From an uncultured Planctomycetales bacterium (GTDB lineage: Bacteria; Omnitrophota; Gorgyraeia; Zapsychrales; GWA2-47-8): DNA of 63,063 nt. The position numbers and the translations under genes were made by a program. The notes beneath the pieces are model-generated. The model saw nothing but the letters and a program-made list of their open reading frames with translations, did not search any database and had not been told where the DNA came from. Positions within the stretch are counted from its first letter, which is position 1. The number at the start of each line of letters is the position of its first letter. Positions 1 through 63,063 of this stretch are shown one piece after another. The stretch is taken from positions 33,454 to 96,516 of the forward strand of contig CAYING010000001.1 of NCBI GenBank assembly GCA_964364715.1, read 5' to 3'.

Positions 1-55
1 TTATCCCAATTTCATCTGATGGTTAGTTGGGATTTATATAAGGAAAATTGGGATG
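1..55 (+). repeat. Diverged, window-truncated copy of the start-codon-fused leader element (family also at 33450-33546 and 34570-34666)
   Basis: Shares TTATCCCAATT (1-11), GTTGGGA (26-32) and GGAAAATTGGGATG (42-55) with the 97-nt copies. ATG 53-55 is the start of the next CDS. Confidence 0.6.
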
Positions 56-1138
56 AAAAATACTGGGTTTGTAAAAAAAGTATCCGTTGATTCATTGTCT
101 GCGCCGCTGATCCAGCCGTTCCGTACCGCCCTGGGCGAGCATGATACGATGGAAAATGTCCTGTTTACACTTGAGCTTGAGGACGGAACCAAAGGGTTCG
201 GCGAGGCGGCGATCGCCACACACATTACCGGTGAAACGGTTTTAGGAACGATCGAGAATTTAAAATCGTTCGGCAGCCGGTTGATCGGTGAGGATATTTC
301 GGATTATCTGCGGATTTCCTGTATGTTGAACGAACAGTTCGCGAAGAACAAGGCGGCGGTCGCCGCGGTTGAGATGAGCGCTCTGGACGTTTTGACCAGA
401 CAATGGAAGATTCCGTTATGGAAATTGTTCGGCAGCCGTCCGCAAAAATTGATCACGGATATTACGGTTGTCATCGCTTCTCTGCCGGAAACCGAGGACG
501 CGGTCAGGCGGTTTCTCCGTCAAGGGTTCCGCACCTTCAAAGTGAAGATCGGGTGTGACCAGGATGAAGATTTCAAGCGGGTCTTGAGCGTGCGGCGCCT
601 GGCTCGGTATTCGAAAATTATTTTGGACGCGAACCAGGGTTATTCCGCCGATGAGACGTTAAGTTTTTTGAAAAGGCTCGACCGCTCCGGCATCCGTCCG
701 GCGCTGATCGAACAGCCGGTCCCGAAAGAGGATTGGGACGGGTTGAAAAGGGTCAGCAAGTCCACCCGGATCCCGGTCGGCGCGGATGAAAGCATTTCAT
801 CGGTGGCGCAGACGGTCAAGGCGATCCGCGAAAAGGCTGTTACGGCGATCAATATAAAATTGATGAAATCCGGGATCATTCAGGCGCGTGAGATCGCGGT
901 GTTGGCAAGATCTGCCGGGATAAAACTGATGATCGGCGGGATGATGGAAAGTTCGCTGGCGATGACCGCGTCCGCGCATTTGGCGTCGGGTTTGGGCTGT
1001 TTTGACTTTATTGATCTGGACACGCCGTTTTTTATTAAACCCGGTTTTGACCAGAACCCTTATCTGAGTAAGAACGGCGTCTACGATGTCCGGCGGGTGA
1101 GGGCGGGGATAGGGATAGTACCAAAGGTCAAAAGTTAA
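53..1138 (+). CDS. Enolase-superfamily dipeptide (L-Ala-D/L-Glu) epimerase
   Basis: 361-aa ORF with MR/MLE motifs FKVKIG (KxK), DANQGY, IEQP, GADES and NIKLMKSG. Confidence 0.8.
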   Translation: MKNTGFVKKVSVDSLSAPLIQPFRTALGEHDTMENVLFTLELEDGTKGFGEAAIATHITGETVLGTIENLKSFGSRLIGEDISDYLRISCMLNEQFAKNKAAVAAVEMSALDVLTRQWKIPLWKLFGSRPQKLITDITVVIASLPETEDAVRRFLRQGFRTFKVKIGCDQDEDFKRVLSVRRLARYSKIILDANQGYSADETLSFLKRLDRSGIRPALIEQPVPKEDWDGLKRVSKSTRIPVGADESISSVAQTVKAIREKAVTAINIKLMKSGIIQAREIAVLARSAGIKLMIGGMMESSLAMTASAHLASGLGCFDFIDLDTPFFIKPGFDQNPYLSKNGVYDVRRVRAGIGIVPKVKS

Positions 1139-1252
1139 AAGTCAAAAGTGAAAAGTGATGTGTTTCTTCGCAATCTTGAATGTCAGCGTTCCGCAGGAAC
1201 ACTTTACTTTTGACCTTTGACTTTTCACTTTTGACTTCTAACTTTTGACTTT
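1123..1252. repeat. MITE-like inverted repeat built from AAAAGTS heptamers
   Basis: Arm 1123-1155 is the reverse complement of arm 1221-1252, with one mismatch and one bulge over about 32 nt and a 65-nt spacer. It fills the whole intergenic gap and contains the TAA (1136-1138) of the upstream CDS. Confidence 0.85.
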
Positions 1253-1255
1253 ATT

Positions 1256-2425
1256 ATGATTAAGCATCCTTTATTAATTGTTTGCATTCTCTTATCCATC
1301 GAGCTCCTCGTCCTCTGGGTCTCGAATCAATCCCGTTTTAAGCGGTATTTTAAGTTCCTTCCGGCGTTGTTCTGGATCTATTTTCTGCCGATGGTCGTTT
1401 CGACGATCGGTTTGATCGACCCCAAAAGCCCGATCTATCAAATGATCACGGCGCATTTTTTGCCGGCGAGTTTATTTTTACTTTTGATCACGGTGGATGT
1501 TAAAGCGATCCTGCGGTTGGGGCCGACGGCGTTGATTATGTTTTTTGCCGGAAGTTTGGGGGTGATCATCGGCGCGTCGCTGGTTTTCTGGATTTTTAAA
1601 GATTGGGTGGGGGTGGAGTTTTGGAGCGGGTTCGGCGCGTTGGCCGGATCTTGGACAGGCGGAAGCGCTAATATGATCGCGGTCAAGGAGGCGCTCGGGA
1701 CGCCGGATGCTGTGTTTTTACCGATGGTGATCGTGGATACGGTCGTTCCGTATGTCTGGATGGGATTTTTGGTCGCGATGTCTTCCGCTCAGCCGCTTTA
1801 TGACCGGTGGAACGGTTCCGACCGGAGGATCCTGGACGAATTGAAAGAGCGGATGGAAAAATTTCATTCCAAAAAGGTCCAATGGCATTTTGGGATGGTT
1901 GTGATGATCGCCGGGCTGGGTCTTGTGGGCAGCTTTTGCGCGCAATTTATCGCGAAATTTTTTCCGGTGATCAAAGAGGTGGTTTCTCCTTATGCCTGGA
2001 CGATCATCATCGTTTCCAGCTTGGCGATTATCCTGTCGTTCACTAAAGCGAAAAAATTGGAACATTTTGGATCGACAAAGATCGGTTATTGTTTATTATA
2101 CTTTGTGCTTACTTCGATCGGCGCGAAGGCAAGCTTAAAGGATTTTAATTCAACTTTGGTTTTGATCCTCGCCGGTTTTATGATCGCGCTTATTCACGCG
2201 GGAGTGCTGGTCGCGGCATCCCGCTGGCTGAAGGCCCCGATGTTTTTGGTCGCGGCGGCAAGCCAGGCGAATCTCGGCGGGGTCGCTTCCGCTCCGATCG
2301 TGGCTGAATTGTATCAGCGCGGATTTGCTTCGGTCGGATTGTTGATGGCAATCCTGGGGAATATCATCGGTACCTACCTGGGGATCCTTTCCGGGCAGAT
2401 CGCCCGGTGGATAGCAGGATTATGA
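1256..2425 (+). CDS. Polytopic membrane protein, DUF819/YjcL-like
   Basis: 389-aa hydrophobic ORF. The GSWTGGSANMIAV motif resembles the DUF819 family. Confidence 0.7.
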   Translation: MIKHPLLIVCILLSIELLVLWVSNQSRFKRYFKFLPALFWIYFLPMVVSTIGLIDPKSPIYQMITAHFLPASLFLLLITVDVKAILRLGPTALIMFFAGSLGVIIGASLVFWIFKDWVGVEFWSGFGALAGSWTGGSANMIAVKEALGTPDAVFLPMVIVDTVVPYVWMGFLVAMSSAQPLYDRWNGSDRRILDELKERMEKFHSKKVQWHFGMVVMIAGLGLVGSFCAQFIAKFFPVIKEVVSPYAWTIIIVSSLAIILSFTKAKKLEHFGSTKIGYCLLYFVLTSIGAKASLKDFNSTLVLILAGFMIALIHAGVLVAASRWLKAPMFLVAAASQANLGGVASAPIVAELYQRGFASVGLLMAILGNIIGTYLGILSGQIARWIAGL

Positions 2426-2431
2426 GTTTTG

Positions 2432-2460
2432 TGGAACGAGGGAGAAAATTTTAGTATAAT
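2432..2460 (+). promoter_or_regulatory. Possible sigma70-type promoter for the NUMOD3 gene
   Basis: TATAAT at 2455-2460 with TGGAAC 17 nt upstream. An AAGGAG SD follows at 2483-2488. Confidence 0.35.
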
Positions 2461-2495
2461 CGGTTAAACCATTAAAAAAACAAAGGAGTGTGTCT

Positions 2496-2738
2496 ATGAC
2501 CAAAAAATTAGCCGAATCAACCAAACGCAAGATCAGCCAGGCCCAGAAGGGGAAGAGCAATTCCATGTACGGCAAACATCACGCGGATTCGACCTGCCGT
2601 GAACTCGCCAAGATCAACACAGGGAAAAATAATCCGATGTTCGGCAAGCGGCATTCCGATGAGACCCGCCGGAAGATCAGTTTGACCAAACGCCGCAAAC
2701 GGACGGAATATTTAAAGAAGGCGGGCATACTTAAATAA
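2496..2738 (+). CDS. Stand-alone NUMOD3-repeat DNA-binding protein (homing-endonuclease DNA-binding module without a nuclease domain)
   Basis: About 2.5 repeats of the pattern S-x-(E/S)T-x-RKIS-x(3)-KGK-x-N-x-M(Y/F)GK-x-H. ATG 2496 lies 7 nt after AAGGAG. The ORF track starts at GTG 2490. Confidence 0.7.
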   Translation: MTKKLAESTKRKISQAQKGKSNSMYGKHHADSTCRELAKINTGKNNPMFGKRHSDETRRKISLTKRRKRTEYLKKAGILK

Positions 2739-2851
2739 GTGAAAAGTCAAAAAGCAAAAGTCAAAAGTACAAGGCAAAAGTCAAAAGTTTAGAGTCGCGT
2801 CAGCGACACCGCACTTGTGACCTTTCACTTTTAACCTGCCTGCCGGCAGGC
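2737..2851. repeat. Second AAAAGTC-heptamer structured repeat plus a 14-nt perfect palindrome
   Basis: GCAAAAGTCAAAAGT is directly repeated at 2754-2768 and 2774-2788. Imperfect inverted arms lie at 2737-2754 and 2814-2830. There is a small hairpin GTCGC/GCGAC at 2794-2807 and the palindrome GCCTGCCGGCAGGC at 2838-2851. Confidence 0.8.
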
Positions 2852-2865
2852 TTTTGAGTTCTTTT

Positions 2866-3513
2866 ATGGGTAAACTAATTTTAGTCATCGGCAACAAGAA
2901 TTATTCCTCGTGGTCGATGCGTCCGTGGGTGCTTTTGACGCATTTTAAGATCCCGTTCCGGGAAATACTGATCCCGCTGTTTGCGCCGGGAAGCAAGGAA
3001 AAGATCCTTGCGCATTCTTCTGCCGGTAAGGTCCCTGTTCTGAAGGATGGAAAAGTGACTGTCTGGGAATCTTTGGCGATCTGTGAATATCTCGCTGAGA
3101 AATTTCCCAAGAAGGATCTTTGGCCCCAAGACCGCGCCGCCCGGGCCGCGGCGCGCGCCGTGAGTTCGGAGATGCACGCCGGGTTCGGCAACCTGCGCAA
3201 AGCTTGTCCGATGAATGTCATAGCCAATAGACCTTTGGCCGAAATTCCGCCGGATGTCAAAAAAGATGTCGCGCGTATTCAGTCTCTTTGGGAAGACTGC
3301 CGCAAGCGTTTCGGCAAAGGAGGAGATTTTCTGTTTGGAAAATTTTCCATCGCGGACGCGATGTATGCGCCGGTCGTCTGGCGGTTCAAAACGCACGGGA
3401 TAGCGTGTTCGGGGGCGGCCCAGAAATATTTTGAATCGATGCTTCAGCTTCCAGCCATGAAGGAGTGGGAGAAAGCGGCGATCGCTGAACCGTACGTGAT
3501 CGAGCATCGCTAA
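2866..3513 (+). CDS. Glutathione S-transferase family protein
   Basis: N-terminal thioredoxin-like GST pattern (NYSSWSMRPW, GKVPVL, ESLAICEYL). TTG 2854 is an alternative start. Confidence 0.8.
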   Translation: MGKLILVIGNKNYSSWSMRPWVLLTHFKIPFREILIPLFAPGSKEKILAHSSAGKVPVLKDGKVTVWESLAICEYLAEKFPKKDLWPQDRAARAAARAVSSEMHAGFGNLRKACPMNVIANRPLAEIPPDVKKDVARIQSLWEDCRKRFGKGGDFLFGKFSIADAMYAPVVWRFKTHGIACSGAAQKYFESMLQLPAMKEWEKAAIAEPYVIEHR

Positions 3514-3594
3514 TACTGCGTTACCTAAATTTTATTTTAGAGGAGCGCAGTATTGTACCGTGTTCTTCTGACTATAATTTAGGTAACACGGTAC
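3514..3594 (+). repeat. 81-nt twin-hairpin element (inverted copy at 18866-18947)
   Basis: Hairpins TACTGCG/CGCAGTA (3514-3552) and GTACCGTG/CACGGTAC (3555-3594). The loops carry perfectly complementary 11-mers TTACCTAAATT (3521-3531) and AATTTAGGTAA (3576-3586). Confidence 0.85.
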
Positions 3595-3613
3595 GAACAA
3601 TAGCGAAGGTATT

Positions 3614-4033
3614 ATGAAAAGATTATTTTGGGCCGGATTATTTCTTGCGGTGAACACCGGCTGCGTGCCTCTTTTGGCCGGAGCCGGTGTGGCATCGTCC
3701 ACGGCTGCCGGTAAGAAGACCCCGGCCCAAGCGGTCGAGGCCAATAAAAAAAGTTTGAAAAATTTAAGTTACGGGATCAGCCGGAATTTTGTTGAGGAGG
3801 TGATGGGGACAAAACCTCTTAAGGCGTATCGGGACACTGCGGCGATCGTGATCGAAAACCCGTATCAGAGCGAGAATTTTTCTCACGGGCAGAAGGCGTA
3901 TGAAGTCTTGTATTACGCGACGGACGTGGTGACCGATGATGATAAGTTTGACGCGGCGGAGTTAACGCCTTTAGTTTTTCAGGACGGTATTTTGATCGGT
4001 TGGGGCTGGGATGCCTACAACAAATTACGCTAA
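3614..4033 (+). CDS. Lipoprotein, DUF3192-like
   Basis: Lipobox LAVNTGC. The C-terminal pattern (NPY-SE, YEVLYY, TPLVFQDGILIGWG) resembles DUF3192. Confidence 0.6.
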   Translation: MKRLFWAGLFLAVNTGCVPLLAGAGVASSTAAGKKTPAQAVEANKKSLKNLSYGISRNFVEEVMGTKPLKAYRDTAAIVIENPYQSENFSHGQKAYEVLYYATDVVTDDDKFDAAELTPLVFQDGILIGWGWDAYNKLR

Positions 4034-4066
4034 ATTATGATTCAACCGCAGGTTAATCTTAAGAAA

Positions 4067-4084
4067 GCCCCGCTATAGCGGGGC
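4067..4084 (+). terminator. GC hairpin after the DUF3192 gene
   Basis: GCCCCGC-TATA-GCGGGGC with no U-tract, so terminator function is uncertain. Confidence 0.35.
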
Positions 4085-4096
4085 AGGGAGACTGCA

Positions 4097-4486
4097 GTGG
4101 CCAAGAAAATCATCAAAGTGAAGAACGCGCCTCAGCCCATCGGCCCGTATAACCAGGCTGTGGTGATCAATAATTTGGTTTACACCGCAGGACAGATCCC
4201 GATCGATCCGAAGACCGGGGAGCTTATCGGCGGGGGGATCGCCGAACAGACCCGCCGGGCCTTAACGAATTTGAAAGCGGTTTTGGAAGAATCCGGATCG
4301 TCGCTGGATTCGATCATCAAGGCGACCGTCTTTTTAAAGAACATGAATGATTTTGCGGGGATGAATGCGGTCTACGGCGAATTCATCAAGATCGAAACCG
4401 CGCCGGCCCGTTCGACGATCGAAGCGGCCCGGTTACCGAAGGATTCTTTGGTAGAAATTGAAGCAGTCGCAGAAGTGAAATCTTAA
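4097..4486 (+). CDS. ridA: RidA/YjgF family reactive-intermediate deaminase
   Basis: IGPYNQAV, YTAGQIP, ATVFL-NM-DFA-MN-VY and PARST motifs. GTG start. Confidence 0.85.
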   Translation: MAKKIIKVKNAPQPIGPYNQAVVINNLVYTAGQIPIDPKTGELIGGGIAEQTRRALTNLKAVLEESGSSLDSIIKATVFLKNMNDFAGMNAVYGEFIKIETAPARSTIEAARLPKDSLVEIEAVAEVKS

Positions 4487-4500
4487 ATCTCGGAGGGACT

Positions 4501-5106
4501 ATGAAATCCACATCATTTGCCGTATTGTGTGCGTTAATATTATTCAGCGCCGGATGTTCCACCACCAAGGTCGAACGTGTCCCGGTGGATCAACAGGTTG
4601 ACTTAAGCGGACGGTGGAACGACACGGACGCCCGGATGGTCTCGAGCCAAATGATCAAAAATTGCCTGGAAGGGAATTGGATCAGCGCATTCAACAAAAA
4701 GAACGGCCGCGACCCGGTCGTGATCGTCGGTACGGTCGAGAATAAAAGTTCCGAACATATCGAGCCCGCGGTTTTTGTCAAGAGCCTTGAAGCGGATCTG
4801 ATCAATTCCGGCAAGGTCGTATTCGTCGCCTCCAAGGTGGAACGCCCGGAAGTCCGTGACGAACGCGTCGATCAAAACAAGGGCGGCTGGACCGAGCCCG
4901 CGACCATCAAGGCGATCGGCAAAGAGACCGGCGCGGATTTTATGCTGCGCGGAAGCATCCACACCGTGACCGATGATACGAAAGGGAAATATGCGATCCT
5001 GTATCAGGTCAATCTGGAACTGATCGATATGACGACCAATCAGGTCAAATGGATGGACCAGGCCGAACTGAAGAAGATCGTCCAGAAATCCAAATATTCT
5101 TTATAG
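4501..5106 (+). CDS. lpoB: LpoB-like (COG3417) outer-membrane lipoprotein, penicillin-binding protein activator family
   Basis: Lipobox FSAGCS. PVVIVGTVENKSSEHIE and ADFMLRGSI patterns are typical of LpoB/YcfM. Confidence 0.6.
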   Translation: MKSTSFAVLCALILFSAGCSTTKVERVPVDQQVDLSGRWNDTDARMVSSQMIKNCLEGNWISAFNKKNGRDPVVIVGTVENKSSEHIEPAVFVKSLEADLINSGKVVFVASKVERPEVRDERVDQNKGGWTEPATIKAIGKETGADFMLRGSIHTVTDDTKGKYAILYQVNLELIDMTTNQVKWMDQAELKKIVQKSKYSL

Positions 5107-5122
5107 GAATTCCTTTCCCGCC

Positions 5123-6472
5123 ATGCAGAGGAGACTTTATCTGGTTCTGTGCCTGGGACTCTTCTGCTCCTGCGCAACGAAATCTGTCCCGCTTGTCAGC
5201 CAGCCGCAGGTTAATGCGCTCGTCGCCTCCAGCCGTTTTGCTGAAGCGAATAAAAGTTTTCAGAACAAAAGCGCTTACGGCCCCAAAAATGAACTGCTCT
5301 ATCTTCTTGACCGCGGGTTGGTCTCCCAGATTTCCGGCGGCTATGCCGAGAGCATCCAGTATTTCGCGAAAGCCAAGATTAAGATCGATGAACTGTACAC
5401 GAAATCCCTTACCAATTTAGCCGCGACTTGGCTGGTCAATGACACCAACGCCCCGTACCGCGGTGAAGCCTCCGAGCATGTTTGGGTGAATATGTTCCAG
5501 GCGCTTAATTACGCGGCGTTGGGAAATATTTCTGAGGCGCTCGTCGAAGCGCGCGATGTTAACCGCAAACTGACCATCTTGAATGACCTTCATCAGCGTC
5601 AAGGTGATTATGTCTATCGCGACGACGCTTTTGCGCGGCTGTTATCGGGAATCCTTTACGAAAGCAAAAACGACCGGCAGGATTTGAATGACGCGCTGAT
5701 CGCGTACCGCAAGGCCTTGAACGTTTATCGCGACGATTTCCATAAAAACACTTCGGTCGAAATTCCTTATGTCCTTCGCGAAAACATTCTTGCGGCGGCG
5801 CAAGAATTGGGTTTTGAGGAATTTAAAGATTATCAGAGGCAATTCCCTGATGTGAAATTTGTCCCGGTGCCGGAAAAAGAAAAGAAGGCGGTTGTGTATT
5901 TTGTCCATTATAACGGCCTGTCGCCGGTCAAGCACGCCGGCCATATCCCGGTCCCTATACCCGACGGCCCGCTCACGCAGATGGCCTTTCCGAAATACAG
6001 CGAGCGTGATTTTGATATCCGCACGTCAACCATAACGGCGCAGAGAGTGAAGGGGAGCGCGTTTTCGGCGCAGACCGAAGTGATCGCGAATATCGAAGCG
6101 ATCGCCATCCGTCAGCTGGAAGCGGCAAAACATTGGCTGTACGCGAAATCTTTTTTGCGGCCGGCCGGAAAATTCCTTCTGGAAAAAGGTCTGGAAAGTA
6201 AAGTCGAAAGAGAACACGGCGATGGCTCGGGTTGGGCTGTGCGCGGGGCGGCAAGCCTGTATAATCTTTTTTCGGAACAGGCCGACACCCGGAGCTGGCA
6301 GACCTTGCCGGCTGAGGTCCGGATCGCCCGTTTGATCCTTTCTCCGGGCGATTATGAATTACAGGCAGACTTCCGCGGCGGTTCTTCCACACTCATCGAG
6401 TCAAAGAAACTCGGCTCTTTGTCGCTCAAAGCGGGGGAGACCAGGTTCATTATTGTCCGTACGGTCTATTAA
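5123..6472 (+). CDS. Hypothetical lipoprotein (COG3014-like, often adjacent to LpoB-type genes)
   Basis: 449-aa ORF with signal and lipobox LFCSCA. The family assignment is only tentative. Confidence 0.5.
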   Translation: MQRRLYLVLCLGLFCSCATKSVPLVSQPQVNALVASSRFAEANKSFQNKSAYGPKNELLYLLDRGLVSQISGGYAESIQYFAKAKIKIDELYTKSLTNLAATWLVNDTNAPYRGEASEHVWVNMFQALNYAALGNISEALVEARDVNRKLTILNDLHQRQGDYVYRDDAFARLLSGILYESKNDRQDLNDALIAYRKALNVYRDDFHKNTSVEIPYVLRENILAAAQELGFEEFKDYQRQFPDVKFVPVPEKEKKAVVYFVHYNGLSPVKHAGHIPVPIPDGPLTQMAFPKYSERDFDIRTSTITAQRVKGSAFSAQTEVIANIEAIAIRQLEAAKHWLYAKSFLRPAGKFLLEKGLESKVEREHGDGSGWAVRGAASLYNLFSEQADTRSWQTLPAEVRIARLILSPGDYELQADFRGGSSTLIESKKLGSLSLKAGETRFIIVRTVY

Positions 6473-6486
6473 GTAGTACTACTTAA
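6469..6486. repeat. 18-nt perfect palindrome TTAAGTAGTACTACTTAA
   Basis: It is self-complementary over all 18 nt and overlaps the TAA stop at 6470-6472. Confidence 0.8.
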
Positions 6487-6518
6487 TATAATATTCCCGC
6501 CATTTCCCTTGTCGCTGG

Positions 6519-6541
6519 GTTTATTCTGGGCTAGAATAAAC
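6519..6541 (+). terminator. Hairpin GTTTATTCT-GGGCT-AGAATAAAC
   Basis: 9-bp perfect stem followed by TCAAATTTC. Confidence 0.4.
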
Positions 6542-6558
6542 TCAAATTTCAGGAATTT

Positions 6559-8616
6559 ATGAAAAATCACTCCTCCATTTTCTTCAGATCATTTTTTTGC
6601 GCGGTCTTTATTCTGTCCGCTGCTGTGAGTTTTGCCGCGGAAAATATCCGTTTCATCCGTGAATTCAACGAAGGGTTAAAGGCTCCCGCTGACGTCGCTG
6701 CCGCCGGTTCAGGCGATATTTATGTCATTGATGAGCAATTATCGAAAGTTTTTGTGTTTGATTCTGCAGGGGCTTTGAAAACTAGTTTCGGCGCCCTGGG
6801 TCAGAAGCCGGGGCAATTTACCATGCCGCAGTCGCTGGCCCTGACCCCGATGGAAAAGGTTGTCGTTGCCGACACGGGAAATAACCGCATCCAGATCTTC
6901 AATAAAGTCGGCGAATTGCTTTCGTATTTCGGCAGCAGCGGTTCCTTGCCGGGTTTGCTGAACGCGCCGTTCGCGGTCGTGGTCGATCAATTCGGGTTGA
7001 TCTTTGTCGCGGATACCGGGAACAGGCGGGTTCAGGTCTTCAGCCCGAACGGAGTTTTCCTTGGATTTTTTAGTACCGAATTCCGTCCGACGGATCTGGC
7101 GCTGGACGCCCAGCGGAATGTCTATGTGCTTTTGCCGGAGGCCGGAAAGATCGCGAAGTATTCTCCGATGGGAAAGCATCTGCAGGAAATCACTTGCGCC
7201 ATTGATAAACGCAATTATATCAGCAAGGCCGGAGGGCTTGCGGTCGACGCGCGCGGGGATCTTTATATTGTCGAAAATGCCGAATTCAGCATCAAGAAAT
7301 TTGATCCAACGAATAATATCTTGCTTTCGTTCGGGTCAGAGGGGAGCGGCCGCGGGCAATTCGATGCCGCCGCCGGGATCTTTGCCGATCCGACCGGACA
7401 GGTCTTTATCGCGGATAAGAAGAATGTCCGTGTCCAGGTGATCAAGATCACCGGCAGTACGAAACCTTTGGTTCCTTCAGCGACGGATTCGCTGCCGATT
7501 GTGGAACTGGAAGACACGATTCCCCTTGAAAAGAATTTGATCGATATCAGTTACATCCCGGGGCGGGGAATTTATGCGCTTTCGGATAAGCCGGCAAAAG
7601 TTTTTGTTTTGGGCAACAGCAGCGCTGTGTGGGGATCGGAAGGAAAGAATCCCGGAGAATTCAAAAAACCGGCGGCGGTCACGGCCACCCTGGACGGTAA
7701 GATCCTTGTCGCGGACACCGGAAACCACCGCGTCCAGATCTTTAACTTGGACGGAGCGCCTTTTTACCAATTCGGCAAAGCCGGAAATAAAGCCGGACAG
7801 TTCAGTTTTCCTCAAGGGGTTGCGGTGAACAGCAAGGGGCGTATTTATGTATCGGACACACAGAATAACCGCGTACAGATTTTTAACAACGACGGGATCT
7901 ATCTGTCAGCGCTAGGCGACCCGTCGGATAACACCCGCCGTTCCGAAGGATTTGTTCAGCTGCGGTTTCCCAAAAGCATCGCGGTCGATTCCAAAAATCA
8001 GGTGTATATTCTGGAACCGGAAAATTGTAAGGTCCAGATCTTTGCCGAAGACGGGCGTTATATGGGTTCTCTGGGCGAACGCGGCAGTGAGCTGGGGCAA
8101 TTCTTAAACCCAAGCGATATAGCGGTGGATGAGAATGATAATCTGTACGTGGCGGACAGCGGAAATTATCGGGTCCAGATATTTAATTCGCGACGAGCCT
8201 TTTTACTCGCGTTCGGTTCCTTTGGGGCCGAATCAGGGGCTTTCAATAAAATGACCGGTGTGGCCGCGTCGGAAGGACGGATCTATGTGACCGATTCGGA
8301 GAGTTCGGAGATCAAGCGTTTCCGTTATTTCCGCGAGGGCTTTGTTAAACAGGAACGCCTTTACGCGACCCAGACCGCGTATCCGCCGGAAAATGAAGAC
8401 GAAAATAATGTGACGAAATATTCGCAGGCGCAAGAGCAGGCGACCCGGGCCGCGGTCGCGGAATTGGCGCAGTTGACCGGCATATCGGAAAAATATTTAC
8501 GGCAATTTGTGAAGATGGATTCGGTGGAAACACTCAACGACGGGAAGATCAAGGTAACGGTCAGTATCCCTAAGGAAATTCCGCCGGAACGCAAAGCGCC
8601 GGCCAAGAAAAAATGA
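6559..8616 (+). CDS. Secreted NHL-repeat (beta-propeller) protein
   Basis: Signal peptide and about 12 repeats of the (V)ADTGN-RVQIF-type NHL signature. Lys-rich tail. Confidence 0.85.
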   Translation: MKNHSSIFFRSFFCAVFILSAAVSFAAENIRFIREFNEGLKAPADVAAAGSGDIYVIDEQLSKVFVFDSAGALKTSFGALGQKPGQFTMPQSLALTPMEKVVVADTGNNRIQIFNKVGELLSYFGSSGSLPGLLNAPFAVVVDQFGLIFVADTGNRRVQVFSPNGVFLGFFSTEFRPTDLALDAQRNVYVLLPEAGKIAKYSPMGKHLQEITCAIDKRNYISKAGGLAVDARGDLYIVENAEFSIKKFDPTNNILLSFGSEGSGRGQFDAAAGIFADPTGQVFIADKKNVRVQVIKITGSTKPLVPSATDSLPIVELEDTIPLEKNLIDISYIPGRGIYALSDKPAKVFVLGNSSAVWGSEGKNPGEFKKPAAVTATLDGKILVADTGNHRVQIFNLDGAPFYQFGKAGNKAGQFSFPQGVAVNSKGRIYVSDTQNNRVQIFNNDGIYLSALGDPSDNTRRSEGFVQLRFPKSIAVDSKNQVYILEPENCKVQIFAEDGRYMGSLGERGSELGQFLNPSDIAVDENDNLYVADSGNYRVQIFNSRRAFLLAFGSFGAESGAFNKMTGVAASEGRIYVTDSESSEIKRFRYFREGFVKQERLYATQTAYPPENEDENNVTKYSQAQEQATRAAVAELAQLTGISEKYLRQFVKMDSVETLNDGKIKVTVSIPKEIPPERKAPAKKK

Positions 8617-8626
8617 CGGAGAATCG

Positions 8627-9334
8627 ATGAAAAAATTCAGAATAGTTTTTGTCTTGTTAACGATGCTTGTTTTTTCACTGTATGGATTAGTCATTAGTGA
8701 AGAGGTTCAGCCGAACAAGATTGTCGAGCCGCAGCCTGTGCCGGGGGTGATCTATAAACGGTATGCGGTTAAATCCGGGATCGTGGAATACATCATCAGC
8801 GGAACCTTCAAGGGGATCGAGGTTGTTTATTTTGAGGATTGGGGAATGCGGGAGGCCAGGCACAAAAAATCGGGAAGTGAGATGCTGGGGTTTTCCAGCC
8901 GGCTGACCGTCATTGAACGGGACTGGGTTTATACCATCGATCTCGATAACCGGTTAGGGACAAAGGCGCAGGACCTTGATGTGAAGCAGATATTGGATGA
9001 GCCCGTTGAGATTAGCGAAGTGAATATCCATGAACGTTTGCTGGCCCTTTGGGAAGCCGTTCCCGTCAGCGAGGAGAAGGTCATTGAAAAATCGTGCAAG
9101 GTTTGGCGTGTTGAAAAAAAAGGGCAGAAATTCTGGCTTTGGAATTGGCTGCCGTTAAAGTCGGAAACTAAAACCGGCGTGAACGAAACACTATTAACCG
9201 CGGTGAGCGTGAATCTTGATGTGCCGATCCATCCGGAGAAATTCCAGATTCCCGACGGGATTCAATATATTCAAGGCGATCTGGACAGTATTTTGATCAG
9301 CGCAAAGCCGCAACCGGGGAAGGAAAATTTATAA
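8627..9334 (+). CDS. Hypothetical secreted protein
   Basis: 235-aa ORF with an N-terminal signal-like helix. No recognised motif. Confidence 0.6.
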   Translation: MKKFRIVFVLLTMLVFSLYGLVISEEVQPNKIVEPQPVPGVIYKRYAVKSGIVEYIISGTFKGIEVVYFEDWGMREARHKKSGSEMLGFSSRLTVIERDWVYTIDLDNRLGTKAQDLDVKQILDEPVEISEVNIHERLLALWEAVPVSEEKVIEKSCKVWRVEKKGQKFWLWNWLPLKSETKTGVNETLLTAVSVNLDVPIHPEKFQIPDGIQYIQGDLDSILISAKPQPGKENL

Positions 9335-10408
9335 ATGGAAATAGGTATTGTCGGATTGCCGAACGTAGGGAAGTCGTCTTTGTTTAACGCGTTGACCGGG
9401 GCGGCGGCCGCCGCGGAAAATTTTCCGTTCACCACGATCGAGCCGAACGTCGGCGTCGTTCCTTTGCCGGACGAACGTTTGGCCAGATTGGCCGCGGAGT
9501 TTCAAAGCCAGAAGATCACTCCGTCAGGGATCCGATTCGTGGATATTGCCGGCTTGGTCCAAGGGGCAAGCCAGGGCGAAGGTTTGGGAAATAAATTTTT
9601 GTCCCACATCCGTTCGGTGGACGCGGTGGCTCACGTGGTGCGCTGTTTTCACGATGAGAATGTTGTCAATGTGATGAGTGATCTGAACCCCCTGGGAGCG
9701 GCGGAGGTGATTGAGACCGAGCTTTTGCTGGCGGATATTCAGCAATGTCAGAAGGCGATGGAACGGGTCATGAAACCGGCCAAGTCAGGGGATAAGGATG
9801 CCATGGAAAAGATGGCAGTCCTTGAGGATATTATGAAGAATTTTAATGAAGGGAGGCCGGCCCGCCGGCTCAGTGTGCCGCCGGAGATCAACCAGGAATT
9901 TCAATTTCTGACGGCAAAACCGCTTATGTATGTTGCCAACACGGATGAAGGGACTGTTGATCCGAAACTGCTAGAGCCCTTGCAGAAAAGAGCCCAGGCT
10001 GAAGGCGCGCGTGTCGTTGCGCTCTGTACAAAGCTCGAAGCCGAGATCGTTCAACTTCCCGCTGAAGAGCGCCTGGCGTATTACGAAGCGGCCGGGATCA
10101 CGTCGCCGGGTTTGGCCCGTTTGGCCAAAGCCGGGCAGGAACTTTTAAAACTGGAATGTTTTTTTACCGCCGGGCCGCAGGAAACACGCGCCTGGCTGAT
10201 CGCGAAAGGGACCCGCGCGGTCAAGGCCGCCGGAAAGATTCACACCGACATTGAGCGCGGTTTCATCCGCGCTGAAATTTATAAATACAATGATCTGGTC
10301 CGTCTCGGATCTTATAAAGCCGTCCAGGAAAATAATCTGATCAGCTTAGAAGGAAAAGATTACGAAATCAAGGACGGAGATGTGGTGTATTTCCGATTCA
10401 GTGTTTAG
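9335..10408 (+). CDS. ychF: Ribosome-binding ATPase YchF
   Basis: GIVGLPNVGKSSLFNALT P-loop, a DIAGLV motif and the TGS-like C-terminus. Confidence 0.92.
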   Translation: MEIGIVGLPNVGKSSLFNALTGAAAAAENFPFTTIEPNVGVVPLPDERLARLAAEFQSQKITPSGIRFVDIAGLVQGASQGEGLGNKFLSHIRSVDAVAHVVRCFHDENVVNVMSDLNPLGAAEVIETELLLADIQQCQKAMERVMKPAKSGDKDAMEKMAVLEDIMKNFNEGRPARRLSVPPEINQEFQFLTAKPLMYVANTDEGTVDPKLLEPLQKRAQAEGARVVALCTKLEAEIVQLPAEERLAYYEAAGITSPGLARLAKAGQELLKLECFFTAGPQETRAWLIAKGTRAVKAAGKIHTDIERGFIRAEIYKYNDLVRLGSYKAVQENNLISLEGKDYEIKDGDVVYFRFSV

Positions 10409-10415
10409 GGGGAAT

Positions 10416-11225
10416 ATGCGATTCGTGATGAAAATTTTTCCGGCGATGTTTTTGTTCATTTTCATCTCGGGTGCCCGGGCAGACGACGATGTTGATATCG
10501 CCAAATTGTATAAAGAGTATGCCGACGCCATCGTCACGGTGGCGAGTCTGGACTCCCAGGGACAGGAAAACCGGCTGGGCACAGGGTTTATTGTGAAGGA
10601 AGAAGGCGTTATCGTGACCAACTACCACGTCGTCGCCGATTCCCGGAAGGTCATTGTGAAATTGCGTAACAACAAGGCGTACAAAATGGTTCAATTGCTT
10701 AATGCCGACCCGGCCAAAGATATCGCGGTCTTGAGGATTTTCCCCAAAAAAAAATTGGATACAGTCAAACTCGGCAACAGCCGCCGGGTCAAGACCGGTC
10801 AGCGTGTGATCGCGATCGGCAATCCTCTGGGATTGGAGAATACTGTTTCCGACGGGCTGGTTAGTTCGATCCGCGAAGCTGACGGGATAAAGCTTCTGCA
10901 GATCAGCGTGCCTTTGTCGTCGGGAAGCAGCGGCGGGCCGTTGTTCGATACAAAAGGGCGCGTGGTCGGGATTACGACCGCCTCACTTACCCAAGGCCAA
11001 AATTTAAATTTTGCCGTTCCGGTGAACTATGTCAAAAAACTTTTGCCGGATGACGATGCCCCGAAAAATTTATCCGGGAAAATACACGCGGTCAAACGGG
11101 ATGAAACGCTGTACAGCCTGGCTCGGCGGTTTAACACCACGGTCCAGGAGATCATCGAGATCAACCAGCTGAGGGATCCGATGATCTACCGCGGCCAGAA
11201 ATTAAAAATACCGGAGGCCCGCTAA
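10416..11225 (+). CDS. Trypsin-like (S1C) serine protease with C-terminal LysM domain
   Basis: Catalytic triad context TNYHVV, DIAVL, GSSGGP. LysM pattern HAVKRDETLYSLARRFN...YRGQKLKIP. ATG 10416 follows GGGGGA. Confidence 0.8.
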   Translation: MRFVMKIFPAMFLFIFISGARADDDVDIAKLYKEYADAIVTVASLDSQGQENRLGTGFIVKEEGVIVTNYHVVADSRKVIVKLRNNKAYKMVQLLNADPAKDIAVLRIFPKKKLDTVKLGNSRRVKTGQRVIAIGNPLGLENTVSDGLVSSIREADGIKLLQISVPLSSGSSGGPLFDTKGRVVGITTASLTQGQNLNFAVPVNYVKKLLPDDDAPKNLSGKIHAVKRDETLYSLARRFNTTVQEIIEINQLRDPMIYRGQKLKIPEAR

Positions 11226-11771
11226 ATGTCCGTTGTCATTCGCGCTTTTCTGATTTTCGGAATGTTTGTCTCCGCCGTGAATATCGCTTTTGCTGAAACC
11301 GTTAAGCGCGTTGTCGACGGCGATACGATCGAGCTGGCCGGCGGAAAGACGGTCCATTTAATCGGCATCGATGCCCCGGAAAATACCGCGAACGAGCGCG
11401 CCAAGATCTTCGCTAAGAACAGCGGGAAGGATATCAAAGCGATCATTGCCCTCGGGAAGGAATCCGAGAGATTCTTGCGGGGTTTGCTCGAAGGTAAAGT
11501 TGTCCGCTTGGAATTCGACGCGATAAAAGAGGATAAGAAGGGGAACCTGCTCGCGTATGTTTTTGAGGTCCAAAGTTTAACGGGAAAAAGAGGCTCTTCC
11601 GATTCCGAAGGTGTCGAAGTCGTGAACGGCAGCGAGGTCTTTATTAACGCGACAATCGTTAAGTCGGGCTACGCCAGCCCGCTGGCGATCCCGCCGAACG
11701 TGAAATATTCCCAGCTTTTTAAACAACTGTCGGTCGAAGCGGGCAAAAATAAAAGGGGGTTATGGAAATGA
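11226..11771 (+). CDS. Thermonuclease (SNase) family secreted nuclease
   Basis: VVDGDTIEL...IGIDAPE motif and a signal peptide. Confidence 0.75.
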   Translation: MSVVIRAFLIFGMFVSAVNIAFAETVKRVVDGDTIELAGGKTVHLIGIDAPENTANERAKIFAKNSGKDIKAIIALGKESERFLRGLLEGKVVRLEFDAIKEDKKGNLLAYVFEVQSLTGKRGSSDSEGVEVVNGSEVFINATIVKSGYASPLAIPPNVKYSQLFKQLSVEAGKNKRGLWK

Positions 11772-12256
11772 GAAATATCTTGTTGGCAGTGTTCGTGATC
11801 GCGGCAGCCGGATGTGTGACGATGGGAAAATCGGGATTTTACGGGTTCAAGATCGACCAGATGTCGGAAGACCCTTCCTTCAAGATCACCGGTGTTGACG
11901 GGAAAGAGATCCGGCATACTTCCACCAAAACGATGAGCCAGGAGGTCACGGCGTGGGCGGAGATCAGGGGAAGCAAAATTCTTATTACGGTGATCAATGC
12001 CTCCGGAAAACCTATTACATCGGATTATTTTTTTGATAAGTTTACTGTTGTGACAAAGGATAAACAAGAATATCAGCTTAAGAAAGAAACGGAAACCCTC
12101 TACCGTTACCGCAGGGGGGATCATATCAAACCCGGCGGCAAGGCCTTATTCGTTCTCACCAGTCCCCGGACATTCGAAAAGGACGATGTTGAGAAGATCA
12201 TCTGTCAGATCGGGCTTTTGACCGGCGCCCGGATCGTCCTGAAACCCCTTCCATGA
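11762..12256 (+). CDS. Hypothetical lipoprotein
   Basis: Lipobox AAAGCV. No recognised domain. Confidence 0.6.
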   Translation: MEMRNILLAVFVIAAAGCVTMGKSGFYGFKIDQMSEDPSFKITGVDGKEIRHTSTKTMSQEVTAWAEIRGSKILITVINASGKPITSDYFFDKFTVVTKDKQEYQLKKETETLYRYRRGDHIKPGGKALFVLTSPRTFEKDDVEKIICQIGLLTGARIVLKPLP

Positions 12257-13848
12257 ACCCAAAGATCATCCGCGCTATTTATCTGCTGGCTGTAACGGTT
12301 GCGGCCGGCCGTTTTTTTACTCTCGGTGTCCATGGCTTTCTTAATGTCCCGATCCAGAATTGGGGGCAGATTAATGGGTGGAAAAATTTTTTTGTGAGCT
12401 TGCTCGCGTATGGAGCCTGCGCCGGCGCCGCGTTTGTTGTTTTTGAGAAAAGAAAATCCTCTCTCTCGGTTTCAAGCTTTTTCGTTATCTTTCTTTTTGG
12501 TTTTTATTTTTTGCAGCTGATCAATGTTTTTGGTTTTCATTTTAATGAAACTGTTTTTTTGAAAATATGCTTTTTGGCGATGATCGCTTCGGCGGTGTGG
12601 ATCGCGCGGGGGGGAATGACCCTGGGGTACACGAAGAAAAAAATGCAGGCGGAGGAAATTTTGACGGGCCTGATCACGGCGCTCTGGTTGATCGCCAGTT
12701 TGTTTTATTTATTTGAATACAACCTTTCGGAATTCCGGCAGCCTTATTCTGATGAAGTTACGCTTTGGTATACGGCGGCGCATAATATTCTGCGGCAATC
12801 AGCCGCTTTCGCTCATCAGGTGAACTATCCGGGAGGAGGGCATCCCTTGGGAGTGCCGTTCATCGCGGCTTTGCCGGGACAAATTTTCCAGGGCGCCGAC
12901 CCGGCGACAATATTCTTTCTGCCGTTGGTTGTGATCATCTCTTTGGCGGCATTCCTGTGGCGGCTGCGTCAGCAAAAATGGATTTTTTTCTTTTTTACCT
13001 TAGCGCTTTTTTCTTCGTTCAATCAGCGGGAATGGGCGGGAGACCTGATGTACCGGCTCGTTTATGCCGCGGGCATCAGTACGGTTCTTTTTTTGTTGAT
13101 TGTTCATGAATTGTATAAGTTGTCTGAAAAAAAACAAGATGGGCCGATCTGGGGGGTTGCGGTCTTGAGCGGGTTGGCTGCGTTGAGTCAAAGCGTGTTC
13201 GTTTTGATGATCCCGGTTTTCGGCATACTGGTAATTGCCGCCTGCGGGAATACCCACTCCCGGGGTGGAAAGTTTTCCACTCCCGGGCCTGCCTGTCACC
13301 GCCTCTGGCGGGATCCCGCTAAAAGCGGTGACCGGCAGGCAGGGTGGGGAAAAGGGATCCTGTTTTTGATTGCCGCGGGACTTCCGTATGGGGTCTGGAA
13401 AGCGGTCATTGCGATGCCCCAGGGACAATCGCACGATATGGTATTGATGGGAAGGCATCTTCAGGAAAATATTTTCAATCCGCGGTGGGGAGTATTGGGT
13501 GATATTTTTCAATATGGCGCTGAACAGGCCGAAGGGCTGCATTATTTTTTTATTTTATCGATACTGTTGATCCTGATTTCCAGGGATCGGAAGATCATCC
13601 TCACGGCTTCTGCTGTATTCGCGTATGTTGGATTTATTTTTGTGTTTTGTGTTTTTCGTCTGGCCTCCGGGAGCGACCCGGAAAATGCCTTAAGGTATCT
13701 GATGCCTGCGTCATTAGCATTGTTTTATTTGGGCGCACACGCGTATTATGGGCTGATCCAAAAGATCGAACGGATAAATTGTCCGCCGCCAGGGAAATAT
13801 GCCCTGATCGCCGCCATGCTCGCCCTGGTTATGGCCAAAATCTTTTAG
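12253..13848 (+). CDS. Large polytopic membrane protein (GT-C-like shape, family unassigned) carrying an in-frame palindromic-element insertion
   Basis: 531-aa ORF with many TM segments and an ATGA start/stop overlap with the upstream gene. Confidence 0.65.
   Translation: MNPKIIRAIYLLAVTVAAGRFFTLGVHGFLNVPIQNWGQINGWKNFFVSLLAYGACAGAAFVVFEKRKSSLSVSSFFVIFLFGFYFLQLINVFGFHFNETVFLKICFLAMIASAVWIARGGMTLGYTKKKMQAEEILTGLITALWLIASLFYLFEYNLSEFRQPYSDEVTLWYTAAHNILRQSAAFAHQVNYPGGGHPLGVPFIAALPGQIFQGADPATIFFLPLVVIISLAAFLWRLRQQKWIFFFFTLALFSSFNQREWAGDLMYRLVYAAGISTVLFLLIVHELYKLSEKKQDGPIWGVAVLSGLAALSQSVFVLMIPVFGILVIAACGNTHSRGGKFSTPGPACHRLWRDPAKSGDRQAGWGKGILFLIAAGLPYGVWKAVIAMPQGQSHDMVLMGRHLQENIFNPRWGVLGDIFQYGAEQAEGLHYFFILSILLILISRDRKIILTASAVFAYVGFIFVFCVFRLASGSDPENALRYLMPASLALFYLGAHAYYGLIQKIERINCPPPGKYALIAAMLALVMAKIF
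13255..13355. repeat. GC-rich nested palindromic element inside a CDS (family also at 30156-30200, 2838-2851, 22996-23016)
   Basis: TTTTCCACTCCCGGGCCTGCCTG ... CCGGCAGGCAGGGTGGGGAAAA flank an internal arm pair GTCACCGC/GCGGTGAC and the 12-nt palindrome GCGGGATCCCGC (13308-13319). Confidence 0.75.
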
Positions 13849-13855
13849 GAGATAT

Positions 13856-14335
13856 ATGCATAGCGACACAACACCTAGTCCAAAGCCCGGCCGGAATATT
13901 CCGCAGTTTGTGTATGAACGTCTGGTCAAGATCAATGATTCACCGCAAAAGATCGCGCTGGGATTTGCCTTAGGGGTTTTCCTGGGGATATTCCCCGGTG
14001 CCGGGCCCATGGCGTCGGTAGTCTTGTCATCGATTTTCCGTATTAATTCCATAGCGGCCTTGACCGGCAGTCTTTTGACGAACACCTGGATCAGCGTGGT
14101 GACTTTTGCGTTCGCGGTTAAAGCCGGCGCCTATGTAACGGGCGCCGATTGGCAAAAAGTTTTTGACGAGTGTAAGGTTTTGATTGAGCAGTTCACCTGG
14201 AAGAGCTTTTTTGATGTTTCACTTTTGAAGATTGTCTGTCCCCTTATGATTGGCTATATCCTGGTGGGACTGTTTTTAGCCTTACTGACGTATCTGCTGG
14301 TTCTGGGGATTTTTAAATTCAGGAAAGCACGGTGA
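13856..14335 (+). CDS. DUF2062 family membrane protein
   Basis: SPQKIALGFALGVFLGIFPGAGP motif. Confidence 0.7.
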   Translation: MHSDTTPSPKPGRNIPQFVYERLVKINDSPQKIALGFALGVFLGIFPGAGPMASVVLSSIFRINSIAALTGSLLTNTWISVVTFAFAVKAGAYVTGADWQKVFDECKVLIEQFTWKSFFDVSLLKIVCPLMIGYILVGLFLALLTYLLVLGIFKFRKAR

Positions 14336-14339
14336 TGGT

Positions 14340-15371
14340 TTGAAAAAAATATTGATTCTTATCCTGGCAGTCCTGATTTTGCTTTTGGGGGCAGGGGGGT
14401 ATGTGTTGACGCAAAAGTCAGCCGTTGAAAGGATTCTCCCTTGGCTGATAAACCGCAATACGACGGATTTTGCGATTTCGGAATTTAGAATCGGGCGTCA
14501 GGAATACCGCTTTCCTGATGCCGTGTTGTTTGAGCAAATTTGTTTAACTGTGAAACAGAAAAAACAGGTTTATCGGATCGAGATCAAAAAAGTTGATGTC
14601 CGCGGCATTCTGAACGTCATTCCAGGATCACTGCCTGTCCCCATTGATCTTGTTTCAGTTGAGGTGAGTTCGGCGGATATGGAACTGCGGCAGGGGTTGG
14701 TCCAGCTGGCGGTCAAAACCTCCGGATCGGGGGAAGAAAAAGTGGCCGGGCATCTGAGGATCGCCAAGCTCCGCCGCGAGGAGTATCATCTGACCAATAT
14801 TTCCGCGGACATTTCCGGAGACCTTTCGTTCTGGCGATTTAAAAATTTCTATGCGGAATTTTACGGCGGCCGTTTGCAGGGAAAAATTTTGCTGGATTCA
14901 AAAAATCAAATGGTTTATAGTGTGCGTATGCAGGTTGAGGAAGTCGACCTGAAACAGCTGCAGCCGGTCAACCCGGAATTTTTCTCAAAGGTCAAGGGCA
15001 CAGTGGCCGGATCCCTCGATGTTGCGGGCACACCATCCGGGATCCGCACTATCAACGCGAATTTTTCAGTCAGCAAAGGCGGCGAGATCAAGGCTTCTTT
15101 GCTGAATTATCTTTTGCGGTATATCCCAGCCAACAGTTCACAGAGAAAAGATCTGGAGAAGCTCATAAAATCCGACGGGGATGTCCCTTTGGACCGCGCG
15201 GCGGTAGAGATCAAGAGCCTTACGGAGGAAAAATTGTCCAGCCGTATCAAACTGTTCAGCCAAAGGTTCAATCTTGATCTTGATGTTACGCTGGATGTGT
15301 CCGTCGACGGGGGCTTTCAAAACCTTCTGGATTATCCGAAGAATCTTTTACAACTCATAGGGGGAAAATAA
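14340..15371 (+). CDS. YdbH-like (AsmA-like/DctA-YdbH domain) intermembrane lipid-transport protein, short form
   Basis: N-terminal anchor. The call rests mainly on conserved synteny with the YnbE and YdbL homologues immediately downstream. TTG start. Confidence 0.55.
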   Translation: MKKILILILAVLILLLGAGGYVLTQKSAVERILPWLINRNTTDFAISEFRIGRQEYRFPDAVLFEQICLTVKQKKQVYRIEIKKVDVRGILNVIPGSLPVPIDLVSVEVSSADMELRQGLVQLAVKTSGSGEEKVAGHLRIAKLRREEYHLTNISADISGDLSFWRFKNFYAEFYGGRLQGKILLDSKNQMVYSVRMQVEEVDLKQLQPVNPEFFSKVKGTVAGSLDVAGTPSGIRTINANFSVSKGGEIKASLLNYLLRYIPANSSQRKDLEKLIKSDGDVPLDRAAVEIKSLTEEKLSSRIKLFSQRFNLDLDVTLDVSVDGGFQNLLDYPKNLLQLIGGK

Positions 15372-15580
15372 TGATCAAGGTGTGCGGATATTTTTTATTT
15401 TTTCTTCTCGCTGTATTTGTGCCGGCGGGATGTACGGTAAAAGCGGTCGGTGATCCGAACCGCCCCATCACTATTCAGGCGCATATCACCGTTGATGTGA
15501 AGGGATTAAAAGACACCGCGACCGATATTGAAGATTTTGTCAGCGGGCAGAAACCTAAAGAAACTTTGACAACGAAATAG
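15371..15580 (+). CDS. ynbE: YnbE family lipoprotein
   Basis: 69 aa with lipobox PAGCT followed by the PNRPITIQAHITVDV pattern. ATG overlaps the upstream TAA. Confidence 0.7.
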   Translation: MIKVCGYFLFFLLAVFVPAGCTVKAVGDPNRPITIQAHITVDVKGLKDTATDIEDFVSGQKPKETLTTK

Positions 15581-15588
15581 GGGGGGAT

Positions 15589-15996
15589 ATGAATTTCAAA
15601 AAGAGTTTAATTTTGAGTTTTGTCATTCTCGCGGCCGGCGCGACCTTTTGTTTCGCCCAGGCGAAATACAGCATCAAACAGATGACCCCGGCGGTGGAAG
15701 CGGCCTTGGAAAGCCGCCGCAACCGTTTCGATCAGCTGGCCGGCTTTAAAGCCAAAGGCGTGGTCGGTGAGAATAATAAAGGGTATGTGGAATATTTGGG
15801 CGGCGATGACGCGGCCAAGGCTCTGGTCGAAGCGGAGAATAGTGACCGCCGCGTTATTTACCAGACGATCGCCGAGCAGAATGATTTGAAGGATGCCATC
15901 GCAACGATTGAGAAGGTTTTTGCCCAAGTTCAGCGGGACAAAGCACAATCAGGCGAAAAGATCCAGGCCGAGGACGGCCAGTGGGGAAGTAAATAA
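15589..15996 (+). CDS. ydbL: YdbL/DUF1318 periplasmic protein
   Basis: G-VGE-N-GYVEY, LVEAEN-DRRVIYQTIAEQN and the C-terminal DGQW motif. Confidence 0.75.
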   Translation: MNFKKSLILSFVILAAGATFCFAQAKYSIKQMTPAVEAALESRRNRFDQLAGFKAKGVVGENNKGYVEYLGGDDAAKALVEAENSDRRVIYQTIAEQNDLKDAIATIEKVFAQVQRDKAQSGEKIQAEDGQWGSK

Positions 15997-16014
15997 CTTT
16001 CCCGCAGAAAGATC

Positions 16015-18189
16015 ATGCGAAAAAATACCCTATTCTATGTTCTTACGATCCTGTTTTTCGGGACAGCCCTTTGGTTTGTCCTGATGCAGGGAAAGAATTT
16101 AGAAACCGGCTCGATCATTGCGCCGGCATCGGTTGAGAGCGCTGCTGTTTCCGCGGATTCCCCGCACTTTCTTTCCGGCGTGGCGCGTAATTCCCGTCAT
16201 CCGCTCGCAGTTTTGATCATCCAGATTTTATGTATCCTGGTCATCGCGCGGGTATTCGGGTACCTGATGACCAGGATCGGGCAGCCCGCGGTCGTCGGAG
16301 AGATCATTGCCGGGATCGCGTTAGGCCCTTCCTTGCTGGGTGTAATGTTCCCTGAATTTTCCACTTTTCTTTTTCCTGAAGAATCCCTCCGCCGTCTTCA
16401 TGTTTTAAGTCAGATCGGGCTTGTGCTGTTTATGTTCATTGTCGGCATGGAGCTGGACATCAGTGTCCTCCGGAAAAAAGCCCCTACGGCCGTCATCGTG
16501 AGCCATGCCAGCATTATCTTCCCTTATTTTCTGGGCGTAGCCTTGGCGTATAAAATTTATGCTTCTTATGCGCCGGACAATGTGTCCTTTGCCGCTTTTG
16601 CCCTTTTTATGGGGATCGCGATGAGCATCACGGCTTTTCCGGTTTTGGCCCGGATCCTGCAGGAACGCAATCTGACCTATAAGCCTATCGGGACGCTGGT
16701 CATCACCTGCGCGGCCGCGGATGATATCACGGCGTGGTGTCTTTTGGCTCTGGTCGTCGCGATCGCCAACGCGAGCGGGATGATCAGCGCGGTCAGCAGT
16801 ATTATTTTATCGGTTGTTTATGTCCTGTTTATGTGGTTTGGGGTAAGGCCGATCCTGCACCGGCTGGCGTTTAAATACGATACTCCGGAAAGCGTCAATA
16901 AAACAGTTGTGGCGGCGATCTTCGGTATTTTGTTTTTGTCTTCCTATTTGACCGAGGTCATCGGTATCCATGCCCTCTTCGGCGCATTTTTCGCCGGTGT
17001 CGTTATGCCCGCCCAAAAAGAATTTAAACGCATCCTTTCGGAAAAGATCGAAGATGTAAGTTTAGTCTTGCTTCTTCCGCTATTTTTTGTTTTTACCGGT
17101 TTGAGGACACAGATTGGGCTGCTTGATAATCCTGATCTGTGGGGGGTGTGCTTTTTGATCATCGGGGTCGCGGTGGCTGGAAAATTTCTCGGGAGCGCCG
17201 TCGCCGCTAAATTCGTCGGACAAAGCTGGAAGGATAGTTTATTTATCGGAGCGTTGATGAACACCCGCGGGCTGATGGAATTGGTCGTCTTGAATATCGG
17301 ATATGACCTTGGTATCCTTTCGGTTGAGATCTTTACGATGATGGTCATTATGGCGCTGGTCACGACATTTATGACCGGGCCGGCGCTCTATCTGATCGAG
17401 TTCTTTTTTGATTCCAGGAAAAAACTGGGCGAGCCGGCGAAGATCAAGGAAGGGTTTAATGTGCTGCTTTCTTTTGGGGCCCCGAAATCAGGGAGCCGTT
17501 TGCTGGAGTTGGCGTATTATCTGAATTTACGGAACGAAAAAGAGTCCGGCGTTACGGCAGCGCATTATTCGCCGAGTTCGGATATATCTGTCCTGGAAGC
17601 GGAACAGCATGAAAAGGACGCGTTTGAGGCGATCGATGCTGCGGCCGGTCGTTTGGAAATCCCGTTGAACAAGATATTCAAGGTCACGGATGATGTTCAA
17701 AAGGAGATCGTCCGCAGCGCCAAGAAGGGGTTCTTTGATATCGTTCTCATCGGAAGTTCCCGGGAGTTGTTCACCAATGACAAAACAGGAGGCAAGGTCA
17801 AGAATCTTATCCAGCAGCTTGATTGCGCTACCGGTGTTTTTGTTGATAAAGGTTTTAACCGGATCGAGAATGTCCTGGTGGTCCTAAATGGGATGGATGA
17901 TGTTTTTTTGCTTAAATACGCGCAAAGGTTATTGGAAAGCCGTGAGAAAAGGATCCTGTCGATCCTTGACCGGGAGAATATTTTGTCCTTGGATAATTCC
18001 GCGAGCGGGTCCGGAGGCATTGAATTTAAAGGGGATTTTTCTCTGGTCGGACCGCGCAAGGCGGAAGAAAAAGATTTTTATAAAGCCTACAGCCTGGTGA
18101 TCGTAAGCCTGAATTTTTGGGAGCATTGCAAAGATAAGAAGGACGATTGGCTGAACCGTGTCCCGTCCGTCCTGATCATCAATCGCTAG
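16015..18189 (+). CDS. CPA2-type cation:proton antiporter with C-terminal USP-like regulatory region
   Basis: 724 aa with Kef/NapA-like TM core motifs (GEIIAGIALGPS, GMELD). The roughly 270-aa cytoplasmic tail is assigned by architecture only. Confidence 0.8.
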   Translation: MRKNTLFYVLTILFFGTALWFVLMQGKNLETGSIIAPASVESAAVSADSPHFLSGVARNSRHPLAVLIIQILCILVIARVFGYLMTRIGQPAVVGEIIAGIALGPSLLGVMFPEFSTFLFPEESLRRLHVLSQIGLVLFMFIVGMELDISVLRKKAPTAVIVSHASIIFPYFLGVALAYKIYASYAPDNVSFAAFALFMGIAMSITAFPVLARILQERNLTYKPIGTLVITCAAADDITAWCLLALVVAIANASGMISAVSSIILSVVYVLFMWFGVRPILHRLAFKYDTPESVNKTVVAAIFGILFLSSYLTEVIGIHALFGAFFAGVVMPAQKEFKRILSEKIEDVSLVLLLPLFFVFTGLRTQIGLLDNPDLWGVCFLIIGVAVAGKFLGSAVAAKFVGQSWKDSLFIGALMNTRGLMELVVLNIGYDLGILSVEIFTMMVIMALVTTFMTGPALYLIEFFFDSRKKLGEPAKIKEGFNVLLSFGAPKSGSRLLELAYYLNLRNEKESGVTAAHYSPSSDISVLEAEQHEKDAFEAIDAAAGRLEIPLNKIFKVTDDVQKEIVRSAKKGFFDIVLIGSSRELFTNDKTGGKVKNLIQQLDCATGVFVDKGFNRIENVLVVLNGMDDVFLLKYAQRLLESREKRILSILDRENILSLDNSASGSGGIEFKGDFSLVGPRKAEEKDFYKAYSLVIVSLNFWEHCKDKKDDWLNRVPSVLIINR

Positions 18190-18760
18190 AACTTTTGCTC
18201 AACCGTTTTTTGTTCTCAATGTACGCTTTCTCACCAAGGATTTTTTTCGCCAGTTCATCTTTATCCTGCCCGACATCAAAATCGTATTCCATGATCGCGG
18301 TAAGCCGCAGAATATTTTCGAAAGGATTTTCCAGCATTTCCGGCTGGCCGGCCGCCATGCCGTCGATCATCGGCACGTAGGTGCGGGCGGGCTTGCGGAT
18401 AAGGGCGTTCTGCTGTTTGAAAGTGTCGATAAAGTGCTGTATGACCATTTCTTTGGCCTCAGCATCGATCATCAGCTCCCATGCCCTGCTGGAGGTTTCC
18501 AGGGATTTTAAAATATCCGCGATGTCGACAATGTCTTTAATATCCTCGGGCTTTACTTCTTCCTTGAGCTGCTGTATTTCCTGTTGTTGCTGCTGAATGA
18601 TAAGCTGCCGCTGCCGTTCGATCTGTATTTGCTGCTGCTGTTTGTTTTTTTGGGCTCCGCCGGAACGCTGTTTCATGACCACCCCGCCGGCGGAAACGGC
18701 AGCCGTATCAGAGAGAACCAGAAGCGCGATGATAAGAAATTCAGGATTAATTTTTTTCAC
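18179..18760 (-). CDS. Hypothetical secreted protein with Gln-rich coiled-coil segment
   Basis: Signal peptide and a QQQQIQIERQRQLIIQQQQQEIQQLK tract. It converges on and overlaps the antiporter gene by 11 nt. Confidence 0.6.
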   Translation of the reverse strand: MKKINPEFLIIALLVLSDTAAVSAGGVVMKQRSGGAQKNKQQQQIQIERQRQLIIQQQQQEIQQLKEEVKPEDIKDIVDIADILKSLETSSRAWELMIDAEAKEMVIQHFIDTFKQQNALIRKPARTYVPMIDGMAAGQPEMLENPFENILRLTAIMEYDFDVGQDKDELAKKILGEKAYIENKKRLSKSSSD

Positions 18761-18865
18761 CGATAATATTATAACTGAAAATTATTTAAATACTGATTTT
18801 GCTGCAGAAAAAAATCTTGGAATCATCCCGCGGATATGGTATCGTGAAGCATATTTATTCACCCA

Positions 18866-18947
18866 GTACCGTGTACCCTAAATTGTATTCAGGAGAACAC
18901 GGTACAGTACTGCGTTCCTCTCAATACAAAATTTAGGTAACGCAGTA
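18866..18947 (-). repeat. Inverted copy of the twin-hairpin element at 3514-3594
   Basis: The reverse complement of 3514-3594 aligns along its full length (about 85% identity by eye). Both stems (GTACCGTG/CACGGTAC, TACTGCG/CGCAGTA) are retained. Confidence 0.85.
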
Positions 18948-18969
18948 CTAGGATAAAGCCGGATGCAGT

Positions 18970-19443
18970 ATGAAAAGAAAGAACGAACAGCGCAAGTACG
19001 AGCGTTACGACACCCAGGTCAAGGTCTATTATTTTGTCACCTATGATGTGAACACGAGGGTGAGGTTTCATATCCTTGACAAAGCCCGCCGAAAGAGTTC
19101 GGCGCAATATTCCGCCGTCAGCAAGAATGTCAGCGTCGAGGGAATTTGCTTTTTATCCGGGAAAGAGCTGCATAAAGGGGATTGTCTGTTTCTGGAAGTG
19201 CTGCTCCCCGGGAGCAAGACGTTCATTCCGATGGAAGGGGAGGTCCGCTGGTGCCGGAAAGCCGGCGCAAAATTCCGGACCAAATTTGAGGTGGGTGTGA
19301 AGCTGGGTAAAGTGGACGGCCAGCCCGTCGAGAAATCGATCTATCAAGATGCCGAGTATCAGGTCGTCTGGAGTATCGTCCTGGAATCTGTTTTAGGGAA
19401 CTTTCGCATCTTAGAACAGAAACGTAAGGGGCTCCTGCAGTAG
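18970..19443 (+). CDS. PilZ-domain c-di-GMP receptor
   Basis: RKYER (RxxxR) and NVSVEG (D/NxSxxG) signatures. Confidence 0.75.
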   Translation: MKRKNEQRKYERYDTQVKVYYFVTYDVNTRVRFHILDKARRKSSAQYSAVSKNVSVEGICFLSGKELHKGDCLFLEVLLPGSKTFIPMEGEVRWCRKAGAKFRTKFEVGVKLGKVDGQPVEKSIYQDAEYQVVWSIVLESVLGNFRILEQKRKGLLQ

Positions 19444-19476
19444 CGGCAAATCGTTCGAATAATGGGAGGATAAAAA

Positions 19477-20442
19477 ATGTTCGCCTTGCAATTACGGATG
19501 TGGCTTTTAATGGCTGTTTTGTTCGGTATCGTTTATGCGGTGGTCGTGGTCGTAGGCACGGCCATGGGGATCAACGATTTTTATTTTTATCTGATGGTCT
19601 CGTTTGTGTTCATGATCATTCAATACCTGATCGGGCCGAAGATCGTCGAATGGACGATGCATATCCGGTATATCAAGCAGACCGATAATCCCCGTCTCTA
19701 CGCAATGGTGGAAATGCAGGCGCAACGGGCCAATATCCCGATGCCGAAAGTCTGCATTTCGTCGATACCTATTCCTAACGCCTTTGCTTTCGGCCGCGGG
19801 TTCGGCGACGGCCGGGTCTGCGTGACGGAAGGGATCATGAAACTTTTGAACGAGGAAGAGCTGAAGGCGGTGATCGGGCATGAGGTCGCTCATTTGAAAA
19901 ATAACGATGTTTTGACGATCACTTTATTGTCGGTGATCCCGATGATCCTGTACCGCATCGCCTGGCATTTTATGTTTTACGGGCACCGGCGCGGCGACCG
20001 CAGTTCTTCCGTGAACACAGCGTTGATCGGAGCAGTGGCATTTTTTTTCTATTTCATTACAAATCTTTTGGTGCTGTACGCTTCACGCATTCGGGAATAT
20101 TTTGCCGACCGCGGTTCCGTAGAGTTCGGAAACAGGCCGTCGGCGTTAGCATCGGCGCTGTATAAATTAGTTTACGGTTCTGCCCGTCTGGATAAAGAAT
20201 TAATTCGGGAAGCGGAAGGTTTGAAGGCATTTTTTGTCAATGATCCGTCCCGGGCCATGATCGAGATCCGCGAGTTAAGCCAGCTGGATATGGACAAAAG
20301 CGGGACGATCGATCCCGCAGAGTTAGCCTTGATCCGTCAGAAAAACATCAAAATGGGATTCGGCGACAAGCTGATGGAAACTTTAAGCACTCATCCGAAT
20401 ATGCTCAAGCGGATCAAACATCTTTCCCAGCTCCACCCGTAA
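19477..20442 (+). CDS. M48 family zinc metalloprotease (HtpX-like)
   Basis: HEVAHL zinc motif, four TM segments and a C-terminal STHP-MLKRI motif. Confidence 0.8.
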   Translation: MFALQLRMWLLMAVLFGIVYAVVVVVGTAMGINDFYFYLMVSFVFMIIQYLIGPKIVEWTMHIRYIKQTDNPRLYAMVEMQAQRANIPMPKVCISSIPIPNAFAFGRGFGDGRVCVTEGIMKLLNEEELKAVIGHEVAHLKNNDVLTITLLSVIPMILYRIAWHFMFYGHRRGDRSSSVNTALIGAVAFFFYFITNLLVLYASRIREYFADRGSVEFGNRPSALASALYKLVYGSARLDKELIREAEGLKAFFVNDPSRAMIEIRELSQLDMDKSGTIDPAELALIRQKNIKMGFGDKLMETLSTHPNMLKRIKHLSQLHP

Positions 20443-20463
20443 GGAATAACCGGATAACTTGCT

Positions 20464-20910
20464 ATGCTGCAGCGGTGGACGGATTGGAAACAGAAGCAGG
20501 ATCGCCGTAAGATCCTGCTTGAGTTTTATCGTGAGGTTGAGAAGAATTGGGAATCGGTTCACGTGATGCGGCAGCGGGGAGTTCTCGATAAATTTACACT
20601 GGAGATTTGGCGGAAAATTAAAGACCGTCCGGAATTAAAGATCGACCGCCGGGTGATCGCTTACGGCATCCCGTTTACGACATACAACGCGGTGATGGAT
20701 GAGTTTAAGAAGTTCGAGCAGTGGTATGCCGCGGATCTCAAAAATAAAACGACCGAGAGCGCCCGTATCCTGCATGAAAAAAAAGAGGCGGCCTCGGAAA
20801 AATTTAAAGGCCTCTTGGATGCCGCCGCTGAAGCAAAAAATATTTTAGAGCGGGACTTTTTGGCTGAAAAGATCCTCACCCAGGAAATGATCATCTCTCA
20901 CGCGGAGTAA
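20464..20910 (+). CDS. Hypothetical cytoplasmic protein
   Basis: 148-aa charged helical ORF with no motif. Confidence 0.5.
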   Translation: MLQRWTDWKQKQDRRKILLEFYREVEKNWESVHVMRQRGVLDKFTLEIWRKIKDRPELKIDRRVIAYGIPFTTYNAVMDEFKKFEQWYAADLKNKTTESARILHEKKEAASEKFKGLLDAAAEAKNILERDFLAEKILTQEMIISHAE

Positions 20911-21006
20911 TCAACTTAATGCCAGCGATCTCGACAGCCTGGAATTATAAAACCGCCACCGACCTCCGCGCGATGCTTTTACAAACTTGGCAGGGAGGGA
21001 GAAAAA

Positions 21007-21477
21007 ATGAAATTATACTTAATGCGCCACGGGGACGCGGTGTCGGAACATTCGGATCCGAACCGTCCGCTGAGTCCGCGCGGCAAAACCGACGTCCACA
21101 AGGTCGCACATTTTCTGAAGACAGCGAATCTCAAGGTGAGCGAATTTTATTCCAGCAACGAACTCCGCGCTTTGGAAACGGCGCAGAGCGTGCAGTCAGC
21201 CATCAACCCCAAGGCGAAGCTGGTTAAAAAAGATTTTCTTTCTCCGGATGATCCGCTCGACAAGATCGTCGCCGAATTGTCCCAGCGCAAAGATGACCTG
21301 ATGATCGTCGGCCATCTTCCGCAGCTGCCGCGGCTCATTTCGCGCCTCATCTTAGGCGATGAGAACCGGTTCGTCATCAGCTTGGATACCAGTACGGTCG
21401 CGGCGATGTACCGTGACTCTCAAGGGCACTGGCAGATCGTCTGGATCGTCGGCCCGTCACTGATCTCAACTAAATAA
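21007..21477 (+). CDS. sixA: Phosphohistidine phosphatase SixA
   Basis: LYLMRHGDA RHG motif, about 156 aa, and a GHLP motif. Confidence 0.8.
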   Translation: MKLYLMRHGDAVSEHSDPNRPLSPRGKTDVHKVAHFLKTANLKVSEFYSSNELRALETAQSVQSAINPKAKLVKKDFLSPDDPLDKIVAELSQRKDDLMIVGHLPQLPRLISRLILGDENRFVISLDTSTVAAMYRDSQGHWQIVWIVGPSLISTK

Positions 21478-21480
21478 ATT

Positions 21481-22824
21481 ATGGAAAAAGAATTTCTGAC
21501 TATTTCCGAATTGAATATCCTGATCAAGGATGTCCTCAATTACGGTTTTCCCAACGCTGTCTGGATCTGCGGGGAGGTCCAGGGTTTTGACCGGAACCGC
21601 GACAAAAAGCATGTCTTTTTTGAATTGTGCGAAAAGGACACTGAATCCAAGGACATCGTCGCCCGGATAGGATTGGTGATCTTCGGCCAGCGCCGGAATA
21701 CTATTGAAGAGATCTTGAAGAATTCCGCGAATGCCTTTGATCTCAAGGATGATATTGAAGTAAAATTTTTGTGCCGGGTGGATTTTTATCCGCCGCACGG
21801 TGCGGTGCGTTTGATCGTTGAAAGCATTGACCCGATTTATACTTTGGGCAAGATCGCGCAGGAACGCCAGAAGTTGATCGCGATTTTGCAGAAGAAGGGG
21901 GTTCTCGCTAAAAATAAACAGCTCGAACTGCCGCTCGTGCCGCTTCGTATCGGGTTGATCACCTCCTTTGATTCCGCCGCGTACAATGATTTTGTCGCGG
22001 AACTCAAGAAAAGCGGATTCGCCTTTCAAATATTTTTGATCAATTCGCTGATGCAGGGGAAGGGCACCGAGGCAAGCGTCTGCGCGGCGTTGGATCGATT
22101 TGACAAAATGAAAGGTTTAGATGTTGCGGTCATTACCCGCGGCGGCGGGTCGATCGCGGATTTGAGCTGTTTTGACAGCCGGATGATCGCGGAGAAAATT
22201 GCCGCAAGCCGTTTCCCGGTCTTGAGCGGGATCGGGCATGAGATTAATACAACGGTCACAGATCTGGCGGCGCATACCTTTGCCAAGACCCCGACGGCTG
22301 TAGCCCAGCTTTTAGTGGAACATATCAGAACATTTATTGCCGGTGCGGAGGAAAGTTTGGATCGGATACTGGAACTTGCCCGGAATAAATCCCATGACGA
22401 AAAAAGGAAACTCAAGCTCAGCGCCTTGGGATTGCATCAAACAACAACCCGGTTTTTGCAGCAGCATCGGCAGGATTTGGTGCGCTTGGGGACGGATTTT
22501 AAGCGCCAGCCTCTTAACTCTTTGCGTGTTCGGCGGGCAGAAATAGTTAACCAGAGGGATATTTTTTTGAAAAGTATTAAAACTTATCTGCAGACCGGCC
22601 GGCAGAATTTAAAGAATTTTGCGAAACTGATCGATATTGTTAGTCCCCAAAATACGATACGCCGCGGGTTTTCGATCACCCGGACAGCCGGCGGCCGATT
22701 GGTCCGCGGAATTAAAGATGTGCAGGTCGACGCCGAGCTGGCCTCGGAAGTGAGCGACGGTTTCGTCCAGAGCAAGGTTGTTAAAATCAAGGAGGAACAG
22801 CGTGGCAGACATAAAGTACAGTAA
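21481..22824 (+). CDS. xseA: Exodeoxyribonuclease VII large subunit
   Basis: OB-fold N-terminus (ISELN..IK), the ITRGGGS motif and a coiled-coil C-terminus. Confidence 0.9.
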   Translation: MEKEFLTISELNILIKDVLNYGFPNAVWICGEVQGFDRNRDKKHVFFELCEKDTESKDIVARIGLVIFGQRRNTIEEILKNSANAFDLKDDIEVKFLCRVDFYPPHGAVRLIVESIDPIYTLGKIAQERQKLIAILQKKGVLAKNKQLELPLVPLRIGLITSFDSAAYNDFVAELKKSGFAFQIFLINSLMQGKGTEASVCAALDRFDKMKGLDVAVITRGGGSIADLSCFDSRMIAEKIAASRFPVLSGIGHEINTTVTDLAAHTFAKTPTAVAQLLVEHIRTFIAGAEESLDRILELARNKSHDEKRKLKLSALGLHQTTTRFLQQHRQDLVRLGTDFKRQPLNSLRVRRAEIVNQRDIFLKSIKTYLQTGRQNLKNFAKLIDIVSPQNTIRRGFSITRTAGGRLVRGIKDVQVDAELASEVSDGFVQSKVVKIKEEQRGRHKVQ

Positions 22825-23020
22825 AGCGGTCAAGCGGCTGAACGAGATCATCAGCAGCATCGAGAGTGAAGATATCGATGTTGATGACTTGTCCGCCCGG
22901 GTCAAGGAGGCGGTCGAACTGATCAAAGTGTGTAAAAATAAGATTCAGAAAGCCGAACTGGAAGTCAAGCAGGTCGTGGAAGATTTTGACGACGATTTTC
23001 CCCACCCCGGGAGTGGATAA
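22802..23020 (+). CDS. xseB: Exodeoxyribonuclease VII small subunit
   Basis: YSKAVKRLNEII..IESEDIDVDDL pattern. GTG 22802 lies 6 nt after AAGGAGGA. The ORF track start 22778 is less likely. Confidence 0.8.
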   Translation: MADIKYSKAVKRLNEIISSIESEDIDVDDLSARVKEAVELIKVCKNKIQKAELEVKQVVEDFDDDFPHPGSG

Positions 23021-23070
23021 CTTGTGGATAAGTGCCCACCCCGGAGGCTGGACAGGGAAAGAAAGAACAG

Positions 23071-23100
23071 TTGACAGAGTTTGCGGCAGGGGAGTAGAAT
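23071..23100 (+). promoter_or_regulatory. Sigma70-type promoter TTGACA-N18-TAGAAT
   Basis: TTGACA at 23071-23076 and TAGAAT at 23095-23100. Confidence 0.5.
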
Positions 23101-23122
23101 GCTTTTAACTCAGGAGGGTAAG

Positions 23123-23407
23123 TTGAGCGAATTAGATTTAAAAGAGCTGCTGAAAAAACGTGAGGTCATTGAAGAGATTGAACGCCATAAGTGGTTCGTA
23201 AGCGAGAGGGTCGGTTATGATGTCGGTTTTGCGAGCGCCGCTGAAGAGTGGCTCATGAATTTTTCCGCTGCCTGGATCGCCTACAATATGCCTGCCCAAG
23301 TCAAGAACCTTCCTCCGGAATTAAAGGCCCAAGCCTCTGCAACACCCGCTGTCGAAGTTTCCGCCAAAAGCAAACGCCGTAAAGCCAAGTCATACCTGTC
23401 CCGATAA
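23123..23407 (+). CDS. Hypothetical protein with HKWFVSE motif (DUF4032-like)
   Basis: TTG 23123 lies 4 nt after AGGAGGG. The ORF-track start 23081 would fall inside the predicted promoter. Confidence 0.5.
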   Translation: MSELDLKELLKKREVIEEIERHKWFVSERVGYDVGFASAAEEWLMNFSAAWIAYNMPAQVKNLPPELKAQASATPAVEVSAKSKRRKAKSYLSR

Positions 23408-23508
23408 ATCCGTGTTTCTTTCAAAAACAGTTTTTAAAAAAACTTTTTTTGTGTACAATGATAGCCGTTATTCGGATAAATTCTTTATTTTAACGGAGGC
23501 TCTGTACG

Positions 23509-24258
23509 ATGAAGACTATTAAACTTGTTCTTTTGCGTCACGGCGAAAGTGTTTGGAATAAAGAGAATCGTTTTACCGGATGGACCGACGTGGATCTTTC
23601 GGAAAAGGGGAAGGAAGAGGCAAAAGCTGCCGGGCAGATTCTAAAGAAAGAAGGTTATACATTTGATGTCGCATTTACCTCAGTTTTAAAGCGTGCGATT
23701 CGGACTTTATGGATCGCTCTGGATGAAATGGATTTGATGTGGATTCAGGTGATAAGATCCTGGCGGCTCAATGAGCGTCATTACGGCGACCTGCAGGGGT
23801 TGAATAAAGGCGAAACAACGGCCAAGTACGGCGAAGAACAGGTCTTGGTGTGGCGCCGCAGTTATGCTATCTGCCCGCCGGCTTTGAAGAAAACCGACCC
23901 GCGCTACCCCGGTAATGACCCGCGTTATAAAAATCTTCCGAAAAAAGACCTGCCGGTGACTGAAAGCCTCGCGACGACCGTTGACCGTTTCATCCCTTAT
24001 TGGAAAAGCACGATCGTGCCGGAATTGAAGAAAGGGAAAAAGGTCTTGATCGCCGCCCACGGCAACAGCCTGCGCGCGTTGGTCATGCATCTTGATAAAC
24101 TTTCGCAAGAAGAAGTTATCAAGCTGAATATCCCGACGGGCACGCCGCTGGTCTACGAATTAGACAAGAACCTCAAACCCGTTAAACATTATTACCTTGG
24201 AAATCAGGCAGAGATCGAAAAGGCTATGCTGGCGGTGGCCAATCAAGGAAAGAAATAA
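23509..24258 (+). CDS. gpmA: 2,3-bisphosphoglycerate-dependent phosphoglycerate mutase
   Basis: [24 protein letters not shown] and [10 protein letters not shown] motifs. Confidence 0.93.
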
Positions 24259-24275
24259 TCATCCTCACTTCGCCC

Positions 24276-24998
24276 ATGATCTTGATCGGACAAATCGTTG
24301 GCGCGGTTATTCTTGTGACTTTGATCGTGGCCGCGGTCAGTATCTTTTTTGACCAGGCTGTTCTGACGCGCCGCGGAACGGTTTTCCGCGTTAAGAACAA
24401 AGACAAGATGGTCGCCGTCACTTTTGACGACGGGCCTTCTCCCATCTGGACCCCGCAGATCCTCGATGAACTGAAGAAAGTCGATGCCAAAGCGACTTTT
24501 TTTATGATCGGGCATCATGTCAGGAAATACCCCGAAGTCGCGCGCCGGGTCGCTGAAGAAGGCCATCAGATCGGCAATCACGGTTACGCCCACAGTGTGA
24601 TTTTCTATTACACTCCGCCGGAGATCGAAGAAGAGATCAAATATACCGAAACGGTTATCAGGGAAATTACCGGACAGACGACCAAATGTTTCCGTCCGCC
24701 GAAAGCCTGGATGCCTGAGGATATTAAACGCCATATCAAATCTTTGGGATATTCGGTCGTCCTGTGGTCGCTCAATTCCAAGGATTGGGTGGAATTTAAT
24801 CATAAACTCATGGTGCGCTATTTGGCTAGAAATGTTAAAAGCGGCGACATCATTCTTTTTCACGACAGTGGGAATGTTTTCAGCACCGAGGGGGGAGACC
24901 GCACCCAAACCGTGCTGGCGATCTCATCGCTGGTTAAAGTTTTACGCGAACAGGGATATAAACTCGTTACCGTCGAGGAAATGCTCAATGCTGCTTAA
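24276..24998 (+). CDS. Membrane-anchored polysaccharide deacetylase (NodB/ArnD-type)
   Basis: TM anchor, then VAVTFDDGP, IGNHGYAH and RPP motifs. Confidence 0.85.
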   Translation: MILIGQIVGAVILVTLIVAAVSIFFDQAVLTRRGTVFRVKNKDKMVAVTFDDGPSPIWTPQILDELKKVDAKATFFMIGHHVRKYPEVARRVAEEGHQIGNHGYAHSVIFYYTPPEIEEEIKYTETVIREITGQTTKCFRPPKAWMPEDIKRHIKSLGYSVVLWSLNSKDWVEFNHKLMVRYLARNVKSGDIILFHDSGNVFSTEGGDRTQTVLAISSLVKVLREQGYKLVTVEEMLNAA

Positions 24999-26670
24999 AG
25001 ATTTTGAACAGAAAAGCCATGGATTTTGGCTGGCGATTTTATTGGCCGCCGCGTATTTTCTCCTGATGTTCGGCAACGGGATGCTGAGCCTGACTCATCC
25101 GGACGAAGTGTTTTATGTACAGAGCGCCAAAGAGATGGTGCGTCATAAAAGCTGGCTGACGCCGATGATCTTTGACTGGCCGCAGTTTGAGAAACCGATC
25201 TTTTTTTATTGGCTTCTGATGATCGGGATCAAATTGGCCGGTTTAAGCCCCTTTATGGCGCGGTTCTGGCCGTCGATATTCGGCATTATCGGAGTTCCGG
25301 CAGTCTATGGGATCGCGTGGGTTCTGTTCCGGAATAAACGTACGGCTTTTTTGTCGGGGATGGTCTTGGCGGCGAGCTTTATTCATCTGGCGATGTCGCG
25401 GGCGGTTTTGACCGATATGACATTTTCGATCCTAACGGTTTTGTCCTTCGGCAGTTTTTGCTGGGCGTATTATGAACGGAAATATAAAAATATCGGGATC
25501 ATTTTGTTTTTTATTTTTATGGGGCTGGCGGTTTTGACCAAAGGGCTCCTGGGTGTATGTTTTCCGTTCACGGTTGTCCTGTCATTTTTAGTGTCGCAGA
25601 AGGACTTTAAATTTTTGAAAGTGCCGGCGACGGCCTGGGGCGCTCTCTTGTTCGCGGTGATCGCGGTGCCTTGGCACATCCTGATGTATAAGTGGTACGG
25701 CCGGGTTTTTATTGCTGAGTATTGGCATAATGTGCATGTACTCCGTATCTTTGTTGCTGAACATCCCCGGAACGACACCTGGTATTTTTATTTTGCCATT
25801 ATGTTCGCCGGCATAATGCCGTTCAGCCTGTTCTGGCCGTCAATGCTGAACACCGCGCTAAAAACGGTCAGGAAATCCGGAGCCGGATCGGCGCAGATCT
25901 CGCTTTTGATCTCCTGGATTTGCAGCACCTATGTCTTCGTCCAGGCGGCGCATTCGAAGTTGGCCAGTTATATCCTGCCGGTCTTTCCGGTCGTTGCGAT
26001 CTTGATGGGGTATTATTTGAACCGCGCCTTGTCGGATTTTGAAGAAAAGAAGATCGAACCCAAAACCATCATCATTGTCGGTTACGCGATGGCGGGATCT
26101 CTCGTCGCGGCAGCGGTGGGGGGCAACATCGCGGCGGAAATGTATAAGGCCGTGGTCACGGACAAACAGCCGGTCTATATCGCTTCCGCGCTCGCCGTAT
26201 TATGGGCGGGAGTAATGGTGTTTTTGAATATTAAGCGCAAATATTTTGCCTTGGTCTTGTCAAAAGCCGGAGTAACAATGCTGCTGTTGACGGTGGCGCT
26301 GGTCGGTATCCCGACGGCTGAACCGTGGGTCTCCTGCAAGAATGTTATGGATGAATTTAATAAGCTCGATCAAAATACAACTCCTGTTTTGGCGAGCAAA
26401 TTTTACGCGCGCGGTGTGCGCTATTACTCCGACCGGCCGGTGGCGGTGATCAATATCGGTGGAAAAGGTTTTTTTACCCCGCATCCGATCCCGTTTTTGA
26501 ATACCGATGAAAAAGTTTTGGATTTTATTAAAGAACAAAAAGATCTTTATGCTATAGTAAGACAACAAGATTGGGAAATATTGATGCGCTTGGCGCCGGG
26601 CCGTTATCAAATAATTGAGATCGGCAAGGGCGTCGGCGGAAAACATATCATCAAGATTGAACAGCTTTAA
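24988..26670 (+). CDS. GT-C fold glycosyltransferase, family 39 / ArnT-like
   Basis: The N-terminal DEVFYVQSAKEM loop motif is typical of ArnT/PMT_2, with about 12 TM segments. ATG 24988 overlaps the upstream stop. Confidence 0.75.
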   Translation: MLLKDFEQKSHGFWLAILLAAAYFLLMFGNGMLSLTHPDEVFYVQSAKEMVRHKSWLTPMIFDWPQFEKPIFFYWLLMIGIKLAGLSPFMARFWPSIFGIIGVPAVYGIAWVLFRNKRTAFLSGMVLAASFIHLAMSRAVLTDMTFSILTVLSFGSFCWAYYERKYKNIGIILFFIFMGLAVLTKGLLGVCFPFTVVLSFLVSQKDFKFLKVPATAWGALLFAVIAVPWHILMYKWYGRVFIAEYWHNVHVLRIFVAEHPRNDTWYFYFAIMFAGIMPFSLFWPSMLNTALKTVRKSGAGSAQISLLISWICSTYVFVQAAHSKLASYILPVFPVVAILMGYYLNRALSDFEEKKIEPKTIIIVGYAMAGSLVAAAVGGNIAAEMYKAVVTDKQPVYIASALAVLWAGVMVFLNIKRKYFALVLSKAGVTMLLLTVALVGIPTAEPWVSCKNVMDEFNKLDQNTTPVLASKFYARGVRYYSDRPVAVINIGGKGFFTPHPIPFLNTDEKVLDFIKEQKDLYAIVRQQDWEILMRLAPGRYQIIEIGKGVGGKHIIKIEQL

Positions 26671-26682
26671 CACAAAGTCGTT

Positions 26683-27675
26683 ATGCGCAAGAATTATTCC
26701 CGGGAAAAATTCCGTTTAATATTCGAAAATTCTCCTGTCCCTATTTGGGAGGAGGATATCTCCGCGCTTGTCGAGCTGCGCAAGTATCTTAAAGACCGCA
26801 CGGTCACCAATATCCACAAATATTTACTGGAACATAAGGAGCTTTTCGCCAAGACATTTTCTTCGCTCCGGATCCTGAACGCCAATAAGGCTGCACTCGC
26901 AATGTGCGGAGCAATGGATAAGGACCAGATCATCCCGGGTTTTGCCAGGAACCTCACGAAAGAGATCTTTGAGGCCATGGTCGGGAAGTTCGCCGCGCTT
27001 TTGAGCGGTAAGACATATTTCGAGGCGGAGATACGTGGAAAAAGTTTTAAGGATAAAAGTTATGAGGTGCTGTTCCGCGTTTCACTTCCCGAAGAGTCCC
27101 GCGGGAACCTGTCGAGAGCGATCGTGACGCTGCAGGATATTACCGAACTGAAAAAGATGGAGCGGCACCTGCGTACGCTCGCTCAGCTGGACAGCCTGAC
27201 AAAGCTTTATAACCATCGCACGATCCTCAATCGTTTGGAGGCGGAATTGATACGCGCCAAACGGTATGGGTCCAGTTTGTCGTGCTTGATGATCGATGTC
27301 GATCATTTCAAAATCATTAATGACGAGTACGGCCATCAAAAAGGGGACCAGGTCATCCGCCGCGTGGCGAACACGCTGCGTCAAAGTGTGCGCCAGGTGG
27401 ATGTGATCGGCCGTTACGGCGGGGATGAATTTTTGGTGATCTTGCCGGAAACAAAAGCGCAGAACGCCAAGGTCGCTGCCACGCGTATTCAGGCTGTTTT
27501 TGAATTGAAGAAGTTCCAGGTCCGTTCTGATCAATCGATTCTGATTGCTTTAAGTATCGGCATCAGTGGTTATCCGGATAAACAGGTTAAAGAGGTAAAG
27601 GATCTTATTGCCAAAGCGGACAAAGCAATGTATGCTGCCAAGAAAATGGGCAGCAACCGCATCGTGATCGCTTAA
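26683..27675 (+). CDS. PAS-GGDEF diguanylate cyclase
   Basis: The RYGGDEF active site is preceded by the I-site RQVD. PAS-like N-terminus. Confidence 0.85.
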   Translation: MRKNYSREKFRLIFENSPVPIWEEDISALVELRKYLKDRTVTNIHKYLLEHKELFAKTFSSLRILNANKAALAMCGAMDKDQIIPGFARNLTKEIFEAMVGKFAALLSGKTYFEAEIRGKSFKDKSYEVLFRVSLPEESRGNLSRAIVTLQDITELKKMERHLRTLAQLDSLTKLYNHRTILNRLEAELIRAKRYGSSLSCLMIDVDHFKIINDEYGHQKGDQVIRRVANTLRQSVRQVDVIGRYGGDEFLVILPETKAQNAKVAATRIQAVFELKKFQVRSDQSILIALSIGISGYPDKQVKEVKDLIAKADKAMYAAKKMGSNRIVIA

Positions 27676-27684
27676 GAAAATATT

Positions 27685-28683
27685 ATGGCATTTAAAATTC
27701 CAGACACTCCTGAAGAATTATTTCGTCAAGGCCGCTATAAAATGCCCGATTTTAGCCGGTGGCTGCCCTTGTTCACGCTGGTCTTTGTTCTTTTGACCGT
27801 GACGCTGACCAGTTTTTATTCTATCGAGCCCGATGAGGTCGGCGTGATCCGCCGTTTCGGGAAATACGCCCGTACCACCGAACCCGGCCTTCATTGGAAA
27901 TTTCCTTTTAGTATCGAGCAGTTGGACAAAGTGAAAGTTAAACGAATTTTTAAAGAAGAATTCGGTTTTCGGACCGTGCGTTCCGAGGCGCGCTCGGAAT
28001 ATAACAGCGGTTCGTATGAAGATGAATCCCAGATGCTGACCGGCGATTTGAACGTCTTGGACGTGACCTGGATCGTCCAATTCAAGATTAAAGATCCGGC
28101 AAAATTATTATTCAGCGTCCGTAATCCGCGCGGAACTTTACGGAATATTTGTGAGGCGGTGATGACCCGGGTGATCGGCGACAGTACGGTATCGGAGGCG
28201 CTGGCGACCCGCCGTATCGAGATCAACGCAGAAGTTCAAAGTGAACTACAGCGTATCCTGGATTCTTACAACAGCGGGATCGATATTGAGACCATTAAAC
28301 TGCAGGACGTTAACCCTCCGGATGAAGTAAAGCCTTCTTTTAACGAGGTCAACGAGGCCAAACAGGAAAAGGAAAAAGTGATCAACCAATCCTGGGAGGC
28401 GTATAACAAGGCGATCCCCAAGGCAAAAGGCGATGCGGAAAGAATTCTCCGCGAGTCCGAAGGATATGCGCTGCGCCGCGTTAACGAGGCCAAGGGCGAC
28501 GCCGCAAAATTTTTATCCACGTGGGAGGCCTACACGAAAGCGCAAGATGTGACCCGCCGCCGGTTGTATTTGGAAACTTTGCAGGATATTTTACCCAAGG
28601 CCGGCCAGATCTATATTTCGGAACCGGGCAGCGCCGGGATATTGCCGCTTTTGAACATTCAAGAGAAAAAGAGAAATGAATAA
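27685..28683 (+). CDS. hflK: FtsH modulator HflK (SPFH domain)
   Basis: TM anchor, an SPFH core and pairing with hflC. Confidence 0.85.
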   Translation: MAFKIPDTPEELFRQGRYKMPDFSRWLPLFTLVFVLLTVTLTSFYSIEPDEVGVIRRFGKYARTTEPGLHWKFPFSIEQLDKVKVKRIFKEEFGFRTVRSEARSEYNSGSYEDESQMLTGDLNVLDVTWIVQFKIKDPAKLLFSVRNPRGTLRNICEAVMTRVIGDSTVSEALATRRIEINAEVQSELQRILDSYNSGIDIETIKLQDVNPPDEVKPSFNEVNEAKQEKEKVINQSWEAYNKAIPKAKGDAERILRESEGYALRRVNEAKGDAAKFLSTWEAYTKAQDVTRRRLYLETLQDILPKAGQIYISEPGSAGILPLLNIQEKKRNE

Positions 28684-29647
28684 AGCCTTAAATTCTATTA
28701 TTGTGATGCTATTTGGTGCTGCTTTTGTTTTAGGCAGCGGCACCTTTTATATTGTAGATGAGACCCAGCAGGTGGTAGTCACCCAATTCGGGGAACCGAT
28801 CGGGGCACCGATCACCCAGGCGGGGCTGCATTTTAAAATACCATTCGTTCAGACCGTCAATTATTTTGAGAAACGGATCCTGGAGTGGGACGGCGATCCG
28901 AACCAGATCCCGACCAGAGATAAACGCTATATCTGGGTCGATGCGACCGCCCGCTGGAAGATCGTGGACGCTTTAAAATTTATGCAGTCGGTCGGTAACG
29001 AGGCGGGGGCGCAGACCCGTTTGGATGACATTGTCGATGCGAACGCGCGTGATGTGATCTCCAACGCAAATTCGATCGAAGTGGTGCGCGATACGAACCG
29101 TTTGGTCGAGGACGCCAAGGCTTTAGGGAGTACGGATGATACTGACTGGGAGGCTGTCATAGGCACACATGATCGCGTTGACACCGGCCGCGAGAAATTG
29201 ACCCGCGAGATCTTGCGCCGATCCAGAGAGATCCTGCCGAATTACGGAATCGAGCTGATCGATGTTCAGATCAAGCGTATCAACTATGTTCAGGAAGTTC
29301 GTAAAAAAGTTTACGAGAGAATGATATCGGAGCGAAAACGTGCGGCTGAGCGTTTCCGTTCCGAAGGCCAGGGGGAGAAGGCCGGGATCGAGGGACAGAC
29401 GGTGAAAGAAATGGAGCAGATACAATCGGAGGCCTATCGTAAAGCGCAGGAAATCCGCGGGAAAGCCGATGCGGAAGCGACGGACATTTATGCCGAGGCG
29501 TATAACAAAGACCCGGAATTCTATTCATTCATCAAGACCATGGAAACCTACCGCACGACCGTTTCACCATCCACGACGCTGTTTCTTTCGACTGACAATG
29601 AGCTTTATAAATATCTGCAGGGAGTTCAGGGAAAAATACTGCCCTAA
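28676..29647 (+). CDS. hflC: FtsH modulator HflC (SPFH domain)
   Basis: TM anchor, an SPFH core, and an 8-nt overlap with hflK. Confidence 0.85.
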   Translation: MNKALNSIIVMLFGAAFVLGSGTFYIVDETQQVVVTQFGEPIGAPITQAGLHFKIPFVQTVNYFEKRILEWDGDPNQIPTRDKRYIWVDATARWKIVDALKFMQSVGNEAGAQTRLDDIVDANARDVISNANSIEVVRDTNRLVEDAKALGSTDDTDWEAVIGTHDRVDTGREKLTREILRRSREILPNYGIELIDVQIKRINYVQEVRKKVYERMISERKRAAERFRSEGQGEKAGIEGQTVKEMEQIQSEAYRKAQEIRGKADAEATDIYAEAYNKDPEFYSFIKTMETYRTTVSPSTTLFLSTDNELYKYLQGVQGKILP

Positions 29648-29651
29648 GTAG

Positions 29652-29703
29652 GAAAAGGGGATCGGGTATTTTTTTTGTAAAAAAGCAGCCTATCCCCTTT
29701 TTC
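29652..29703 (+). terminator. Long-loop hairpin after hflC
   Basis: GAAAAGGGGAT / ATCCCCTTTTTC arms around a T/A-rich loop. Confidence 0.4.
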
Positions 29704-29735
29704 AGTTTCAAAGAGTAAAAATTCCGACAATTTTA

Positions 29736-29766
29736 TTGACACCATATCCGACGAGGCAGATAATAA
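29736..29766 (+). promoter_or_regulatory. Candidate promoter of the csp leader (TTGACA-N18-ATAATA)
   Basis: TTGACA at 29736-29741 and ATAATA at 29760-29765. This would give a leader of about 170 nt. Confidence 0.45.
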
Positions 29767-29811
29767 AATTGTCATGAAGCACCGGTATTTCTTTGAACAT
29801 CGAACCACGTG

Positions 29812-29850
29812 ATCCTGTTCCGGCCTCGGCCGGGTCAGGATTTTTTATTT
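29812..29850 (+). terminator. Intrinsic-terminator-like hairpin inside the csp upstream region
   Basis: ATCCTG-TTCCGGCC-TC-GGCCGGG-TCAGGAT followed by TTTTTTATTT. A second hairpin, CCCCGC-AAA-GCGGGG plus TTTATTTT, lies at 29884-29908. Confidence 0.6.
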
Positions 29851-29943
29851 GCCTACCACAATTTCAGAGAAGGCAAATAGCTGCCCCGCAAAGCGGGGGT
29901 TTATTTTAGCCGTAAAATTCACCAAGCAGGAGGGGGAATTGGG

Positions 29944-30144
29944 ATGGTTAAAGGCAAAGTAAAGTGGTTCGACAATAAAAAGGGGTACGGTTTTGTAGTC
30001 CCCGAGGGCGGGAAGGATGTCTTCGTTCATTATTCGACGATACAGCAGGACGGGTTCAAGACCTTAAACGAAGGCCAGGATGTAGAATTCGACATCGTGC
30101 AGACGGACAAAGGCGAACAGGCCCAGAACGTTACTAAAGTTTAA
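29944..30144 (+). CDS. cspA: Cold-shock protein (CspA family)
   Basis: [15 protein letters not shown] (RNP1) and DVFVHYS (RNP2). Confidence 0.93.
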
Positions 30145-30155
30145 GGTTATTAACA

Positions 30156-30200
30156 GTTTTTCCACCCTGCCGGCAGGCAGGCCCGGGGGTGGGGAAAAAC
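30156..30200. repeat. GC-rich palindromic element, same family as 13255-13355
   Basis: GTTTTTCCACCCTGCCGGCAGGCAGGCCCGGGGGTGGGGAAAAAC. Its right half is the reverse complement of 13274-13296. Confidence 0.75.
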
Positions 30201-30217
30201 CAACCCCGGGGTATTTT

Positions 30218-30620
30218 ATGTCTATTGAGGCGCCGGTGAGATTAAAAGCGATCTATGAATTTTTAGCTGCTGCGGATGCATCGTACGACGGGATCGCGGA
30301 AATTTTGAGCGAGATTTTTATAGTACACGGCGTTTTGCCTCAGGATATCATTGAATCCCGCATCGATGAAAAGGTTTCGGTTTCCAGTTTTTTAAAATCC
30401 AGACTAGATGCCGTCCAGCTTAAGAAACGGATCGATCAGCTTAAACTGCGTAAAGTCAGCCTGAAGATCCGCTCGCTGCGCAGTGAGGATTGGCAGAATA
30501 AATAGACTTGTCGCGCAGGATATCGCGGATTATGCGGATGATCCGTATGATTTTGCCGCGGCGAATTTTATCTCGCAGGATCTGATCTGTTTTAAGAATA
30601 AGTTGATTTCTTTGCAGTAG
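30218..30620 (+). pseudogene. Possible remnant of ribosomal protein L11 methyltransferase (prmA)
   Basis: The 95-aa ORF (30218-30505) ends in ...SEDWQNK*, where PrmA has EDWxxxW. The +1 frame then reads ...DPYDFAAANFISQDLI..., resembling the PrmA D-x-VVANIL segment. The methyltransferase core is missing. Confidence 0.35.
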
Positions 30621-30940
30621 TTTGTTAAAATTCAGCTCTTTTTATAACGTAACCCATTGAATCCCAGCTGGTTAACAAGCCTTAAAGCGTTGATTAGAAC
30701 TGCACGCAGCGCATTGCAACGCTTCACAGCGTCGAGAAATTTTTGAATTTATGTGTCAAAAAATATTTTTTTAACAAAGTACTGTTCTTTGGTAAAAGAT
30801 GGAAAATATCTGGCGGTCTCCGGGATATCGTTGGAGAATTTACCGGGATTACAAAAAAATTTTCCGTGTTACCGTTGCGATGTCTGAAGGTTAAGAAGGG
30901 AAAGAAATGGTCAGCGGTTCTTTATCAGAAGAGGTGAGTG

Positions 30941-31354
30941 ATGGTTTGGGGTAATGAGGAGGAATTGGAATTCAAGATGCAGCAGCTTGGGGTGAGGGAA
31001 GCTGACCTTGACGAAAAATTTGTCCGTTCTTCCGGCCCGGGCGGGCAAAATGTCAATAAGGTCGCGACCTGCGTCCAGCTGACGCATATCCCGACGGGGA
31101 CGATGGTCAAATGCCAGACGGAGCGCACACAGGCCTTAAACCGCGTGCAGGCCCGATGGCTCCTGCTGCAGAAGATCGAATTGAACCGCGACCAGCAGGC
31201 CTTTAAGGCGCGTCAGCTTCGGGAAAAACTCCGCCGTCAGAAACGCAAACGTCCGAAGAACCTTAAAGAGGAGATCCTCCGTAAAAAACACATCCGCGCC
31301 GAAAAGAAGTCTTCGCGTAAAAAAGTTCATCTGCACAAAGTCGAGGAATATTAG
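30941..31354 (+). CDS. RF-1 domain protein with GGQ motif (ArfB/peptidyl-tRNA hydrolase-like)
   Basis: RSSGPGGQNVNKVATCVQLTHIPTG and a basic C-terminal tail. The start is uncertain (GTG 30938, ATG 30941 or ATG 30977). Confidence 0.75.
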   Translation: MVWGNEEELEFKMQQLGVREADLDEKFVRSSGPGGQNVNKVATCVQLTHIPTGTMVKCQTERTQALNRVQARWLLLQKIELNRDQQAFKARQLREKLRRQKRKRPKNLKEEILRKKHIRAEKKSSRKKVHLHKVEEY

Positions 31355-32509
31355 ATGGGATTAAATTTTTTTAATGGGGGGATCCGTTTTAACCGTCACG
31401 AACTGGCCGGAAGTTTCGGCGATATCGGAACGGATTTTCCTCTTGTTGTGAGCCTGATCCTTGTCTGCGGGCTCGACCCGGCCAGTGTTCTAGTGATGTT
31501 TGGGATTGCGCAGATCTTGACGGGAGTTGTTTATAAACTTCCGATGCCGGTGCAGCCGTTAAAGGCGATGACCGTGATCGCTATCAGTCAGAAATTGACC
31601 GGGAATATTCTTTATGCCGGCGGATTAGCCGTCGGGATGATGATGCTCGTGTTGAGCGCGACGGGGCTGATTTCCTGGATAGCGCGCGTTGTTCCCAAGA
31701 CAGTCGTGCGCGGTATTCAGTTCGGGCTTGGATTGCAGCTGGCATCCTTGGCTCTGAAAGATTATGTGCCGTCTTCTGGAATGCCGGGGTTTATTTTGGC
31801 ATCGGTAAGTTTTTTTATTGTTTTAGCGCTATGGGGGAATAAAAAATATCCGGCCGCGATCGTCGTAATTTTTCTGGGGATCATTTATGCGTTTGTTTTT
31901 AAAATTTCGTTAGGGCAGATCACAGCCGCAGTCGGATTTGATCTTCCAAAATTCCATCAACCGACGGCAGATGAGCTGGTCACGGGATTTTTGGTCTTGG
32001 CGTTACCGCAGTTGTGTTTGTCCATCGGGAATTCGGTGTTGGCGACCCATCAGGTGGTCAAAGATTTTTTCCCGGAGAAAAGGTTGGGTGTTAAGAAAAT
32101 AGGATTTACATATTCCGGACTGAACTTAATTATGCCGTTTTTCAGCGGGATCCCTGTGTGCCATGGTTCCGGCGGGATCGCCGGGCATTATACGTTCGGC
32201 GCGCGGACCGGCGGATCCGTGCTCATTTACGGTTCTCTCTATCTTTTTATGGGGCTTTTTTTAAGCCATGGTTTTAAGCAAGTGATCGAGATATTCCCTA
32301 AACCGATACTGGGTGTGATCCTTTTTTTTGAAGGAGTAGCTCTGTTACGGTTGATACACGATCTTAAGGCTTCAAAATGGGAATTCGGCCTGGCGATCAT
32401 GGTTGGAATAATGGCAGCCAATTTACCGTACGGATATGTTGCCGCTTTGGTTTTAGGAACGGCACTTTATTATTTATTTAAGAGAAATTTATTGGCCAAG
32501 TGGGAATAA
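31355..32509 (+). CDS. Putative sulfate/molybdate transporter (MOT1-like)
   Basis: ELAGSFGDIGTDFPLV N-terminal motif. Polytopic. Confidence 0.55.
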   Translation: MGLNFFNGGIRFNRHELAGSFGDIGTDFPLVVSLILVCGLDPASVLVMFGIAQILTGVVYKLPMPVQPLKAMTVIAISQKLTGNILYAGGLAVGMMMLVLSATGLISWIARVVPKTVVRGIQFGLGLQLASLALKDYVPSSGMPGFILASVSFFIVLALWGNKKYPAAIVVIFLGIIYAFVFKISLGQITAAVGFDLPKFHQPTADELVTGFLVLALPQLCLSIGNSVLATHQVVKDFFPEKRLGVKKIGFTYSGLNLIMPFFSGIPVCHGSGGIAGHYTFGARTGGSVLIYGSLYLFMGLFLSHGFKQVIEIFPKPILGVILFFEGVALLRLIHDLKASKWEFGLAIMVGIMAANLPYGYVAALVLGTALYYLFKRNLLAKWE

Positions 32510-32830
32510 ATGACCAAGCGCAAACTGTTGATTTGTATCGCTATCTTTATTTTTCTGGTCACCGCGATCTGTGTTGTCGGCTTATTATACTTTAATGACC
32601 AGGCTGTTTTGCCGGGGGATACTTTGCGGCACACGAAAGAAGATCCGGCCTATTATCGTCATTTGAGCCGGGAATGTTTGAAAAAGGGAAGCGTCAGCTG
32701 TTGTATGACATCTTTGCGAAGGATGATGGCGCATCATTCGCGTGAAGTTCCTCCGCAAGGATGTCCTGAGGGTTATGTTCCGAATATGCTAAGATGTGTT
32801 GATAGCTATCGATGGTGTGAGCGCAAATAA
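32510..32830 (+). CDS. Small membrane-anchored Cys-rich hypothetical protein
   Basis: TM anchor followed by 7 Cys (C-x8-CC, GCPEG, C-x6-C). Confidence 0.5.
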   Translation: MTKRKLLICIAIFIFLVTAICVVGLLYFNDQAVLPGDTLRHTKEDPAYYRHLSRECLKKGSVSCCMTSLRRMMAHHSREVPPQGCPEGYVPNMLRCVDSYRWCERK

Positions 32831-32837
32831 TTCCAAG

Positions 32838-32910
32838 TTAAAAATTAAAAATGAAAAATTATAGTTTAAAATTTAAAATTTTGATTTTGCATTTTTCATT
32901 TTAAATTTTA
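32838..32910. repeat. A/T-only heptamer inverted repeat
   Basis: TTAAAAATGAAAAAT (32845-32859) pairs with ATTTTTCATTTTAA (32891-32904). The AAAAWTR period of 7 mirrors the AAAAGTS elements. Confidence 0.65.
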
Positions 32911-32928
32911 CATTGTTAAGGCATATTT

Positions 32929-33393
32929 ATGCGTACTAATGGAAATAAAAGCGGGATGGTGGACATCAGCGCCAAGGATGTGACCAAACGCACGGCACGA
33001 GCGAGTGCTGTGATCCGTTTTTCCAAAAGCGCTTTTACCGCGCTGATCAAGGACAAATCTCCCAAGGGAAATGTTCTCGAAACCGCAAAAGTGGCTGGCA
33101 TTATGGCCGCGAAAAATACCCCGCAGATCATTCCGTTGTGCCATCCTCTGGAATTGAGCAAGGTGAAGGTTGATTTTGAATTGAATGCCCGCAAAAGTGA
33201 AGTGAGTGTATTCAGTGAAGTCGTCTGCTTGGGCAGAACAGGTGTTGAAATGGAAGCTCTTGCCGCGGTAACTGTTGCGGCCCTGACCGTGTACGATATG
33301 ATGAAATGGGCGGACAAAGGGATCCGTATTCTGGATGTGAAGTTGCTGTCCAAAACCGGCGGCAAAAGCGGCGACTTTCACGCAGGAAACTAA
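32929..33393 (+). CDS. moaC: Cyclic pyranopterin monophosphate synthase
   Basis: GMVDISAK, TAKVAGIMAAK-T-QIIPLCHPL and GVEMEAL motifs. Confidence 0.92.
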   Translation: MRTNGNKSGMVDISAKDVTKRTARASAVIRFSKSAFTALIKDKSPKGNVLETAKVAGIMAAKNTPQIIPLCHPLELSKVKVDFELNARKSEVSVFSEVVCLGRTGVEMEALAAVTVAALTVYDMMKWADKGIRILDVKLLSKTGGKSGDFHAGN

Positions 33394-33449
33394 CGGAAAA
33401 CTAACGGAAAAATTCTTTTCGATTTCGCTGCCGAGTGGTATTCTAGTGG

Positions 33450-33546
33450 CATGTACTTATTTTCTCTAATAAATACAGAGGAAATAAGTACTTATCCCAA
33501 TTACATCTAAATATATTGGGAATAATTATAGAGGAAAATTGGGATG
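33450..33546 (+). repeat. 97-nt leader element ending on a start codon (copy B)
   Basis: About 94% identical to 34570-34666. Hairpin at 33453-33491. Boxes TCCCAATT (33495-33502), ATTGGGA (33515-33521), GAGGA (33531-33535), AATTGGGA (33537-33544) and ATG (33544-33546). Confidence 0.9.
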
Positions 33547-34608
33547 GTCAACATCGGAATTATCGGCTGCGGGTATTGGGGTCCTAATCTTCTTCGAAAT
33601 TTTAATTCGCTTTCCAACTGCCGGGTCAAAATGGCTGCTGAATTAGACGACTCGCGCATTCTTTACCTCAACCAAAAGTTTCCCTCAGTAAGGACTACCA
33701 AAAATTATAAAGATCTGTTTGCCAATGAGATAGACGCGGTTGTGATCGCGACCCCGCCGACCACGCATTATGCGATGGCCAAAGAGGCTTTGACCCACAA
33801 GAAGCATCTTTTAGTTGAGAAACCTTTGGCGATGAACAGCGTGGACGCCCAGGAATTGATCGATCTGGCGGCCCAAAATATGTGCACGCTGATGGTCGGC
33901 CATACCTTTGAGTTCAATGCCGCGGTCCGGACAATGAAGAAATATGTTCAGAGCGGGGAAGTCGGCAAGCCGTATTATATTTATTCTCAGCGTTTAAATT
34001 TGGGGATTATCCGTCGGGATGTTAACGCCCTTTGGAATTTGGCGCCGCATGATATTTCGATCCTGCTGTATCTTTTTGAAAAAATGCCGGTCAGCGTTTC
34101 GGCGCGCGGATACGCGTTTATCCAGCCGGGGATCGAAGATCTTATCTTCATGACCTTACAATTTCCCGATGACCTGGTCGCGCATGTGCACGTGAGCTGG
34201 CTCGACCCGAACAAGGTCCGGCGGATGACGCTCGTGGGCAGCAAGAAGATGGTGGTCTATGATGATACTTCCGATGCCAAGATCAAGATTTATGAAAAGG
34301 GTATTACCAAAGCAAATATCAATGAATCTTTGGGGCGTTACGATGATTTCGGCGAATTCCAGCTGATGAAATCCGCCGGTAACGTGGTCTTCCCGAAGAT
34401 CGATTTTATCGAGCCGTTAGGTGTCGAGTGCGCCAATTTTATCGATGCCATTACCAATCAAACAAAACCTTTGACCGACGGCGAGAACGGCCTGCGGGTC
34501 GTCAGAATTCTCGAAGCAGCGCAGAAATCGTTAGAGAATAGCGGTCAAACTATTGAATTAGCGGAGTCTCATGTACTTATTTTCCCTAATGAAATACAGA
34601 GGGAATAA
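33544..34608 (+). CDS. Gfo/Idh/MocA family NAD(P)-dependent sugar oxidoreductase (WbpB-like)
   Basis: Rossmann motif IGIIGCGYWG, plus VEKPLA and the family-typical length. Confidence 0.85.
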   Translation: MVNIGIIGCGYWGPNLLRNFNSLSNCRVKMAAELDDSRILYLNQKFPSVRTTKNYKDLFANEIDAVVIATPPTTHYAMAKEALTHKKHLLVEKPLAMNSVDAQELIDLAAQNMCTLMVGHTFEFNAAVRTMKKYVQSGEVGKPYYIYSQRLNLGIIRRDVNALWNLAPHDISILLYLFEKMPVSVSARGYAFIQPGIEDLIFMTLQFPDDLVAHVHVSWLDPNKVRRMTLVGSKKMVVYDDTSDAKIKIYEKGITKANINESLGRYDDFGEFQLMKSAGNVVFPKIDFIEPLGVECANFIDAITNQTKPLTDGENGLRVVRILEAAQKSLENSGQTIELAESHVLIFPNEIQRE

Positions 34609-34666
34609 GTACTTATCCCAATTACATCTAACATATTGGGAATAATTGTAGAGGGAAATTGGGATG
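34570..34666 (+). repeat. 97-nt leader element ending on a start codon (copy C)
   Basis: Same boxes as copy B. Its first 39 nt encode the last 12 codons and the stop of the upstream CDS. Confidence 0.9.
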
Positions 34667-35611
34667 TATCGCGGTAAAAAGATCTCGCTGGTCATTCCTG
34701 CCTATAACGAATCCAAATTGATCAAGCCGACGCTGGAGCATGTTCCGGCAAGCATCGACAAGGTGTATGTGGTCGATGATGCCAGCACCGACAATATGGC
34801 GGAGGTGGTGCGCGAATGTGCGGTCAAGGATCCGCGTGTTGAATTGATTCGGCACACCGTCAATCAGGGGCCCGGGCAGGGGATCATCAGCGGATATTTA
34901 AAGTCGTCGGCGGACGGATATGACATTGCGGTCGTTGTCGGCGGAGATTATCAGATGCCGCTGGAAGAAGTGGAAAATTTCCTGGATCCGATCATCGACG
35001 GTAAAGCGGATTACACGAAGGGCAATCGCTTTCTCCTATGGAAAACGACCAAAGAGCGAATGCCGCCGGTGCGTGTTTTTGGAAATCTTTTAATCACGGC
35101 TTTGACTAAAATCGCATCGGGTTATTACAAAGTTATGGATGTTGTTGACGGCTATACCGCGATCACCAAGAAGGCGATCGATATCATCGACTGGAACATC
35201 GCCTGGAAAAAATACGGCTACCCGATGGATTTTTTGATCCGCTTGAACGCCTATGGATTCAGGGTAAAAGATGTTCCGCGCACCGCGATCTATTTGAAAG
35301 GGGAGCGGCAGTCGCAGATCAAGGGAATGCGCTATGCCCTGCGCGTTTCGCCGATGCTGATCCGCGGATTTTTCTGGCGGATGTTCTACAAATATCTGTA
35401 CCTCGATTTTCACCCGCTGGTATTTTTCTTTCTTTGCGGAATGGTGCTTTTGCCGCTGGGGATCTTGTTCGGTTTTTATCTCATTTATCAGGAAGTGGCT
35501 GGCATCGGGGTTTCCGGCCCGCGGGCGATCCTCTGCGCCTTGTCGATCATCACCGGACTGCAGTTTTTGTTATTCGGGATGTGGTTCGATATGGAAGCGA
35601 CGGAAAAATAA
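34664..35611 (+). CDS. GT2 polyprenyl-phosphate glycosyltransferase (GtrB/ArnC/DPM1-like) with C-terminal TM helices
   Basis: VIPAYNE and VVDDASTD motifs and two C-terminal TM segments. Confidence 0.8.
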   Translation: MYRGKKISLVIPAYNESKLIKPTLEHVPASIDKVYVVDDASTDNMAEVVRECAVKDPRVELIRHTVNQGPGQGIISGYLKSSADGYDIAVVVGGDYQMPLEEVENFLDPIIDGKADYTKGNRFLLWKTTKERMPPVRVFGNLLITALTKIASGYYKVMDVVDGYTAITKKAIDIIDWNIAWKKYGYPMDFLIRLNAYGFRVKDVPRTAIYLKGERQSQIKGMRYALRVSPMLIRGFFWRMFYKYLYLDFHPLVFFFLCGMVLLPLGILFGFYLIYQEVAGIGVSGPRAILCALSIITGLQFLLFGMWFDMEATEK

Positions 35612-35612
35612 T

Positions 35613-36761
35613 ATGGAAACGACTTTAGAGAAGACGGACAAGATCTGTTCACGGTGTGTGATGGATTCGACTGATTCCGGACTTCGTTTGGATGCTGAAG
35701 GTGTTTGCCAATATTGCCGGATACATGAAAAATTAGCGGAAACTTTCCCGCTGAACGCCGAAGGTGAAAGAAAATTGCAGCAGCTTGCCGATGCGATCAA
35801 GCAAAGCGGACGCGGCAAAAATTATGATGTGATCGTGGGGGTGAGCGGCGGGCGCGACAGCACGTACGGATTATATATCGCAGTGAAATTGGGTTTAAGG
35901 CCGCTAGCGGTCCACTTTGATAATGGATGGAATTCCGAGATCGCGGTCACTAATATCAAGCGCGCCACGAGCAAACTTAATATTGATCTGCATACCTATG
36001 TGGTCGATTGGGATGAGTTCAAAGATCTGCAGCTTTCTTTTCTCAAGGCTTCGGTGTCGGACGCTGAAATCCCGACGGATGTCGGCATTCACGGCACACT
36101 GCACCGCGTGGCCGCGGAAGAGGGAATTAAATATATTTTATTTGCGCATTCGTTCCGCACCGAAGGTTTTGCCCCGCTTAACTGGACCTACATGGACGGC
36201 CGTTACGTTGAGAGCGTGCACAAACAGTTCGGGGCAAAGCCGCTCAAAACATTTCCGAATTTGAATTTGAAAAATTATTTGTATTATCGTTTTGTTAAAG
36301 GGATCAAGGTCGTCCCGCTTCTCGCCTATGTCGAATATGATCAGAAAAAGGTCGAGAAACTGCTGGAGCAGGAAATTGGCTGGACGTATTACGGCGGGCA
36401 TCATCATGAATCGTATTACACGCATTTTTTCCAATCCTATTATCTGCCGCAGAAGTTCAATATCGATAAGCGCAAGATCGAGAATTCGGCGCTGATCCGT
36501 TCCGGCCAGATGACGCGCGAGCAGGCGTTGAGCGAGATCCAAGGGGAGACGTACCCGTACGACCCTGAGTTGGTCGATTATACCTTAAGTAAATTGGGGC
36601 TGACCAAAGACCAATTCCAGAAAATCATGGCATCGCCCAATAAATCATTCAAAGATTATCCAACCTATTATTCTTTGCTGAAAGTTTTTAAGTTACCGAT
36701 CCGTCTGGCCTGCGCTTTGGGAATCTTCCCAAAACATTTATATCTGCGCTACTTCGGTTAA
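35613..36761 (+). CDS. N-acetyl sugar amidotransferase (WbpG/PseA-type, PP-loop)
   Basis: N-terminal Cys cluster CSRCV...CQYC and the PP-loop VGVSGGRDS. Confidence 0.8.
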   Translation: METTLEKTDKICSRCVMDSTDSGLRLDAEGVCQYCRIHEKLAETFPLNAEGERKLQQLADAIKQSGRGKNYDVIVGVSGGRDSTYGLYIAVKLGLRPLAVHFDNGWNSEIAVTNIKRATSKLNIDLHTYVVDWDEFKDLQLSFLKASVSDAEIPTDVGIHGTLHRVAAEEGIKYILFAHSFRTEGFAPLNWTYMDGRYVESVHKQFGAKPLKTFPNLNLKNYLYYRFVKGIKVVPLLAYVEYDQKKVEKLLEQEIGWTYYGGHHHESYYTHFFQSYYLPQKFNIDKRKIENSALIRSGQMTREQALSEIQGETYPYDPELVDYTLSKLGLTKDQFQKIMASPNKSFKDYPTYYSLLKVFKLPIRLACALGIFPKHLYLRYFG

Positions 36762-36762
36762 T

Positions 36763-37530
36763 ATGCTCAAGACAAGAGTTTTCCCCTGTTTACTGCTTAA
36801 AGGAACGGGCTTGGTTAAAACCGTTCAGTTCAAAAATCCTACCTATGTCGGAGACCCGATCAACGCGGTCAGAATTTTTAATACGAAAGAAGTCGATGAA
36901 CTCGTTCTTTTGGACATCACGGCCACGGAAGAAAACCGTTCTCCGCAATTCGATCTGATCGCAAAAATTTCTGATGAATGCCGGATGCCTTTAAGCGTCG
37001 GCGGGGGAGTGCGCTCGATGGACGATATCCGCCGGCTTTTAAACGGCGGCGCGGAAAAGGTTGTTTTGAATACTCATGCCATCCGCGATCCTAATTTGGT
37101 TGAGCAAGCAGCCAGTGAAATGGGAAGCCAGTCCATCATTGTGTCCATCGATGCGAAACGGAACCCCAAAGGACATTACGAAGTTTTTATCGAGGGCGGA
37201 AAAAGACCGTCTGGTCACGATCCGGTCGAACTGGCCAAGCTGATGGAAGAAAAAGGCGCGGGCGAAATTTTTCTTAATTCGATCGACCGGGATGGAACGA
37301 TGAGCGGCTATGATGTCGAATTGATCCGTCAGGTTTCCGAGGCGGTCAATATTCCGGTCATCGCCTGCGGCGGAGCGGGAAAACTGGAAGATTTCAAGGC
37401 AGCGGTCCAGGAAGGCGGGGCCTCGGCGGTCGCGGCCGGAAGCTTTTTTGTTTTTCACGGCCGCCGGCGGGCGGTCCTCATCAATTTCCCGGCGAAAGAT
37501 GAATTGGATCGGCTATTTATTTATGAATAA
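36763..37530 (+). CDS. HisF-like cyclase subunit (HisF2/AglZ type, acetamidino-sugar biosynthesis)
   Basis: RVFPCLLLKG..LVKT..F, VDELVLLDI and ACGGAG motifs. Adjacent to the WbpG-like gene. Confidence 0.8.
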   Translation: MLKTRVFPCLLLKGTGLVKTVQFKNPTYVGDPINAVRIFNTKEVDELVLLDITATEENRSPQFDLIAKISDECRMPLSVGGGVRSMDDIRRLLNGGAEKVVLNTHAIRDPNLVEQAASEMGSQSIIVSIDAKRNPKGHYEVFIEGGKRPSGHDPVELAKLMEEKGAGEIFLNSIDRDGTMSGYDVELIRQVSEAVNIPVIACGGAGKLEDFKAAVQEGGASAVAAGSFFVFHGRRRAVLINFPAKDELDRLFIYE

Positions 37531-38272
37531 CATGGGTAATTCATCATTCTGGCATAAACTCATTCGATCCGTTATGGTGCGTGGTGATGTCCAGAACATA
37601 GAAAGCGTTGCGTGTAAGAAGGTTGTTGCGGATGCCATTCAATTGGAAAATAGCAAAAAACAATTTAGGTTTATAACCAAGTATTATGATCAAAATATAT
37701 ATCAAATATTTTCTAGAATAAATCAGCAATCTAACATCAAAACAGTATTAGATGTCGGAACAGCTATGGGAGATGTTATTTCCACGGTTGCGGCACAGAA
37801 CCCCCGGGTCAATTTTTTTGCCATTGATATTATGGATGAGGCCATTGAGATTGCTCAAAGGAATTATTGCGGGATCACAAATGTAAAATTTAAGAAGGCC
37901 AACTTTTTGGGTGATTCTGTTATGTCTTGTGCGGATGTTGTTGTTTGTCTTCAAACTTTAGAGCATATAGAGGACCATACTTTGATTCCTTTTATTGAAA
38001 AGTTATTCAAGACAGCCCGTTGTGCTGTTGTGGTAAGTGTACCGCGTGAGCCGTATTGGTGTTTTGCGAATTTATTGAGGCTGAAATATTGGTCTAGATT
38101 GGGAAATACGCCGCATCACGTGCAGCATTGGAGGATGCAAAGTTTTGAAAAGGTTTGCCGCAATATCGCCTCGCAAGTGTGGACTTCAAAATATGAAGTG
38201 GTTAAAAAAAGTCCTCTGCATCTATGGACAATTTTAGTATTTATGAAGGAAGATGTTTGCCATGCAAAATAG
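37523..38272 (+). CDS. Class I SAM-dependent methyltransferase
   Basis: VLDVGTAMGD motif I. The start is uncertain (37499, 37523 or 37532). Confidence 0.7.
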   Translation: MNNMGNSSFWHKLIRSVMVRGDVQNIESVACKKVVADAIQLENSKKQFRFITKYYDQNIYQIFSRINQQSNIKTVLDVGTAMGDVISTVAAQNPRVNFFAIDIMDEAIEIAQRNYCGITNVKFKKANFLGDSVMSCADVVVCLQTLEHIEDHTLIPFIEKLFKTARCAVVVSVPREPYWCFANLLRLKYWSRLGNTPHHVQHWRMQSFEKVCRNIASQVWTSKYEVVKKSPLHLWTILVFMKEDVCHAK

Positions 38273-39218
38273 TCTTTGGGTGAGAATCATTGGGGCAATT
38301 CTTTCAGCTGTTTCAATTGTTTTTGTCGCGAAGGTTATGGGGGGAGCAGCTATGCGGGGCCAGTATTCGCTTGTTTCTTGGAGTGAAATTCGGGTTTTAT
38401 TATTGTTTTTTCCGGTAAGCTGCGGAATGGCTTTTTTGATGGTTTATCCATGGAAGTGGGTGTTGGAATTTGTTCTGAAAAGGCGTATTCGATTGAAAGA
38501 AATCTTTGCGGTCTATGCGGGATCCAATGTCGCGAAATATTGGCCAGGAGGGTTTTGGCAATACCTGATGCGGAATTTCCTGGGACGTAATTTAAATATG
38601 ACGCAGTGGCAAATTGGCACGAGCAGTTTACTGGAAATTTTGTGTGTTGTTATCGGTACGGGTACCATAGTTTTTTTTATTGCTGCCGCGCGATGGAGTT
38701 ATTCCCGCAAGTTAGAATATGCGCCGGTTGAGCTGCAACGGATTTTTGACTATTCAGGAATTTTTATTTTGATTGCGCTTTTATGTGTGATTCTCATAAA
38801 GTTTTGGTTAAGCAGGAGCCTAAGGACGCAGAACGTAAAGTTTGATTATTGGGAAATGGGGGGGCTATTTTTGAAGGTTACAGTGGCCCATTTTATATAT
38901 TTTGTTCTCGCCAGCGTGAGCTTTGCATTCTTCTTGAGAGAATTCACTGTTGATGCGATTGGAATGCTTGATGCGTGGGTTGTCGGTGAAGTATTTATTT
39001 TGGCCTTTTTTGCAGGGTTTGTTGTGCCTGGAGCACCTTCGGGGTTGGGCATTCGTGAAGTATTTTTGTTATTTGCTCTGTCGCCTCACTACGGAACGGG
39101 GCCGGTCCTGCTGGCAGCCTTCTGTCATCGTTTCTTGCTTATTCTGGGGGATGTTGGAATTTGGATTTTGAGCCGGTTTAATTTATCACTATCAAATTAT
39201 GTATCTTCCAAAATATAA
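38253..39218 (+). CDS. Flippase-like membrane protein (LPG_synthase_TM/UPF0104 family)
   Basis: Polytopic, with the VPGAPSGLGIREV signature near the C-terminus. Confidence 0.65.
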   Translation: MFAMQNSLWVRIIGAILSAVSIVFVAKVMGGAAMRGQYSLVSWSEIRVLLLFFPVSCGMAFLMVYPWKWVLEFVLKRRIRLKEIFAVYAGSNVAKYWPGGFWQYLMRNFLGRNLNMTQWQIGTSSLLEILCVVIGTGTIVFFIAAARWSYSRKLEYAPVELQRIFDYSGIFILIALLCVILIKFWLSRSLRTQNVKFDYWEMGGLFLKVTVAHFIYFVLASVSFAFFLREFTVDAIGMLDAWVVGEVFILAFFAGFVVPGAPSGLGIREVFLLFALSPHYGTGPVLLAAFCHRFLLILGDVGIWILSRFNLSLSNYVSSKI

Positions 39219-41370
39219 AATGCACCTGATGGTGGTGGCAATCACGATTTCGGTTTGGTTTGCCATATTCGGAGACTATTTCGCCGGTCAGCCGGCGATG
39301 ACCCAACACGGGCTGGATTATTATCTGATCGTTAAATATCAGATGGATAACCTGATGCGGGGCGTATTTCCGTTCTGGGATCCGCTGATGTTTTGGGGAA
39401 GGCCGGATAATATCGACAGCCGGTTCATCGGTGAATTTAATCCATTCTTGTGGGTGTATGCGGTTTTGGCGTGGGTGGGGGTGCCCCGGCCTACGGCATT
39501 TCTGGTTTATGCGTTGGGGTATCATTTTATTGGCCTGGCAGGATTCTGCCTTTTGGCCCAACGTATCTTTAAGGATGCGCTGTTGGCTTGGCTTTCGTTT
39601 ACGCTGTTCCTCTTTTCCTCCTTTGTGATCCTTGTTTTTAACAATTATTGTGTGACCCTGATGACGGTCCCCATGATTTGGTTCTTTTATTTCTTCGTTG
39701 CATTCACGCAGACGCCTAAAAAGGTTTTTTTTGCAGGATTGATTTTTTCAGTAATGCTTTTAGCCATAACGTATATGCCATTTTACTTTCTGACCATATT
39801 TGTGGTCATTTTAGCTGCTTTTTCACTGCTTTATCCCACCCAAGTACCTATAATTATTAAAAAGTGGAGTAAATTTACCATAAATAATAAATATTTTATA
39901 ATTTTAGGGAGTATTTGTGTTATTTTTTCACTAATTCCAGGCATTCAATGGTTCCTGGCATCTGAATCCGGAGAGTATATTTTATCCTGGCGGCATACCG
40001 GATCAAACAGCTTAAATGCCGCGGCGATGGAGCTTTCGACGATCAGCACGTCCGGTATCGTGGGCCCGGTCGATCTTAAGCGGCTTTTTTCCGGCCTGCA
40101 GAATTCCCGGCATCTTCTGTTTTTTGTTCCCCTGTTCGTATATGTGATCCTGCTGGTTTCGCTGGTCAACCGCGTGACCAAGCTGTCCCTGGTGTTCTTG
40201 CTGAGCGGGTTGGTGATCTTTTTGATCACCCTGACCGACCTGACCCCGGTGCATAAGTTTCTGTACGAGCATATTTATTTTTATAAACTTTTTCGTAATA
40301 TTTTTTATTTTTCCTATATGGCGTTGATCCCGCTGATCATTTTATTCGTGGTGGAACAATTGCGGTTGTTTCTGGAAGACACGAAAAAGGAAAATAATAG
40401 GACGCTTCTTATGGTTTTTGCCGTTTTAGTCCACGGGCTTTTTGCGCTGTTTCTTTATAAAATGGGGAATATTACCTGGTCATCATATGTTTCGCTTTTT
40501 CTCAGTTTGGTATTTTTTCTGGGATACCTTGCCGGATTCCGCGCCCCGGGAGCGGGAACACTCCCGGGGTGGGTTATTTTGCTTTTGGCGGCCGCGGTCG
40601 TGGTCCAGCCGGCAGAGGTTTTTTATCATTACAAGAAAAATGCGTTGAGCGTGGTTGACTGGTCTCCGAAAGACCGATTTTATCCGAAATTTTCTTTTGT
40701 CCGGCCGACACGGCAACAAGAGGCGCAAGCGCCCAAGTGCTATAAGGGAAAAAGTCCGCAGGCCGTCCAAGATACGTCCGGGTTTGAACCGTGGAAATAT
40801 ACCGGATTGAACCGATCCTATTTGTTGCATCAAAATGTCGCGCACGATGTTCTCGAAGAATATGTAAAATATAAATTTGTTGTGTATGATACGGTTGAGG
40901 TGATCGGGGAAGAGGGTTGGGATTTTAAGCGTTTTGAACAGACGATCCGCCAGAAGGAAAATAAGGCTTTTGTTTTTCTCGTTTCAGGCAAGATCGCTGT
41001 TTCGCCGCAAACGCCGTTCAGTCCGCAGTATCAGGTCGTTGCTAGAAATTCTCCCGAATTCGAACTGCTTGAATTTGCTCTGAACCATATCCGTTTTAAG
41101 GCGAATTTTAGAACCGAAAAATTTTTAGTGTACAACGACGGCTATGATCGAAACTGGCAGGCATTTGTTAACGGTCGTTTAACACGCATTTTTCAGGCCA
41201 ATTATGCTTTTAAAGGGATCTGGCTGCCGGCCGGAGAAAATGTCGTCGTCTTTCGTTATGGCCCGCCGGTTCTGTATATATTCACCTGTTTTATGTTCGC
41301 GCTTTACGCGGCCGTGCTCGCGTACTTGATCGTGCTGGGCGTGCGGCACTGCCGAGGAAAAGATGATTAA
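39199..41370 (+). CDS. YfhO-family GT-C-type membrane glycosyltransferase
   Basis: 723 aa with many TM segments. C-terminal signature DRNWQAFVNGR...ANYAFKGIWLPAGENVVVFRYGP. Confidence 0.7.
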   Translation: MYLPKYKMHLMVVAITISVWFAIFGDYFAGQPAMTQHGLDYYLIVKYQMDNLMRGVFPFWDPLMFWGRPDNIDSRFIGEFNPFLWVYAVLAWVGVPRPTAFLVYALGYHFIGLAGFCLLAQRIFKDALLAWLSFTLFLFSSFVILVFNNYCVTLMTVPMIWFFYFFVAFTQTPKKVFFAGLIFSVMLLAITYMPFYFLTIFVVILAAFSLLYPTQVPIIIKKWSKFTINNKYFIILGSICVIFSLIPGIQWFLASESGEYILSWRHTGSNSLNAAAMELSTISTSGIVGPVDLKRLFSGLQNSRHLLFFVPLFVYVILLVSLVNRVTKLSLVFLLSGLVIFLITLTDLTPVHKFLYEHIYFYKLFRNIFYFSYMALIPLIILFVVEQLRLFLEDTKKENNRTLLMVFAVLVHGLFALFLYKMGNITWSSYVSLFLSLVFFLGYLAGFRAPGAGTLPGWVILLLAAAVVVQPAEVFYHYKKNALSVVDWSPKDRFYPKFSFVRPTRQQEAQAPKCYKGKSPQAVQDTSGFEPWKYTGLNRSYLLHQNVAHDVLEEYVKYKFVVYDTVEVIGEEGWDFKRFEQTIRQKENKAFVFLVSGKIAVSPQTPFSPQYQVVARNSPEFELLEFALNHIRFKANFRTEKFLVYNDGYDRNWQAFVNGRLTRIFQANYAFKGIWLPAGENVVVFRYGPPVLYIFTCFMFALYAAVLAYLIVLGVRHCRGKDD

Positions 41371-42019
41371 GAGCATTTTTAACCGGAACATTTTTATCTA
41401 CCTTGCCGTCGCGGCTGTCCTGTTTTTGATCGTGGATAAACAGCGTTACCGGAGTAAGATGATCAATTATCTGACGGTTCCGGTCGGGTATCTGTATTTA
41501 GTGGGGGAAGGCGCGCAGAAAGCTGAGCCGCAAAGAATTTTAGATTATGTGGAATTTTATGAACGTCTCATCGAACATGCGCCGAACGCCCCGGACGCGC
41601 TTGGGATGCTGGGTGTTTCGCATTATTATTTAGGAGATACAAAAAAAGCGGCCGAACTTCTTGAGAAAGCGGCGGCGGCCAATCCGCATTATTTTTGGTT
41701 TCAGTACAATTCGGGTGTGATCTATGCTGAAGAAGGGCAAAGAGAAAAAGCGGCCGAGGCCTTTCAAAAAGCGCTGCGGATAAAACCGCAATTAGCGCTT
41801 TATTTTATCCAAACATCGCGTATCTTAAGATATGTGGAAGACCAGGAATATATTCGGGCTTCTTTGCGGATGCCGTCGCTGAACGTAGATGGGAAGATTG
41901 AAGAAAATTTGAAGGCCGGGTACCAGGCTGCCGCCAGACTCACCATTCTTTTGCAGCAGCAAAAAGCTGATAGGAATATTAAATTGCCGCAGGAACTGCT
42001 GCGGGTCAGGGTTTTTTAA
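41363..42019 (+). CDS. Membrane-anchored TPR-repeat protein
   Basis: TM anchor and 3-4 TPR-like repeats (AxxxxxKAxxxxP pattern). Confidence 0.7.
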   Translation: MIKSIFNRNIFIYLAVAAVLFLIVDKQRYRSKMINYLTVPVGYLYLVGEGAQKAEPQRILDYVEFYERLIEHAPNAPDALGMLGVSHYYLGDTKKAAELLEKAAAANPHYFWFQYNSGVIYAEEGQREKAAEAFQKALRIKPQLALYFIQTSRILRYVEDQEYIRASLRMPSLNVDGKIEENLKAGYQAAARLTILLQQQKADRNIKLPQELLRVRVF

Positions 42020-45000
42020 TGAGCAAGAAAAGTTTACAGCGGGCTGTTTTAGTCTGCGCCGCGGTTTTTGGGCTGGCCGCGGCTTACGGGAATTTTTGCC
42101 GTCAGGCGAAGTACCTGCATTATGAGGTTTTTGATTTTAATCAGACGGTCTCTTGGCAGAAAAAGGACGGGAATATTTTCCGCACCGCGTCGAGGGGTAA
42201 CTTCGATATGTTCCTGCTTGCGAAAGATGATTTTCGGAAAGTATCGCTTAAGCTGAATATCATCAACCCGCGTGACTGCGGGATCCTGTTTAATTATCTT
42301 GGCAAAGATTATTACTATGTGCTGTATTTTGACACGGTCCATCAGGCGGTGTTGTGGCTGCGGATAACGCCGGAGGGAACATCCGTTATTCAGCGGGGAA
42401 TTCTGCCGCCGGTCGCTGTTCTGCCGGTCGAACTGGATCTTTGGAAAGGCGGGGCGAAGTTTTCCATCAAAGGACAAACTCATTCGCAGGTCACGTTCAA
42501 TGATGTTGTGAAGGGGAGCCTGCTTCTGGGCGGGTTGATGATCAAAGATGCCCAGGCTCCCAAGGTCATTTTTAATGATGTTCGCCTCGAGGGGACGACC
42601 AGTGAGGGAACGAGTGTCCAGGGATCTGATTCCATTTCGAATATTCCCCAGGGGCGGTATATTGCAGCGTTGTTGATTTTATGCGCGATGATGACCGCGT
42701 CCGCCTTTATGCTGGCGAGGGTCCTTTCGCGGCTGCAGGAGAAGGATCCCCAAAATAACGAATTCAAATTGTCGGGCTTGCAGGCCGGGCTGATCCACTC
42801 AGCCGCAGCCGCGTTACTATTCCTGCCGTTTATTTTTAAAGGTGAAATTCTTATCTCAAGCGCGGATAACCTCGGACAGATCTTCCCGTTGTTCTTTTTT
42901 TCGAAGCAGAATTTCTTGCAGATCTTCGGCGGGGGAGAGCCGATCCTCTGGAATCCGTATTCGCACAACGGGATCCCGTTCTTTTCCAATCATTGGAATA
43001 TGACCTATTATCCGCTGAATTGGCCTATATTTCTGTTGCCGGATTCATGGGTGATGAGCGCTTTGACTTTGCGCACAATGGTCGAAGTTTTTCTGATCGG
43101 CCTTTTCGGGTATCGTTTGTTCCTGGCGGAATTCGGTTCGGCAAAATGGGCGATGGCCAGTTCGCTTTCGTATCAGTTGGGGTCTTTTTTAATTTTTAGC
43201 TTCACCCTGTTCCCGGTCACGTCATTATTTTTTGCCATGACGTTTTATCTGTACACGCTCTGGACGCTCCCGCAGAGAAAAGATTGGCTGAACGCGGCGA
43301 TGCTGGTGAGCGCGGTTGTTTTGATTTTGCCCGGCGGGAATATGGCGTTTGTGTTTTACGGCGGGCTCACCGTGGCGGTCGCGACGATGTATCGGTGGGC
43401 GAGTGATGGGGAAACACGTAAAAGAGGAATCGTGCTTTTCGGAAGTTTGGTGTCGGCATTTTTGATCAGCGCGGTCCGGATCATTCCGTGCCTATTCGGC
43501 GTCAGTGAAAGTAACCGCGTGGTGGAACATTTTTATACCCTGCATGACCGGGCCGCGATGTTCGTTCGGTTCTTTGTCCCGGAGATCGTCGGCTGGCTGG
43601 GGCCAAATTTTTTTAACGCGCTGACCTCGCCGAATTGGAATTTTATCTATGAGCAGGCGGATCTGCCGTCGAATTCGCAGAACACTTTCTTCGCGTATTT
43701 CGGGATTGTCCCGGGCTTGCTGATCTTGAGCAGTATCCTCATTCCCGTGAAAGGGAAGCTTAAGTTTTGGAAAATCTATTGCTGGGCCGCGATCGCGTTA
43801 GGGTTGATGATCCAACCGTTGTGGGGCATGTTCAATATTTTGACGTTTCCGTTCAATCATTACAGTTATTATATTATCATCCTGCCGCTGGGCGTATGCA
43901 TGCTCGCGGGGTTGACGGGAAAATATTGGGAAGAACAGAGCGTTGATTGGCAGAAATATCGTGAGCGGATCGGCGGCCTTGCCCTGGCGGTGCAGATCTT
44001 GATCGTGGTGATGGTGACGTATCTTTTTCCGCACAATGCACTGTGGGGGAAATTGGCTATCGTGCTTTTGGCGGGATGGTGGCTGGTGCTGCGTTACCTA
44101 AATTTTGTAAATAAGGATAAATATCTTTCGTTCAGCCGGGCCGGATTGCTGGGTCTTTTGTGGATATGGTTTTTCTTTGCTGCGACAGTGCTGGCGATCA
44201 AGCCGATCGTTAATAAAGAATTCATAATGCCTGCGGCGATCCTGCCCATGATCGCGCTTTTTTTAATCGCGGCGTTGGGGAGCGAAATATTCCTGAGAAA
44301 AGGGATGAGATTTGCAGTCCTTTTCCCGGGGGCTGTTTCCGCGGCGGTGTTGGTAATTACAGCGACCCCTTTGCTGGAATTTTTCCTTCAGCTTGAAAAC
44401 GGTGCGCGGAATTATTTTCTCGATATGTCGTTTGCTGAAATAAAATTCTTGGCGCTTTTGCTTTTGTTTTTTGCGGTGCGGGGATTCTTCCGGAGGGGGA
44501 AGATCTCGCCGAGAACGTGCGGAGGGCTATTAATTTTAGTCATCCTTTTTGATCTTTTGGCGTTCAATTACCGTTTTGATAATGTCGTGGCGCCGTCGCC
44601 GTTGGGACAGGCCTTTTATGTCCGCGAGTATTTGTATCGCCCTTTTGAGCCGCGCGTTCATCAGATATTTGATTTAAAGAATTTTCGTATGACTAATCTG
44701 CATAATGCGGGACTGAAAGATAATGAGAATTTGGCTTTAAAAATTCCCAGCTATTCCGGGATCATGGGGCATATGCCGAAACGGTTCTCGAATTTTATCG
44801 TGAACTTCGGCTATCCGGCGCGGACGGTTTTGATCTACCCGTCTGAGTCAACGGACAATGCGCGGTTCTTGGACCTCGGCGCGGTGAAATATATCGGCGG
44901 TTCTGAAGAAGTAAGAGAAACAGCGCTGTCGCGGATGATGTTTTATTCTGATTTTGCGGTTGTTCCGGACGATACGGAAACTTTAAGGACGTTGAAAGAT

Positions 45001-45381
45001 CCGAATTTTATTCCGCAGGAAAAAGTTCTTTTGAGCCGGCAGCCGGAGGGTGTTGTGCCTTTTGTCGGGACCAAAGGAATGCCGGCCGCGATCACGGCAG
45101 TCACGGCTAACAAAATTACTGCGGAGGTGACCGCAATTCAGCCGGGGGTTTTGTTGTTTGCGGAAAGTTTTGATAAAGGCTGGCGGGCCACCGTGGACGG
45201 CAGACGTGTTGAAGTTATTCCGGCGAATTATGCCTTTATGGCGATCCCGGTTGAAAAAGGGGAGCATGCCGTGGTTTTCCGGTATGCGCCGTCGCTGTAT
45301 GTTTTTTCTTTGATTTTAAGCGGGATCGGATTATTTTTATTCGGTATTTTTATGATTTATCTTTTAAGAAAGAAAGCATAA
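42019..45381 (+). CDS. Giant YfhO-like GT-C-type membrane protein with N-terminal beta-sandwich (LamG/DUF1080-like) domain
   Basis: 1120 aa. C-terminal signature FDKGWRATVDGRRVEVIPANYAFMAIPVEKGEHAVVFRY. The roughly 200-aa N-terminal soluble domain follows a signal anchor. Confidence 0.7.
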   Translation: MSKKSLQRAVLVCAAVFGLAAAYGNFCRQAKYLHYEVFDFNQTVSWQKKDGNIFRTASRGNFDMFLLAKDDFRKVSLKLNIINPRDCGILFNYLGKDYYYVLYFDTVHQAVLWLRITPEGTSVIQRGILPPVAVLPVELDLWKGGAKFSIKGQTHSQVTFNDVVKGSLLLGGLMIKDAQAPKVIFNDVRLEGTTSEGTSVQGSDSISNIPQGRYIAALLILCAMMTASAFMLARVLSRLQEKDPQNNEFKLSGLQAGLIHSAAAALLFLPFIFKGEILISSADNLGQIFPLFFFSKQNFLQIFGGGEPILWNPYSHNGIPFFSNHWNMTYYPLNWPIFLLPDSWVMSALTLRTMVEVFLIGLFGYRLFLAEFGSAKWAMASSLSYQLGSFLIFSFTLFPVTSLFFAMTFYLYTLWTLPQRKDWLNAAMLVSAVVLILPGGNMAFVFYGGLTVAVATMYRWASDGETRKRGIVLFGSLVSAFLISAVRIIPCLFGVSESNRVVEHFYTLHDRAAMFVRFFVPEIVGWLGPNFFNALTSPNWNFIYEQADLPSNSQNTFFAYFGIVPGLLILSSILIPVKGKLKFWKIYCWAAIALGLMIQPLWGMFNILTFPFNHYSYYIIILPLGVCMLAGLTGKYWEEQSVDWQKYRERIGGLALAVQILIVVMVTYLFPHNALWGKLAIVLLAGWWLVLRYLNFVNKDKYLSFSRAGLLGLLWIWFFFAATVLAIKPIVNKEFIMPAAILPMIALFLIAALGSEIFLRKGMRFAVLFPGAVSAAVLVITATPLLEFFLQLENGARNYFLDMSFAEIKFLALLLLFFAVRGFFRRGKISPRTCGGLLILVILFDLLAFNYRFDNVVAPSPLGQAFYVREYLYRPFEPRVHQIFDLKNFRMTNLHNAGLKDNENLALKIPSYSGIMGHMPKRFSNFIVNFGYPARTVLIYPSESTDNARFLDLGAVKYIGGSEEVRETALSRMMFYSDFAVVPDDTETLRTLKDPNFIPQEKVLLSRQPEGVVPFVGTKGMPAAITAVTANKITAEVTAIQPGVLLFAESFDKGWRATVDGRRVEVIPANYAFMAIPVEKGEHAVVFRYAPSLYVFSLILSGIGLFLFGIFMIYLLRKKA

Positions 45382-46094
45382 TGAAAAAATATCTGGTCGG
45401 CAGCTGCGCCTTCAACGAAGGCGAAAAGGTCAGGCGGGTCATTCAAAAGTACAATGACTACGGCCGGTACGATGTTTTGATCATTGACGACGGGTCGACG
45501 GACGGTTCGTTGAACTCGATTCCGAAAGGCATTCCGGCGGCCGTGATCCGCAATGAGACAACGCAGGGGGCGGGCCATTGCATCCGTCAGATCTTCGACT
45601 GTGCGCTTAATAAAGGATACGAAGCGGTTCTTTTCGCTTCCGGTAATGACAAGGACGATCCGAAAGATATTGCGAAACTCATTCAGGCCATTGAACAGGG
45701 CGGTGACTTTGTCCAGGGTTCAAGATATTTAAAAGGCGGCGGGCACGGGCGGATGCCGTTGTATCGGAAAATTTCCACGCGGTTCATTCATCCGTTTTTG
45801 TTTTCGCTCATTGCCGGGCGGCAGATCACCGACAGTACCAACGGTTTCCGCGCGGTGCGGCTGTCACTTCTGAAGGATCCGCGGATCGATATTCAGCAGG
45901 AGTGGCTGGATAAATATGAGCTGGAACCGTATATGTTTTATAAAGCGATCAAGCTCGGCTACAATGTGATCGAGGTGCCGGTGACAAAGATTTATCCCTC
46001 GAAAGCGCAAGGCTATACTAAAATGAAATCCTTCAGCGGCTGGTGGAGCATCCTGCGGCCGCTCGTATATCTCGGATTGGGGATCAAAAAGTAA
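45381..46094 (+). CDS. GT2 glycosyltransferase (second GtrB/DPM1-like)
   Basis: IIDDGSTDGS motif, an SGNDKDD acidic motif and GFRAV. Confidence 0.75.
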   Translation: MKKYLVGSCAFNEGEKVRRVIQKYNDYGRYDVLIIDDGSTDGSLNSIPKGIPAAVIRNETTQGAGHCIRQIFDCALNKGYEAVLFASGNDKDDPKDIAKLIQAIEQGGDFVQGSRYLKGGGHGRMPLYRKISTRFIHPFLFSLIAGRQITDSTNGFRAVRLSLLKDPRIDIQQEWLDKYELEPYMFYKAIKLGYNVIEVPVTKIYPSKAQGYTKMKSFSGWWSILRPLVYLGLGIKK

Positions 46095-47696
46095 ATGTCG
46101 GCTGACCAAAATAAACTTTTACGGACCGTGGCGACGGCATTCGCCGCCTTTATTTTTGCGCTGGGGTTTTACTGGCGTATTGTTGATATCCAGCGTGCAA
46201 ATTTTTTCTTGTTCGATGAAGGTTATTATTTGAATTTTAACCGCAAGTTTGTTGAGCTGGCCGCGTATTTTTCCCCGAAGAATTTCGCTGAATTCATCCA
46301 GGCATTCTGGACGCTGATCCGGGTCTCGCTGGGGACCGGGAAGGCGTTGTGGTTTTTTATCGTGGACGGACGGGTGTTCTTAGGGCTGGCCCACGCCTGG
46401 TATTTTCCAAAAATAATTTCGATGCTGGCCGGGTTCGGAACGATCGCGATGACGTATCTGTTTGCCCGGCGGTATTTTGATTCGAAGGAGATCGCGCTTC
46501 TCAGTGCCGCGCTTCTGAGCATACTGCCGAGCCATGTTTTCTATTCCCGATTAGGCATTCAGGAAGCCTTGAGCGGATTGTTTTTTCTGTCCGGGTTTTA
46601 CTTGTATATTTTTCCGCGATCGTTCGGCCGGCGGACGTTTGTTTCAGCTGTTCTTTTCGTCGGCGCGTATTTTACAAATTACCGTCTGATCTTTATTCCG
46701 GGAATGGTTTTTTTGACGGAATTCTTTTTGTCTTGGGCTGAAAAGAGAAAGTTTGATCTGCGAAAAATTGTTTGGCACACGCTTACCTTTGCCGGCCTTT
46801 TGCTCTTGCTCGCGTGTCTGGACCGGGCGCAGAACATGGCCGTGACTTTTACCTGGATGTCGCATCAGGCGGGCCTGGCGAAAGAAAAGGCGGACCTGCT
46901 TAATTTTCTTTCGTACCCCTATTATTTATTTAAATTGGAAAGTTTTTCGTTCGGTCTGGTGTTCTGGGCCGGCGCGTATCTTGTTTTTAAAAAAGAATGG
47001 CAGAAAAGTTTTCCGTTTTTGTTCGTCTTGCTCCTGATGGGGATATTTTCGCTGACCGAAGACAAGGCGGCGCGGTATCTGTGTGTTGGGTTGCCCTTCG
47101 TTGTGATGGCGGTCGCGGTATTCTGGGCGGAAATTTACCGAAAGTGCGCGGACCATGTTTCGGGCAAAATCATCGGGCTCGCGACTGTGATCCTCGCGTT
47201 GAGCTTGTGCCCCAACGCCTTGATGATCGCAACGGCCAGATCCGATTATGAGCGTTCGGTTCAGGATGTCTTGGCTGAGCAAAAGGACGCCAAATTTCTT
47301 TCTACCCAGCCGTGGGTGCAGCGGCTGTTCGTCCCGCAGGCATCTTCCGTTGCTGAGGCCCCGCATACTTTTGAACAGTTGGTCGATTTTCACCAAAAAG
47401 GGTTTAACTATTTGGTGATCGATCCGCAGTCATATATTTCATACGCACAAAGTAAAAATAAATTTGATCCGAACTTGGAAAATTATTTGGGGTTTGTGAA
47501 CGCCGCCCTTGTGCCGGCGAAGATCTATCCGCATTTCAATGAAGTGATCTTGGAGCGGTTCGTTTTCGAGCACAATGAGAACCTGCGTCGGTCGCTGGCC
47601 TTTTTGAAGGAGCGCAACCGCGGGATCGGGACGCTGAGAGTTTACGATGTGAAGCAATGTATCGATATAGTGATCAAGGAATTATCCGTGGAATGA
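46095..47696 (+). CDS. GT-C fold glycosyltransferase, family 39-like (PMT_2/ArnT-like)
   Basis: The first-loop FDEGYY motif follows TM1. Polytopic, with a soluble C-terminal domain. Confidence 0.65.
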   Translation: MSADQNKLLRTVATAFAAFIFALGFYWRIVDIQRANFFLFDEGYYLNFNRKFVELAAYFSPKNFAEFIQAFWTLIRVSLGTGKALWFFIVDGRVFLGLAHAWYFPKIISMLAGFGTIAMTYLFARRYFDSKEIALLSAALLSILPSHVFYSRLGIQEALSGLFFLSGFYLYIFPRSFGRRTFVSAVLFVGAYFTNYRLIFIPGMVFLTEFFLSWAEKRKFDLRKIVWHTLTFAGLLLLLACLDRAQNMAVTFTWMSHQAGLAKEKADLLNFLSYPYYLFKLESFSFGLVFWAGAYLVFKKEWQKSFPFLFVLLLMGIFSLTEDKAARYLCVGLPFVVMAVAVFWAEIYRKCADHVSGKIIGLATVILALSLCPNALMIATARSDYERSVQDVLAEQKDAKFLSTQPWVQRLFVPQASSVAEAPHTFEQLVDFHQKGFNYLVIDPQSYISYAQSKNKFDPNLENYLGFVNAALVPAKIYPHFNEVILERFVFEHNENLRRSLAFLKERNRGIGTLRVYDVKQCIDIVIKELSVE

Positions 47697-48724
47697 CGGT
47701 CAAGACACTTTCTTATAATGAAGCTTCATCCAGAATTAAACTTCTGCATCTGGACCGCAATCTTTTTTCTTCCCCTTCTTGGGTCTCCGTTTTGCAGAAA
47801 ACGTACAATATTACGATCTTTGTTAAATACATCGAGCGTAATGGAGCGGTAGACAGTTACATTCTTTATTCCGTTGTGAAAAATTTTTTGGAATGGAAGA
47901 TTTGCGTCCTTTCGTATTGCGATTACTGCGACTGCCCGGTTAAAAGCAAAGAGGATTGGAAATTATTCTTTGCGGACCTGCGCCGGGAATACCCGATGTC
48001 CCGGATCGCGGTTCGGAACCTGCGTGATGAAACGGCGCTCGCGTGCGGATGTTTTCAGGTCTTGAGCCGGGAGCGGTTTCATCTTTTGGACGTGAGGGAG
48101 CCGGTTGAGGCGGTCTGGAAAAAAACGCATGAATCTTTCCGGTCAGCGGTCAAACAGAGTCAGAAGGCGGGGGCGGTTGTGAGGCGCTGCGATAAGGCCG
48201 GCCTTAAAAAATTTTTTGACCTTCACTTAAGTTTGCGCAAAAATAAGTACCGATTGTTCCCGCAGCCTTACCGGTTTTTTGACAACATCTGGCAGGAGTA
48301 TATGGAGAAAGACCGGGGCGTTTTGCTCGGCGCTTTTGACAGCCGGGGAAATTTTATCGGTGGAAATGTTTATCTGATCTGCGGGGATACGTTATACTAC
48401 AAATTCAATACGTCCAGCGTAACTTCACTGAAATTGAGGCCCAATAACCGGCTTTTCTGGGAAGGAATTAAGTTTGCTAAAGAGCGGGATCTCGGGTATA
48501 TTGATCTTGGTTCCAGCGGAATAGAACAGCACGGCCTTATCGCGTTTAAGAATCATACCGGCGCGGCAATGATGGACATCACGCATTTGGGTTATGCGCC
48601 GCCCGGATATAAGTTCAGCCAGAAGCGCATCTTAAGGGTTATGACAAGCTTTTTTACGCAGGATTGGGTGCCGCCTGGAATGGTACGCTTCGGGAGTAAT
48701 ATCATTTATCCGTATTTAGCGTAG
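47693..48724 (+). CDS. FemAB/BioF2-like GNAT-fold acyl- or aminoacyl-transferase
   Basis: About 340 aa. Its pattern resembles the FemAB-related proteins found in exopolysaccharide loci. ATGA overlap with the upstream stop. Confidence 0.55.
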   Translation: MTVKTLSYNEASSRIKLLHLDRNLFSSPSWVSVLQKTYNITIFVKYIERNGAVDSYILYSVVKNFLEWKICVLSYCDYCDCPVKSKEDWKLFFADLRREYPMSRIAVRNLRDETALACGCFQVLSRERFHLLDVREPVEAVWKKTHESFRSAVKQSQKAGAVVRRCDKAGLKKFFDLHLSLRKNKYRLFPQPYRFFDNIWQEYMEKDRGVLLGAFDSRGNFIGGNVYLICGDTLYYKFNTSSVTSLKLRPNNRLFWEGIKFAKERDLGYIDLGSSGIEQHGLIAFKNHTGAAMMDITHLGYAPPGYKFSQKRILRVMTSFFTQDWVPPGMVRFGSNIIYPYLA

Positions 48725-48746
48725 AGGATGTATAAACTGAACTGAT

Positions 48747-49961
48747 ATGAAGAAAAATATTCTCACCTCAATTGTTGTCATTGCGCTATCAATCGTTTTT
48801 TTTGCCGATCATAACGGCAATTCCGCCCCGACACCTATTGCCCCGAACCACGAAGTGGTCGGCGCCTATGAACTTGTTATCCGCTACAATCCTTCGATCA
48901 GCGTTTTGCGTATTTTCCAGTGGAGCCCTGGAATTTTATCCAGAGGCACGGTTGATATCGGGTACATCGATCAGCCGCAGGTCGAAGCCGGCCAATATAT
49001 TCATCTGGCGTATATGAAGCTCGACGCTGCTAACCGCGATACGGTCCAGTATCGGCTTTATCAAGACACGCAGCAGCTTTTACAGTCCTACCAGTTTCCG
49101 TTACCTCCTAAAACCGATGTCAAGGCGATCGCCCTGCGTTTGAACGGCCCGGAGGTCCATGTGGTGATCGCTGGGGTAAATCCGCAAACTCTTCAGTCCG
49201 TGATTTATTATTTTACGCGGGCAACAGCTACTGCTTCCTGGCAGCTGCAAAGATTTTCGGTTGCCGGCCTCGCGGGAGATGGATTGGAATTCGATCTGTT
49301 TCCACAGATCAATTATGCCGCGGTTGCTTTTACCCGGCAAACAGCGGCAAGCCGCGATGTGGTCGTCCTGGAAATTAATCATGCCAACCGCACCAATATC
49401 CAGTCAGTCGTTTTTACCGGGAACGCTTATTTAGGGAATGCCGGCGCTGACCGGGTCAGGCCGATCAGTTTTCGTATTTCGCCGTATATGTTCTCTGCCT
49501 GGCTGAATTATGCCCAGACCGATCTCTTGAATAATCCGCAGCTTGGGGTGCAGATGGATGAAGGCGGCTTTGCCCAGCCGATGGTTTGGCAGTCGAGAAA
49601 TAATTTTTCCAGCGCTTGGGGCTCTTCGGTTTCGTACCGTTTTCCGTTCGGCTTTAATGTGGCGACCGTTGAAGGGCAGGGAAGTTTTTCATCCGGAGGC
49701 AGAGACTTGTATCTGTATGGATCTCCGAACGGAGTGGTGGGACCGCCGGTGTTGTTGGATTCAGGCCCGCAATTTCATTTTCCGGCGATCACCCGTCAGG
49801 ATGCCAACGGAAATTTTTATATCGGGGTCGCTGCGATGACTAATCCGTCTTTGGGGCAGGGGGAGCTCCGTCTCTATAACCCGCAAGGCAGTTATGTTCT
49901 TCTGGAACCTTCCGGAGGGGCGGTCTATTATAGGGAATTAGACGTGGATTTGCGTTACTAG
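48747..49961 (+). CDS. Hypothetical secreted protein
   Basis: Signal peptide and a beta-rich composition. No motif recognised. Confidence 0.6.
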   Translation: MKKNILTSIVVIALSIVFFADHNGNSAPTPIAPNHEVVGAYELVIRYNPSISVLRIFQWSPGILSRGTVDIGYIDQPQVEAGQYIHLAYMKLDAANRDTVQYRLYQDTQQLLQSYQFPLPPKTDVKAIALRLNGPEVHVVIAGVNPQTLQSVIYYFTRATATASWQLQRFSVAGLAGDGLEFDLFPQINYAAVAFTRQTAASRDVVVLEINHANRTNIQSVVFTGNAYLGNAGADRVRPISFRISPYMFSAWLNYAQTDLLNNPQLGVQMDEGGFAQPMVWQSRNNFSSAWGSSVSYRFPFGFNVATVEGQGSFSSGGRDLYLYGSPNGVVGPPVLLDSGPQFHFPAITRQDANGNFYIGVAAMTNPSLGQGELRLYNPQGSYVLLEPSGGAVYYRELDVDLRY

Positions 49962-49962
49962 A

Positions 49963-50241
49963 ATGGTATATCTGGTTCATATGTGTGGCTGGGCCGGAAC
50001 ATTTTTGATCGTCCTCGCGTATTATTTGGTTTCCAATAATAAAATCAATGCGGATAGTGTGACGTACCAATGGGTCAATCTGATCGGGGCCTTGGCGATC
50101 GGTGTTCATGTCCTGTATCAAAAAGCCTGGGCTGCGGTAACGCTGGAAATAATTTGGGCCGTCATCGCCATCGGGGCGTTGGTGCGGGTAAAAAAGAAAA
50201 TGGAAAAGCCCCGCCACGGCGGGACAAGGAGTAATTTATGA
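49963..50241 (+). CDS. Small 3-TM membrane protein
   Basis: 92-aa hydrophobic ORF, tightly packed between neighbours. Confidence 0.55.
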   Translation: MVYLVHMCGWAGTFLIVLAYYLVSNNKINADSVTYQWVNLIGALAIGVHVLYQKAWAAVTLEIIWAVIAIGALVRVKKKMEKPRHGGTRSNL

Positions 50242-50918
50242 ACACAGTTCGTTGGTTACGAAACGGAGTTTTAACGATCACAGTGTTGAGTTTCTGCACG
50301 CTGTCCAGTGCCGCTTATAAAGATAAAATGAAAAAGGAAGATGCCCCGGCGCCTGTTCAGGAACAAGCTGCTCCGGCCGCCGTTGAACCGGTTGCTGCTG
50401 CGGCTGATCCCCAAACTGAAATGATGGCGAAAATGCAGGAATACGGAACCCCGAATGAAAATCACAAAGTTTTGGAATCCATGGTCGGCAGCTGGGACCA
50501 CACCGTAAAGTGGTGGAAAGCCACGGGTACGGAACCGGAAGTATCAACCGGCACAACTGAAAGCAAGTGGATCTTGGGTGGCCGCTTCGTCGAAGGGGCC
50601 GTCGCCGGAACCATGATGGGGCAACCGTTTGAGGGTAAAAGCGTTGTCGGCTATGACAATGTCAAAAAGGAATATACTTCCCTCTGGATCGACAACATGG
50701 CCACCGGGGTTATGATCTCATCCAGCACCTACGATGCGGCGACCAAGACTTTTGCCGAAAAGGGAAATTTCTCCTGCCCGATCATGGGGGCAAATATGGC
50801 CTACCGCGGGATGATCAAGATCAACGACGAGAATTCCTATGTGTATGAAATGTATATGACCGATCCTGAAGGAAAAGAAATGAAGTCGATGGAGATCGCG
50901 TATACACGCAAACAATAG
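50238..50918 (+). CDS. DUF1579 family secreted protein
   Basis: Signal peptide and the GSWDHTVKWW...WILGGRFVEG pattern. Confidence 0.65.
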   Translation: MNTVRWLRNGVLTITVLSFCTLSSAAYKDKMKKEDAPAPVQEQAAPAAVEPVAAAADPQTEMMAKMQEYGTPNENHKVLESMVGSWDHTVKWWKATGTEPEVSTGTTESKWILGGRFVEGAVAGTMMGQPFEGKSVVGYDNVKKEYTSLWIDNMATGVMISSSTYDAATKTFAEKGNFSCPIMGANMAYRGMIKINDENSYVYEMYMTDPEGKEMKSMEIAYTRKQ

Positions 50919-51009
50919 TCGGCGGTTTTTTGTTCGGCAGTATCGGGTTTGTGCGGGCGGCGCAGGTCTGACCGCTTTATTGTATTTTGGCCGGGATTAA
51001 AGGAAGAGA

Positions 51010-51465
51010 ATGAAGATGTTCGATATTACCGTTGAAAATGTTATGTGTGATCATCCCATTAAGGTGAGGGACAATATCCTGCTGGGGAGTGTGGCGCATT
51101 TATTGCTGCGTCATCAGATTAACGGTGTTTTGGTCGTTAAAAGCAATGATGAGAATAAACTCGTCGGAATCATTACGACCACGGATTTGCTGCGGCTCAT
51201 CAATAATGCCTTGAACACGCGTACTCAGCGGCTCAATGCCCTTAAAAAGATCGGCCTGGCGAAAGTCGGGGAGGTCGCCAGTAAGAAAATCATTTCTTTA
51301 CAGAAAAATGACAGCATTATGAAGGCCATTATTTTGATGCATCGTAAAAATATTCATACCATTCCGATTTACGCAAAAATAAACTTGTCGGTGTCATCGG
51401 TAAACATGATGTGCTCAATAGGGCATTGGTTTAATCCGGGGATCCGGGGTAAAGGAGCGATTTGA
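51010..51465 (+). pseudogene. CBS-pair protein with a 1-nt frameshift in an A5 run
   Basis: The frame after 51378 reads INLSVSSVNMM.... The -1 frame reads NKLVGVIGKHDVLNRALV*, the canonical end of a CBS motif, stopping at 51434. Confidence 0.7.
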
Positions 51466-51475
51466 CCGATCGCGT

Positions 51476-52417
51476 TTATACAAAATTCCTCACGATATAC
51501 TCTTTTTCCCAGATCGTTAAAAATTGATGCGCCGGAAAATAAAATCCGCCCTGGTTGTAATATTGCGTGGACTCGACCCCGGCTCCAGTGAGTTGCCGTT
51601 TTACTTGCTCGCCTTTGAATTTTTTCGAAACCCCGGTCACGTAAACACCGGGCACAATATTTTCAGTTAACGGGAAATACGGTGCAAAGCCTTTGGGGGC
51701 CAGATCATAATTGAAGCGATTCCAATTTTCTCGTCGGAGTTTATTCCATCTGTGTAGATGTGGATATGAGGCGTGAATGGTTTGGCGCAAAAGATTTTCG
51801 TCCGCTGTTTTCAGTTCCAATTTGGAATGTTTGATCGCGGAACGCGCGGCAAGTATCCCGCCGAAGGGAACAGGGAAATATTTGGGCAGGCTGTAGAGCG
51901 CGTAATCGCCGAATGTCCCGGCCTTAGATCCTGCAACGCGCGAGCCGAAGGCATAGGCACAATCTTCCAAAATCGGAATACCCTTTTTCTTAAACGGCGC
52001 AATTTTCCATTCCGGGCACGGGAAGCCGAATTCGTGGATCACCAAGATTAATTTTATCCTTTGACCTTTGACCTTTGACTTTTGACTTTGAATGTCCCAT
52101 CGGCAGACTTTTTCGATCGTATCGGTCACGCAGCTGCTCACGTACGGCCCGTCGGTCGTTTTAACGATCACGACCGTGTCGCTGCGTTTCAATTTTAAAT
52201 GTTTTAAGCAGGCGAGAAGCGCTGACCGTCCGCTGGCGTAAAATTTAAGGTCGTGCGCGTTGTCCAGCCAAAAAGACGGCCTGTCCGTCGTGCGTGAAGC
52301 GGCGGAAACTTTTGATTCGAGCAGTTTTTCCCATTCGCGCGGCACGAACGGCGAGATCCGGATAGAAGGGCGCATATGGGGAAGGGGATTGAGCCCGGTA
52401 TCAGAATAATTTTTCAT
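51476..52417 (-). CDS. DegT/DnrJ/EryC1-type PLP-dependent sugar aminotransferase-like protein (short)
   Basis: ILEDCAYAFGS and YSLPKYFPVPFGGIL (Lys) motifs. It contains an in-frame heptamer-repeat tract. Confidence 0.65.
   Translation of the reverse strand: MKNYSDTGLNPLPHMRPSIRISPFVPREWEKLLESKVSAASRTTDRPSFWLDNAHDLKFYASGRSALLACLKHLKLKRSDTVVIVKTTDGPYVSSCVTDTIEKVCRWDIQSQKSKVKGQRIKLILVIHEFGFPCPEWKIAPFKKKGIPILEDCAYAFGSRVAGSKAGTFGDYALYSLPKYFPVPFGGILAARSAIKHSKLELKTADENLLRQTIHASYPHLHRWNKLRRENWNRFNYDLAPKGFAPYFPLTENIVPGVYVTGVSKKFKGEQVKRQLTGAGVESTQYYNQGGFYFPAHQFLTIWEKEYIVRNFV
52058..52090 (-). repeat. Heptamer (AAAGTCA/AAGGTCA) tract inside a CDS
   Basis: The minus strand reads CAAAGTCAAAAGTCAAAGGTCAAAGGTCAAAGG, encoding QSQKSKVKGQR. 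This is the same motif as the intergenic repeats at 1123-1252 and 2737-2830. Confidence 0.8.
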
Positions 52418-53127
52418 TGGGCGTCCAGGATCACATCATACCGCGGCGTCGGAATCGATCGTCCGGTGATCTTTTGTTCATAAAAGGTGCATTTTAAGTT
52501 GTTCTCTTTCGCAAATTTTTTAAAGAAATCGCGTGCAAGATAAAGTTTGGTCAGGTCGTGGTCCAGTGATTGGGGCCACCAGGGTTTGCTTTTGGCGCTC
52601 ATTTTTTTATAAGTAATTTTGGCGTCTTGATGCACCGGTTCTAAGATGTCGCCAATTAAAATACGGCCGTCGTTTTTTAAAAGGCGGAGCATTCCCTTGA
52701 GCATTTCCTGCGCGGTTTTTTCATCCGGCAAATATTGCGTGACACCGTAGCTGAAGATCTTATCAAAAAGTTTTCCTTTAAAGGGAAGCTTGTGGGCCGG
52801 CGCGACCGCAAAGATCCCGTGCGGATTTAATTTCTTGGCGGTCTTGATCATCTGCGGTGAGACGTCGGTCCCGGTGACCTGTTTAACTTTTTTCCCGAAA
52901 TATTTTGTGAAATAGCCAACCCCGCAGCCGATATCGAGGATGCTGTCGGTCGGGGCAGGGGAGAGTTTGCTGAAAATATCCTGATGGGTCGCCTTAACCG
53001 CTTCTTCGGGGTAAGGCTCGCCGGTCTGGCCGTTTTTATAGTAGGCGATCTTCATTCGCGGGTCAGCGAACTCTTTGGCCGCGCGGTCGAACCAATCTGG
53101 CCAAGACTGTACTTTCGATGTTTTCAT
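52414..53127 (-). CDS. Class I SAM-dependent methyltransferase
   Basis: ILDIGCGVGYF motif I and the LKNDGRILIGD post-motif. ATGA overlap with the downstream gene. Confidence 0.8.
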   Translation of the reverse strand: MKTSKVQSWPDWFDRAAKEFADPRMKIAYYKNGQTGEPYPEEAVKATHQDIFSKLSPAPTDSILDIGCGVGYFTKYFGKKVKQVTGTDVSPQMIKTAKKLNPHGIFAVAPAHKLPFKGKLFDKIFSYGVTQYLPDEKTAQEMLKGMLRLLKNDGRILIGDILEPVHQDAKITYKKMSAKSKPWWPQSLDHDLTKLYLARDFFKKFAKENNLKCTFYEQKITGRSIPTPRYDVILDAQ

Positions 53128-53193
53128 ATGAAAGTTATTCTAGTATCGAAGGCCCTTGAAGTAAAACACTTCTTCTGATATTGTTTCATTAAT

Positions 53194-54255
53194 ATGAAAC
53201 CGCAAAAAATATTTAAGATGCTGATTTGGATCGCTGCTTCGCTGGGGGCAGTGTTTTTCCTTTTGCCTAAGACACAGCTGCAGCCAAAATTTCTCAAACA
53301 TACGGAATACAAACCTCTCTACGGCACAACCGTGAAGCTTGATGTCTGTTATATCCCGGAGGAAGAAGAGGAACTTAAACCGGCGTTCGCCGAGGCCTGG
53401 AAAAAGCTTGAGAGTATTCAGGAGGAGATGAATGTTTTTAACGAACAAAGTGAATTGGCGGATATTAACCGCTCGTACCCGGAAGCAATTCAAGTGTCCG
53501 AGGATATGTACCGTATCCTGCAGCAATCGCTTTATTATAACCAGCTGACCGGTGGAATGTTTGACGTGACGGTCTGGCCATTGATCAAGCTTTGGAAAAA
53601 AGCCGCCAAGGAAAACCGTTATCCGACGACGGAAGAACTTGCAGCCGTCAGATCGAGGATCGGGAGCAAAAATATTGAACTGCCGGGAGAGATCCGTGTG
53701 CGCCTCAAAAATGCGGACGTTAAGATCGATCTGGGCGGGATCGGGGCCGGGTTCGCGGCGGATGAAGCGGCAAAGATTTTCCGCACCCACGGGTTCGCGA
53801 ATTTTCTGGTCGATGCCGGCGGAGATATGTTCGCCGGGGGATCAAATTGCGAAGGGAAAAAATGGCGTATCGGGATCAATGACCCGCGGGACAAAGCGAA
53901 ATTTGTTGATGTTGTGGAATTATCAGACATGGCTGTTTCCACATCAGGGAACTATGAGCAATATTTTGAAATTCAGGGCGAGCGATGGTCGCACATCATT
54001 AATCCGGTGACCGGCTATCCGCAGCGGGGAGTCGCGAGCGCGACACTCATCGCGCCGCGCGGCATTGATGTGGATGCGGTGGCGACTGCTTTATGCGTTT
54101 GGGACGCTAGGACCGCGATCGCTTTTGTGGATAAAATGGGGCCCGAGTGGGCAAGCGTCATTTTTAGCGGAGAGACGGACGAGGGATTGATACGGACGGA
54201 GAGCAAAAATTATAATCGTTATAAATCTAAATCTAAACAATCGGGTGATTTTTAG
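53194..54255 (+). CDS. apbE: FAD:protein FMN transferase ApbE
   Basis: FDVTVWPL, DLGGIGAG, AVSTSGNYE and HIINP motifs. Confidence 0.88.
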   Translation: MKPQKIFKMLIWIAASLGAVFFLLPKTQLQPKFLKHTEYKPLYGTTVKLDVCYIPEEEEELKPAFAEAWKKLESIQEEMNVFNEQSELADINRSYPEAIQVSEDMYRILQQSLYYNQLTGGMFDVTVWPLIKLWKKAAKENRYPTTEELAAVRSRIGSKNIELPGEIRVRLKNADVKIDLGGIGAGFAADEAAKIFRTHGFANFLVDAGGDMFAGGSNCEGKKWRIGINDPRDKAKFVDVVELSDMAVSTSGNYEQYFEIQGERWSHIINPVTGYPQRGVASATLIAPRGIDVDAVATALCVWDARTAIAFVDKMGPEWASVIFSGETDEGLIRTESKNYNRYKSKSKQSGDF

Positions 54256-54305
54256 GAAAAGTTTGTTATAATAAAAGCACTTTAAAAATTATTCAAGACC
54301 GACAA

Positions 54306-56366
54306 ATGCTCCGCGCCATAAAAAATAAAAATTTCACCTATAAAGACTTCATCGCCTCGATCGACGGCTTTGAGAAGAATTACAAAGACGACATCAGCGA
54401 CCAGGTTTATTTCGGGTTTCCCATTCAGACCCTTTTGAACGCTGAATCCGCGCTTATTTCCGAGAAGGAAAAATCCGTCGCTTATTTTTCTATGGAATAC
54501 GGGATCGCGCCGAGCATCTACAATACCTTTGCCCTCAAGCGCTCGATGAGCGAGAAGAACCATTTTTATACCCACCAGGTGTTCTCCAATTACTGGTTGT
54601 GTGATTATTTATTTAAGCTGAAGATCGATAAGATGCTCGACATCCCGATCTACAGCGGCGGGCTGGGTGTTTTGGCAGGGGATACGATCAAAAGCACTGC
54701 TGATCTGGGTTTGTCAGTCGTAGGGTTGGGGATCCTTTGGAATAAAGGTTATTTTAAACAGAATTTTTGGTACAAACACGGCCAGGTGCCGCAGCAGATG
54801 CAATGGGATCCGCATTCGTATCCGGGGCTTGTTCCGCTCCAGAATATTGTGACGATCAATACTAAGGAAGGCCCTCTCAACCTGCGTTTGTGGAAATATT
54901 ATGTTTACAGTTATGACAAGAAAAATGCCTGTCCGCTGATCCTTTTGGACTCTAATTTAGAAACGAACAGCCTGCATTTTCGCACCTTGACCGACCAGCT
55001 GTACCGCAGCGACAACGCCGGTTGGAAGATCTTCCAGCGGTCGATTCTGGGGATCGGCGGTATGAAAGCGTTGCAAAGCTTAGGGTATGAGATCGACACC
55101 TACCATTTGAATGAAGGGCACGCCGCGTTCGCTTTGGTCGAAAAATATCTCGAGCTGGATGACAAAAAGAAGATGGAAGATGTGAAAAAGAAATTTGTTT
55201 TCACCTGCCATACCCCGGTCGCGGCCGGGCATGACCGTTTTAAAGTGCATGATGTCGCGCGGATCTTAAACGACGATTATATCCATGCGGCTGAATTGTT
55301 CGGCAAGGAATCCCAGCACTCCGATGAAATTAATTTAACCTATATATCTTTGAACAATTGTTCAAGGGTCAACGCCGTCGCCCAGAAGCACGGGGAGGTC
55401 ATGCGGCTGCAATTCCCTGCGTATGCTTCCAAGATCAAATCGATCACCAACGGCGTGCACATGCACACCTGGGTTTCGGAAAGCATGCAGAAGCTGTTTG
55501 ATCGTTACCGCAATGTGTTCGGGAACTGGCGCGAGAACCCGGAAGCCCTTTTGAATATTGAACAGTTCCGCAAGGATGATGTTTTTCGCGGAGATCTATT
55601 TCTAGCGCACCAGGAAAATAAGCGTAAATTTGTTGATATCCTGAAGAACTGGAAATTAAAAGATGATGTTTTCACGATCGCCTGGGCGCGGCGCATTGCC
55701 GGTTACAAACGTCCGGCCTTGATCTTCCATAATATCGATCACATTATTAAACTTGCTTATGAAGTCGGGCCGATGCAGATCATTCTCGCCGGGAAAGCGC
55801 ATCCCAACGATAATATCGGCGCCGCGCATATTGAAGAGATCCTGGACCATATCGACCGTTTAAATGACCACAAAAAAGTGATCAAGGTTTTGATCCTGGA
55901 AAACTATGACACGTATTTCGGGAAACTTTTGACGAATTCGGTCGATGTTTGGCTGAACAACCCTTTGCCGCCGTTTGAGGCTTCAGGGACCAGCGGGATG
56001 AAAGCGATTTTAAACGGTGTCCTGCAGATGAGCACGCTTGACGGTTGGGTGGTGGAAGCGGAGAAAGATGATATCGGCTGGATCTTCGGATATCGTCATC
56101 AGGAAGGCACGGATATTGGAAGCGAAGGTAATTTGAGGCTTGATGAAGATTCCCAGGCTTTATGCCAGACATTGAAAGAAGCCATTCAGCTCTATTATCA
56201 AACTTTTCCTCAGAGGACGGTGAACCCGTCGAGCGCCTGGATTGACAAGATGATGAATTGTATCAAGCGCAGCGCATTCTTTAATACCCAGCGGATGGTG
56301 AATCAATATAATAAGGAAATGTGGCAGATCAATAGCGGGAAAGCGGCTTATGCGCCAATACCTTGA
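54306..56366 (+). CDS. Alpha-glucan phosphorylase (GT35, short maltodextrin/glycogen phosphorylase type)
   Basis: [25 protein letters not shown] motifs. Confidence 0.9.
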
Positions 56367-57165
56367 TCTTGTAAAGTGCGTCTTGGACCATGGCGAGAAG
56401 AAGGAAGACCGCACGGGCACTGGAATTTTGTCTGTATTCGGTTTTCAGACAAAATATGATCTGCGTGACGGTTTCCCCATTTTGACAACCAAAAAAGTTT
56501 TGTTTGATGGGGTGGTGCGCGAGCTGCTCTGGTTCTTGAAAGGTTCGACTAACATTAATGATGGTTTGAAACAGCACACGCCGATCTGGAACGCCTGGGC
56601 TAATGAACAGGGAGAATTGGGGCCGGTGTACGGGTATCAATGGCGTAAATGGGAAAAATTTGTGTGGGATGCCGAATCCAAGGCCTACCGCAAAGAATAT
56701 ATCGACCAGATCCAGCAGGCGATCGGGATGATCAAAAATAATCCCAATTCCCGTCGGATCATCGTGAGCGCTTGGAACGTGGCGGACATCGACCGGATGG
56801 CCTTGCCGCCGTGCCACGCGTTCTTCCAGTTTTATGTGGTGGACGGCCGGCTGGATTGTCAGCTGTATCAGCGTTCCGCCGACATCGCTTTGGGTGTTCC
56901 GTTCAACATCGCCGGCTACGCGCTTTTGATGAGCCTGATCGCGCAGGAATGCGATTTAACCCCGGGAATCTTTGTCCATACCCTTGGCGATGCGCATATT
57001 TACTTGAACCATGTGGACGGCTTGAAATTACAGCTGACCCGCGGCTGCAAACCGCTCCCGCTTCTTAAGATTGCCCGGAAGAATTTCCGAGATATCACTT
57101 TTGAAGATGTACGTCTGATCAATTATCAGCACCACGATTTTATTAAATTCCCCATTGCGGTGTAA
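56350..57165 (+). CDS. thyA: Thymidylate synthase
   Basis: [40 protein letters not shown]. Confidence 0.95.
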
Positions 57166-57704
57166 TGAAAACGCCTTTTTCCCTCATCGTCGCGATAGAT
57201 TCCAAAAACGGTATCGGTAAAAACGGCCAGCTGCCGTGGCATCTGCCGGCTGACTTAAAGCATTTTAGAGAGATTACTTGTACGGTACGCGACCCTAAAA
57301 AGCAGAACGTTGTCTTGATGGGGCGTAAGACCTGGGATTCTATCCCGGAGAAGTTTCGCCCGCTGCCGGGGAGGATCAATGTGGTTCTAAGCCGGCGTCC
57401 GGATTTGGAACTTCCACAAAGTGTTGTTCCGGCTGGATCTTTTGAGACGGCGTTTAACATTTTGGAATCAAAGGATTTAAAGAGTAAATGGGAATCTGTC
57501 TTTGTTATCGGCGGCGCAGAGATTTTTAGTAAAGCAATTAAATTTCCAGAATGTCGGAAATTATTCATGACGCATATTGAGTCGTCATTTTTCTGTGATA
57601 CCTGCTTCCCTGAGTTTCAGAAAGCCTTCCGCCGTATCCGGCAGGACCCTTGGCAAACCGAGAATGATCTCCGATTTTATTTTGCTGAATACATCCGTCC
57701 ATAG
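57165..57704 (+). CDS. folA: Dihydrofolate reductase
   Basis: IGKNGQLPWHLP-DLK-F, LMGRKTWDSIP and VIGGAEIF motifs. Its start overlaps the thyA stop. Confidence 0.9.
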   Translation: MKTPFSLIVAIDSKNGIGKNGQLPWHLPADLKHFREITCTVRDPKKQNVVLMGRKTWDSIPEKFRPLPGRINVVLSRRPDLELPQSVVPAGSFETAFNILESKDLKSKWESVFVIGGAEIFSKAIKFPECRKLFMTHIESSFFCDTCFPEFQKAFRRIRQDPWQTENDLRFYFAEYIRP

Positions 57705-57867
57705 CAATCATAACATTTTGCACATCAACATGTTATATAAAATGTCCATTTTATTGGGAATTCTTCCTTGTTGCGTGAATATGCGCAACATATACTTATT
57801 ATTGATGATATGAGTTTTCGTGGCGGGCAGCATGACCTAAATTTTATATAAAAATTTGAACATCCAA

Positions 57868-57876
57868 TGGTATAAT
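57868..57876 (+). promoter_or_regulatory. Extended -10 promoter TGgTATAAT only 8 nt from the ATG
   Basis: TGGTATAAT at 57868-57876 and ATG at 57885. There is no SD in between. Confidence 0.45.
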
Positions 57877-57884
57877 AAAACATC

Positions 57885-59057
57885 ATGATTGATCAACTAA
57901 CCAACCCTAAAAATATTTTGTTAGTTGATGACGACCACCATGTTTCTCAAATGCTTAAACTTCTTCTTGAGACCCGTGGTTATCAGGTCAGTATCGCTCA
58001 TTCCGGACGTTCCGCACTCGAAAAAGCCAATAATTCCATTGACATTATTCTTCTGGACATTGTTCTTCCTGACCATAGCGGTTTTGAGGTCTGCCGCAAA
58101 CTTAAAGAGGGCGATGAAACACGCCATATCCCGATCATTATTTTAAGCGCGAAGTATCTGTTTGAAGACAAAATTGAAGGTTTGTATTTGGGGGCGGATG
58201 ATTATTTGACTAAGCCCTTTGAACATGAGGAGCTGATCGCCCGGATGGAGGCGGTGATGCGCCGGGGATCGCGCGCACACTTTGACCCGGCACTGAATGG
58301 AGAAGAAAACGTTGTATCGGAGCTGAGAAAAATCCTCGATGAAGAATTGATTATCCCGTTCTTTCAGCCGATCTATTTTTTAAAACCATTTAAATTTTTT
58401 GGGCTGGAAGTTTTGACCCGGCCGATCGTCCGCAGTTCCTTGGCGAACCCGGAGTTATTGTTTCGTGCCGCGCTGAAGTACGGCTTGTACCACGAGCTTG
58501 AGATCCTCGCCTGGAAAAAGGCGCTGCAGTTCGTTTCCAAATTCCTTGCCGACCGGAAATTGTTCCTCAACTGCAATCCGTATTTGGTGGAGGGGCCGAA
58601 ATTCCTGACGATCCAATCGATGTTCAGCGATAATGGCATCCATCCCTCGAATGTCATTTTGGAGATCACGGAACGTTCCCGGATATCAGATTACAAGTTG
58701 TTTTATGAACATTTGAAGAAGTACCGTGAATGCGGATTCCGTTTTGCCGTCGACGATGTGGGCGGGGGATTTGCCAGCCTGGAATCCATTGTCGAAACAA
58801 AGCCCGAGGTCGTTAAAATCGACCGGCACATTGTGTCCAATCTTCACATCGATTCCTTTAAGAGAAGCATCATAAAATTTGTCGTCGCATTCTGCCGGGA
58901 GAATAATATTATCTCGATCGCCGAAGGGATCGAATCGAAGCAGGAATTGGACGTCCTGATCTCGCTGGGCGTTGACGCCGGCCAAGGTTATTTCCTCTAC
59001 AAGCCCACCCCCGAGATCAATATCAACGAAATAACCGCCAGAGTTTTAGACAAATAA
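57885..59057 (+). CDS. Response-regulator receiver + EAL c-di-GMP phosphodiesterase
   Basis: REC motifs (LLVDDD, LLDIVLPD, LTKPF). The EAL domain has EVL, NCNP, LEITE, DDVG, KIDR, EGIE and QGY. Confidence 0.85.
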   Translation: MIDQLTNPKNILLVDDDHHVSQMLKLLLETRGYQVSIAHSGRSALEKANNSIDIILLDIVLPDHSGFEVCRKLKEGDETRHIPIIILSAKYLFEDKIEGLYLGADDYLTKPFEHEELIARMEAVMRRGSRAHFDPALNGEENVVSELRKILDEELIIPFFQPIYFLKPFKFFGLEVLTRPIVRSSLANPELLFRAALKYGLYHELEILAWKKALQFVSKFLADRKLFLNCNPYLVEGPKFLTIQSMFSDNGIHPSNVILEITERSRISDYKLFYEHLKKYRECGFRFAVDDVGGGFASLESIVETKPEVVKIDRHIVSNLHIDSFKRSIIKFVVAFCRENNIISIAEGIESKQELDVLISLGVDAGQGYFLYKPTPEININEITARVLDK

Positions 59058-59060
59058 ATT

Positions 59061-59975
59061 ATGGAATTATTCGAAAAATTTATACTGACCTTTTTGGCCT
59101 ATGCCCAGGAATTGTGGGGACCGGTCTTGCTGGGATTTTTTTTGAGCGGGATCGTTTTTGTTTTTATCCCGTCAAGGATCGTGCAGGAACATTTAGGGTC
59201 CGGGGGATTCAAGCCGATCCTCTTGATCTCGGTTATCGGGACCATATTGCCGGTGTGCTGTTTTGGCGTGCTGCCGATCGTGGTGACGCTTAAACAGAAA
59301 GGGGCCAGACTGGGGCCGATGCTCGCGTTTTTGGTGACGACACCGGCGACATCGATCTCGGCATTGGCGGTTTGTTGGAAATTGTTGGGGCCTCTCTTTA
59401 CGGCCTATATTTTTTTCGCGGTCATTCTGATGGGGGTTGTGATCGGCGTAATCGGGAATCTCTTGCCGTATAAATCGAAAAATGCTTTAGCCTCAGTAGA
59501 GAAGTGCTGCGCCGATCCTAAGCCGTCTGCGGCCGAGCCGCGAAGCTGGAATCAAAAGGTTGCCGGGGTGTTAACACACGCATTTATTGTCCTGCCGAAG
59601 GAGATCGGCGGTGAGCTTTTGTTGGGGGTGGCGTTGGCGAGTTTTCTGGTGATATTTGATCCGCTGCAAAATTTCATCCGCCAGTATTTGACCGGAACGC
59701 TTGGGTATGCGGCCATTCTGATTTCCGGGCCGCTGACGTATACTTGTTCAACGGCCAGTGTCCCGATGGCGGATGCGCTTTTAAAAAGCGGGATGCATTG
59801 GGGACAGGCGATGACGTATTTGATTGAAGGTCCGATCACCAGCTACAGTTCAATCCTGGTCTTGCATAAGGAATTTGGTTGGAAAATCCTCGTTGTCTAC
59901 CTTCTGAGTGTTGCCTTGCTTTCCTTGGCTGCCGGGCTTGCCTTTGAATTTATTTTTTTCCGTCAATTCTCTTGA
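59061..59975 (+). CDS. Predicted permease (ArsP_1/YraQ family)
   Basis: Polytopic, with a CC pair followed by the LAFLVTTPATS motif. Confidence 0.65.
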   Translation: MELFEKFILTFLAYAQELWGPVLLGFFLSGIVFVFIPSRIVQEHLGSGGFKPILLISVIGTILPVCCFGVLPIVVTLKQKGARLGPMLAFLVTTPATSISALAVCWKLLGPLFTAYIFFAVILMGVVIGVIGNLLPYKSKNALASVEKCCADPKPSAAEPRSWNQKVAGVLTHAFIVLPKEIGGELLLGVALASFLVIFDPLQNFIRQYLTGTLGYAAILISGPLTYTCSTASVPMADALLKSGMHWGQAMTYLIEGPITSYSSILVLHKEFGWKILVVYLLSVALLSLAAGLAFEFIFFRQFS

Positions 59976-60008
59976 GGCGGTTCGTCGGCTGTGTTAGAAT
60001 TTTCAATA

Positions 60009-60563
60009 ATGAAGTTAAAATTATATTTTGTATTAAGTGTCATATTTTTTCTGTCAGCCGGGTGTGCCGGCTTAAAGAAAGAGCAAGCGGTCTCCTCTTA
60101 TTCTTTCGACGGCAAGGTTCTGGATTCTGACAATCTCAAGGGCGGAGGAAAAATTTATCTTGTCCCTTTTAGCGCCGGCGTGGGAGTTGAGGCCGGCGAA
60201 ACGCTGGATGAGGCCGCCTTGATGCTCATCAAAGGGATTTATGAGGAGTTGAGCAGTACGAATTCCGCTCTTACCGTGCTCACGTCAGGCCAGGGGTCTT
60301 CGGCGGATTTTATTCTTCGGGGTCATTTTGTGAAATGGAACGACGGCTCTTCTGGAAGAATAAAAAAATTATTAACTTCCGGAAAACAGCGGAGCATTAG
60401 TACCATTAGTGTCGAGGGCGAAATCATCGAGAGGGCGACGGGCAAGGTTTTGATCCATTTCGCGGATGTTAAAGAAGCGGCAGTCAGGTCGGATGATCAT
60501 CGTGCGTTAGGGTATAATATCGGCAAAGACATCGGCCGTTTCATTCTTTCAGCAGTACGTTAA
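60009..60563 (+). CDS. Hypothetical lipoprotein
   Basis: Lipobox LSAGCA. ATG 60009 is preferred over the GTG 59991 of the ORF track. Confidence 0.6.
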   Translation: MKLKLYFVLSVIFFLSAGCAGLKKEQAVSSYSFDGKVLDSDNLKGGGKIYLVPFSAGVGVEAGETLDEAALMLIKGIYEELSSTNSALTVLTSGQGSSADFILRGHFVKWNDGSSGRIKKLLTSGKQRSISTISVEGEIIERATGKVLIHFADVKEAAVRSDDHRALGYNIGKDIGRFILSAVR

Positions 60564-60576
60564 AAAGGATGTGAAA

Positions 60577-61542
60577 ATGATCGTTGTGACGGGAGCAGCT
60601 GGGTTTATCGGCAGTGTTGTTTTGGCGGCGCTGAATGCGGAAGGGTATCGCGACATTTACGCGGTTGATCATATCGACGATGAGTTGAGGAAGTGGAACC
60701 TGAACAATAAAAAGTATCTGCGTTATTTTGACAAAAAAGAATTTATCGCGATGGTCCGCGCGGATAAGCTGGAAAAGACCGCTGACTGCGTGATTCATAT
60801 GGGCGCCTGCAGTTCAACGACGTCGATGGACGCGAAGTATTACGAAGAGAACAATTTTCAATACACCAAGACATTGGCCGAATGGTGCCTGAAGAAGAAC
60901 GCGCGGTTCATTTACGCCAGTTCGGCCGCGACCTACGGCGACGGCAGCCACGGTTACAAAGATGATGACGAAACGCTGCGCGCGTGCAAGCCGCTCAATT
61001 TATACGGCCAGTCCAAACAGAAATTCGATCTGTGGGCCTTGGATAATCATGTGCTGAACAAGATGGCCGGCTTAAAATTTTTCAATGTCTTCGGGCCGAA
61101 CGAATATCACAAGGGCGATATGCGCAGCGTGGCGGCCAAGGCGTACGAGCGGGTTGTCAGAGAAGGGAAGATGAGTCTTTTTAAGTCTTATAAGAAAGAA
61201 TGCGCTGACGGTGAACAGAAAAGGGATTTTATTTATGTCAAAGATGCGGTGGATATCGTGATGTTCTTTTTCCAAAATCCGCAGATCAACGGCATTTTTA
61301 ACGTCGGAACCGGCAAGGCGCGTTCCTGGAACGATCTGGCCAAGGCTTTATTAAAGGCGGCGAATCAGCCGGTGAATATCGAATATATTGATATGCCGGA
61401 AATTTTGAAAAAACAGTATCAGTATTTTACCGAAGCCGAAATGGGTAAGTTGCGGCACGCCGGATACGATAAGCCGTTTATGTCTTTGGAAGATTCGGTC
61501 TTAGATTATGTGCAATATTTGAAGAACCGCAGGTATATTTAA
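60577..61542 (+). CDS. hldD: ADP-L-glycero-D-manno-heptose 6-epimerase
   Basis: IVVTGAAGFIGS, HMGACSSTT, YASSAATYG, YGQSK, FNVFGPNE-HKG-M-SV and GYDKPF motifs align with HldD/RfaD along the full length. Confidence 0.9.
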   Translation: MIVVTGAAGFIGSVVLAALNAEGYRDIYAVDHIDDELRKWNLNNKKYLRYFDKKEFIAMVRADKLEKTADCVIHMGACSSTTSMDAKYYEENNFQYTKTLAEWCLKKNARFIYASSAATYGDGSHGYKDDDETLRACKPLNLYGQSKQKFDLWALDNHVLNKMAGLKFFNVFGPNEYHKGDMRSVAAKAYERVVREGKMSLFKSYKKECADGEQKRDFIYVKDAVDIVMFFFQNPQINGIFNVGTGKARSWNDLAKALLKAANQPVNIEYIDMPEILKKQYQYFTEAEMGKLRHAGYDKPFMSLEDSVLDYVQYLKNRRYI

Positions 61543-61550
61543 ACCCCGCC

Positions 61551-61570
61551 CGCCCCGCCTATGGCGGGGG
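61551..61570 (+). terminator. GC hairpin after hldD
   Basis: CGCCCCGCC-TAT-GGCGGGGG with no U-tract. It overlaps the ATG 61561 used by the ORF track. Confidence 0.35.
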
Positions 61571-61596
61571 CAAGCGCGGGGCAGGAAGGTGAGCCA

Positions 61597-62739
61597 ATGA
61601 TCTACGCTGTATTGATTCTTATCGTTGTGATCGCGTTTCTTCTGGGGGTAACCTTTGTTTATAAAGGGATCTCCGAGGAGCCGCAGGCCGCCCTTGAGGA
61701 TTTTGGAAAGGTCAAAGGTGAATTGGCCGCCTCCCGCCAGACGGAGGAAAGGCTGAAGGCTGGTCTGGAATTCGCGAACAAAGAGATCGGGTTGGTGAAA
61801 AAGAATTTAGAGGAGGCGCAAAGCAGTCTTCAGAAAAGCCAGCAGGAATTAGCCGCGGTTCAGGATAGCGAAAAGAGTTATAAAAGCAAAATTCGGGATC
61901 TTGAAGAAAAATTAACGGCGCTTTATGCCAAAGCGGATACCCAGGCGAAAAACGCCCTCGAGTTGATCTCAGCTCTCCGTCAGGAGAATGAGTCACTTAA
62001 GCAGAAAGCGGAAACACCGCCACCGTCGCCGGCACCACCAACCCCTGATCCTGGGGCCGTTCAAACCTTAACAAAGGAAGCCGAAACTTTAAAAGCCCAA
62101 TCGCAAGAGTTGTCCACTAAGATTCAGGAGCTTGAGCAGGAATTGGCATCCCAAAAAAGTGAAAGCGAAAAGCAGATCGCGGAAGCTCATTCGACCATTG
62201 AAAGTTTAAAGGCGCAGCCGACAGCAGCGCCGACAGCAGTGCCCTCTGTTCCGGTGGCCGATGATATCGGAAAAGCGGATTTTGAAAATTTACGGTCGGA
62301 GAACGAGCAGTTGAAGGCGCAGATCGCTGAAGGTTTAGAGAAGATCAAGGAATTTGAAAATACCGTTGCGCAATTGAATGCCCGGCCGGTTGCCGCCGCT
62401 CCGGCAGTTCCATCGGAAGCCGATCTGGCTGAGCAGGCAGAATTGAAGCGGGTGAATGAGGATTTGAAAGTTCAAATCGAAGCAATGCGAAAGACGGTCG
62501 AACAATTGAAGGCGGAAAACGCCGCCTCTGCCGCAAAGCCGGCGGACGGTAAGGGTTCTGTCGACCTTGAAGCGCAGATCAGCAAGCTTCAAGAATTTAA
62601 TGAATTTCTGACCAAGAAAGAAAAGATGCTGCAGAATGAATTGACCAAAAGCCGGGTCAAGGCCTTGGGGTTGGAAAGAATTTGTGCGGATTTTAAAACC
62701 CAACTGGAAATGATGGCACAGAGGGCTGTTAAGGCATAG
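61597..62739 (+). CDS. Membrane-anchored coiled-coil protein with Pro/Ala-rich linkers
   Basis: TM anchor MIYAVLILIVVIAFLLG. Heptad-rich segments are separated by PPPSPAPPTPDP, PTAAPTAVPSVP and PVAAAPAVPS linkers. ATG 61597 follows GGAAGGTGAG. Confidence 0.7.
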   Translation: MIYAVLILIVVIAFLLGVTFVYKGISEEPQAALEDFGKVKGELAASRQTEERLKAGLEFANKEIGLVKKNLEEAQSSLQKSQQELAAVQDSEKSYKSKIRDLEEKLTALYAKADTQAKNALELISALRQENESLKQKAETPPPSPAPPTPDPGAVQTLTKEAETLKAQSQELSTKIQELEQELASQKSESEKQIAEAHSTIESLKAQPTAAPTAVPSVPVADDIGKADFENLRSENEQLKAQIAEGLEKIKEFENTVAQLNARPVAAAPAVPSEADLAEQAELKRVNEDLKVQIEAMRKTVEQLKAENAASAAKPADGKGSVDLEAQISKLQEFNEFLTKKEKMLQNELTKSRVKALGLERICADFKTQLEMMAQRAVKA

Positions 62740-62756
62740 GTTTGTAAGGACCGCAG

Positions 62757-63063
62757 ATGTCCCGCCAACTCGTCGAAAACTTCCGCAGTGCGCACGCAAC
62801 GATTCTCAGTTCGATCGATCAGATTCTGATGGTGTGCCGTTCGTATGCCCAAGCGAAACCTCATTTGCGTGCCCTGCATCAGAAGGTTCTGGCTCATCTC
62901 GGCCGCCAGGATAAGGAGCTGATGGATAAGCTGACAGTTGCTTTTGGCGACAATAGGGAGACGGCAAAGTTGCTGGAGTTTCTTGAACATAATCTTAAGG
63001 ATGCTAAAATTAAATTCCTGATTTTTTGCGATAATCATTCCGGTGAACTGGCGGATGTCAATG
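62757..63063 (+). CDS. Partial helical hypothetical protein (runs off the window)
   Basis: Open frame from ATG 62757 to the window end (MSRQLVENFRSAHATILSSIDQIL...). It is absent from the ORF track because it has no stop. Preferred over antisense ORF 62589-63038. Confidence 0.5.
   Translation, partial: MSRQLVENFRSAHATILSSIDQILMVCRSYAQAKPHLRALHQKVLAHLGRQDKELMDKLTVAFGDNRETAKLLEFLEHNLKDAKIKFLIFCDNHSGELADVN

Follow-up and report, generated by a model that had tools for sequence, protein, structure and literature searches.

REP/BIME sequences, with IS200/IS605-derived elements, are mobilised by Y1 HUH transposases; REPs are found in both orientations, for the most part 3' of genes, and lack a translation initiation region (TIR). 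The REP hairpin has a GTAG head; in IS200/IS605, cleavage takes place at sites removed from the hairpin feet. Leaders that sequester the Shine-Dalgarno (SD) sequence and the AUG, and that contain an anti-sequestor helix, are found among expression platforms, RNA thermometers and kinetic traps (MS2 maturation gene).

Since 2000, repeats carrying a ribosome-binding site (RBS) and a start codon have been reported fused to unrelated genes (Neisseria REP2, Borrelia IR; PMC3184786). REP2, also named CREN (contact regulatory element of Neisseria), is treated by Delihas 2011 (PMC3184786), citing Parkhill 2000 and Morelle 2003; it was proposed to wire many genes into one regulon, and its spread was left there as an open question. 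The Borrelia plasmid repeats IR-A/IR-B (Dunn 1994, in PMC3184786) are low-copy, plasmid-borne and described as containing a promoter.

Here, we analysed a 63,063-nt stretch of Omnitrophota DNA (hereafter the window, meaning the whole stretch) in which a preliminary description had placed three copies of an element, each ending on the ATG of a different gene. All three ATGs do belong to real, unrelated genes, and each opens a long open reading frame (ORF). We read the element, with a probability of about 60%, as a small non-autonomous mobile element that inserts precisely at the ATG of a gene, in sense orientation, and serves as leader once it is transcribed. A search of the literature yielded no description of the element, or of start-codon-inserting repeats in Omnitrophota.

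Copies of the element in the window

The box coordinates given previously were each re-read in the sequence and all match. The features are listed below, where X'1 and X'2 are the alternative partners of box X, and R1 is the covariance model used for the element.

1..55, + strand: copy 3, cut by the window edge (covariance model 49.5 bits, model positions 52-104); X + anti-SD 2-17, X'1 25-33, SD 40-44, X'2-ATG 46-55, ATG 53-55
53..1138, + strand: MR_MLE dipeptide epimerase, starting at the copy 3 ATG
3510..3600, unstranded: related module, a tandem pair of GTAC-headed P1-type hairpins without X/TIR (R1 36-38 bits, both strands)
18866..18951, unstranded: related module, another tandem GTAC-headed hairpin pair, preceding a PilZ gene (R1 36 bits, both strands)
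33451..33453, + strand: copy 1, retained old ATG of the oxidoreductase gene, i.e. the left insertion edge (from the empty sites on contigs L067 and L068)
33453..33491, + strand: copy 1, hairpin P1 with arms GTACTTATTTTCTCT/AGAGGAAATAAGTAC, 15-bp stem and 9-nt loop (fold -16.2 kcal/mol; covariation)
33493..33508, + strand: copy 1, box X + anti-SD TATCCCAATTACATCT, complementary to its own SD, spacer and AUG (RNAalifold, MFE folds); box X itself, TCCCAATT, at 33495-33502
33515..33521, + strand: copy 1, decoy box X'1 ATTGGGA, alternative partner of X (constrained folds)
33531..33546, + strand: copy 1, new TIR GAGGAAAATTGGGATG, with SD, 8-nt spacer and ATG (conservation across copies; ORF 33544..34608); SD-like GAGGA 33531-33535, box X'2 AATTGGGA 33537-33544, ATG 33544-33546
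33544..34608, + strand: Gfo/Idh/MocA oxidoreductase (Pfam domains), starting at the copy 1 ATG
34571..34666, + strand: copy 2, complete (empty sites in L067, L068); old ATG 34571-34573, P1 34573-34612, X + anti-SD 34614-34629, X'1 34635-34641, new TIR 34651-34666, new ATG 34664-34666 (GT2 start)
34574..34608, + strand: element-encoded C-terminal tail of the oxidoreductase, ...VLIFPNEIQRE followed by the stop (ORF coordinates; ends of P0001 and P0002 compared)
34664..35611, + strand: GT2 glycosyltransferase, starting at the copy 2 ATG

The identity of the two full copies, previously put at ~94%, was about 93% in our re-count (5 substitutions and 2 single-base indels). A chance repeat is unlikely, the same architecture being present at >30 loci elsewhere with covariance-model scores of 67-107 bits. 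Compared to shuffled sequences, the RNA folds of the window copies had z-scores of -5.3 and -3.6.

The cspA gene of the window does carry the start context GAATTGGGATG at 29936-29946, as had been noticed, and the rest of the element is absent there. We considered cspA as a source, relative or remnant of the element and rejected it: its orthologues have other TIRs (...GGAGGGACTCGGGGATG and others), so AATTGGGATG at the window cspA is lineage-specific.

Empty sites and insertion junctions

Close relatives (89-92% protein identity) carry element-free sites at all three window positions, and the covariance model found zero copies on 37 kb of their contigs. The junction is exact at two of the three sites: ...ATG/gene in the relatives corresponds to ...ATG[TAC...93 nt...GGGATG]gene in the window (the slash marks the insertion point).

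Two homologues of the oxidoreductase, P0002 (92% identity) and P0003 (90%), are encoded on contigs L067 and L068, where the MoaC, oxidoreductase and GT2 genes are tightly packed without the element. For copy 1, the empty site on these contigs reads ...cctATG/gtcaacatcgga and the window reads ...ggcATG[TAC...GGGATG]gtcaacatcgga, the oxidoreductase-side junction in the relatives being ...ATG/gtcaac. For copy 2, the empty site reads ...ggagtcccATG/tatcgcggtaa, and the window carries 93 nt after that ATG.

The second insertion also changed the upstream protein. The stop codon of the window oxidoreductase (34606-34608) sits within the P1 hairpin of copy 2, so the last residues of the protein are encoded by the element: P0001 ends in ...AESHVLIFPNEIQRE and P0002 in ...AESHVSR. 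On L067 and L068 the oxidoreductase gene terminates directly after this ...AESHVSR and overlaps the GT2 start by 14 nt. This ancestral C-terminus was predicted from the window sequence first, and then found in P0002.

At copy 3, the element is absent from the relatives L072 (89% amino acid identity), L073 and L075, in which an NlpC/P60 gene overlaps or abuts the epimerase start; here the exact junction is unreadable, owing to differing N-termini and to the window edge, which truncates the element. The ATG that flanks the insertion on both sides fits equally a 3-bp duplication and an ATG-ending element inserting 3' of an ATG.

In the main reading, the old ATG stays at the left edge of the element, and the right edge brings a complete new TIR, AAGGAAAATTGGGATG, in frame with codon 2, so that insertion leaves the gene functional.

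The demonstrably recent insertions are these three only.

Distribution, orientation and target genes

More than 30 further copies were found in Omnitrophota MAGs and metagenomes, all of them in sense orientation and fused to the starts of unrelated genes. The genome scan identified 17 Omnitrophota-type loci, 9 of them in one MAG, GWA2_47_8. The metagenome scan, in which the 3' end was left unconstrained, identified 19 real copies, all at gene starts (19/19), and the new TIR is conserved in 18 of these 19. The element has a median length of 93 nt (range 77-113 nt). At the loci that reach far enough, the terminal ATGs all open ORFs, of 67-617 aa and unrelated in function.

The downstream genes follow no functional theme (L29, MutS, GlmU, HypD, HldE, CinA, a pseudopilin and others). 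Some copies are located within operons, e.g. between rplP and rpmC in the S10 ribosomal operon, and some at translationally coupled gene junctions. Copies also occur at the same gene in different genomes: at CinA (L040/L041), at HldE (L022/L031) and in the pairs L017/L061 and L044/L049. Short Hainich contigs terminate at the element. The viral_contigs set gave 0 matches to the element, and blastn searches versus plasmids and phages gave none.

Portability, single orientation and fusion to start codons, as first described, hold across all these copies, and the empty sites add that the element is mobile. The preliminary description had opposed a generic MITE to a leader; the opposition itself does not stand, and the data are better accommodated by a mobile element and leader at once. 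The scans needed an intact X for detection, which accounts for part of its apparent retention. The association with start codons could partly reflect selection and retention instead of targeting.

Other candidate identities were discarded. L062, evaluated as the left end of an autonomous element, is an ordinary copy split by a nested ~200-nt repeat; it lies between mreC and mreD, with no transposase present. An integron-like cassette, formed by the oxidoreductase gene between two copies, was rejected, the copies being dispersed and each an independent insertion at an ATG. The same holds for an integron attC or gene cassette: the copies are scattered among housekeeping genes, including the S10 operon, and there is no integrase in the window.

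The retained start codon and its flank

Sequences 5' of the retained old ATG resemble those of a genuine start site, with TATAAT (leaderless type) or an SD upstream. A perfect TATAAT is present 6-9 nt upstream of the old ATG in 9/29 copies (background: hexamers matching >=5/6 positions at 2.9% of all ATGs; p = 7e-8) and an SD-like motif in 10/29. Either motif is found in 18/29 copies, compared to a background of 17.6% (p = 1e-7). In the window, the old ATG of copy 1 has a -10-like TATTCT 6 nt upstream and no SD, and for this reason looks leaderless-type; that of copy 2 has its old SD, GGAG, 4 nt upstream.

The promoter previously proposed within the element (TTACAT-N17/18-AATTAT) was not recovered: the consensus scan found no + strand sigma-70-like site inside it, and TTACAT matches TTGACA at 2/6 positions. 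The visible promoters are in the unrelated, non-homologous 5' flank.

A conserved leader peptide starting from the 5' ATG was also considered and rejected. Conservation is absent among the peptides; several of them end after 2-7 codons, and the two full copies of the window differ in frame.

Hairpin P1 and the alternative helices of box X

In an alignment of 22 copies, 92.6% of the cells in the outer 11 pairs of P1 are paired, with compensatory changes at 7/11 pairs. The covariation score was 0.309, versus 0.160 in shuffles, and none of the 500 shuffles reached the observed value. The stem contains U.G wobbles, which make it strand-specific.

Downstream of P1 lies a 16-nt box, TATCCCAATTTCATCT (X + anti-SD), complementary to SD, spacer and AUG of the same element; X is complementary to X'1 as well. 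The X:TIR helix consists of 11 bp, a 2-nt bulge and then 3 bp, with CATCT as anti-SD, and the 11 + 3 bp are present in every copy. Box X and the anti-SD are invariant or nearly so among 31 copies. The one variable pair of the helix showed 1 compensatory change, 4 wobbles and 3 mismatches. Covariation, suggested earlier as a check, comes out clearly for P1 and not for X:TIR; X and the TIR are almost invariant, and the case for their pairing is made by complementarity and by variant families rather than by covariation within the family. Variant subfamilies keep the same pairing logic in other sequences: in L057:4429-4516, GTCATCG pairs with CGATGAC and UCAUCU with AGGUGA, and in L029 and L039 CCCAACTT pairs with AAGTTGGG.

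The folds agree with the mutually exclusive helices originally proposed, in which X pairs either with X'1, so that the start region stays open, or else with X'2 plus the AUG. In copy 1, X + anti-SD pairs with 33531-33546 in the RNAalifold and MFE folds, and the constrained folds gave -7.5 kcal/mol for X:X'1 versus -9.7 kcal/mol for X:TIR. Across copies the OFF-minus-ON energy had a median of -1.2 kcal/mol, and was within 3 kcal/mol in 22/31. The predicted accessibility of the TIR was 0.17-0.25, compared to 0.51-0.63 for 36 other starts of the window.

Leader function and alternative explanations

If the element acts as the main reading proposes, once transcribed it would form the leader of the gene, with P1 as a 5' or intercistronic hairpin. 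Pairing of the 16-nt box UAUCCCAAUUUCAUCU with the new SD-spacer-AUG would mask it, whereas pairing with the decoy X'1, which is closer, would keep the TIR accessible. The masked state of the TIR would prevail at equilibrium, and expression would depend on co-transcriptional formation of X:X'1, on ribosomes from the old AUG unwinding P1 and X (a relay), or on some factor. We infer the transcription of the element, the effect of masking on translation, the trigger and the moving enzyme.

A stronger version, which we put forward only tentatively, holds that the machinery truly homes to start codons and that insertion is harmless through relayed initiation. For homing, possible places of ATG recognition are the non-template strand where open promoter complexes leave it single-stranded (leaderless genes), and coupled junctions. 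In the relay, P1 and X would be opened by ribosomes, or by the transcript 5' end, located at the old AUG, and the new SD-AUG would thereby be exposed. Frame 0 of the upstream ORF (uORF) is open through X in 15/28 copies, versus 17/56 in the other frames (p = 0.056), and stops >12 nt before X in 11/28; these figures hint weakly at a relay through the uORF. If true, homing and relay would constitute a "gene-friendly" way of insertion not described before, as well as a portable translational switch of natural origin, and would offer a mechanism for the spread of REP2-like start-fused repeats.

We also doubt, without discarding it, a selfish explanation at the DNA level: P1 and X:X'2 would be ssDNA structures for the moving enzyme (e.g. 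HUH/Y1, as for IS200/IS605 ends and REPs), masking of the TIR would be a side effect, X'1 would merely offset the masking, and regulation would be absent. The ends of the element speak for it. With boundaries taken from the empty sites, they are asymmetric and terminal inverted repeats are absent, TACTTATTT... and ...AAATTGGG(ATG) not being complementary; moreover, the right boundary coincides exactly with the 3' foot of the stem X:X'2, while the left one falls within a few nt of the P1 5' foot. Single-strand transposition would be consistent with asymmetric ends and with insertion next to so short a target. Coherently with this explanation, P1-type GTAC...GTAC hairpins also occur alone or paired, like REP/BIME: the module at 3510..3600 has a GST-like gene on one side and a DUF3192 gene on the other, and constitutes an inverted-repeat pair with 18866-18933, and single or tandem hairpins are found at L038:4271-4375 and L035:2463-2563. 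Furthermore, G.T wobbles suit the top DNA strand as well as RNA, and the lack of a theme among the target genes is what a selfish element would give. However, X, X'1 and a compensated P1 are maintained where orthologous genes of different species carry the element, and the variants re-create an anti-start/anti-SD pairing tailored to their own TIR, which is unexpected for a pure transposase site. In addition, neither a Y1 nor any other transposase, recombinase or integrase turned up when about 60 ORFs of the window were searched with Pfam.

It is improbable, in our judgement, that the element is the platform of a trans-acting factor, i.e. that AAUUGGGAU and GGA are bound by a CsrA-like protein, an sRNA or a DNA-binding regulator and the genes form one regulon. 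The 9-mer AAUUGGGAU is strongly conserved in X'1 and X'2, with AAGGA, and is present three times, once as complement; GGA occurs in AAGGA, X'1 and X'2. Between two helices of nearly equal energy, a factor could decide the outcome, and a precedent exists in the REP2-associated genes, co-induced on host-cell contact (PMC3184786). On the other hand, there is no candidate factor, the distance from X to X'1 varies (about 7 to about 19 nt across copies), which suits a hairpin loop better than a dimeric operator, and the conservation of X'2 is already accounted for by its pairing with X.

Lastly, a ligand riboswitch, an RNA thermometer or a portable promoter, the first two raised in the preliminary description from the logic of the helices, is very hard to credit: the alternative helices do include the SD and the AUG, and the element is AT-rich with some -10-like strings, but the downstream genes are unrelated, Rfam gave nothing at the gathering threshold and noise only at E<=10, an aptamer is not apparent (no conserved multi-helix structure beyond the two hairpins), the TIR accessibility predicted in silico varies little with temperature (SD..AUG unpaired with a median probability of 0.17, 0.18, 0.20 and 0.25 at 10, 25, 37 and 50 C), the + strand holds no internal sigma-70-like site, and copies lie inside operons (rplP-rpmC) or just downstream of promoters in the flank.

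Implications

Since exact before-and-after junctions are available here, the spread of start-fused repeats becomes testable. The junctions show insertion at the ATG itself, with the old ATG kept and a new TIR delivered together with its own antisense box. A mobile element can occupy essential operons (rplP-rpmC, mreC-mreD) without killing them; its insertion can turn leaderless genes into leadered ones, and can rewrite the C-termini of overlapping upstream genes. From a practical point of view, metagenome assemblies break at the element, and start-codon calling in Omnitrophota MAGs can be misled. The anti-TIR, decoy and TIR together span about 55 nt, a compact natural part with possible use as a tunable translation module.

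Comparison with known systems

With the leaders that sequester SD and AUG, the element shares helices that exclude each other, the SD and the AUG being buried in one of them, and the nearer helix should form first during transcription. It differs from them in being tied to no single gene or pathway and in having no sensor domain or predicted temperature dependence; here the platform is a transposable cassette.

Like MITEs (Correia element) and the in-frame Rickettsia palindromic elements, it is small, non-coding, multi-copy and mobile, with presence/absence polymorphism among relatives, and is tolerated as gene expression is kept or modulated. Unlike them, it has no terminal inverted repeats, a single orientation and a constant position at the start codon, and it replaces the TIR instead of adding a promoter or an in-frame peptide.

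REP/BIME are likewise short structured repeats without terminal inverted repeats and with a tetranucleotide head (here GTAC), and the same hairpin type is present single and paired in the window. The differences are that full copies here are all sense and start-fused, that no RAYT/TnpA is found among the ~60 window ORFs, and that the start-codon specificity is without counterpart in REP/BIME and in IS200/IS605.

The Borrelia IR repeats resemble the element in lying directly upstream of genes, in bringing RBS and ATG, and in having two internal inverted repeats near the 5' end; they differ in that no empty-site evidence and no anti-SD or anti-AUG box is reported for them in PMC3184786.

The closest likeness in description is with REP2, at the distance between Neisseria and the phylum Omnitrophota and without any matching Rfam family. 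REP2 is described with its own promoter, whereas here the promoter, where recognisable, is in the unrelated flank. Exact empty sites with ATG on both sides, and a box complementary to the element's own SD-AUG plus a decoy, are features of the Omnitrophota element that PMC3184786 does not report for REP2. What the two have in common is a multi-copy repeat of ~100-150 bp without terminal inverted repeats, two internal stem-loops (here P1 and X:X'), an RBS and ATG that form the start of the downstream ORF, and a functionally diverse set of genes.

Element copies in the window and their genes

Re-reading the window sequence reproduced all the coordinates of the preliminary description, and the terminal ATG of each of the three copies is the start of a real open reading frame (ORF). 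The relevant features are:

33453-33491: hairpin of copy 1 (33450-33546)
33495-33502: box TCCCAATT of copy 1
33515-33521: ATTGGGA of copy 1
33531-33535: GAGGA of copy 1
33537-33544: AATTGGGA of copy 1, overlapping the ATG at 33544-33546
33544..34608: Gfo/Idh/MocA oxidoreductase ORF, starting at the terminal ATG of copy 1
34664..35611: GT2 glycosyltransferase ORF, starting at the terminal ATG of copy 2
53..1138: dipeptide epimerase ORF, starting at the terminal ATG of copy 3

Relative to copy 1, copy 2 (34570-34666) has five base substitutions and two 1-nt indels, and copy 3 (1-55) is truncated at the edge of the window; an independent assembly (L001) stops at the same point within the element as the window contig does, which is what a repeat would be expected to cause. 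The G+C content of the element is 27-33%, against 48.6% for the window, and the two full copies have RNA-fold z-scores of −5.3 and −3.6 relative to shuffled sequences. The cspA start (29936-29946) also has GAATTGGGATG, with the rest of the element absent. Since the initiation regions of the cspA orthologues differ (...GGAGGGACTCGGGGATG and others), this match is specific to the window lineage, and it could be due to chance, a remnant or micro-conversion.

The window also carries other repeats:

1123-1252, 2742-2835 and 52048-52103: long imperfect palindromes with arms made of runs of the 7-nt unit AAAGTCA / TGACTTT
32833-32916: AT-rich relative of these palindromes
13259-13353 and 30174-30210: G+C-rich palindromic repeats CCCGGGGTGG..CCACTCCCGGGCCTGCCTG

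The AAAGTCA / TGACTTT palindromes are a separate repeat family occupying intergenic gaps, e.g., between the epimerase and DUF819 genes. The G+C-rich ones lie downstream of cspA and inside a predicted 531-aa ORF (12253..13848) without a match in Pfam; this ORF call may be wrong at the palindrome.

Precise insertions between two ATG codons

The preliminary description overlooked that the oxidoreductase reading frame stops (34606-34608) within the copy 2 hairpin. Removing in silico the 93 nt that separate the 5' ATG (34571-34573) from the 3' ATG of copy 2 gives an oxidoreductase that ends in ...AESHVSR* and overlaps a GT2 start with GGAG before it. The closest oxidoreductase homologue (P0002, 92% identity) has the C-terminus ...AESHVSR, as foreseen from the window sequence; its contig (L067) and L068 both show a 14-nt overlap between the two genes, reading ...ggagtcccATGtatcgcggtaa. 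In the same two contigs, the oxidoreductase lies 47 nt downstream of MoaC, with the junction ...ctagttcctATGgtcaacatcgga, while the window reads ...ctagtggcATG[TAC...GGGATG]gtcaacatcgga. Thus, copies 1 and 2 are both precise insertions of 93 nt, flanked on either side by an ATG. Copy 2 replaced the oxidoreductase C-terminus (34574-34608), turning the ancestral ...AESHVSR* into ...AESHVLIFPNEIQRE*, so the element rewrites the C-terminus of an overlapping upstream gene.

At the copy 3 site, the nearest relatives (L073, L075, and L072, the last having 89% amino acid identity and sharing its sample of origin with L067) have an NlpC/P60 gene that overlaps or abuts the epimerase start, and only the absence of the element is readable, the exact junction being obscured by differing N-termini. 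None of the three copies is present in the closest sampled relatives; therefore, the family has been recently active.

Family census

The genome scan, on one genome per species with the pattern TATCCCAATT-N28-40-AATTGGGATG, returned 38 loci, including 17 with the complete architecture; the other 21 were chance matches without the hairpin. Twelve of the 17 are in MAGs labelled Omnitrophota, with nine in the single MAG GWA2_47_8, and five are in two MAGs labelled Planctomycetales, one of which has the gene order of the window (L073) and is therefore a relative. Because this pattern imposed the ATG end, metagenomes were scanned with the hairpin end and box X only (GTAC[N]TATCCCAATTNCATCT), leaving the ATG end free. 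This gave 27 loci, i.e., 19 real elements and 8 chance matches, and the right end A(A/T)TTGGGATG was at the expected distance in 18/19. The remaining one (L062) is a normal copy divided by a nested repeat of ~200 nt, and its right end is still the mreD start. This copy (L062:12150-12450, minus strand) lies between mreC and mreD and is broken between X'1 and the Shine-Dalgarno (SD) motif; the nested insertion carries two palindromes of the type CCACCTACGAGGTGT...ACACCTCGTAGGTGG and belongs to another mobile repeat family.

Wherever the locus is long enough, an ORF of 67-617 aa starts at the terminal ATG. The downstream genes are functionally unrelated (ribosomal protein L29, within the S10 operon, MutS, GlmU, HypD, HldE, CinA, pseudopilin, RsmD, an ABC ATPase, and others), and the element has no match in Rfam: the riboswitch considered earlier is thus not borne out. 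A covariance model built from 31 copies scored the known ones at 67-107 bits and found no intact copy away from gene starts in 296 kb, and no match emerged among viral contigs, plasmids, and phages. The element is a widespread family, fused to gene starts in all the copies seen.

The retained start codon and target choice

The left edge is an ATG in 29/29 analysable copies, and also in the composite versions in L029 and L039 the shared homology starts exactly at ATG|TAC. In the non-homologous flank, a perfect TATAAT lies 6-9 nt upstream of this old ATG in nine of the 29 copies, while among all ATGs of these loci only 2.9% are preceded by a hexamer matching TATAAT at ≥5/6 positions (p = 7e-8). 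A TATAAT at this distance is the geometry of leaderless genes. An SD-like motif with start-site spacing precedes the old ATG in 10/29 copies, and one or the other signal in 18/29, against a background of 17.6% (p = 1e-7). Coherently, the empty oxidoreductase site has TATCCT or TATTCT 6-7 nt upstream and no SD, and the empty GT2 site has GGAG. From these flanks, the retained 5' ATG is best read, generally across copies, as the ancestral start codon. Since the flanks look like start sites, the promoters are a property of the targets and not of the element, an embedded promoter not being supported, and leaderless or translationally coupled starts become leadered through the element.

The element ends, as defined by the empty sites, are asymmetric and without terminal inverted repeats: the left boundary is at most a few nt from the 5' foot of the hairpin (P1), and the right one coincides with the 3' foot of the X:X'2 stem. 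A pyrimidine precedes the old ATG in 20/29 copies, and the target specificity is (Y)ATG and little more. We infer that this pattern fits single-strand (HUH) or small-core site-specific recombination better than DDE transposition. No transposase was found among the window ORFs, and an enzyme that moves the element is presumed. All the intact copies seen, three recent ones included, are at gene starts, and start codons are estimated to be fewer than neutral intergenic ATGs; therefore, real targeting or very strong filtering, not separable here, is favoured.

RNA structure

P1 is a real structure. Across 22 distinct copies, 92.6% of the cells in its 11 outer pairs are paired, and seven pairs show compensatory changes (e.g., at pair 7, 13 copies have G-C and nine have A-U). 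The covariation value was reached by 0/500 shuffles, and it collapsed in slid controls. The frequent U.G pairs make the stem sense-strand-specific.

A conserved 16-mer, UAUCCCAAUUUCAUCU, shows complementarity to GGAAAAUUGGGAUG: 11 bp that take in the AUG and, after a 2-nt bulge, UCU:GGA of the SD. In a variant subfamily (L057:4429-4516) the SD AGGUGA pairs perfectly with UCAUCU, so CATCT is the anti-SD, and the subfamily's own anti-start GTCATCG pairs with CGATGAC. L029 and L039 contain an additional pair, CCCAACTT/AAGTTGGG, that is an X/X' helix with one inserted base pair compensated. The alternative partner of X is the nearer decoy X'1. In constrained folds of 31 copies, the energy of the OFF state (X paired with the translation initiation region, TIR) minus that of the ON state (X:X'1) was −9.7 to +5.0 kcal/mol (median −1.2), and within 3 kcal/mol in 22/31. 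The predicted median unpaired probability of the TIR was 0.17-0.25, compared with 0.51-0.63 for 36 other gene starts of the window: the TIR is predicted to be largely masked at equilibrium. This accessibility is nearly constant from 10 to 50 °C, which does not agree with a thermosensor.

Hairpins at the 5' end or between cistrons stabilise bacterial mRNAs. P1 could act as such a hairpin, 5'-terminal or intercistronic, and the X/X'1/TIR trio could set or gate translation, the ON helix forming first during transcription. Translation starting at the old AUG could be a second opener. In 15/28 copies, an upstream ORF (uORF) starting at the old ATG crosses P1 and reaches or passes X, against 17/56 for the other two frames (p = 0.056); in five copies it terminates in an ATGA overlapping the new start, and the window uORFs have 19 and 24 codons and stop 36 and 21 nt short of the new ATG. 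The evidence for opening by the uORF is suggestive rather than firm. Overall, a function of the element at the RNA level seems likely to us.

Retention, variants and relatives of the hairpin

Copies are found at orthologous genes of different genomes (CinA in L040/L041, HldE in L022/L031, and the pairs L017/L061 and L044/L049), which show long retention with P1 compensated. In the HldE pair, the HldE N-termini are ~97% identical and the X-to-ATG part is identical at 49/53 nt, while the P1 hairpins are wholly different; thus, P1 behaves as a swappable module that can be exchanged independently.

Further arrangements were observed:

L057:4405-4520: variant element before a response-regulator gene; ~30 nt (SD, ATG, first three codons; AAAGGGATAAGGTG.TG.AGCGATGAC.GC) occur on both sides of a P1-like hairpin plus TTTCATCT, and the hairpin foot repeats, in inverted orientation, the start region of the gene itself
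L029:1815-1969 and L039:4470-4625: composite element of ~170 nt, found twice in the same genome with flanks that are unrelated; the 5' part has the ATG, a truncated P1, the CCCAACTT/AAGTTGGG hairpin and an initiation region that is degenerate and dead (..AGTTGGGACG), and the 3' part a second hairpin and a normal X/X'1/TIR part
L038:3710-3850 (rplP-rpmC gap): full element, upstream of which is a partial 3' half from another copy (TTTTAGGATAATTAAGGAAAATTGGGATG|TAC...); the older AATTGGGAT can pair with X and thereby lengthen P1

The last arrangement suggests a re-insertion at an element-derived ATG.

Hairpins homologous to P1 and without the X/TIR module, GTAC-headed (GTACYGYGTTACCTAAA...TAGAGGAGCRCAGTAC) and single or tandem, were also found, together with half-arms of the same family:

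window 3510-3600 and 18866-18951: mutually inverted, ~15 kb apart
L038:4271-4375 and L035:2463-2563
window 44083-44125: half-arms (GCTGCGTTACCTAAATTTTGTA) inside a large YfhO-like ORF (42019..45381)
window 57827-57864: half-arms (GCTGCGTTACCTAAATTTTGTA) upstream of a response-regulator/EAL gene at 57885

The complete hairpins form a second repeat family, of one or two hairpins in short intergenic gaps, one of which is between rpsQ and rplN.

Comparison with known systems

The portable translational-control leader proposed in the preliminary description holds as regards portability, fusion to starts and alternative helices, but the element is primarily a mobile one. It fails the defining tests of classical MITEs, REPs, riboswitches, thermometers, and attC sites; a likeness to REP/BIME is that P1-type GTAC hairpins also occur single or tandem without the TIR module. 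Our literature search found no description of the element. By described traits, the nearest systems are Neisseria REP2 (CREN) and Borrelia IR-A/IR-B, which lack terminal inverted repeats, have two internal stem-loops and carry a ribosome-binding site (RBS) and an ATG fused to ORFs, forming the 5' UTR, and whose origin and spread were posed as an open question (PMC3184786). The element shares all these structural traits, but it has no promoter of its own and belongs to a different phylum. Beyond REP2 as reviewed (PMC3184786), it shows exact ATG insertion junctions, keeps the old start and has a self-complementary anti-TIR with a decoy. The element is of a known but poorly understood kind, for which the evidence of insertion at ATG and the built-in anti-TIR are surprising, and these two features make the old question on start-fused repeats now testable.

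Follow-up and report, generated by a model that had tools for sequence, protein, structure and literature searches.

A layered gene block predicted to mediate periplasmic glycosylation, with several GT-C families, in an uncultivated Omnitrophota bacterium

Adjacent GT-C genes are known from mycobacteria, where aftA, embC, embA and embB lie next to each other, and the pairing of a GT2 enzyme with a PMT enzyme is known from the actinobacterial Ppm1/Pmt system. The bacterial YfhO and PMT_2 enzymes characterised so far add single side-chain sugars, and the Pfam families PMT and PMT_2 also include lipid A transferases of the ArnT type and glycosyltransferases that act on teichoic acids or polysaccharides (PMC8035078). 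CBMs present on GT-C enzymes bind the polysaccharide acceptor in characterised systems (PMC11127046, PMC8035078). The UPF0104 / LPG_synthase_TM family is annotated as the predicted flippase AglD2/YbhN (PMC12713373), while the transport shown or proposed for UPF0104 proteins concerns solely glycerophospholipid derivatives and never polyprenyl-phosphate sugars.

The logic of loading, flipping and transferring a sugar is already known, and the gene cluster described here, from an uncultivated Omnitrophota bacterium, has an enzyme set and a layout that are specific to this phylum. What is new is the mix of GT-C families and accessory proteins. The original prediction had regarded three GT-C enzymes in one operon as undescribed, which is too strong a claim given the adjacent mycobacterial aftA-embC-embA-embB genes.

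Gene packing and conservation of gene order

We analysed a stretch of 63,063 nucleotides (the window), in which all 13 co-directional ORFs of the block could be located between 33544 and 49961 (Table 1). The tight packing predicted for them is seen in the junctions from g1 to g13, which measure +55, +1, +1, +1, -20, +1, -8, -1, -1, 0, -4 and +22 nt, the ORF start 38253 being used for g6 in this series and 38262 being the database's own call. Junctions of at most 2 nt make up 10 of the 12 in the block and 12 of the 40 between same-strand genes in the rest of the window (Fisher p = 0.002), with a slight bias toward tight junctions from three start codons which were picked by us. The starts of g5 (37532), g6 (38262), g7 (39220) and g12 (47693) are backed by homologues. 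Co-directionality of the block is uninformative because the plus strand carries 53 of the window's 55 genes, and short intergenic gaps are common across the whole genome and window, so that tight packing is partly a genome-wide trait. The genes of the block are probably co-transcribed and translationally coupled, and such coupling probably links g8 to both g7 and g9.

Table 1. Features of the block and its left-hand neighbour, in window coordinates
Feature	Coordinates	Strand	Assignment	Basis
moaC	32929..33393	+	conserved left-hand chromosomal anchor	Pfam MoaC
g1	33544..34608	+	GFO/IDH/MocA NAD-dependent sugar oxidoreductase, UDP-GlcNAc 3-dehydrogenase-like	Pfam, NCBIfam
g2	34664..35611	+	membrane-anchored GT2, GtrB/CsbB/ArnC-type polyprenyl-phosphate glycosyltransferase candidate	Pfam GT2
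g3	35613..36761	+	WbuX-type N-acetyl sugar amidotransferase (PP-loop ATPase)	TIGR03573
g4	36763..37530	+	AglZ/HisF2 (WbuZ) acetamidino-modification protein	NF038364, TIGR03572
g5	37532..38272	+	class I SAM-dependent methyltransferase, in swapped low-GC cassette	several Methyltransf Pfam matches
g6	38262..39218	+	8-9 TM protein, UPF0104 / LPG_synthase_TM (MprF flippase-domain, 'PplT') superfamily	homologues' PF03706 matches
g5 + g6	37509..39251	+	replaced cassette, low-GC	blastn vs L007
g7	39220..41370	+	YfhO-type GT-C glycosyltransferase	Pfam YfhO, AlphaFold, Foldseek
g8	41363..42019	+	single-pass membrane-anchored TPR protein	TPR Pfam matches, N-terminal TM helix
g9	42019..45381	+	1120-aa GT-C	Pfam YfhO, structure model, Foldseek
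g10	45381..46094	+	soluble DPM1-like GT2, candidate polyprenyl-phosphate hexose synthase	Pfam GT2
g11	46095..47696	+	PMT-clan (GT39/GT83-like) GT-C	homologues' PMT matches, DE pair
g12	47693..48724	+	cytoplasmic FemAB-like / Acetyltransf_6 (GNAT-pair) transferase	PF13480
g13	48747..49961	+	404-aa protein, N-terminal hydrophobic segment	ORF

Gene order is conserved in relatives (loci L007, L009, L090, L091 and L092). In the distant species represented by L090, whose g9 is 40% identical, 11 of the 13 genes are collinear at 40-79% identity. The YfhO-TPR-(x)-g9 string is kept in L007, L009, L091 and L092, and a TPR gene lies directly 3' of the g7 orthologue in all five loci. In L007, L090 and L092 the position of g6, directly 5' of the YfhO gene, is taken by canonical PF03706 genes, and in L091 such a gene is located three genes further upstream. 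The L009 locus encodes up to five polytopic proteins, and more polytopic families adjoin g9 orthologues.

The GT2, GT-C and FemAB-like genes are found as a group in 33-37 loci of Omnitrophota: g10 orthologues (61-89% identical) are immediately upstream of g11 in 33 loci and g12 orthologues (52-87% identical) immediately 3' of it in 37, and relatives of g11 are present in 79 Omnitrophota species genomes. In 43 of 84 loci the g11 orthologue has moaC upstream of it, and in L005 and L008 moaC is the gene that immediately precedes the g9 orthologue. Instead of the one island originally proposed, the locus is a conserved chromosomal core with variable modules, and other species have it at this same site by moaC. 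The block is layered, consisting of a widespread GT2/PMT-like/FemAB-like trio by moaC, a recurrent string of UPF0104, YfhO, TPR and CBM-bearing YfhO genes, and a variable sugar-precursor module that takes in the low-GC cassette replaced in the closest relative.

The last gene, g13, is probably peripheral and outside the conserved system. It matches no Pfam or NCBIfam family, the closest relative, L007, is the only one with an orthologue (66-67% identity), and the core has no g13 beside it in L005, L008, L009, L090 and L092. Since it is restricted in this way and is not Ser/Thr-rich (S+T content of 11.9%), the proposal that this secreted protein might be the substrate is weakly supported.

Family and fold assignments

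Nearly all of the family calls made originally from the sequence were reproduced by Pfam and NCBIfam profile searches. For g1, described as WbpB-like, the call holds at the family level (Pfam GFO_IDH_MocA, 86 bits; generic family members as PDB matches) and not for anything narrower, the NCBIfam UDP-GlcNAc 3-dehydrogenase model scoring 179 bits, under its cut-off of 450; in L090 an orthologue with 66% identity is in the same position. The amidotransferase g3 exceeds the WbuX cut-off (TIGR03573, 275.7 against 203.2 bits) and is 93% identical in L007 and 71% in L090, and g4 exceeds the cut-offs of both of its models (NF038364, 366.6 against 310 bits; TIGR03572, 314 against 299.7 bits). No HisH-type glutaminase, the partner of WbuX/HisF2, was found among the scanned window ORFs of at least 150 aa, and this cluster lacks two genes of its L090 counterpart, for a DegT aminotransferase and a hexapeptide acetyltransferase. 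With respect to these three proteins, the route to the precursor seems to be incomplete in this genome.

Species differ greatly in the upstream sugar module, which is hypervariable. DNA homology to L007 in blastn ends at 37508 and restarts at 39252, and in the same interval (3.4 kb) L007 carries an MBOAT gene, a gene whose product has 350 aa, and a UPF0104 gene unrelated to g6; g5 has no counterpart in L007. The GC content of g5 is 0.38 and its GC3 0.37, as compared to about 0.49 and about 0.58 in the neighbouring genes, and that of g6 is 0.43. The methylation cassette has been traded for an MBOAT-type acylation cassette in L007, which is the pattern of surface-polysaccharide loci.

Homology supports g2 and g10 as putative polyprenyl-phosphate sugar synthases, as had been predicted for the two GT2 proteins. 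g2 (Pfam GT2, 73 bits) has two to three hydrophobic (TM) helices at its C-terminus, matches ArnC structures (E = 6.5e-5), scores with AglJ (91 bits) and PpgS (56 bits) under the cut-offs of those models, and has a 79% identical orthologue in L090. g10 (Pfam GT2, 50 bits) scores 54 bits with the dolichyl-phosphate hexose transferase model and 63 bits with AglJ, both under their own cut-offs, and matches the archaeal dolichol-P-mannose synthase (PDB 5mlz) with E = 2.1e-11. g12 passes the PF13480 cut-off (46.7 against 22 bits), scores 43 bits with TIGR03019, under that model's cut-off, and matches FemX (PDB 6snr, E = 5e-5).

g6, which contains the motif PGAPSGLGIRE, has no Pfam match itself, and its place in UPF0104 comes from its relatives (2066 in the representative library), 17 of 34 sampled ones matching PF03706 (LPG_synthase_TM / UPF0104). 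The family named in the original prediction is thereby supported, while the role of g6 as a predicted lipid-linked-sugar flippase is a prediction that covers the whole UPF0104 family.

The proposal that the large membrane proteins are GT-C enzymes is supported by fold matches of the models for g7 and g9 and by homologues of g11. g7 (716-723 aa) has about 13 TM helices, a C-terminal beta-sandwich in the periplasm and one last TM helix, and its AlphaFold model (pLDDT 88, pTM 0.90) has only GT-C proteins (STT3, AglB, ArnT, PglB, Emb, AftD, AftA) as its best 27 Foldseek PDB matches, with modest E-values of 1e-3 to 7e-2; the beta-sandwich aligns to AftD. In g9 (pLDDT 71, pTM 0.73), TM1 is followed by a periplasmic jelly-roll (residues ~35-205), TM2, a YfhO-like polytopic core, a C-terminal beta-sandwich and a last TM helix. 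The lectin-like nature predicted for the jelly-roll was recovered, with matches to CBM66 (E = 1.6e-4, TMt 0.64) and to galectin jelly rolls. The top Foldseek matches of g9 are EmbC/EmbB/EmbA (E = 6.6e-7 to 1.7e-5), with which it shares a jelly-roll between TM1 and TM2 and a C-terminal sugar-binding-like domain, a likeness at fold level only (TM-score about 0.2). TM-scores of the g7 and g9 matches are low (0.2-0.35). Both proteins pass the Pfam YfhO cut-off of 28.5 bits (g7, 31.7; g9, 50) through their C-terminal parts, the matches spanning only the final ~80 model positions, and the TM cores of the two proteins can hardly be aligned (hhalign probability 24%). At least 14 full-length homologues of g9 are among the matches listed, and the three with a source name are from Omnitrophota.

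g11 (533 aa, with a C-terminal periplasmic domain of ~150 aa) scores 19.9 bits with Pfam PMT, under the cut-off of 22.7, while 22 of 38 homologues match PMT and nine match PMT_2 (best E about 1e-9). Its homologues number at least 196, several named GT39 by NCBI; the family profile found no solved GT-C by sequence, and no MIR domain was detected in g11. Conserved acidic residues of the first periplasmic loop accompany these assignments, as the D41-E42 pair after TM1 of g11 and D283 within the polytopic core of g9 are invariant among homologues.

Proposed pathway and alternative readings

We consider it probable that the block encodes a multi-component transmembrane (periplasmic) glycosylation system of three layers that acts on an envelope glycan. 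In the cytoplasm, g1-g5 would tailor a nucleotide-activated N-acetyl amino sugar by GFO/IDH/MocA oxidation, by WbuX and HisF2 conversion of the acetamido to an acetamidino group and by methylation, and g2 would load it onto polyprenyl phosphate. The lipid-linked sugar might then be brought to the periplasmic leaflet by g6 and passed to the acceptor by the GT-C enzymes g7 and g9, together with g8. In the phylum-wide layer by moaC, g10 may form a polyprenyl-phosphate hexose which g11 would transfer outside the membrane, and g12 may add an acyl or aminoacyl group or prepare it. We take the acceptor to be most likely an envelope glycan (linked to LPS or a different surface polysaccharide) and not a protein, because both YfhO-type enzymes carry beta-sandwich modules, CBMs on characterised GT-C enzymes bind polysaccharides, the sugar module is hypervariable and the methylation/MBOAT cassette is exchanged. 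Family searches of the block genes found no Wzx, Wzy or initiating phosphoglycosyltransferase, which fits decoration or extracytoplasmic extension and not classical repeat-unit synthesis.

The Emb-like layout of g9, the several GT-C genes per locus (with still more polytopic genes in L009 and near g9 orthologues) and the lack of Wzx/Wzy/ABC polymer export and initiating transferase genes in the block would also suit a relay modelled on Corynebacteriales, where Emb, Aft and Mpt build arabinan and mannan. Three GT-Cs, supplied with polyprenyl-phosphate monosaccharides by g2 and g10, would then act in sequence to build or elongate a periplasmic surface glycan. However, this is unlikely, as the similarity to Emb stays at the level of the fold, characterised bacterial YfhO and PMT_2 enzymes attach single sugars as side chains (PMC8035078), genes for a primer lipid or for polymer export were not identified, and two GT2 donors for three GT-Cs fit decoration equally well. 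Modification of a membrane-lipid head group, with g6 and g12 acting as a split MprF (flippase plus aminoacyl transferase) or in the manner of GpgSDF/HexSDF, would make and flip a glycerolipid or lipid A species bearing a sugar or an aminoacyl group in place of a polyprenyl-linked donor for a polymer. This reading draws on UPF0104 being the flippase domain of MprF and, in the GlcN-PG operon gpgSDF, the predicted flippase, on the match of g12 to FemX-type aminoacyl transferases and on the lipid A modifier ArnT in the PMT clan. We regard it as quite improbable, since g12 accompanies g10 and g11 in many loci having no UPF0104 gene nearby while g6-type genes accompany g7, and since a simple change of lipid head group would not be expected to involve three GT-Cs that bear CBM-like domains along with an amino-sugar module that is hypervariable.

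Protein O-glycosylation, with g10 as a Ppm1-like polyprenyl-phosphate mannose synthase, g11 as a Pmt-like protein O-mannosyltransferase and TMTC-like recruitment by TPR of g13 or other secreted proteins, appears improbable. g11 belongs to the PMT clan and carries the DE motif, the match of g10 to dolichol-P-mannose synthase gives a pairing that mirrors Ppm1/Pmt, and TPR domains bind proteins. However, the PMT families are broad in function (PMC8035078), g11 is without a detected MIR domain, g13 is neither conserved together with the core nor Ser/Thr-rich, and the CBM-like modules favour glycan acceptors. The analogy with TMTC suggested earlier is weak too, because the TPR protein is here a separate polypeptide coupled to YfhO-type genes and not to g11. 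Fortuitous juxtaposition of unrelated envelope genes sharing no pathway in a compact, strand-biased genome would agree with the plus-strand excess and the short gaps throughout the window, and with adjacency to moaC, as conserved neighbours may differ in function. It is very improbable and already disfavoured by synteny, as collinearity extends to 11 of 13 genes in a species so distant in g9, sub-strings recur in at least five genomes, and the block is functionally coherent in combining sugar tailoring, GT2, a flippase-like protein and GT-C.

Organization of the cluster and its conservation among relatives

As originally predicted, thirteen consecutive co-directional ORFs (g1 to g13) are present in the cluster, and the starts of four of them (g5, g6, g7 and g12) were refined by a combination of homologue alignments and the database gene call. 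The junctions from g1 to g13, for which the ORF start at 38253 was taken for g6, are in order +55, +1, +1, +1, -20, +1, -8, -1, -1, 0, -4 and +22 nt. Start/stop overlaps or gaps of 2 nt or less, anticipated at most junctions, are found at 10 of the 12, as compared to 12 of the 40 same-strand junctions in the rest of the window (Fisher p = 0.002). The tight packing of the cluster is therefore real and above background; short intergenic gaps are common in this genome. Since the + strand carries 53 of the 55 genes in the window, the co-directionality of the cluster is uninformative; this distribution of the genes and a GC skew which is positive across the whole window place the window inside a single replichore of a genome with strong strand bias. 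The only minus-strand genes are a DegT-like gene (313 aa, weak partial match) and a methyltransferase gene, a pair which four of the relatives' loci (L005, L008, L090 and L092) also have downstream of the core. A scan returned 37 promoter-like sites (24 expected) and 39 terminator-like sites (28 expected), none of them tellingly placed. Inside the coding region of g7 there is a strong GC-rich hairpin, whose 11-bp stem contains 9 G-C pairs, and a T-rich tract comes directly after it.

Gene order was compared in 92 loci. All homologues with an informative taxon name come from Candidatus Omnitrophota MAGs, and a number of the genome records bear the name 'uncultured Planctomycetales bacterium'. 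The closest locus, L007 (g9 74% identical), reads g3-g4-[MBOAT, 350 aa, UPF0104]-g7-g8-g9-g10-g11-g12-g13. L090, with g9 40% and g7 48% identical, reads moaC-g1-[DegT]-g2-g3-g4-[UPF0104]-g7-TPR-[hexapeptide acetyltransferase]-g9-g10-g11-g12, with 11 of the 13 genes collinear with the window at the same chromosomal site. In L091 and L092 the string UPF0104 ... YfhO-TPR-(x)-g9 is kept, with or without GT2, next to quite different upstream sugar genes (Asn synthase-like, radical SAM, GT1 and nucleotidyltransferase). L009 carries GT2-YfhO-TPR-538 aa-g9-711 aa-GT2-PMT-FemAB-like, and g9-g10-g11-g12 come immediately after moaC in L005 and L008. Gene order is thus conserved in L007, L009, L090, L091 and L092, and the condition under which the original prediction would have regarded the juxtaposition as fortuitous, a gene order shared with no relative, clearly does not apply.

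A survey anchored on g11, covering 79 species genomes and the loci fetched earlier, found g11 in 84 loci, with moaC just upstream of it or of its GT2 partner in 43, g12 in 37, g10 in 33, g9 in 13 and g7 in 11. Comparison of all these loci reveals that the block is layered: a widespread trio, g10-g11-g12, resides by moaC, a recurrent string consists of UPF0104-YfhO-TPR-g9, and the precursor module is hypervariable. The neighbourhood of moaC and g11 is strikingly conserved (about half of the loci), with no obvious functional link.

Insertion of g1-g8 between moaC and g9, considered in view of L005 and L008, was rejected because in L090, a distant species, the complete arrangement occupies this site; gain and loss in certain lineages are hence equally likely. 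The g9 orthologue of L090 is called as two ORFs (784 and 369 aa), which reflects a gene that is truly split or else a frameshift or an error of assembly. Directly upstream of the g9 orthologues in L009 and L010 lies a family of polytopic proteins of ~510-540 aa (43% mutual identity) without a Pfam match, and L091 has a 507-aa ORF at the same position.

Coordinates of the features discussed (window positions, or positions within the relative's locus where one is named)
Feature	Position	Strand	Remark
LpoB-like lipoprotein gene	4501-5106
NHL-repeat beta-propeller gene	6559-8616		685 aa
Polytopic protein gene	12253-13848		531 aa
AsmA-like gene	14340-15371
Deacetylase and PMT-family genes	24276-26670
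PMT-family GT-C gene	24832-26670
moaC	32929-33393	+
Cluster g1-g13	33544-49961	+
Replaced cassette g5 + g6	37509-39251	+	between hisF2 and the YfhO gene; clean swap against L007 1160-4560
g5, refined start	37532	+
g6, refined start	38262	+
g7, refined start	39220	+
Hairpin and T-rich tract in g7	40542-40571
g12, refined start	47693	+
g13	48747-49961	+
DegT-like and methyltransferase genes	51476-53127	-
Cassette site, L007	1160-4560
Polytopic family member, L009	8336-9952
Polytopic family member, L010	8459-9982
Split g9 orthologue, L090	13735-17218

The large membrane proteins g7, g9 and g11

Sequence searches of g7, g9, g11 and the g11 family profile against the PDB found no GT-C enzyme, and therefore evidence at the level of the fold and of the homologues was needed. 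For the g7 model (24 homologues; pLDDT 88, pTM 0.90), the top 27 Foldseek PDB matches are all GT-C (yeast and human STT3, AglB, PglB, ArnT, EmbA/B/C, AftD and AftA), with E-values from 1.4e-3 upward and TM-scores of about 0.3; its C-terminal beta-sandwich aligns locally to AftD. The top matches of the g9 model (14 homologues; pLDDT 71, pTM 0.73) are EmbC, EmbB and EmbA (E = 6.6e-7 to 1.7e-5; TM-score about 0.2), and the overall layout of the modelled protein resembles that of the Emb proteins. The domain between TM1 and TM2 of g9 (residues ~35-205) matches jelly rolls of the CBM66, galectin and DUF1080 types (E about 1e-4, target TM-score about 0.6), so that its earlier description as lectin-like was right. 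A word-indexed search listed 15 relatives with the g9 architecture, 14 of them full-length and one a fragment.

Both g7 (31.7 bits) and g9 (50.0 bits) score above the gathering cut-off (28.5) of the YfhO family (PF09586), which is also matched by 19 of 25 g7 homologues; the matches of the two proteins span model positions 757-835 only, the C-terminal ~80. Their TM cores align weakly to each other (hhalign probability 24%, E = 8e-4), with a shared W[DN]P...G.P loop motif aligned, and neither core gave any hhalign match to g11. Both are probably very divergent YfhO-like enzymes. D283 of g9, in the first periplasmic loop of the GT-C core, is invariant, and positions 43, 54 and 72 of g7 are acidic (D/E) at ≥80%.

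The PMT (PF02366) score of g11, 19.9 bits, lies under the gathering cut-off of 22.7. Among 38 members of its family, 22 match PMT and 9 match PMT_2 (best E about 1e-9), supporting a predicted membership at the level of the PMT clan; at least 196 homologues were found, and several NCBI records are annotated as GT39. Residues D41-E42, directly after TM1, are invariant in 38 sequences and correspond to the loop-1 motif of the PMT clan. The MIR domain, a hallmark of eukaryotic PMTs, was not detected by Pfam in g11, and its C-terminal ~150 residues match no known family. The fold matches of g7 and g9, and for g11 the PMT matches of its homologues and the invariant D41-E42, agree with the original prediction that the large membrane proteins are GT-C enzymes.

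Elsewhere in the window, a gene for a polysaccharide deacetylase precedes one for a bona fide GT-C of the PMT family (PMT 73.5 bits, PMT_2 42 bits). The latter lies 7 kb upstream of the cluster and brings the GT-C enzymes of the genome to at least four. The order of these two genes and a following GGDEF gene is kept in L008, while the edge of the L090 locus keeps PMT and GGDEF. Recent paralogy of g11 with this PMT protein was considered and rejected (hhalign probability with the g11 family only 6.8%). A further protein of 531 aa (12253-13848), originally predicted to be GT-C-like, has 11-13 hydrophobic helices, no Pfam match and no BLAST similarity to g11.

Precursor genes, the flippase candidate and accessory proteins

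The description of g1 as WbpB-like stands at the family level, since it is a GFO/IDH/MocA oxidoreductase, but not beyond it: the top NCBIfam model, UDP-GlcNAc 3-dehydrogenase (179 bits), is far under its equivalog cut-off, and the PDB relatives are generic family members. The WbuX match of g3 (275.7 bits, cut-off 203.2) and the AglZ/HisF2 match of g4 (366.6 bits, cut-off 310) both pass the curated NCBIfam thresholds, a likeness to the WbuX/WbuY/WbuZ (WbpG/HisH2/HisF2) synthesis of acetamidino groups. In contrast to that system, no WbuY/HisH2 partner (a HisH-type, GATase-family glutaminase) was found among the scanned ORFs of ≥150 aa in the 63-kb window; this subunit may be encoded elsewhere in the genome. 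L090 has a DegT aminotransferase gene in the g1-g2 interval, which in the window is no more than the 55-nt gap, and a hexapeptide acetyltransferase gene between the TPR gene and g9; both are absent from the window.

The GT2 protein g2 (Pfam) has two or three C-terminal hydrophobic helices, sub-threshold matches to the AglJ, PpgS and ArnC models and matches to ArnC structures. The second GT2 (Pfam), g10, is soluble, and its sole solved relative is the archaeal dolichol-phosphate mannose synthase 5mlz (E = 2e-11). Both are predicted to be polyprenyl-phosphate sugar synthases of the GT-A fold.

A class I SAM methyltransferase (g5) precedes the flippase candidate g6, which itself has no Pfam match even at E = 0.5. 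An exhaustive search found 2066 relatives of g6, and 17 of 34 sampled match PF03706 (LPG_synthase_TM / UPF0104; best E = 1.3e-17), the flippase domain of MprF. Through these homologues, g6 can be placed putatively in the UPF0104 / LPG_synthase_TM superfamily. Members of this family are predicted lipid flippases only, and their known or proposed cargo is derived from glycerophospholipids. No GtrA, Wzx, SMR or MATE gene is present within the block. Fusions of UPF0104 and a SAM methyltransferase exist (e.g. P0240) and fit the g5-g6 pairing.

DNA homology between the window and L007 ends at 37508 and restarts at 39252. At this site L007 carries MBOAT and a protein of 350 aa, together with a UPF0104 gene that is unrelated and shows no similarity to g6 by BLAST or single-sequence hhalign. 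The GC content of g5 (0.38) and g6 (0.43) is low as compared to about 0.49. The homology break and the low GC together indicate that g5 and g6 form a cassette which was exchanged for the MBOAT-type one.

Among the remaining proteins, g8 is a 218-aa TPR protein with one N-terminal TM helix, and g12 is Acetyltransf_6/FemAB-like with FemX as its sole solved relative (E = 5e-5); a literature search on its family, PF13480, returned nothing informative. No family match was found for g13. This adjacent secreted protein had been put forward as a candidate substrate and was rejected as unsupported: it is not conserved with the core (an orthologue was found only in L007, 66-67% identity) and, with an S+T content of 11.9%, is not Ser/Thr-rich.

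Proposed mechanism and comparison with known systems

Multi-component transmembrane glycosylation systems depend on a GT-A enzyme for the synthesis of a C55-P-sugar, on a flippase for its translocation and on a GT-C for the final transfer to O antigen or a wall polymer (PMC8035078). Large GT-C such as AftD, and possibly YfhO, have extracellular carbohydrate-binding domains for the acceptor polymer, while smaller ones have been suggested to need partner proteins (PMC8035078). In a Gram-negative O-antigen case, the C-terminal CBM of the GT-C binds polysaccharide (PMC11127046). The predicted gene content of the cluster matches such systems (PMC8035078), and on this match and the O-antigen case (PMC11127046) we propose the following mechanism. 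An N-acetyl amino sugar would be tailored by g1, g3, g4 and g5 (acetamidino, possibly methylated), loaded on polyprenyl phosphate by g2 and moved outward in its lipid-linked form by g6. The flipped sugar would be transferred by g7, with g8 and/or g9. A polyprenyl-phosphate hexose made by g10 would serve g11, and g12 may add or prepare an acyl or aminoacyl group. We favour a glycan as the acceptor on account of the CBM-like modules of the YfhO-type enzymes, the differences in precursor module from one species to another, and the interchange of methylation cassettes with acylation cassettes of the MBOAT type, which is typical of surface-polysaccharide loci.

The cluster shares with CsbB-GtcA-YfhO (GlcNAc on LTA/WTA), GtrA-GtrB-GtrV (O-antigen glucosylation) and ArnC-ArnEF-ArnT the joint encoding of a predicted polyprenyl-P-sugar GT2 with a GT-C transferase and a small, polytopic protein that is the flippase candidate, as well as YfhO-family and PMT-clan enzymes and extracellular sugar-binding modules on GT-C (PMC8035078). 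It differs from these three-component systems in its flippase candidate (UPF0104/MprF-type and not GtrA, Wzx or SMR), in having three GT-C and two GT2 in one block, in the separate TPR protein coupled to YfhO genes and the FemAB-like one coupled to the PMT-like gene, in its host, a diderm of an uncultivated phylum, and in a YfhO similarity confined to the C-terminal domain. The cluster would thus work like these systems; judging from its sequences, it is probably a member of none of them, given the different flippase-candidate family and the partial YfhO similarity.

As proposed for the cluster, the GT136 GT-C with CBM of Citrobacter youngae O1/O2 builds a periplasmic side chain from a polyprenyl-P-sugar and is accompanied by auxiliary sugar-diversifying enzymes, but its donor is a pentofuranose (PRPP-dependent synthase), its flippase belongs to the MATE family and its GT-C to another family (PMC11127046). 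The mycobacterial Emb/Aft enzymes, the top structural matches of g9, share with it the periplasmic jelly-roll between TM1 and TM2 and a C-terminal periplasmic domain, and with the cluster the presence of several GT-C genes side by side. They differ in that sequence homology is absent and the TM-score reaches no more than about 0.2; moreover, g9 is a member of the YfhO Pfam family, and DPA-pathway genes are missing from the cluster. Mycobacterial aftA-embCAB consists of adjacent GT-C genes, and three GT-C in one operon, earlier thought undescribed, are therefore not unprecedented in themselves. The analogy drawn with eukaryotic TMTC1-4, PMT-clan GT-C fused to TPR, extends to the association of GT-C with TPR repeats and fails on architecture: g8 is a separate, membrane-anchored protein coupled to YfhO-type and not PMT-type genes, and the cluster gives no indication of protein acceptors. 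Searches of the literature turned up no account of such a system in Omnitrophota; what appears to be undescribed is the recurrent gene combination in a diderm candidate phylum and the 1120-aa CBM-YfhO architecture of g9.

Several other explanations can be weighed against transfer to a glycan by the proposed mechanism. A periplasmic polymerisation relay of the Emb/Aft type, which we regard as unlikely, has in its favour the Emb-like architecture and the large number of GT-C genes. Protein O-glycosylation, to which the PMT clan of g11 and the DPMS-like GT2 (g10) might point, is quite improbable, as the position of the TPR gene, the CBM-like modules and the poor conservation of g13 argue against it. 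That the UPF0104 and FemAB-like proteins act as a split MprF in modifying membrane-lipid head groups seems very improbable, since g12 travels with g10-g11 but g6-type genes with g7. Chance juxtaposition is disfavoured by the synteny and is extremely improbable.

A more far-reaching reading, doubtful as we consider it, would see in the cluster a phylum-specific, serotype-like surface-glycan locus of Omnitrophota, with a glycan that is assembled, or extensively remodelled, on the outer side of the cytoplasmic membrane. Such a locus would be the diderm counterpart of arabinan/mannan assembly in mycobacteria, and the UPF0104 proteins would be the long-sought polyprenyl-P-sugar flippases. Interchangeable precursor cassettes would feed a conserved relay of UPF0104, YfhO-type GT-C, TPR, Emb-like CBM GT-C, DPM1-like GT2, PMT-like GT-C and FemAB-like proteins.

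The Omnitrophota comprise widespread bacteria, the majority of them uncultivated, which are often ultra-small or live in association with a host. The locus provides a concrete, conserved candidate set of envelope-glycan enzymes for the phylum, comprising the phylum-wide GT2 / PMT-like / FemAB-like trio, the rare 1120-aa GT-C with Emb-like layout and the recurrent pairing of UPF0104 with YfhO-type genes. If UPF0104 proteins do flip polyprenyl-phosphate sugars, a gap in several glycosylation pathways would be filled. The variable cassettes are suggestive of strain-level surface variation, which matters for interactions with phages or hosts. The logic established for periplasmic glycosylation is unchanged, and the locus is therefore of value for its new family members and for the hypotheses that can be tested on it, and not for a new principle. 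Elsewhere in the window, the NHL-repeat, LpoB-like and AsmA-like genes are in keeping with a diderm envelope.
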